DNA of 38,026 bases from an uncultured Spartobacteria bacterium (GCA_903913785.1 CAIWMF010000021.1:1-38026); one strand, 5' to 3'. Counted from the stretch's first letter, positions 1 to 38,026 are shown. The notes: generated from the sequence alone by a model not told the origin. A program made the numbers and translations.

Positions 1-101
1 AAGCCTTCTAGTATCGGAAAGTTTGCCTTGCGACGTAGGAGTGTCTTGATTGCCCAGTCAAACTGAATGAGCTTTTTGACTTGTGGTTCTTCGGGTTGCA
101 T
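1..101 (-). CDS. Rpn family recombination-promoting nuclease/putative transposase (PD-(D/E)XK), 5' part, truncated by window edge
   Basis: The reverse strand from ATG at 101 reads MQPEEPQVKKLIQFDWAIKTLLRRKANFPILEG, the typical FDWAIK..L..KANF.ILEGFLSELL N-terminus of this family. It is nearly identical to 37868-37968. Confidence 0.85.
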   Translation of the reverse strand, partial: MQPEEPQVKKLIQFDWAIKTLLRRKANFPILEG

Positions 102-111
102 AGGACCAAGG

Positions 112-141
112 ACATTACTAGGCTGAGGCAAGGGATGTCAA
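112..141 (-). promoter_or_regulatory. Putative sigma70 promoter of the left Rpn gene
   Basis: TTGACA-18 nt-TAATGT, then 10 nt to the ATG. The same layout is seen at the right Rpn copy. Confidence 0.45.
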
Positions 142-355
142 TGAGTAAGGATCACGAGCATCTAAAAAAAAGAGCCCAAAAAAAGATTGCCAAAAAAAAG
201 GTTGCCTTGAGGATCTCTTTTCAAATAGCTTGAACGTGTTCCTCTTCCTTCTTAGAGGAGCAAAACCGAGCACACTTAAACCAAGCAAAATTGCCTTTTG
301 ATAAGCCTGGGCGCTCGCCTTTATTTTTTAAAACCAATATAGAGTTAATAAGGTT

Positions 356-2746
356 ATGGACCGTGCATCAAAACTCCGATGGCCAACAAAACCGCAAGTT
401 ATTTCAGGTGAGCCGCAAGTTATTTCAGGTGAGAACAAAACAAGCGCGACTCTGTGCAATCAAACTGTTAGCCAAGTACCTAGCACACAAGGACAGTCAC
501 ATGCGGCAGCTCCTATTGATTCACAGAATGTGACTGGTTTGAAAGTTAATCCTGCACGTCACCATATTACTCAACAACATCAACAACACTCACAAGATTC
601 CTCCGTAGTTGAACAAAAGGGTGATTTAGTACCTGGTGATTTAGTACCTATTAACACACAAAATTCATCTTTAGTGAACCCTGCTTCATTACAACCTTCT
701 GTGACACAACAAGCACCAAGTTATCCTAACAGCAATGTAGAAGGTCCGAGTGGTGTTCCACAGAGTAATATTCCTCAGCAGACAAACATACTGAATCTAG
801 ATACATGGCTTGAGTTAACTGAAAAGTTGAGGGCTGTTGCAATGGCAAATGATGAAAAGAACAATACAATAGTGTATGACCTAGCCACAGACAACAATGT
901 TTTTATGAAATGTTTGATATATCCATTAGGAGCGTATTGCTACCATCAAAACGAGCAAACAAAAGAGGAAGTCTCTTCTCCTAGCAATTCAAGTGATTCG
1001 ACTGCGCTAACTTCCGGCAACACAGAATTAACTCATTCCAATGGTCATTCAGTTTTGAGCAAACAAGAAAAATTAGAGAAAGGCCTAAGTAACATTGAGG
1101 CACTATTTAACGCTGTTAAAAATCGTCGAATACATTTGGAAGATCCAATGAATCAAGAGGAATCTGCTACTAATACAACACAAACAAAAAGCGATGGGAT
1201 TTCAAGTTTATTCGGTACTGTATATTCTTGGTTTTTCCCTCAGTCAGAACCGCCGACAGAGTTAACACCCAAGACAGTATCTGATGTATCTCAAGAATTT
1301 AAAAAATTTTATACATCAAATAAAATGGACTTCGAGGTTCTAAGGTATGCTGTAGATACACAATTCAATACTACATTATTTGAGAAGTTATATAATGCAA
1401 TTAATGATGAATATGTTGGAGAGAATAAAAAACAGGGTGCTTCAACCAACACATTAAATAATCTGAATCAACAGAAAGAACAAGCTTCGCAGATGTTAGG
1501 ATATTATAAAAAATTAAAAAACGCTTCATTCGCATTAATTGATGAAAAATATAAAAATTTGAATGTTCAGGATAATGTCTCTTTAAGTCCATTAGATCAA
1601 AAGAATCAAGTATTGCTTTTAAGCATGGGAATGACTGCTCTGAAAGCAAAAAATACTCAATCTAAAACTGATGATATACGATCGATAATAAATAAAAATC
1701 CAGCTGAGAAGCGTTCAACACTCTGTGAACAATGGAATACCAACGTGAAGTTTACAAATGATGACTATGTTGTCTTGAATGACGAAAATGAAATATCAAA
1801 CAAGGATCAATACAAGAAACCTTCCCATCTGATAACACGGTTTTTCTATTCTTTATCGAGAAGATTAAGCCCCACTGATTACTCTGGTGAATATCGGGAG
1901 GCAATGGAAAAAGTGAGAAAGAGTGTATCTGATGATTTTGGATCTCAAGCAAGCCAGCGATTTAATATTGAATTTGGGAGTCGTTATCGTTCTGGAAGAC
2001 CATTAACTTTTGGAGCGCTTCGTAAATTTTTAACAAAAGAAAAAGCACTTGCTAATGGAAAAGAATACGTTTTACAAGCAAGTCCTGGTGAGAATATTTT
2101 ACAACAAGAATTTGAGAAAGCCTATCCTAATACTCGACAAGAAGGCTTTCTTTCTGAAGATAAAAAGGTATTGCTTGCACAGTTTCTCAAAGATCATCAG
2201 GATTTTATTGTTGTTAAGAAAGATGAAAATTCAAGTGGTGACACTAGTTCTTTAGGCAAAAAAGATTGGTGGTTGTGGCCTAGCCAACCTGATATAAAAA
2301 AGGCAAACCGTGAAACTTTGGAGTTATCCGAACCCAAATTCAAAGAATTATTTGAAAAAAATACAGCAGGCACTCTATTAGTACAGCCGGCAAGGACAGC
2401 AGAATTTCAAGAAAAAATTACACCTTTTTTACAACAAGAAAAATATTTAACTATTGCTGATATCACTCAAGTGCAAAGTTTTGTAGAAAATTTATCTGAG
2501 AAAAAATATGATGGTTTGCAAGGGACTTTCGAAGCTCTAGTAAGTATATTATCGGGGCCTTCCGAAGCAATGACGACAGCAACTAATATTGCACACGCTG
2601 CGGCAGGAGCTAGAGCCTTCGGTAACGGGAACACCGTGCTTCATGGAGTAGGAAATGCTGCATCAATAGGTACGCTATTAGCAGCTCTTCCAGAAGAGTA
2701 TGGAATTCGTCTGGCAGCAGCAACTATCTTCGCACTGAGGGGATAG
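356..2746 (+). CDS. Hypothetical 796-aa protein with a long disordered Q/S/P/N-rich N-terminus (effector-like orphan)
   Basis: Long ORF, visibly more AT-rich than the housekeeping genes, with no recognisable domain and a Gly/Ala-rich hydrophobic C-terminus. Confidence 0.75.
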   Translation: MDRASKLRWPTKPQVISGEPQVISGENKTSATLCNQTVSQVPSTQGQSHAAAPIDSQNVTGLKVNPARHHITQQHQQHSQDSSVVEQKGDLVPGDLVPINTQNSSLVNPASLQPSVTQQAPSYPNSNVEGPSGVPQSNIPQQTNILNLDTWLELTEKLRAVAMANDEKNNTIVYDLATDNNVFMKCLIYPLGAYCYHQNEQTKEEVSSPSNSSDSTALTSGNTELTHSNGHSVLSKQEKLEKGLSNIEALFNAVKNRRIHLEDPMNQEESATNTTQTKSDGISSLFGTVYSWFFPQSEPPTELTPKTVSDVSQEFKKFYTSNKMDFEVLRYAVDTQFNTTLFEKLYNAINDEYVGENKKQGASTNTLNNLNQQKEQASQMLGYYKKLKNASFALIDEKYKNLNVQDNVSLSPLDQKNQVLLLSMGMTALKAKNTQSKTDDIRSIINKNPAEKRSTLCEQWNTNVKFTNDDYVVLNDENEISNKDQYKKPSHLITRFFYSLSRRLSPTDYSGEYREAMEKVRKSVSDDFGSQASQRFNIEFGSRYRSGRPLTFGALRKFLTKEKALANGKEYVLQASPGENILQQEFEKAYPNTRQEGFLSEDKKVLLAQFLKDHQDFIVVKKDENSSGDTSSLGKKDWWLWPSQPDIKKANRETLELSEPKFKELFEKNTAGTLLVQPARTAEFQEKITPFLQQEKYLTIADITQVQSFVENLSEKKYDGLQGTFEALVSILSGPSEAMTTATNIAHAAAGARAFGNGNTVLHGVGNAASIGTLLAALPEEYGIRLAAATIFALRG
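392..433 (+). repeat. 21-bp tandem duplication (PQVISGE x2)
   Basis: ccgcaagttatttcaggtgag occurs at 392-412 and 413-433. Confidence 0.95.
620..649 (+). repeat. 15-bp tandem duplication (GDLVP x2)
   Basis: ggtgatttagtacct occurs at 620-634 and 635-649. Confidence 0.95.
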
Positions 2747-2891
2747 AAGAAAAAGTTGAGTGCTAGGAAAAATGCATTCGAGAAAAGTATACTATCTACT
2801 AGTTTCGTTCTTGGCGCAAATGAGGTGGATAATGCCTCATCTTTCGTAGTCTCTTGAGAGTATTTTACGTTTGATCTTTGTAAAATCTTTT

Positions 2892-3947
2892 ATGCCCAAT
2901 ACACCTCCTATTTCTCATAATAGGCTTCCTCTTCCTAATACTCCACCTGTTGCCGAGCGGTCTCTAGGTGAGACGATTTCTGATTTTTTATTTGATCATA
3001 AAATTGATGGGAAGGTTGTTGAGGTTGCCGAGATGCCTGAAGTGCTCTTGGGACGTGCTCAGTCTGCTGCAGGAGAGGTGGTCAAGCAGTTGAAGTCGTT
3101 TGTGAATTTTTCCACTGCTAGTGAGGGGCATAGACTCGGTGGAGGGGAAATGCCCGTAAGTCTGGAAGCATTACGGGCAAGAAGAATAGAAAAATTGACA
3201 GCACCCCACGTGGAGAATGCACTTGATACTTCTCTAGAGGAGACGAGTGGATTATCAGTTGCAGATGTCGCCAAGAGTATCGCAGGGATTGTGAATTATC
3301 GTGGGTTTGCCAAGAAATTAGCCTCAGATCTGCTCGTTGGTTATTTTCGAGGCGAAGATCCTCAACTAACAGTCATCAAAAGCATTGCTGGTTATGCCGG
3401 TGGTCTAGCTGTCGTCGGTCTACTAGGCGAAAAGAGTCAAGTAATTCATACACTCAAGGAATCCAAAAAAGACTTTCCTGGGTCTGCTCGCCGACTTGGG
3501 GGTGAGCATGAAGGGTCTTTATCACAAGAGGAATTGCAGGCTTGCATGCACCAGGCGGCTTTTGATCGTCTCCTCACTTCGTGTTGTCAGAGAGCTGCGC
3601 TACCTGCTAGCAAAGAACAATTAGAAGGATTCAAAGAACTGATCGGAGAAGATAGGTATCATGAGTTTATAGGAAAATTTCCTAACCCTACCCAAAATGA
3701 TCTGACACTTGAAATGAATCGTCCAACGTGGACACTTGCTCCAGAGACAACGCCTGGGAGTCAACAAAGAGACTTAGAAGAAAGTAAAGAAAATTTTCTT
3801 AAAGCGGCTCGCACAATCGCTCCTAGAATCGTTCCCATGATAGCCTCACTGACGGCCTCAGATCTGGCACAAGGGAAATGGGCAGATGCGGAGGAAACGG
3901 CAACAGAGGTTATTAAAAGTCTTCTTAGCACAAGTCGTGTAGGGTAG
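2892..3947 (+). CDS. Hypothetical protein, effector-like, with candidate p97/VCP-binding short motifs
   Basis: The ORF track gives 2871..3947; the ATG at 2892 (MPNTPPISHNRLPLPNTPP) is the more likely start. Pro/Ser-rich N-terminus and two RLGG-containing motifs. Confidence 0.75.
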   Translation: MPNTPPISHNRLPLPNTPPVAERSLGETISDFLFDHKIDGKVVEVAEMPEVLLGRAQSAAGEVVKQLKSFVNFSTASEGHRLGGGEMPVSLEALRARRIEKLTAPHVENALDTSLEETSGLSVADVAKSIAGIVNYRGFAKKLASDLLVGYFRGEDPQLTVIKSIAGYAGGLAVVGLLGEKSQVIHTLKESKKDFPGSARRLGGEHEGSLSQEELQACMHQAAFDRLLTSCCQRAALPASKEQLEGFKELIGEDRYHEFIGKFPNPTQNDLTLEMNRPTWTLAPETTPGSQQRDLEESKENFLKAARTIAPRIVPMIASLTASDLAQGKWADAEETATEVIKSLLSTSRVG

Positions 3948-4024
3948 CTCGAGAGGAAGTGATGGGCAAAGAACTTGGTTTCAGGTTTTGACCAACAGAC
4001 AAACTTTCTGATAGGTTCTTAACA

Positions 4025-5059
4025 ATGTTACCTCAAGACTCACGATTACAGGATGCAACCTTAGCAATACCGTACACACGCTCTCTTTTTTTTCTGCATG
4101 TTCTTGCCGTTGTGACGACGTTATTGACGTTTTTGCTCTTGTATAGTGGTGGTTTGGTGACGTCAAAAGGGGTGGGTATGTCCGTGCCTGATTGGCCGAC
4201 AACGTATGGATATAATATGTTTCTTTTTCCCATTTCACGTTGGGTGGGTGGGATTTTTTACGAGCATAGTCACCGCTTGTTAGCATCTGGGATTGGTTTG
4301 CTCACCGTACTCTTAACAGTGGCCACCTTTGCCCTTGAGAAGCGTCGTTTGCTTCGCATGCTGGTTGTCATAGCGCTTTTTGCGGTGATGTTGCAAGGTT
4401 TGCTTGGAGGTCTGCGTGTGACGCTCTGTCAAGATCAGATTGGTATTTTTCATGGTATTTTATCGCAATCATTTTTTTCGCTCTTGCTTGTTTTTTCTGT
4501 TGTGACGAGTCGGCAGTTTTCGGAGGGTCGATGGTTTCATGATCCCTTGGCGTGTTCTCTTCGTAGGCCTGCTTGTGTGGCGCTTGTGTTAGTCTATTTT
4601 CAACTCATCATTGCTGCGACAATGCGTCATAGTCATCTTGGTCTTTCTATTCCTGATTTTCCAACAGCCTACGGTCACTTGCTGCCTCCTTTTTCAGAGC
4701 AAGCGCTCGTGCTCATTAATAAGAACCGCCTTTTCCAGGGGATGATGCCAACAACTATTTTTCAAATCTCTCTTCAAATGATTCATCGCACAGGAGCTCT
4801 CTTACTAAGCGGAGTGCTGGTGCTCTTAATCATGCGTAGTTATAGTAACTTTCCAAAGAAGCATTGGGCACGCCGTTGGTCAGCGGCTTGGGGATGCATG
4901 CTCTTATGCCAGGTGATGCTGGGAGCATGGACGATTTGGTCCAATAAGGCAGCTGATATTGCCACGATGCATATGGCTCTTGGGGCCTTGATGCTTGGGG
5001 CAGCTTATCTCTTTGTCTTCCGGATTTACTCGGCGACGTCTCTCCTAAATGACAATTAA
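4025..5059 (+). CDS. ctaA: Heme A synthase (COX15/CtaA family)
   Basis: GGLVTS..GMSVPDWP, EHSHRL, QGLLGGLRV and further conserved His residues; multiple TM helices; adjacent to ctaB. Confidence 0.9.
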   Translation: MLPQDSRLQDATLAIPYTRSLFFLHVLAVVTTLLTFLLLYSGGLVTSKGVGMSVPDWPTTYGYNMFLFPISRWVGGIFYEHSHRLLASGIGLLTVLLTVATFALEKRRLLRMLVVIALFAVMLQGLLGGLRVTLCQDQIGIFHGILSQSFFSLLLVFSVVTSRQFSEGRWFHDPLACSLRRPACVALVLVYFQLIIAATMRHSHLGLSIPDFPTAYGHLLPPFSEQALVLINKNRLFQGMMPTTIFQISLQMIHRTGALLLSGVLVLLIMRSYSNFPKKHWARRWSAAWGCMLLCQVMLGAWTIWSNKAADIATMHMALGALMLGAAYLFVFRIYSATSLLNDN

Positions 5060-5071
5060 CGCTGCACACTC

Positions 5072-5983
5072 GTGACTCTACCATCTCACTCCACAAGTAT
5101 CACTCCTGGGCAACTCATTAAAAATCGTGCTCATGATTTTATGGAGCTTGTTAAACTTCGCTTGTCGCTTCTGGTCCTTGTTACGACACTTGTCGGTTTT
5201 CTCTTAGGTTGGGTGGGACCTATGGATTATTTTTTGCTCGTGATCACTCTGATGGGCACAGCCTTCAGTGCCTTTGGAGCCTCATCGCTCAATCAATGGT
5301 GGGAACATGAATTTGATGCTCTCATGAAGCGCACACAAGATCGTCCTATTCCTGGAAGAAGATTGCATCCCAGGGATGCTTTCTGTTTTGGCGTCTTATC
5401 GATTCTACTGGGCAGTGGGCTTCTCTTCTTTTTTGTGAATACTATTTCTGCAGTATTAGGAATCATGACGGTGGTGATTTATATTCTTTGCTATACTCCG
5501 ATGAAACGCTATAGCACGTTCAATACCTTATTAGGAGCCATTCCAGGGGCGATTCCTCCACTGCTTGGCTGGAGCGCTGCAACCGGAGAGATCGGGTTAG
5601 ATGGGGTCGTTCTCTTTCTGATACTTTGGTTTTGGCAAATGCCGCACTTTTTAGCTATCGCATGGTTGTATCGTGAGGACTATGCGGCTGCAGGATTTCG
5701 GATGCTCAGTGTGGATGATCCCAGTGGTCTTGTGACATCACGTCAGGCGTTGCTCTATGCCTTGGGCTTGCTTGCAGTATCTCTAGTGCCCGGGCTTATT
5801 GGCATGGCATCCTTGCTTTATTTTATCCTGGCTTTTTTATTTGGTTTGCTCTTTGTGCTCACTGCACTTTTCTTTGTGATGAAGCGAACGAGAAAAAATG
5901 CACGTTATTTATTCTTCGCCTCCATTATCTATCTTCCCCTCATCTTGCTCATTCTCTTGTTGTGTCAGAGTGCACGCATCTAA
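5072..5983 (+). CDS. ctaB: Protoheme IX farnesyltransferase (heme O synthase)
   Basis: DALMKRTQDRPIP, YTPMKR, GAIPGAIPPLLGW, WQMPHFLAIAW and DYAAAGFRML motifs. Confidence 0.95.
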   Translation: MTLPSHSTSITPGQLIKNRAHDFMELVKLRLSLLVLVTTLVGFLLGWVGPMDYFLLVITLMGTAFSAFGASSLNQWWEHEFDALMKRTQDRPIPGRRLHPRDAFCFGVLSILLGSGLLFFFVNTISAVLGIMTVVIYILCYTPMKRYSTFNTLLGAIPGAIPPLLGWSAATGEIGLDGVVLFLILWFWQMPHFLAIAWLYREDYAAAGFRMLSVDDPSGLVTSRQALLYALGLLAVSLVPGLIGMASLLYFILAFLFGLLFVLTALFFVMKRTRKNARYLFFASIIYLPLILLILLLCQSARI

Positions 5984-6003
5984 CCCGAATATTTAACACT
6001 GAT
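5981..6003 (+). mobile_element. Solo degenerate terminal inverted repeat of the palindromic element family; its first TAA is the ctaB stop codon
   Basis: TAACCCGAATATTTAACACTGAT versus consensus TAACCCG(C/G)ATATTTCAYACTGAT. No partner TIR was found downstream. Confidence 0.7.
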
Positions 6004-6004
6004 T

Positions 6005-6118
6005 ATGTCAAAAAAAACACGCTATTTGATGGGTATGAGTATTCTTTTATTTGCTCTTGGATTAACAGCGACCGTTCTCTATCTCATGATGCTACGTGGT
6101 CCAGCGCTTGCTCAATAG
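6005..6118 (+). CDS. Putative 37-aa single-pass membrane protein (below the ORF-track cutoff)
   Basis: MSKKTRYLMGMSILLFALGLTATVLYLMMLRGPALAQ*: basic N-terminus plus one hydrophobic helix, directly after ctaB. Confidence 0.5.
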   Translation: MSKKTRYLMGMSILLFALGLTATVLYLMMLRGPALAQ

Positions 6119-6266
6119 CGCATCTCAAGAAAGTAAAATGGGGTAACGTGTACCTAAAAAGCCCCCCCATAACAAATAACCCCGAATGTACGAGACAAAC
6201 GGGGTCATTGTGATTTTTGTTATGAAGCCATAGGGGGGAGCCTAACTTCACCTTTTCTGGGGAGTC

Positions 6267-6424
6267 TTAGAAAATATTTTCAGAGTCTACTAGCAAAATA
6301 AATAGGTCATGAAGGTACTGGCTCTAGCCGAGTGCTTCAGGCGTACTCGATCGCTGTGCACCGTTGAATTCTTGTTTTCCATGATCCTTCATGAGCCTTA
6401 AGCGACTTTGAAAACAAGTTCTTA
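6267..6424. mobile_element. Degenerate palindromic element of a different family, overlapping the rplQ stop codon
   Basis: Left end TTAGAAAATATTTTCAGAGTC versus reverse complement of right end TAAGAACTTGTTTTCAAAGTC. Inner IR GGTCATGAAGG/CCTTCATGAGCC; central hairpin CGAGTGC..GTACTCG. Confidence 0.5.
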
Positions 6425-6829
6425 TTTCTCTGAGGGTATAGATTCTATTTCTATTTTTGCTTCAGCAATAGGAGCGGAATCAACCCACTCAAGGTAGGCC
6501 ATCGGAGCGCTATCACTTTGACGGGGTCCTAATTTTGTGATTCTTGTATAGCCTCCCTCGCGAGTAGCTGCTGCAGGAGCTATTTTGTCAAAAAGAATTT
6601 TGACAATATCTTTGTGCTTAAGGTAGGAAATAGCTGTTCTACGTGCGTGAAGATCGCCGCGTTTACCCAGGGTTACCATGCGCTCTGCGAGTGGCCGTGT
6701 GGCCTTTGCTTTGGCAAGTGTTGTTTTGATGCGATGATGTTCAATCAAGCTACACACTTGATTGGCTAGGAGAGAATCGCGATGGGCCGTAGAGCGGCCA
6801 AGTTTAATAGTTTTTCTGCGGTGACGCAT
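6422..6829 (-). CDS. rplQ: 50S ribosomal protein L17
   Basis: MRHRRKTIKLGRSTAHR...IKTTLAKAK...GGYTRITKLGPRQSDSAPMA; follows rpoA. Confidence 0.98.
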   Translation of the reverse strand: MRHRRKTIKLGRSTAHRDSLLANQVCSLIEHHRIKTTLAKAKATRPLAERMVTLGKRGDLHARRTAISYLKHKDIVKILFDKIAPAAATREGGYTRITKLGPRQSDSAPMAYLEWVDSAPIAEAKIEIESIPSEK

Positions 6830-6850
6830 AGGTCTAAATGTTGTTGAAGA

Positions 6851-7867
6851 TTACTCTAAAATAGTGGTCACAATCGAGGTCTGTTCGATGAGACCTGCTT
6901 CGAACTTCATGCCAAGTCCTAGACCAAGTTGTACTAATTTGTCTTTGATCTCATTGAGTGATTTTTTACCGAAGTTGCGATATTTTAACATATCTGGCTC
7001 TGATTTGGTGGCTAGCTGGCCAACGGTAGTGATGTTCGCATTGTTCAGGCAATTAGCGGCACGTACGGAGAGTTCAATTTCATTGACGCTCATGGCGAGA
7101 AGTTTCTTGAGGCGGCTGTTTTCCTGGCTGACTTCTGTTGGGGTTTCATCAAATTCCACTTGTGTGTCGTCAAAGTTGACAAAGACATCGAGATGATGGC
7201 GTAAGATGGCAGAAGACTGGAGGATCGCTTCCTCTGGGGTGAGGCGACCATCGGTCCAGACTTCCAGGATGAGCTTATCGTAGTCGGTGCGTTGTCCTAC
7301 ACGCGTATTTTCAACAGCATATTTGACCCGTGTTACTGGAGAGAAAATAGAATCAATGGCGATAACACCAACAGCCATGTCAGGATATTTATTTTCATCA
7401 CCAGTGGCAAAACCACGACCGACTTTGATTTCAAGTTCGGCTTCGAATTTCATCTTTTTGTCCAGCGTGCAGATGTGTTGATCTGGGTTGAGTACCTCGC
7501 ACTGAGCAGTGGAGGTGATGTCACCTGCGGTGACAGCTCCCTCTTTATTAACTGAAAGCGTGAGCATGCGCACTTCATGATCATGCGCTTTGAATTTCAC
7601 TTTTTTTAAGTTCAGGATAATTTCTACGACATCTTCAACAATGCCAGGCAAGCTTGTGAATTCATGAGCAGCACCTTCAATGCGGACCGAAGTGATCGCA
7701 GCCCCCTCTAAGGAAGAGAGCAAGGTGCGGCGTAATGAGTTTCCAATGGTGTGGCCATATCCTGCCTCAAAGGGTTCTGCAATGAATTTTGCATAGGTGT
7801 CGGTGGCAGAAGACTCTTCTTTTACGAGAGCTTGTGGCATTTCAAAACGACCAAGACGAATAGGCAT
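6851..7867 (-). CDS. rpoA: DNA-directed RNA polymerase subunit alpha
   Basis: EPFEAGYGHTIGNSLRRTLLSSL, RVGQRTDYDKL, ELSVRAANCL, NFGKKSLNEI. Likely start is MPIRLGRFEMP at 7867. Confidence 0.98.
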   Translation of the reverse strand: MPIRLGRFEMPQALVKEESSATDTYAKFIAEPFEAGYGHTIGNSLRRTLLSSLEGAAITSVRIEGAAHEFTSLPGIVEDVVEIILNLKKVKFKAHDHEVRMLTLSVNKEGAVTAGDITSTAQCEVLNPDQHICTLDKKMKFEAELEIKVGRGFATGDENKYPDMAVGVIAIDSIFSPVTRVKYAVENTRVGQRTDYDKLILEVWTDGRLTPEEAILQSSAILRHHLDVFVNFDDTQVEFDETPTEVSQENSRLKKLLAMSVNEIELSVRAANCLNNANITTVGQLATKSEPDMLKYRNFGKKSLNEIKDKLVQLGLGLGMKFEAGLIEQTSIVTTILE

Positions 7868-7884
7868 AGGATAGTGATAGTTGT

Positions 7885-7950
7885 TTGCCGGGTTTCCCTT
7901 AGCGCATTGCGTAATGACGGTTAAGATCATGACTTAAGGACCAACGGCAA
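7885..7950 (-). promoter_or_regulatory. Putative structured 5' leader of rpoA-rplQ
   Basis: On the minus strand, a closing stem TTGCCG...CGGCAA, a GGTCCTTA/TAAGGGA..CC stem and two inner hairpins, ending 17 nt before the ATG. Confidence 0.4.
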
Positions 7951-7983
7951 CTTTTTCTTAATATAAGTTTGCGCAAGCGCGTT

Positions 7984-8011
7984 AGACTACATGGTTTTTT
8001 GGGAGGTGCAA
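7984..8011 (-). promoter_or_regulatory. Putative sigma70 promoter for rpoA
   Basis: TTGCAC-16 nt-TAGTCT on the minus strand with an AT-rich upstream tract. Confidence 0.35.
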
Positions 8012-8090
8012 GAAATTTTTTAGAGGTATTGGGTCCTTTGTAGGAATCATGAATTCTTCCAACAAAGGTATAAGAATAGGTCGATCGAGA

Positions 8091-9041
8091 TTATGGGGCT
8101 TTTTCGTTAGGTGTATTATAGGCCTGCGCTCTTTGCTCGATCAGCGCTGCTATTTCTTGATTGGTCGATAGGTTTGTAGCCTCAATTAAAGGGCTTTTAT
8201 CATCCGGTCTTGCCGCCTCTGCTTCACCTACCGCCTCTGCTTCAACAACGCTGAGGCCATGGGGATTTTTATCGGATTTTGCTTGTTGTGCACTGATCTT
8301 TGAATCAGCTGGAGTCCCATAGGCTACGGGAATTGCATGAGGTATCGCAATGGGACCTCTAGCATCAGGTGGGGGATGAATACCAGCTAAAGCGGCTTCT
8401 GCAGCAGAAACGGGATATGCTCCCTTAGGAGTTGCTAAGGACTGGAGGCGCTGGGCATCGCTAAAAGCACGAGAAGCAGTTGTGAGTGTATTATAGTCGT
8501 TGGAGGCTTGATGGAGTGCAGTTCCAAAATCATCCCATGTGTTGAAGCGGCTGTTCACGTCACTGTTTAAAATATTCCAGGCATGACTGAAGGATTGCAC
8601 CGCTTTGATGAAAGCTGTTTTGTATGGCTCATATTCTGGAAGTGTGCGATTGATATGAGGGCTATCAAGTGCACGTGCACTCTCCATGAGTGAGTTATTC
8701 AAGGTGGAGAGTGCATTACGTTGTTCTGCGAGATCATCGGGAAGTAATACCGAAGTGCTATGAATAGATGCACTGGAAAGAGATCCTATCGCTGCATCGA
8801 ATGTGCGCACCGGATTGGCTATTAATTCCATGAAGTAATCTAGGTTCGATGTCCTTTCCTGATGAGGAATAGGAGGGGGAAGATAACTAGCAAGAGATTC
8901 ATGGGGGCTAACAGGTTGAATGGGTACTCCTGCCAAGTTTCCTTGCACCGGTTCTTGCGTATTCGTCGGTTCACTCAGAGTAGGTGTTAGATCGAAGAAT
9001 ATTGGATGGCTATCTCTGAGAGAAAGAGTAGGTGTGGTCAT
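8091..9041 (-). CDS. Hypothetical protein (Pro/Ser/Thr-rich N-terminus, helical core, Ala/Pro-rich tail)
   Basis: The ORF track gives 8091..9071; the ATG at 9041 (MTTPTLSL) avoids overlap with the gpmA ORF. No recognised domain. Confidence 0.7.
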   Translation of the reverse strand: MTTPTLSLRDSHPIFFDLTPTLSEPTNTQEPVQGNLAGVPIQPVSPHESLASYLPPPIPHQERTSNLDYFMELIANPVRTFDAAIGSLSSASIHSTSVLLPDDLAEQRNALSTLNNSLMESARALDSPHINRTLPEYEPYKTAFIKAVQSFSHAWNILNSDVNSRFNTWDDFGTALHQASNDYNTLTTASRAFSDAQRLQSLATPKGAYPVSAAEAALAGIHPPPDARGPIAIPHAIPVAYGTPADSKISAQQAKSDKNPHGLSVVEAEAVGEAEAARPDDKSPLIEATNLSTNQEIAALIEQRAQAYNTPNEKAP

Positions 9042-9109
9042 GATTTTAAAAAATGATTTTCCGCAAATCATTCATTGAATTTTTTAACAAGACAACTATT
9101 TCTTATGGA

Positions 9110-9856
9110 ATGCAAAAAATTGTTTTCATTCGTCACGGGGAGAGTCTTTGGAATGTGGAGAATCGTTTTACGGGTTGGACTGATGTCGATCTCTCGGAAA
9201 AAGGTGTTGCCGAGGCTAAGGCGGCAGGGGCGCTTCTACGCAGGGAAGGATTTACTTTTGATCTGGCTTTTGTTTCGGTGCTCAAACGAGCACTTAAGAC
9301 AACGTGGATGATTTTAGAGGAGCTTGATGAGCTCTGGATTCCCATTGAACGTTCTTGGAGATTAAATGAGCGTCATTATGGTGCTCTCCAAGGACTCAAT
9401 AAAGCTGAGACCGCCCAACAATACGGTGATGCGCAAGTGCTAATATGGCGTCGGAGTTACGATGTCGCTCCATTGCCACTAGAGGCAAGTGATCAGCGCT
9501 CCCCACTGGATGACCCTCGTTATGCGATGCTTTCCAAAAAAGAACTCCCTTTAACCGAGTCCTTAAAGGATACGGTCGATCGTGTTGTTCCTTATTGGGA
9601 AGAGGCGATTGTGCCCGCCTTGCGTGAGGGTAAAAAAATTATTGTGGTCGCTCATGGTAATACGATTCGTGCGTTGATCAAACATCTCGATCACCTCTCT
9701 GCCGAGGAAATCATCCCGATTAATATCCCAACGGCTGTCCCGCTTGTCTACGAGCTTGATTCTGCACTCCTCCCTCTGCGTCACTATTATTTAGGTGATC
9801 AAGAAAAAATCTCAGCAGCCATGGATGCTGTCGCTGCGCAAGGCTTGCAACGATAA
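9110..9856 (+). CDS. gpmA: 2,3-bisphosphoglycerate-dependent phosphoglycerate mutase
   Basis: [49 protein letters not shown]. Confidence 0.97.
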
Positions 9857-9920
9857 AGTGGCTGTTGGCGTGAAGACAGAGCTTTTGCTCTCAAGGAGTT
9901 TTTTTCTTTCAAAAACTTAT

Positions 9921-10763
9921 TCATCCGAAAAAAGAGATAACTGCTCCTAAGACAAGCGCTCCGTCAGTTGCGAGAGAGGCGACTTCCTTGCCATAATATT
10001 TTGCGATTTCTGGCACAAGGGATAATCCCATCACGCTCCATAAAAAGGGATCAATAATGACATAATGGCCTAAAAATTTATTGAGCAAGAGAAGTGCGAG
10101 TCCGCTGGGCAATGTCCATAAGGCAGAGGGCATGAGCCCCATTAATAATGCTTTTCCTGCTACACCTCGCTCTAATCTAGCAATGAGGGTGGCATTAAGG
10201 AGGCAGAGTAGAAAAAAAAGCATCATAGACCAGAAAATAAGGAGATGATGATGACTCTCCTTGATCTGGCATAAGGGGACTAGGCCGCAGCCGATAGAAA
10301 AAATAAGGGAGATCACTATTTCTTTTCCGAAAGGCCAGATTGCATGTCTGAGGAAATAGGTGTTTAAAAAAAGATAGATGCCGGTCACAAGAGCAACCAA
10401 AAGACCTCCCATCAAAAGAGAGCGGCCAATATGTCTTGCGAGTGAAGTATCGATCATGATTGCAAGGAGACTTGCACTTAAAAAAAAGATGCTGTGTTTA
10501 CGAACAAAATCATGACGCGGCGCTTGCCCGGACATGTGATAAGACTTCTTGGATAACGCTACTTCTGCTGCAGATGTCTCTGGGGATCGATAGGCGACTC
10601 GTCCATCAAGCAAGTGATCGACACTGTAAATAATCCAAAGAGAAATGCCTAAAAGAGCACGTTCTTCTATGGTGAGCTTGATTCCTGGGACACGTGCTAA
10701 GACTTCTTGCCAGGTGAGTGCGACAAGAACGGCATCAAGTGAAAGGAGACTTAGCCATCGCAT
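9921..10763 (-). CDS. Integral membrane protein, possibly UbiA-like
   Basis: About 8 hydrophobic helices; LSLDAVLVA and WIIYSVDHLLD motifs. Confidence 0.6.
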   Translation of the reverse strand: MRWLSLLSLDAVLVALTWQEVLARVPGIKLTIEERALLGISLWIIYSVDHLLDGRVAYRSPETSAAEVALSKKSYHMSGQAPRHDFVRKHSIFFLSASLLAIMIDTSLARHIGRSLLMGGLLVALVTGIYLFLNTYFLRHAIWPFGKEIVISLIFSIGCGLVPLCQIKESHHHLLIFWSMMLFFLLCLLNATLIARLERGVAGKALLMGLMPSALWTLPSGLALLLLNKFLGHYVIIDPFLWSVMGLSLVPEIAKYYGKEVASLATDGALVLGAVISFFG

Positions 10764-10776
10764 GAACGAGATGGCA

Positions 10777-11718
10777 TTAAGAGGCGCTCAGGCGTTCTAC
10801 GCCAGCTTGAAGAGATTCGAGATCACTAATGCTAATGACTTCAACGTCTTTACGAATACGATTGACGAGTCCAGCAATGACTTTTCCAGGTCCACATTCG
10901 ATAAAACGGGTGCAGTGACATTCATCAAGAAGGTATTCAATAGATTCTCTCCAACGCACCGATCCTGTGACCTGATCGGCGAGTGTTGTACGAATTAGAT
11001 CTGGTGAGATTGCAGGCTTGGCTTGAACATTTGAAATAACGGGAATGCGTGGTGTTGCTATCGCTGTTGTTGCTAAAACAATTTCTAATTTCTCGCGTGC
11101 AGGGTTCATGAGGCGTGAATGAAAAGCTCCTGAAACAGTCAGTTCAATGGCTTTGCGAATGCCATGTTCTTTGGCAAGTATGGTGGCATTAAGGATATTT
11201 TTCTTGGCACCAGAAATGACGATTTGACCAGGAGCATTCAAGTTTGCAACGTCGACATCGGCAACATGAGCCAGTCGACGCACGACTTCTTCTTCTGCAC
11301 CAATGATGGCAGCCATGCTTCCTTCTGTTTCTTCGCAGGCTTCTTGCATGAATTGAGCGCGCTGTTCGACGAGTTTTAAACCAGTTGCAAAATCAAATGT
11401 TCCTGCTGCTGTGTGAGCGGTGAATTCTCCAAGAGACAGGCCGGCAGCCGCATGAAATTCTAATTGCGGTAAGGCTTCCTGTAAGAGCGCCAAGGTAATG
11501 AGCCCATGTACGTAGAGGGCAGGTTGAGCGATAACGGTCTGGGTGAGTTGCTCAACAGGGCCTTCAAACATGATCTGTGAGAGGGAGGTTTGCAGGATGT
11601 GATCAGCTTGTTTAAAAAGAGCCGCGGCTCTTAGCGAGTGATGAGCAAAGTCCTGGCCCATGCCAACAACTTGTGATCCTTGACCTGAGAAGAGCAGTGC
11701 GGTGCGATGATGTGACAT
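10777..11718 (-). CDS. fabD: Malonyl CoA-ACP transacylase
   Basis: FSGQGSQ, AQPAL, GLSLGE catalytic Ser, VSGAFHS, VRW and ECGPGKV. Confidence 0.96.
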   Translation of the reverse strand: MSHHRTALLFSGQGSQVVGMGQDFAHHSLRAAALFKQADHILQTSLSQIMFEGPVEQLTQTVIAQPALYVHGLITLALLQEALPQLEFHAAAGLSLGEFTAHTAAGTFDFATGLKLVEQRAQFMQEACEETEGSMAAIIGAEEEVVRRLAHVADVDVANLNAPGQIVISGAKKNILNATILAKEHGIRKAIELTVSGAFHSRLMNPAREKLEIVLATTAIATPRIPVISNVQAKPAISPDLIRTTLADQVTGSVRWRESIEYLLDECHCTRFIECGPGKVIAGLVNRIRKDVEVISISDLESLQAGVERLSAS

Positions 11719-11863
11719 GAGCTAAAAAATGGAAGGTGAATGTGAAAGGAATTTGATATGCAAAAAAGTAGTCACAACACAAGGAGCAGGCAAGCAAGGA
11801 GAAAAGAAAAAACTGAGTCTATTGTGTCGCTTGTTCTCACTTCCACGTAGACTGATTTTCCTT

Positions 11864-11929
11864 GAGCCCGGATATTTCATACTGGTGCGTCGTGAGGCGC
11901 AGCAGATTCAGTATGAAATATGCGGGTTA
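11864..11929. mobile_element. Short (66-bp) internally deleted palindromic element; supplies the stop codon of the upstream methyltransferase
   Basis: GAGCCCGGATATTTCATACTG...CAGTATGAAATATGCGGGTTA. On the minus strand it encodes ...LNPHISY*. Confidence 0.9.
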
Positions 11930-13026
11930 AGTTGCCTAATGCCTGGGCGCTCATAGCGAAAGCAACCGAGTGGAGGTCTGTTCTCAATGGCTTTTCCTAG
12001 TCCTAGAAAATGGAATTGCCGTCCCATGGTTTCTGGATGAAGAAGGGTTTTTAACTGGCGCAAATAAGCTTGTGTAGAGGCATTCTGAAGATGGCCATCG
12101 AGTCTGTGCAGCCATTGTTCTAGGGCGCCTATCATAAAATGATGTTGGTCACTAAAGCCAAGGAGCTCGAAGTCTTGCTCGCGTGCGGTGTTGGCTAGTG
12201 CGGTAAAATCGACATGAGCCGAGATGTCACGGCTGCCTGGTTTTTCTAGAGGGTCGTTGTAGCGTCGATGATTGTGGTAGCAGGCAATACTTCCCTCAGC
12301 TCGGTAGGGAGCAAAACGATGCTCGCCAAAGTAACCATAATCCGCAATAAGGATCATCCCGCGTTCCATACGCTGGGCAATTGCATCGAGCCAGGGAGCA
12401 ATGTTGAGGCGTGCTTCCCATAGAAATCCTGGACTCAGATCGGTGGGCAAGGTGGCTGCTACTGCGTGAAGTTTTTTTTTCTTGATAGGGGTGTTAACCC
12501 AGGAAAAGCATTGCTTCTCTTGCCTTACGCGTTTTTCTAGCCACTCTTTTCCGCTCCAGGTGAGGATATGTACGGGAAAGGCATCAAGCAGTTCATTGGA
12601 AAAATGGACGCCAATGAAGCGAGGGAGTTGCGCAAGTTCTCGTGCCCAGGAAATATTCTTAAATGCTTTGAGTCGCTCTTTTTGGCGCTGCTCATGGAAT
12701 AAAAAAGGTTCTACAATCACGTATTGTGTGCAGGCAAAGAGTTCTTCGTATTCTTCTGCTTGTAAGGCTTCTAAAATATCGAGCGCAAGTCTTCCATCGT
12801 GTGCTCCTTGCTCAATGATGGAAAAGGGTTTGGGCTTGCCGAGCTTTTCCCAAAGGTCTTGGAAGAGAAGTGCTAGGGTTTTTCCATAAATAGGACCAAC
12901 ACTCACATTGGTATAAAAATCACCTTCTTTGCCAATGCGAACACGACCCGACGCGTAGTAGCCATGCTTGGGATCGTAGAGAGCCCGCTGCATGAAGGTT
13001 GCAAAGCAGAGAGAGGGATCAGGCAT
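11908..13026 (-). CDS. SAM-dependent methyltransferase, MidA/NDUFAF7 family
   Basis: FMQRALYDPKHGYY, GDFYT, EQGAHDG, SNELLDAFPV, DYG and DISAHVDF. Confidence 0.92.
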   Translation of the reverse strand: MPDPSLCFATFMQRALYDPKHGYYASGRVRIGKEGDFYTNVSVGPIYGKTLALLFQDLWEKLGKPKPFSIIEQGAHDGRLALDILEALQAEEYEELFACTQYVIVEPFLFHEQRQKERLKAFKNISWARELAQLPRFIGVHFSNELLDAFPVHILTWSGKEWLEKRVRQEKQCFSWVNTPIKKKKLHAVAATLPTDLSPGFLWEARLNIAPWLDAIAQRMERGMILIADYGYFGEHRFAPYRAEGSIACYHNHRRYNDPLEKPGSRDISAHVDFTALANTAREQDFELLGFSDQHHFMIGALEQWLHRLDGHLQNASTQAYLRQLKTLLHPETMGRQFHFLGLGKAIENRPPLGCFRYERPGIRQLNPHISY

Positions 13027-14863
13027 TAAGATGACTCCCTTTTTTTTCTTTCCAATAAAACATCATCGCAATGCCAATACAGATTGCTAGTGATCCGATC
13101 CATTTGAGTAACCATCCTGGATCATAGAGGACCTGGAGGGTTGTTTCCTCAAGGTTCTGTGGGTTCCACTCTGCTTGTGAAAATTTATAATTGATCCCTG
13201 TTACGTTCGCTATGAATCCTCCAGGAAAACTTGCTGGATGATTCATTCTAATAGCGTCATGACGTGTTGTGTCAGTTTTGCCGCGTGTGCGATCATGAAA
13301 ACATACGGTTGCTCGAAAATCTCCTGGAGTCTCGGTTCCTTCGTCACGAGGAATTTGAAAATCAACGAGCTCTATGGAAAAGGGAATGGGACGTAGTTCT
13401 AATCCATAACCGATGCGAATAGGAATGTCCTTTAGGATAAGCGGGGTGATTTGTCCTGAGGAGACCCATGTTGCCTCACTCTTGAGGCCATCAGGATCTT
13501 CAAGAAAAGCATGAAAGCCAGGAGTGCCGGTGAGGTTGTTTTTTTTGGAAGAAGGTGGTGTTGGTCGGGTGCGCGAAACGATATGTTCATGATGACCGCT
13601 TTGTAGAAGTTCCATTTGCCAGTCTGCCCAGCCAAGGGGCACGACTTCGCCTATTAGTAAGGATCCACTTTGTTTCGTCTTATTGTGACGACCTAATAAA
13701 AACTCAACACGATCGCTGTTCGGTTCGAGAGCCAGTGCTAACCATGGTTTGTGGGTGGCGTAGGGAATTAACCCGGATATTTCACGCCGATCACCTGCGG
13801 AGACCGGGAAGCCTGATGGATCTTGCGTTAGACTCACATTGTGACTTGGGCGGTATGTACTCATACAGCCCGGCGTCAACATGCTCGTCTGCCTGCCCCC
13901 ATCCGCCTTCGCGGCCTCCTCGTCACGATCGGTATGAAATATGCGGGTTAAAGGAATCTTTTTGGTGCCTGTAGGAGACAATGCTGATAGCTTGGATTCT
14001 TCTTCAGGAGCGGTAGGAGGAGGAGTGAGCGGAGCGGGAGAAGTCGCTTCCTTGGCTGGAGGTTGGAGTGGTTTGTCTGAACGCATCAAGGTGATTGTTG
14101 CAAGACCAAAAAAATCAAAAACGTCTTCGTTTTTCTCCTCTAAGCTCAAAGCTACCAGATGCTCTTGATGGAGTGCTTGACTGCTTAAGCGTAGGAGCAC
14201 TGCCTCACTCTCATCCTTATTTGCTTGTCTCACCAGTGTAGGCACGTCCTCGAGGAATTCGCTCCAATCATCAATGACGAGATGGAGTTTTGTTTCTGGA
14301 ATCCTAAGGCGTGTGGGATGGTTTTTCGAAGGCCGAGCAAGCGTTGCATCAAAGGGAAGGAGATAGAGATGGTAATTAAGCGGGGTTTCCATTTCTAAAA
14401 CACTCTGATTGGTGGTGATGTTTTTCACTGCTGCTCCATGGACTTGTAGCGTCACATTTCCCTCAAATCCTAGCTTGGATCCAATGGCTGCGCCCATGAG
14501 TAAGGTGATAATTCCATAATGAGTGATGACAAAACCAAGATGCTTTCTTTCCCAGGGCCACCTGGTCAAGGTTACCGCAAAGAGATTGAGGCAAAGAAGT
14601 CCCAACCATGCTAGGAACCATGGTGCTTTGTAGATCATGGCATGCGCTACTTTGGTATCAAAATGTGATTCAGTAAACGTCGCCACGCCACAAGCAATGG
14701 CAATAGTGGCAAGGAGGATGAGCGCAAGTTGTAATGAGCCTAGCAGGTGAATGAGCTGCCAGAGGGTCGAATTTTTCTGACGCTCTTTGATCATCATGCG
14801 TCGGGCTTGGGCCTTGTTTTTTAGGGGGTAGATGTTTTCCTGTTGCGGGCTCTCTAGATGCAT
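13019..14863 (-). CDS. ResB/Ccs1-like cytochrome c biogenesis protein carrying a 60-aa in-frame element insertion
   Basis: LGSLQLA..LL, IYKAPWF, GFVITHYG, IRMNHP and C-terminal YDPGWLLKWIGS. The start is uncertain (ORF open from 14914). Confidence 0.85.
   Translation of the reverse strand: MHLESPQQENIYPLKNKAQARRMMIKERQKNSTLWQLIHLLGSLQLALILLATIAIACGVATFTESHFDTKVAHAMIYKAPWFLAWLGLLCLNLFAVTLTRWPWERKHLGFVITHYGIITLLMGAAIGSKLGFEGNVTLQVHGAAVKNITTNQSVLEMETPLNYHLYLLPFDATLARPSKNHPTRLRIPETKLHLVIDDWSEFLEDVPTLVRQANKDESEAVLLRLSSQALHQEHLVALSLEEKNEDVFDFFGLATITLMRSDKPLQPPAKEATSPAPLTPPPTAPEEESKLSALSPTGTKKIPLTRIFHTDRDEEAAKADGGRQTSMLTPGCMSTYRPSHNVSLTQDPSGFPVSAGDRREISGLIPYATHKPWLALALEPNSDRVEFLLGRHNKTKQSGSLLIGEVVPLGWADWQMELLQSGHHEHIVSRTRPTPPSSKKNNLTGTPGFHAFLEDPDGLKSEATWVSSGQITPLILKDIPIRIGYGLELRPIPFSIELVDFQIPRDEGTETPGDFRATVCFHDRTRGKTDTTRHDAIRMNHPASFPGGFIANVTGINYKFSQAEWNPQNLEETTLQVLYDPGWLLKWIGSLAICIGIAMMFYWKEKKGSHLNA
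13769..13950. mobile_element. Full-length palindromic element (182 bp, net 180) in frame within the ResB-like gene
   Basis: TAACCCGGATATTTCACGCCGAT...ATCGGTATGAAATATGCGGGTTA; encodes LTRIFHTDRDEEAAK...DRREISGL. Confidence 0.95.
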
Positions 14864-14942
14864 GGGATAGAGAATATAGCCTGTAGAAATGAAAATCGCT
14901 ATTCTCAACTGCAAAATTTATACTCGTTCATTTTTAACAAGC

Positions 14943-16502
14943 ATGCAATCATCGCGCACCATGGTCACCCCTTCGTTCCTCGTTCTACGAGTTCTTGTGG
15001 TTCTTTTTTTTATCATCTTCTCTCCTGCTTCTGGCGTTGAGGTTGTTGATGCGACTGGCAAAAATCTCTTTTCACCCACTTCGACAAAAGATCAGAATCA
15101 TGCCTCGAGTGTGGGAACGTTAAATTGCTCATTTCTCCCCAATAAAAAGTACCATCTAGGCAGTCTCATTGACTTAGCGCTCAATAATAATCCGATGACC
15201 CGTGGGGCATGGAGTGCGGCCAAGGCGGCATCTGCATCGGTTGGAGAGGCGCGTTCACTTTATTATCCATGGGTTAGTTCTGATTTTAGAGGGGGGTATG
15301 ATAAAACATTTACCCCTATTGCCTCGGGTCCGAATGCTGCGAGTCGTAATCAAGCGACCGTTTTTTTAAGTCTCGAATATATTCTCTTGGATTTTGGGAG
15401 GAGGGATGCTGATGTCCAGCGTACTATTGCCACCTTTCATGGGCTGGGACTCACCTATCAACGCAAATTACAAGAAGTTATTTTTACCGTCGAGAAAACC
15501 TACTTTGCCTATGAGGCAGCACTCTGGAAGCAAAAGGCCGCTGAGGCTAATCTCCTTTTTACCCAAACACTCAATGACATGGTTGTTCGTGAGCGTGTGA
15601 CTGGTCTTGCCGCAGACCCCGATGAATTAATAACCCGCAAACGCGTTCTTGAAGCCCAGTACGAGGTTGAAGCTGCCGTTGCTGTTGTGCGTAATACCTT
15701 GGGAGAAATCTGTATTGCTGTTGGGATTCCTGCTAATAGTCCACTGCAGTTTGTCGAAACACAAAAACCTCCCTCCACCAAAAAGCTCCTAGGTGATGTC
15801 ACTCTTCTCATTGAAAAAGCAATTGCCTTACGTCCTGATCTTGCAGCACGTGTTGCCGAGCTGCAGGCTAGCAAAGAGGCTACAAAAAGAGCGATGTCTG
15901 ATTTTTTCCCCACCATCAAGTTGGAAGGGCAATATGCAAATACCACCTTTGGATATCAGGGAAATCAGCGAAATCCTAGTGTGAGCGGTTATTATAATGG
16001 TTTTGGTGCCCCTTATGGGAGTGCATTTGTGACCGCGCACTGGGATCTCTTTGATGGATTTGATCGGGTCTTTCGTCTCAAGCGTCGTCAAGAAGAAGAT
16101 AAAGTCGCAGAAGAAAATGTAAGACAAACTCAACTCAACACCACACGTGATGTCTGGACCGCCTACAACAACATCCTGGCTGCTGCAAACCGGGTCGAGT
16201 ACGCAGAAGGGTTTGTTGCCTCCTCGAGAGAATATTTTAGCTCCATTAGTGCTGCTCAAGAAAGCGGACTGGCCAATGTGACCGATTACTCGCAAGCGGG
16301 AAGTAATTTGAGTTTAGCTCAGTTTGAACTTGCAAGCGCTGTTTCGGATTACTCAATAGCTTTAGCAGCTCTTGCCCTCGCTGTAGGATCGACCACTCCT
16401 TCCTCTCGCGTCGTGCATGAGGATTTAGGAGCTCCCGGAAAAATATCTAGTCACTTGCTTTCCAAAGAGGCAGCAGGCTTTCAGCCAGATATTTCTTACT
16501 AG
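14943..16502 (+). CDS. TolC-family outer membrane efflux protein
   Basis: Signal-peptide-like N-terminus; LIDLALNNNP, YILLDFG, RPDLAA, FFPTIKL and WDLFDGF repeats. The start is uncertain (14889, 14943 or 14961). Confidence 0.9.
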   Translation: MQSSRTMVTPSFLVLRVLVVLFFIIFSPASGVEVVDATGKNLFSPTSTKDQNHASSVGTLNCSFLPNKKYHLGSLIDLALNNNPMTRGAWSAAKAASASVGEARSLYYPWVSSDFRGGYDKTFTPIASGPNAASRNQATVFLSLEYILLDFGRRDADVQRTIATFHGLGLTYQRKLQEVIFTVEKTYFAYEAALWKQKAAEANLLFTQTLNDMVVRERVTGLAADPDELITRKRVLEAQYEVEAAVAVVRNTLGEICIAVGIPANSPLQFVETQKPPSTKKLLGDVTLLIEKAIALRPDLAARVAELQASKEATKRAMSDFFPTIKLEGQYANTTFGYQGNQRNPSVSGYYNGFGAPYGSAFVTAHWDLFDGFDRVFRLKRRQEEDKVAEENVRQTQLNTTRDVWTAYNNILAAANRVEYAEGFVASSREYFSSISAAQESGLANVTDYSQAGSNLSLAQFELASAVSDYSIALAALALAVGSTTPSSRVVHEDLGAPGKISSHLLSKEAAGFQPDISY

Positions 16503-16568
16503 CGGGAAGATTCTATACTCAAGGATCATGAGGCGTATATGTAAGGCTAAATTTTTTTATTTTATCCC

Positions 16569-16597
16569 TTGCCTTTATCGCATCTCTTTGATACTTT
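16569..16597 (+). promoter_or_regulatory. Putative sigma70 promoter of rpmI
   Basis: TTGCCT-17 nt-TACTTT with a TGn extension, 9 nt before the ATG. Confidence 0.4.
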
Positions 16598-16606
16598 CCT
16601 GAACCC

Positions 16607-16816
16607 ATGCCTAAACCCATTGCACGAAGTAAAACTAAAAAGTCTGTTGCTAAGCGATTTAAAATCACGGCAACTGGCAAAGTCAAACGCTCTAAAGCTG
16701 GCCGTCGTCATTTATTGGAGTGTAAGAGTTCTAAGTTGAAACGTAATATGGGCAAGTCTGCAATTGTCGAGGACTGTGATGTGAGTCGTATTAAGCTGAA
16801 TCTCCCATGGGGATAG
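16607..16816 (+). CDS. rpmI: 50S ribosomal protein L35
   Basis: KTKKSVAKRFKITATGKVKRSKAGRRHLL. Confidence 0.97.
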   Translation: MPKPIARSKTKKSVAKRFKITATGKVKRSKAGRRHLLECKSSKLKRNMGKSAIVEDCDVSRIKLNLPWG

Positions 16817-17146
16817 CTCCCGTCTCCCCTCCGGTCCTTCTGGATATCAAGACTTATTGCTGAGAGTTGCAGGGCATCATTGTTGTTAGCTTTCACATTT
16901 CTCAAAAGAAAAACATCCGAATATTTTTCACTGTTTCAACAAAGAAACTATGAAATTTATTCCTAGGACTACGCATCCATGAGATAGCAGTTTGCTAGGA
17001 ACAAAATAATAAAAAGTAGAGAATGATTCATGGATCTGGATATTTATTGTGAATATCCTAACCGGGCAGGTGAGTTCCATGAAGCAATATTAACAAACAG
17101 CCAGCCCGACGAGGCTCCTTGTCTCATCACAAGGAGAAAATAAACA

Positions 17147-17530
17147 ATGCCTAGAGCCACTAATTCACCAGCTAGTCGCGCACGTCGTAAGCGAGTTATC
17201 GACGAAGCCGCTGGTTATCGCGGTCGTCGTTCCAAACTTTTCCGTTATGCCAAGGATGCGCGGATGAAGGCCAAGTATTGGGCCTACCGTGACCGTAAAA
17301 CACGCAAGCGTAATGTTCGTGCCCTTTGGATCACGCGTCTCAACGCTGCCGTGCGTGCTCAATCCCTCAACTACAATCGTTTTATTGAAGGGTTAAAAGC
17401 CGCTAATATCTTACTTGATAGAAAAGTTCTCTCCGATATTGCACTCACTGATGAGAAGACTTTTCTTGAGATTGTTGGCAAGGTAAAAGCTGCACTAGCT
17501 GCCAAAAACAGTCTGGTAACTCCCTGCTAA
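17147..17530 (+). CDS. rplT: 50S ribosomal protein L20
   Basis: MPRATN...GYRGRRSK...AYRDRKTRKR..RALWITRLNAA...LDRKVLSDIA. Confidence 0.98.
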   Translation: MPRATNSPASRARRKRVIDEAAGYRGRRSKLFRYAKDARMKAKYWAYRDRKTRKRNVRALWITRLNAAVRAQSLNYNRFIEGLKAANILLDRKVLSDIALTDEKTFLEIVGKVKAALAAKNSLVTPC

Positions 17531-17733
17531 TAATTGATCGAGAGCTTGTGGTGAAGTCTTTTTCTTCGCTTGTCAACGTGAGAGAAAATGATCTTTCACA
17601 ATTGGATCACCTTTTTGGATGCTTCTAGTGGAGGGATTCGCGATCTCTGCCTGAGCACCGTCGTGTTTTTTTCTCTTGGCTTTATACTTCAAACTACCGA
17701 TCCTCAGGCCCTTCTTGTTTCCTTCTTCTAAGT

Positions 17734-33940: not shown

Positions 33941-34912
33941 ATGATGAGGCCCTCTTTTTTTTCTATAGGAACTCGAGGAAGTGCCCTCGCACTTGCTCAA
34001 ACAAGATCTGTGGTCCATTTGCTTGAGAGCAAGTATCGTGATCTTAAGATAGAGCAAAAAATTATTTCAACACGTGGGGATGCCCATCCTAAGATAGCTA
34101 TCCATCTACCAACAAGCGAGGCAAGTGGTCTTTTTACCCGTCAGCTCGAGGATGCATTGCTTGCTGGCGAAATCGATATGGCTATTCATAGTCTTAAAGA
34201 TCTTCCCATAAGAATCCCTGAGGGACTCATGCTTGCTGCAATCTTACCTCGTGCTAGTTCAACTGATCTGCTCATTAGCCTCGAGCCTCACAAAATTTCT
34301 ACCTTACCCAGGCAAGCAACTATTGGAACAAGTAGCCCGCGTCGCACAGAAATTCTACGCCATATAAGACCTGATTTCATCTTTCAGGCAATACGAGGCA
34401 ATGTGCCAACACGCTTACGCAAACTTGTTTTTAAGGAGTCTCCAGATCAACTCGATGCTCTTATTCTTGCACAGGCTGGGCTGGAGCGCCTCGGCTATGA
34501 TTTTAGAATCGATGATGGGCGAGGGTTCTTTGACTTTGAGGGGAGGAGACTCTATCTAAGAGAACTTGCCGCCATGCTTCCTGCACCAGGACAAGGTGCC
34601 ATTGCTATTGAGACACGTTGTGAGAACACTCCTGCCTCTGCTGCCCTCTGTGTTCAGGTGCTTCATGATGAGAATACAGCCCTTTGTGTAAGTACAGAGC
34701 GACTCTTGCTCTCGTACTTGGGAGGCGGGTGTCACATGGCCTTAGGTGCGTTGGCAAGGGTTGATAACGTAGTAAAAAAAATTCATCTTCAAGGTGTCTA
34801 TTTTCCTTATGAAGGAGCTATCCCTCGTTTGGGAGAAGCCAGTGGTCATACTCCAGAGGAGGTAGCCCTGCGTGTGGCCACTATGCTCGGAGAAAAATTA
34901 GCCATCTCATAG
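33941..34912 (+). CDS. hemC: Hydroxymethylbilane synthase (porphobilinogen deaminase)
   Basis: IGTRGSALALAQ, HSLKDLP, GTSSPRR, IRGNVPTRL, PAPGQGA and LGGGC. Confidence 0.96.
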   Translation: MMRPSFFSIGTRGSALALAQTRSVVHLLESKYRDLKIEQKIISTRGDAHPKIAIHLPTSEASGLFTRQLEDALLAGEIDMAIHSLKDLPIRIPEGLMLAAILPRASSTDLLISLEPHKISTLPRQATIGTSSPRRTEILRHIRPDFIFQAIRGNVPTRLRKLVFKESPDQLDALILAQAGLERLGYDFRIDDGRGFFDFEGRRLYLRELAAMLPAPGQGAIAIETRCENTPASAALCVQVLHDENTALCVSTERLLLSYLGGGCHMALGALARVDNVVKKIHLQGVYFPYEGAIPRLGEASGHTPEEVALRVATMLGEKLAIS

Positions 34913-34938
34913 TTTTTTCATTTTTATACCCTAACTTT

Positions 34939-36513
34939 ATGAAACAAAATCCCTCTTCTAAAAAAAAACACGGCATCTGTTATCTTGTGGGCGCAGGTCC
35001 TGGTGATCCAGGGCTCTTCACGATTCGAGGTAGAGAATGCCTCTCACGTGCAGAGGTAGTCCTCTATGATTATTTGAGTAATCAAGAATTACTCCGTTAT
35101 GCTCCAGTTGATGCTGAAAAAATTTTCGTTGGCAAGAGTGCTAGAAAACATGCGCTCTCTCAGGAGGAAATCAATGCGTTGTTAGTCAAAAAAACGCAAG
35201 CAGGTCATTGTGTTGTTCGACTTAAGGGAGGCGATCCTTTTCTCTTTGGCCGAGGTGGGGAGGAGGCTCAAGCATTAGCCGAGGCAGATCTTTCATTTGA
35301 AATTATTCCTGGTGTGACCTCTGCTATCGGGGGACTCGCCTATGCTGGTATTCCTGTGACGCATCGTAGTAATAATTCACAACTGACTATTTTTACTGGT
35401 CATGAAGATCCCTCTAAGGAGGTTTCCTCGCTTCATTATAAGTCTCTTGCCATGGCTCCAGGAACAAAAGTGATGCTCATGGGTGTGGAGCGATTAGATG
35501 CTATTACTACCTCCTTAATGGAGGCAGGGATGGAAGCAGCCACCCCGGCGGCTCTTGTACGGTGGGCTACAACAGGGAGGCATGAAACCATTACCGGAAC
35601 AGCTGCAACCATTGCTCGTCTTGCTCAAGAAAAAAATTTTTCAGCTCCTGCTATTGCTGTTTTTGGAGAGGTGGTTTTGCTTCGAAAAAAATTAAATTGG
35701 TTTGAAACGCGTCCTCTTTTTGGACGTCGTATTGTTGTTACTCGAACGCGTGAACAAGCTAGTGAGCTTGTGACAGGCTTGCGTGAGCTTGGCGCTGATG
35801 TGTACGAATTACCAACCATTCGCATCGAAGCCATCGAAAACAAAGAAGAAAAAGCAGCCTTCCTTGAGGTCGTCAACTATGCCCATGCGTACGATTGGAT
35901 TGTCTTCACAAGCCCGAATGGCGTGAGCGCTTTTTTTGAAGAATTTTATCACCATCATCACGATGCTCGCGCCTTAGGAGCCGCACGCATTGCTGCTATT
36001 GGCCCAGGAACAGAGAAAAAAATTCGTGAATATCGTTTTTCTGTAGATCTAGTGCCTCCAACATTTGTCGCAGAATCGTTGCTTGAAGAGCTCAAGAAGG
36101 TAGGTGTAGAAAACCTTCGTATTCTTTTGCCTCGAGCTAGTGGAGCTCGAGAATTTTTAGCCACAGCCCTTGAAGACCTGGGGGCAATTGTTGATGATGT
36201 GCCGGTTTACCATACTCGTCGAGAACTCGATGATAAAGAAGGAGGGATTCAACGTTTTTTGCAAGAGGGAGCTGATATGATTACCTTTGCAAGCGGATCG
36301 AGTGTGGAATATTTTGACGCATTGTTAAAAAATCTGGGAAGAAGATTGCCCGATTATTGTCACACCGCAAGTATTGGTCCCATTACCTCAAGCAAAATGA
36401 GGGAACTGGGCGTTCCTATTAGTATTGAGGCAAAAAAACACCATATTCCAGGGCTTGTGGAGGCAGTAGTTAGATTTTTTGATAAGGATCAGCCATCAAG
36501 TTTTCTCGCATGA
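34939..36513 (+). CDS. cobA: Fused uroporphyrinogen-III C-methyltransferase / uroporphyrinogen-III synthase
   Basis: LVGAGPGDPGL, RLKGGDPFLFGRGGEE and GIPVTHR, followed by the HemD domain (VVTRTREQA, FTSPNGV, FASGSSV, SIGPITS). Confidence 0.95.
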   Translation: MKQNPSSKKKHGICYLVGAGPGDPGLFTIRGRECLSRAEVVLYDYLSNQELLRYAPVDAEKIFVGKSARKHALSQEEINALLVKKTQAGHCVVRLKGGDPFLFGRGGEEAQALAEADLSFEIIPGVTSAIGGLAYAGIPVTHRSNNSQLTIFTGHEDPSKEVSSLHYKSLAMAPGTKVMLMGVERLDAITTSLMEAGMEAATPAALVRWATTGRHETITGTAATIARLAQEKNFSAPAIAVFGEVVLLRKKLNWFETRPLFGRRIVVTRTREQASELVTGLRELGADVYELPTIRIEAIENKEEKAAFLEVVNYAHAYDWIVFTSPNGVSAFFEEFYHHHHDARALGAARIAAIGPGTEKKIREYRFSVDLVPPTFVAESLLEELKKVGVENLRILLPRASGAREFLATALEDLGAIVDDVPVYHTRRELDDKEGGIQRFLQEGADMITFASGSSVEYFDALLKNLGRRLPDYCHTASIGPITSSKMRELGVPISIEAKKHHIPGLVEAVVRFFDKDQPSSFLA

Positions 36514-37751
36514 AGTTCTTAATGCGGATTCCGTATTGGAGATATTTTTTCTTACGAGGGTTTTGTTTGTTTCTCGTAACGACTGTATCATTATTCGGGT
36601 CTTCGAGTCACCCTTGGCATCTCGTGCAACGCAAAGCACTAGCCCGGATATTTCATGCCGATCTACTGCGGAGGTCGGGAAGCCAGATGGATGCTTCGCT
36701 CAACTCACATTGTGACTTCGGCAGTATGGACACATATAGCCCGGCGTCAAAATGTGAGTCTGTGTTGACTTGCTTGGCGAAGCTCGTCTCGCCCTTACGG
36801 GCTGCCCCTAACCTAAAACGGTTACGGCAGTCTACCCCAGGCTCTCCCGAGCACTGGTGTTGCCCGAGGAGCCATTCGAAGCTAACGCAGTATCCATCAG
36901 GTGTTCGCAAGCCGCAGCAGAATCGGTATGAAATATGCGGGCTAGAGCCTATAAGCTCTGGAAAATCTCCCCCGCGGTCTCTTGGACCGCCGGTGGTGCC
37001 CCGTCAAGCTTCACGCCCTCCTTGTCAGAATCAGGATGAAATATCCGAGTTACGTACAATAGAGCCCTCGGGTATTTTAGTATCATTTTCTTTTGAGACT
37101 CCCACGAGTGAACAGGCCGAGGTCCAAGCTTTGATTTTTGAGGAAAAAGATTTTTCGCTCCTTGTTGTCGATCAGCCATTGCAGGATCAATCTCTTTTAG
37201 AAATGATGCAGAAGACCTCCTGTGTTGCTGGAATCAATGGAGGCTATTTTCAGCCTGATGGGACACCGCTTGGACTGCTAGTACACTATGGGAAGATGAT
37301 TCATCCCCAACAACGAGGAAGTATCTTGAGTGGATTTTTTGTGAGTTCTCCCGAGAAAATGACTATTCTGCGCCTTGGTGAAGAGATTCCTGCAAGTGCC
37401 AGAGAGGTCCTTCAAGCAGGACCCTTCTTGCTTGACCATGCACGTCCTGTGATAGGACTCGAATCGACTAAAAAAGCCTGCCGCAGCTTTCTTGCAACGA
37501 GTGATCAAGGAATGTGGGTGATGGGTATTATTTCCCCTGTGACCCTTGATCAGGCTTCTCATATTCTTGATGCACTTTCAGGTGTGCTCTCCGAGGAAAA
37601 AAAGGAAAAAAAACTAACACGTGCCTTAAACCTCGATGGGGGCTCTTCTTCTTCATTCTGGGCTAAGACAACACTTGTCCCCTTTTCGTTTCGCAGCGAT
37701 GTCTGCGTCAGGAATTATTTAGGGGTCAAAGAAAAAAAATCATCACAATGA
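36510..37751 (+). CDS. Phosphodiester glycosidase (NAGPA) family protein with large element-derived insertion
   Basis: GINGGYF, PLGLLV..G, LQAGPFL and ALNLDGGSSS; N-terminal signal or TM segment. Confidence 0.85.
   Translation: MKFLMRIPYWRYFFLRGFCLFLVTTVSLFGSSSHPWHLVQRKALARIFHADLLRRSGSQMDASLNSHCDFGSMDTYSPASKCESVLTCLAKLVSPLRAAPNLKRLRQSTPGSPEHWCCPRSHSKLTQYPSGVRKPQQNRYEICGLEPISSGKSPPRSLGPPVVPRQASRPPCQNQDEISELRTIEPSGILVSFSFETPTSEQAEVQALIFEEKDFSLLVVDQPLQDQSLLEMMQKTSCVAGINGGYFQPDGTPLGLLVHYGKMIHPQQRGSILSGFFVSSPEKMTILRLGEEIPASAREVLQAGPFLLDHARPVIGLESTKKACRSFLATSDQGMWVMGIISPVTLDQASHILDALSGVLSEEKKEKKLTRALNLDGGSSSSFWAKTTLVPFSFRSDVCVRNYLGVKEKKSSQ
36640..36944. mobile_element. Chimeric palindromic element (305 bp, net 303) in frame within the NAGPA-family gene
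   Basis: TAGCCCGGATATTTCATGCCGAT...ATCGGTATGAAATATGCGGGCTA; encodes LARIFHADLLRR...NRYEICGL. Confidence 0.95.
36993..37052. mobile_element. Right-hand remnant of an older element, also translated in frame (...RPPCQNQDEISEL)
   Basis: GCCCCGTCAAGCTTCACGCCCTCCTTGTCAGAATCAGGATGAAATATCCGAGTTA aligns to the right arm of the 13769 copy. The left boundary is unclear. Confidence 0.75.
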
Positions 37752-37826
37752 TGCGATCTCCATTTGCACTAGCACCAGACTGGAGATAGCCTTATAGGGC
37801 AAAAAAATAAAACTCTTTTTTTTGAT

Positions 37827-37856
37827 TTGACCCATCTTGGCGTGATGAAATAAGCT
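37827..37856 (+). promoter_or_regulatory. Putative sigma70 promoter of the right Rpn gene
   Basis: TTGACC-18 nt-TAAGCT, 11 nt before the ATG, with A/T tracts upstream. Confidence 0.45.
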
Positions 37857-37867
37857 CCCCCAGTCCT

Positions 37868-38026
37868 ATGCAACCCGAAGAACCGCAAGTCAAAAAGCTC
37901 ATTCAGTTTGACTGGGCGATCAAGACACTCCTGCGTCGCAAGGCAAACTTTCCGATACTAGAAGGCTTCCTCTCCGAGCTACTGCATACCGATGTGGTCA
38001 TTGAATCTTTGCTGGAGAGCGAATCC
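37868..38026 (+). CDS. Rpn family recombination-promoting nuclease/putative transposase (PD-(D/E)XK), 5' part, truncated by window edge
   Basis: MQPEEPQVKKLIQFDWAIKTLLRRKANFPILEGFLSELLHTDVVIESLLESES. Confidence 0.88.
   Translation, partial: MQPEEPQVKKLIQFDWAIKTLLRRKANFPILEGFLSELLHTDVVIESLLESES

Follow-up and report, generated by a model that had tools for sequence, protein, structure and literature searches.

In-frame palindromic repeats in genes have been described in Rickettsia (RPEs; Ogata et al. 2000, 2002, as summarized in a 2024 MITE review, PMC10969869), and occasional in-frame fusions are recorded in the same review for ERIC, BOX, and Anabaena MITEs. In the window analyzed here (the whole stretch of DNA, 38,026 nucleotides), we identified a new RPE-like family with an identified parent (table 1). 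As far as the RPEs are portrayed in the review, both families consist of ~150–180-bp palindromic repeats that, in a small genome, lie in frame in numerous housekeeping genes with no relation to one another; the host ORF gains a conserved peptide and stays intact, and copies are found between genes as well. However, the RPE host is an obligate intracellular alphaproteobacterium, whereas the present host is a free-living lake Chthoniobacterales MAG, and the ends and, as far as described, the sequences differ; in addition, the present family has a parent IS with matching ends, a YTAR flank, and a phase rule (YTA = Leu) that explains its in-frame behavior, and we know of no parent transposase for the RPEs. 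Thus, because the host phylum, the ends, and the parent differ, we treat the family as an analogue rather than a member of the RPEs, and the likeness is one of behavior only. The Rickettsia-like behavior proposed in an earlier note on this DNA, which was made from the sequence alone, stood as a likeness; the behavior itself is of an already known kind (PMC10969869). ERIC, BOX, and Anabaena MITEs, in the review's account, are likewise nonautonomous repeats sometimes fused to host ORFs; the present family differs in its high frequency (1.63 Mb holds 33 genic copies in frame) and in that its main subfamilies are open in both orientations. Taken together, we proposed that these repeats are very probably internally deleted, hairpin-forming, IS1380-derived MITEs that lie in frame in intact genes owing to the phase rule.

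Table 1. Copies and solo ends of the repeat family in the window (positions from its first nucleotide; strand in the third column).
Feature	Position	Strand	Net length (bp)	Context
Solo element end	5981..6003	+		Flanking CTAA gives the TAA stop of UbiA-family gene 5072-5983 (307-codon ORF)
66-bp mini-element, two ends back to back (motif pair)	11864..11929	.		
182-bp copy	13769..13950	.	180	In frame in ResB-like gene 13019-14914 (-), residues 322-382
182-bp copy	19793..19974	.	180	In frame in pheT 19222-21786 (+), residues 191-251
Truncated solo end	22146..22161	+		Just upstream of copy 22171
278-bp copy, long subfamily	22171..22448	.	276	Intergenic; end-frame stops in both orientations
182-bp copy	25173..25354	.	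180	In frame in 1704-aa ORF 22472-27586 (+), residues 901-961
Degenerate copy	about 27564..27700	.		TGA stop of the 1704-aa ORF within its mutated left end
186-bp copy	27702..27887	.	184 (not a multiple of 3)	Intergenic; closed in both orientations
Solo end, 3 mismatches	27910..27932	-		Between copy 27702 and the GH1 gene end
305-bp copy	36640..36944	.	303	In frame in NAGPA-family gene 36510-37751 (+), residues 44-145
Solo right end (second copy, partial)	37030..37052	-		Also part of the NAGPA reading frame (...QNQDEISEL)

The terminal repeat TARCCCGSATATTTCAYRCYGAT (at most 3 mismatches) had 17 matches in the 38-kb window versus 0 in 100 shuffles, which establishes the repeated palindromic family reported in the earlier note. 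Its eight two-ended copies were recovered as seven motif pairs plus the degenerate copy, and its three solo ends (5981, ~22146, and ~37052) were found together with one at 27910-27932 that was absent from it. The host genes were as it named them, and recomputation in the host frame gave the same net lengths of 180, 180, 180, and 303 bp for the four genic copies, all stop-free (4/4); intergenic copies were unconstrained, as it had claimed, with copy 27702 at net 184 bp and copy 22171 closed in the end frame in both orientations. The claim that nonautonomous palindromic transposable elements add 60–101 aa in frame to intact genes was upheld. Pfam scanning gave no match in the 1704-aa ORF. The NAGPA insert directly follows an N-terminal hydrophobic (signal-like) segment. 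Moreover, a Methyltransf_28 gene (11908-13026, -) enters the right end of the 11864 mini-element in a second frame and stops at a TGA inside that end (tail ...NPHISY*).

Across the 1.63-Mb genome, the 23-bp end had 563 matches on both strands, forming 198 two-ended copies (pairs within 700 bp) of 57–435 bp with a mode of 182 bp, and the elements covered 61,328 bp in 345 blocks, or 3.75% of genome DNA. The anatomy observed directly was that of MITEs: terminal inverted repeats, small size, no transposase gene, and many copies (~200 in a gene-dense 1.6-Mb genome). The element RNAs form hairpins of -75.6 and -92.1 kcal/mol (z -7.3 and -8.6). The host is a freshwater bacterium with a small genome. 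In related genomes, 5 of 90 copies at 74 sampled loci were genic, a smaller share than in this genome.

We identified a candidate parent IS at C121:275-1858, a 1584-bp element with the MITE ends at both sides and an intact 451-aa transposase ORF, the only ORF of at least 80 aa on that strand. The transposase scored 393.2 bits with NF033539 (IS1380 family; cut-off 180) and 542.7 bits with PF13701 (cut-off 34.7). The ends begin CCCG, and the two flanks differ (CTAA and CTAG). The transposase-proximal end was also found at the termini of two further contigs (C147 and C199) with different flanks, indicating at least three copies of the parent IS. IS1380-family elements are ~1.5–2 kb long with a single ORF, inverted ends starting CC (ISfinder feature list), and a duplication of 4–5 bp. 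The 1584-bp parent resembles described members (ISEcp1, IS1247, and ISPme1) in its one transposase ORF, its short CC-starting inverted ends, and probably a short duplication, comparable to that tabulated for IS1247 (1672 bp, IR 16/13, DR 5 bp; PMC3281130, Table 2). Described members are known, in the source consulted, for mobilizing adjacent resistance genes by one-ended transposition (PMC9330008); judged by title and abstract, none of the 15 papers listed, out of 21 naming both IS1380 and MITE, deals with an IS1380-derived MITE, and IS1380 is not mentioned in the available text of the 2024 MITE review (PMC10969869).

At metagenomic loci with 45–72% identical transposases, the core CCCGNATATTTCA occurred as an inverted pair 1400–1900 bp apart in 57/80, and 43 of these 57 IS1380-family elements had YTAR on both sides. 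Judged from the shared ends and the domain matches, the parent of the MITE family is therefore an IS1380-family IS and not IS630/mariner. By the criterion that the earlier note itself had set, the terminal repeat is not novel as a sequence: it matches an IS end, and the same ends are a trait of IS1380-family relatives. Among element-rich relatives, an intact parent IS was not found in G005, G010, or G003 (draft MAGs; G005 73% complete), and only G010 contained a remnant.

The parent IS also bears on whether the segments are mobile DNA at all or instead a repeated protein module native to this lineage, which recombination has spread. Conservation of the peptide ends and the recurrence of L[TA]RIFHTD ... 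YEI[SC]GL in 28 database proteins are as such a module would predict; however, 161 of the 198 copies lie outside long ORFs, both orientations are found, the inverted ends are identical to the IS ends and accompanied by flanking duplications, orthologues without the segments exist, and so does an empty allele. We gave this reading virtually no credence; the intergenic copies, together with the parent IS, refute it.

The flanking tetranucleotides were identical direct repeats in 110/196 copies compared with 52.5 expected. TTAA/TTAA was the commonest flank (59/196), and CTAG, CTAA, and TTAG were used too. Among nonpalindromic flanks, 19 pairs were direct (CTAA/CTAA 13, TTAG/TTAG 6), compared with two inverted TTAG/CTAA pairs; the 25 commonest pairs did not include CTAA/TTAG. 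Covariation linked the outer flank base at one end to the inner base at the other, as predicted for a 4-bp direct repeat. Thus, the flanking repeat is better described as 4-bp YTAR than as the TA duplication previously proposed. In full-length metagenomic ISs, nonpalindromic flanks were four direct and four inverted, and the flanks at C121 are not identical; full-length ISs may thus duplicate TA alone and merely prefer a longer target, although the MITE flanks favor 4 bp.

The earlier note had attributed mobilization in trans to an IS630/Tc1-mariner transposase acting on a TA-duplicating MITE, which we consider scarcely credible. TA does stand on both sides of the ends, and YTAR includes CTAG and NTAN targets, which are typical of IS630; moreover, a TA-only duplication is compatible with the empty pheT site described below, since it predicts the same 180-bp difference there as a 4-bp duplication, and empty sites do not separate the two. 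However, the best PF13358 (DDE_3) match in the genome scored 16.5 bits, below the cut-off of 28.6, and contained two stops; the one IS with these ends belongs to the IS1380 family, whose related elements share them, and the nonpalindromic flank pairs listed are 19 direct versus two inverted. Hence, with no DDE_3 IS bearing matching ends and with bases flanking TA that covary as a 4-bp repeat, the IS630/Tc1-mariner mechanism was largely refuted.

Under the IS1380-derived reading, the 451-aa transposase of the parent presumably mobilizes the MITEs in trans, and integration would occur at YTAR, leaving the tetranucleotide on both sides of the element. We observed that each terminal repeat is open in one frame only, in which the flanking YTA encodes Leu; consequently, the only survivors in genes are copies of net length divisible by 3 at a Leu codon. 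The commonest length adds exactly 180 bp, and a copy landing on an in-phase Leu codon would insert ~60 residues (L[TA]RIFHTD...YEI[SC]GL) with the gene unbroken. Copies in other phases, or of 183, 184, or 186 bp, would truncate the gene and be purged by selection unless at its very 3' end.

To compare genic with other copies, as the earlier note had suggested, we considered ORFs with 50 or more open codons on each side: 33/198 two-ended copies lay within such ORFs, all 33 with a net length divisible by 3, and only four more copies restored such an ORF when excised in silico. In contrast, 60.6% of random YTAR sites (n=3000) fell in such ORFs (37/198 genic vs 0.606 expected; binomial test, p=2e-33). 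Length-compatible and incompatible copies numbered 33 and 4 among genic copies versus 64 and 97 among the 161 non-genic ones (Fisher test, p=2.8e-8). Because the ends have one open frame, the divisibility of genic copies by 3 is partly so by construction; what is informative is how few ORFs are disrupted (four) rather than the divisibility itself.

The interiors of 182-bp copies contained 0.13–0.32 end-frame stops per copy versus 1.2–3.1 in other frames and 1.6 in shuffles, and the low rate was equal in 31 non-genic and 25 genic copies; in the main subfamilies, the interior was almost stop-free in the end frame in either orientation. Furthermore, at 61/563 ends, the flanking TAA or TAG terminated an ORF of 100 or more codons (null 1.8%), and 17 further ORFs stopped at a TGA inside an element end. 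As TAA and TAG belong to YTAR sites, stop codons are safe landing places. The strong hairpins, the 61 ends abutting stop codons, and the nearly stop-free interiors even of non-genic copies could also indicate that some copies were co-opted, either as intergenic terminators or RNA-stability elements or as functional peptide loops. We regard this as improbable: if the ancestor was open, neutral divergence of roughly 4% (estimated from nearest-neighbor identity) would account for about the 0.13–0.32 stops found per non-genic copy, and insert positions are not common to different species.

Pfam domains were found in 21/32 host ORFs, including PheT, Dxr, RnpA, a class A PBP, GcvP, GlnD, and MalQ. 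Alignment with orthologues, another check suggested at the outset, gave clean gaps: the insert was absent from 17/17 PheT and 12/12 NAGPA orthologues and from the three nearest orthologues of the ResB-like protein (G005, G003, and G010). In Dxr, the main match started at residue 114–130 in all 12 genus relatives, and the N-terminal match ended at residue 56–59 in the nine relatives where it was listed. Insertion sites differed between species in the PheT, ResB-like, and Dxr comparisons. In the AF2 model of PheT, residues 195–266 had pLDDT <50 and no secondary structure between well-folded domains, which may only reflect missing alignment depth; the model suggests that the insert occupies a tolerated position. 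Some inserts split catalytic domains (the Dxr Rossmann domain and GH77), and full enzyme activity is thus not guaranteed.

From the maintained frames, we infer that translation of the 33 copies would add loops to the products of intact genes, most of them with housekeeping roles, the peptides being probably tolerated rather than functional. Alternatively, genome decay could have made the insert-bearing genes pseudogenes, or the insert could be removed posttranscriptionally, such that the extra 60 residues are not made. The modeled disorder of the pheT insert, the inserts within catalytic domains, and the very stable element RNA hairpins would fit this proposal, which we nevertheless hold to be very improbable: at 33/37 genic copies, the reading frame stays open through 50 or more codons on each side, whereas length is compatible in only 64/161 non-genic copies; the hosts include essential housekeeping genes, with a single full-length pheT match in the genome; and between strains, the 1704-aa ORF differed only by indels whose totals are divisible by 3 (21, 6, 2+3+1, and three single insertions). 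To our knowledge, bacteria have no splicing machinery for such hairpins.

IS1380 transposases appear as the prokaryotic outgroup in piggyBac trees (PMC10813416, in the portion consulted), and piggyBac is described as excising seamlessly at TTAA (PMC7351741, likewise). Both systems have a TTAA-type tetranucleotide target on both sides and CCC-starting ends; the target differs in being YTAR here (TTAA, CTAG, CTAA, and TTAG). The ends of piggyBac start CCC. No piggyBac domain was found in the 451-aa transposase by Pfam scan (E<=0.01), which gave PF13701 and PF01609 only. Seamless excision, if it proceeds as in piggyBac, would leave an intact codon here too. We therefore raise, as a rather unlikely extension, that this is a piggyBac-like IS1380 clade combining YTAR integration with seamless excision, whose MITEs were shaped by lineage-level selection for translatability in both orientations. 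If so, MITEs could reversibly enter and leave coding sequence in streamlined genomes with almost no intergenic space, so that essential proteins would gain new loops by a natural route, and the system would serve as a bacterial model of RPE-like origin.

Presence/absence polymorphism was observed directly at pheT. In X2/X3 contigs from two other studies (~3% divergent), window position 19792 was joined to 19973, exactly 180 bp shorter. The pheT allele that lacks the element could be no more than the ancestral state. In X7 contigs, the assembly breaks within the pheT element. At the 25173 copy of the 1704-aa ORF, X2/X3 contigs carried a form net 165 bp shorter.

The 23-nt terminal inverted repeat (the end) of the palindromic elements matched 17 times in the window and not once in 100 dinucleotide-preserving shuffles. 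Pairing of end matches on opposite strands, with lengths measured from TA to TA, gave seven two-ended copies of 66, 182, 182, 278, 182, 186, and 305 bp, in addition to one degenerate copy and four solo ends. As the earlier note had claimed, copies bounded by these repeats lay inside intact genes, were stop-free, and added multiples of 3 bp, and two intergenic copies were out of phase or closed by stops as it had described; we extended this analysis to the whole draft genome, of which the window is contig C21 (1.63 Mb, 220 contigs, 43.6% G+C, 93% completeness for the genome). Genome-wide, 563 ends with at most three mismatches formed 198 two-ended copies, of which 56 measured 182 bp, the most frequent length; 183 (21 copies), 186 (13), and 184 bp (10) came next, and a second cluster lay at 263–283 bp. 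Element-like DNA amounted to 61,328 bp (3.75% of the genome), and the elements had a G+C content of 51.9%, higher than that of the genome. The elements are full-length imperfect palindromes, and RNA folding of two copies gave one long hairpin each (-75.6 kcal/mol with a z-score of -7.3, and -92.1 kcal/mol with a z-score of -8.6, relative to shuffles). The remaining 167 ends were unpaired, and 43 of these lay no more than 300 bp from a contig end. Of the 440 contig ends, 38 were inside an element block or at most 50 bp away from one. Fragmentation of this MAG is due in part to the element, and such elements also matter as a cause of fragmented MAG assemblies.

Elements, host genes, and related features (window positions unless a contig is named)
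Position	Feature	Host or context	Net length (bp)	Observation
1-106 and 37863-37968	Another repeat, inverted copies			97% complementary
5981	End	UbiA-family gene		Flank supplies the stop codon
11908	End	Methyltransf_28 gene		ORF terminates at TGA inside the end
13019-14914	Gene with genic copy	ResB-like protein	+180	Stop-free in host frame
	Genic copy	PheT	+180	Stop-free in host frame
17588-19792, then 19973-22064	Contig (~3% divergent) from runs X2 and X3	PheT		Base next after 19792 is 19973
22171	Two-ended copy	Intergenic		Closed by stops
22472-27586	Gene with genic copy	1704-aa ORF without Pfam domains	+180	Stop-free in host frame; ORF terminates at a TGA in the degenerate copy's mutated end
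25217-25384	Segment skipped in X2 and X3 contigs	1704-aa ORF		168 nt, with 3 other letters between
~27564-27700	Degenerate copy
27702	Two-ended copy	Intergenic	184	Out of phase
	Genic copy	NAGPA-family protein	+303	Stop-free in host frame
C121:275-1858	Insertion sequence with the same ends, 1584 bp	Another contig of this genome		One 451-aa ORF
L077:1090-1290	Insert of a different repeat	pheT of related genome G003		68 aa, in frame

We addressed why the copies stay in frame by reading the end in its three frames. In one frame, the end TTAACCCGCATATTTCATACTGAT starts with a stop codon (TAA or TAG), and in the second frame it runs into a TGA close to its inner edge; in the single open frame, the YTA of the flanking YTAR tetranucleotide is a leucine codon and the peptide is L[TA]RIFHTD, and the opposite end is organized alike (...YEI[SC]GL). 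The open frames of both ends join only when the net length, that is, the bp added to the host by one copy, is a multiple of 3, and the modal copy adds exactly 180 bp. A simple sequence rule accounts for the retention of frame: the YTAR target serves as a leucine codon, each end has one open frame, and the net length is 180 bp. The interiors of the 56 copies of 182 bp (ends excluded) carried 0.13–0.32 stops per copy in the end frame in either orientation, compared with 1.2–3.1 in the other two frames and 1.6 in shuffled interiors. Both orientations were open in 21 of 31 nongenic and 17 of 25 genic copies of this length; thus, openness is a property of the source copies of the family and not only of the genic survivors. 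The median nearest-neighbor identity of the 182-bp copies was 95.7%, and by our estimate the few stops in nongenic copies are about the number expected from the ~4% divergence between nearest copies.

The 33 genic copies were distributed over 32 ORFs, 21 of which contained Pfam domains. Outside the window, the hosts included DXP reductoisomerase (Dxr), in which the insert splits the N-terminal domain, the RNase P protein (RnpA), a class A penicillin-binding protein, glycine dehydrogenase (GcvP), GlnD, 4-alpha-glucanotransferase, a GTPase, a low-molecular-weight phosphatase, and permeases. That orthologues are free of these segments was borne out by clean gaps in PheT, the three nearest ResB-like proteins, the NAGPA protein, and Dxr. 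In particular, 17 PheT relatives (11 from the same genus and 6 from the same order) aligned on both sides without the 60 residues after ...AAFGAGE. The three nearest relatives of the ResB-like protein were without the insert, and the duplicated leucine corresponded to the L of their LIPxATHKPW; more distant orthologues carried an unrelated native segment of ~70 aa at the exact site of the element, which was missing from the subclade of this genome, indicating that the insert lies in an already variable region. In the NAGPA protein, the 101-aa insert and an adjoining remnant follow the N-terminal hydrophobic segment and were missing from all 12 orthologues of the genus. In 12 of 12 genus relatives, the main Dxr match started at residue 114–130, and the N-terminal match ended at residue 56–59 in the nine relatives where it was among the matches listed, with only 3–9 nt between the two matches in the three closest relatives. 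PheT was modeled with AlphaFold2 from an 18-sequence alignment (mean pLDDT 80). The domains were confident, and residues 195–266, between a helix (176–185) and a strand (279–286), had pLDDT below 50 and no secondary structure; this fits an extruded loop in the prediction, but the alignment has no depth at the insert, which may also have reduced pLDDT there. The insert peptide was found in 28 proteins of the public collection, which included records from Chthoniobacterales or Verrucomicrobia MAGs named NAD(+) synthase, 5-formyltetrahydrofolate cyclo-ligase, lipoate-protein ligase A, and phosphopantetheinyl transferase. The inserts would be translated as parts of their host proteins; public annotation names such proteins as ordinary enzymes and leaves the 60-residue foreign segment unmentioned.

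A search for sequencing runs with this region listed DNA runs and no RNA run, and contigs from four of the DNA runs were aligned to window positions 11000–30000. The contigs from X2 and X3, two runs from other studies, had an empty PheT site and were exactly 180 bp shorter, and contigs from a third run, X7, broke off 33 nt inside each end of the PheT element, as expected if the element was present. The alternative that the segments are a native protein repeat was rejected on account of this empty PheT allele, the location of most copies outside long ORFs, and the existence of a parent insertion sequence (IS) with the same ends. In the 1704-aa ORF, the X2 and X3 contigs were shorter by a net 165 bp: they retained the initial 44 nt of the element and had lost the remainder together with 30 nt of host. 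This form is an inserted copy reduced by a deletion that kept the frame. The X7 contigs differed in the same ORF by indels of 21, 6, and 2+3+1 and by three single insertions. The indels of all these runs were frame-preserving, which supports the 1704-aa ORF as a real gene despite the lack of an orthologue at E<=1e-40 in 20 relatives. A search for Pfam domains and for usable Atlas matches or neighbors also found none, and the ORF is apparently a fast-evolving lineage-specific gene.

The distribution of copies relative to genes pointed to a selection filter. In 33 of the 198 two-ended copies, the reading frame continued across the element and had 50 or more open codons on each side, and all 33 had a net length divisible by 3; in silico excision of the other 165 restored such an ORF in only four, with net lengths of 1, 2, 1, and 1 mod 3. 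As 60.6% of random YTAR sites (n=3000) fell in such ORFs, genic copies were depleted about three-fold (37/198, binomial p=2e-33). The frame was kept in 33 of 37 genic copies, compared with a compatible length in 64 of 161 copies outside genes (Fisher p=2.8e-8). Because the ends have one open frame, the mod-3 result for through-ORF copies holds partly by construction; the informative figure is the four disrupted ORFs. Ends also terminated genes: at 61 of 563 ends, the flanking TAA/TAG closed an ORF of 100 codons or more, compared with 1.8% of random YTAR sites, and at 17 further ends the ORF entered in the second frame and stopped at the internal TGA.

A search for widely spaced end pairs recovered an IS on another contig (C121) whose 451-aa ORF matched the NCBIfam model NF033539 "IS1380 family transposase" with 393 bits (cut-off 180) and Pfam PF13701 with 543 bits. 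By model score, the parent of the MITEs belongs to the IS1380 family. The transposase-proximal end of this IS also bordered two other contigs, C147 and C199, where the flanks differed; at least three IS copies are therefore present in the genome. The two further full-length copies, at the C199 and C147 contig ends, were nested insertions into or directly beside MITEs, one at a TTAA within the MITE interior and the other having a TTAG in common with a MITE end. Of 561 MITE ends, 549 had Y immediately before the terminal TA and 558 had R immediately after it. The flanking tetranucleotides were identical direct repeats in 110 of 196 copies (52.5 expected if the sides were independent); nonpalindromic pairs were direct (CTAA/CTAA 13, TTAG/TTAG 6), and inverted pairs were rare (TTAG/CTAA 2; CTAA/TTAG absent among the 25 commonest pairs). 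These flanks are explained by a YTAR target duplication of 4 bp around a core beginning CCCG, and not by the TA-only duplication put forward in the earlier note. An IS630/mariner parent was rejected, since DDE_3, the domain of IS630-type transposases, scored only 16.5 bits with two stops, the IS with MITE ends is of the IS1380 family, and the flanks fit a 4-bp duplication. The interpretation in the note therefore stood for what the elements do and gave way, with its IS630/Tc1-mariner mobilization, for what moves them; the candidate IS1380-family transposase may mobilize the MITEs in trans.

Eighty metagenomic loci encoding transposases 45–72% identical to that of C121 were fetched, and 57 contained the core CCCGNATATTTCA (<=3 mismatches) as an inverted pair 1400–1900 bp apart; these ends are not peculiar to this genome. 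YTAR was present on both sides in 43 of the 57, most commonly as CTAG/CTAG (17); nonpalindromic flanks were direct in four full-length ISs and inverted in four, so that the duplication of the ISs may be of 4 bp or of another length. Within the genus, a transposase protein search of the draft MAGs G005, G002, and G003 found no intact copy, and G010 had only a remnant. Likewise, the sole strong PF13701 match across 13 genus genomes, all draft MAGs, was the copy of this genome, the others being a distant 121-bit copy in G008 and fragments. As draft MAGs, the relatives may still have an intact copy. IS1380 transposases have been described as the prokaryotic outgroup of piggyBac (PMC10813416), which integrates at TTAA and excises seamlessly (PMC7351741). 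No piggyBac domain was detected in the 451-aa transposase by a Pfam scan, and no statement on the IS1380 target sequence was found in the literature searched on the IS1380 family, piggyBac, and target site duplication. The ends of piggyBac are CCC-initial, and the YTAR flanks and CCC-initial ends of the present elements fit this kinship.

The behavior of the elements matches that of Rickettsia palindromic elements (RPEs). In a 2024 review (PMC10969869), RPEs mark the extreme of in-frame MITE fusion, which is itself described as not unusual; their in-frame frequency is called unusually high and their effect on proteins unexplored. The review has no occurrence of IS1380, and no IS1380-derived MITE was found among the listed papers that mention both IS1380 and MITE. 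Described members of the family, such as IS1247 (1672 bp, DR 5 bp; PMC3281130, Table 2) and ISEcp1 and ISPme1 (PMC9330008), are known for other reasons than MITEs. Literature searches listed no description of the element itself, and an IS or MITE with these ends may already be catalogued. We concluded that the elements are a new RPE-like coding MITE derived from an IS1380-family IS, of a kind already known. In-frame palindromic elements have so far been treated as a Rickettsia speciality, and here they occur on a comparable scale (33 inserts in 32 ORFs of 1.63 Mb) in a free-living, streamlined lake bacterium and its relatives. The system is tractable, with an intact candidate transposase, a simple sequence rule for frame, and natural alleles with and without insert; the openness in both orientations and the explicit phase rule are also of interest.

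Among the 13 genus genomes, ends (<=1 mismatch, both strands) numbered 463 in this genome, 473 in G005, 422 in G010, 107 in G003, 29 in G002, 25 in G004, and 11 in G012; three others had 2, 1, and 1, and three had none. In PheT, the ResB-like protein, and Dxr, the inserts lay at positions not shared with the element-rich relatives, indicating that insertions postdate speciation. In G002, 26 of the 29 end matches listed had the variant core CCCGCAAATTTCA (one mismatch), which suggests a separate subfamily with co-varying ends. A one-genome-per-species scan found the core in several lake Chthoniobacterales/Verrucomicrobia MAGs, and single core matches in unrelated phyla were by our estimate at about chance level (roughly 17). 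At 74 loci among the matches listed, 5 of 90 two-ended copies were in long ORFs, all five of compatible length. The pheT of G003, a sister species, had an insert of its own elsewhere in the gene, produced by another repeat that is flanked by TTAA and has separate inverted ends; the repeat DNA matched G003 at 45 places and gave no end-motif match in this genome, and the genus thus has at least two families of coding repeats. The inverted repeat near both ends of the window was also present on contigs C206 and C54 (97–100%), with weaker copies on C187, C57, and C36, and looks like part of a multicopy gene, unrelated to the MITE, at which the assembly breaks.
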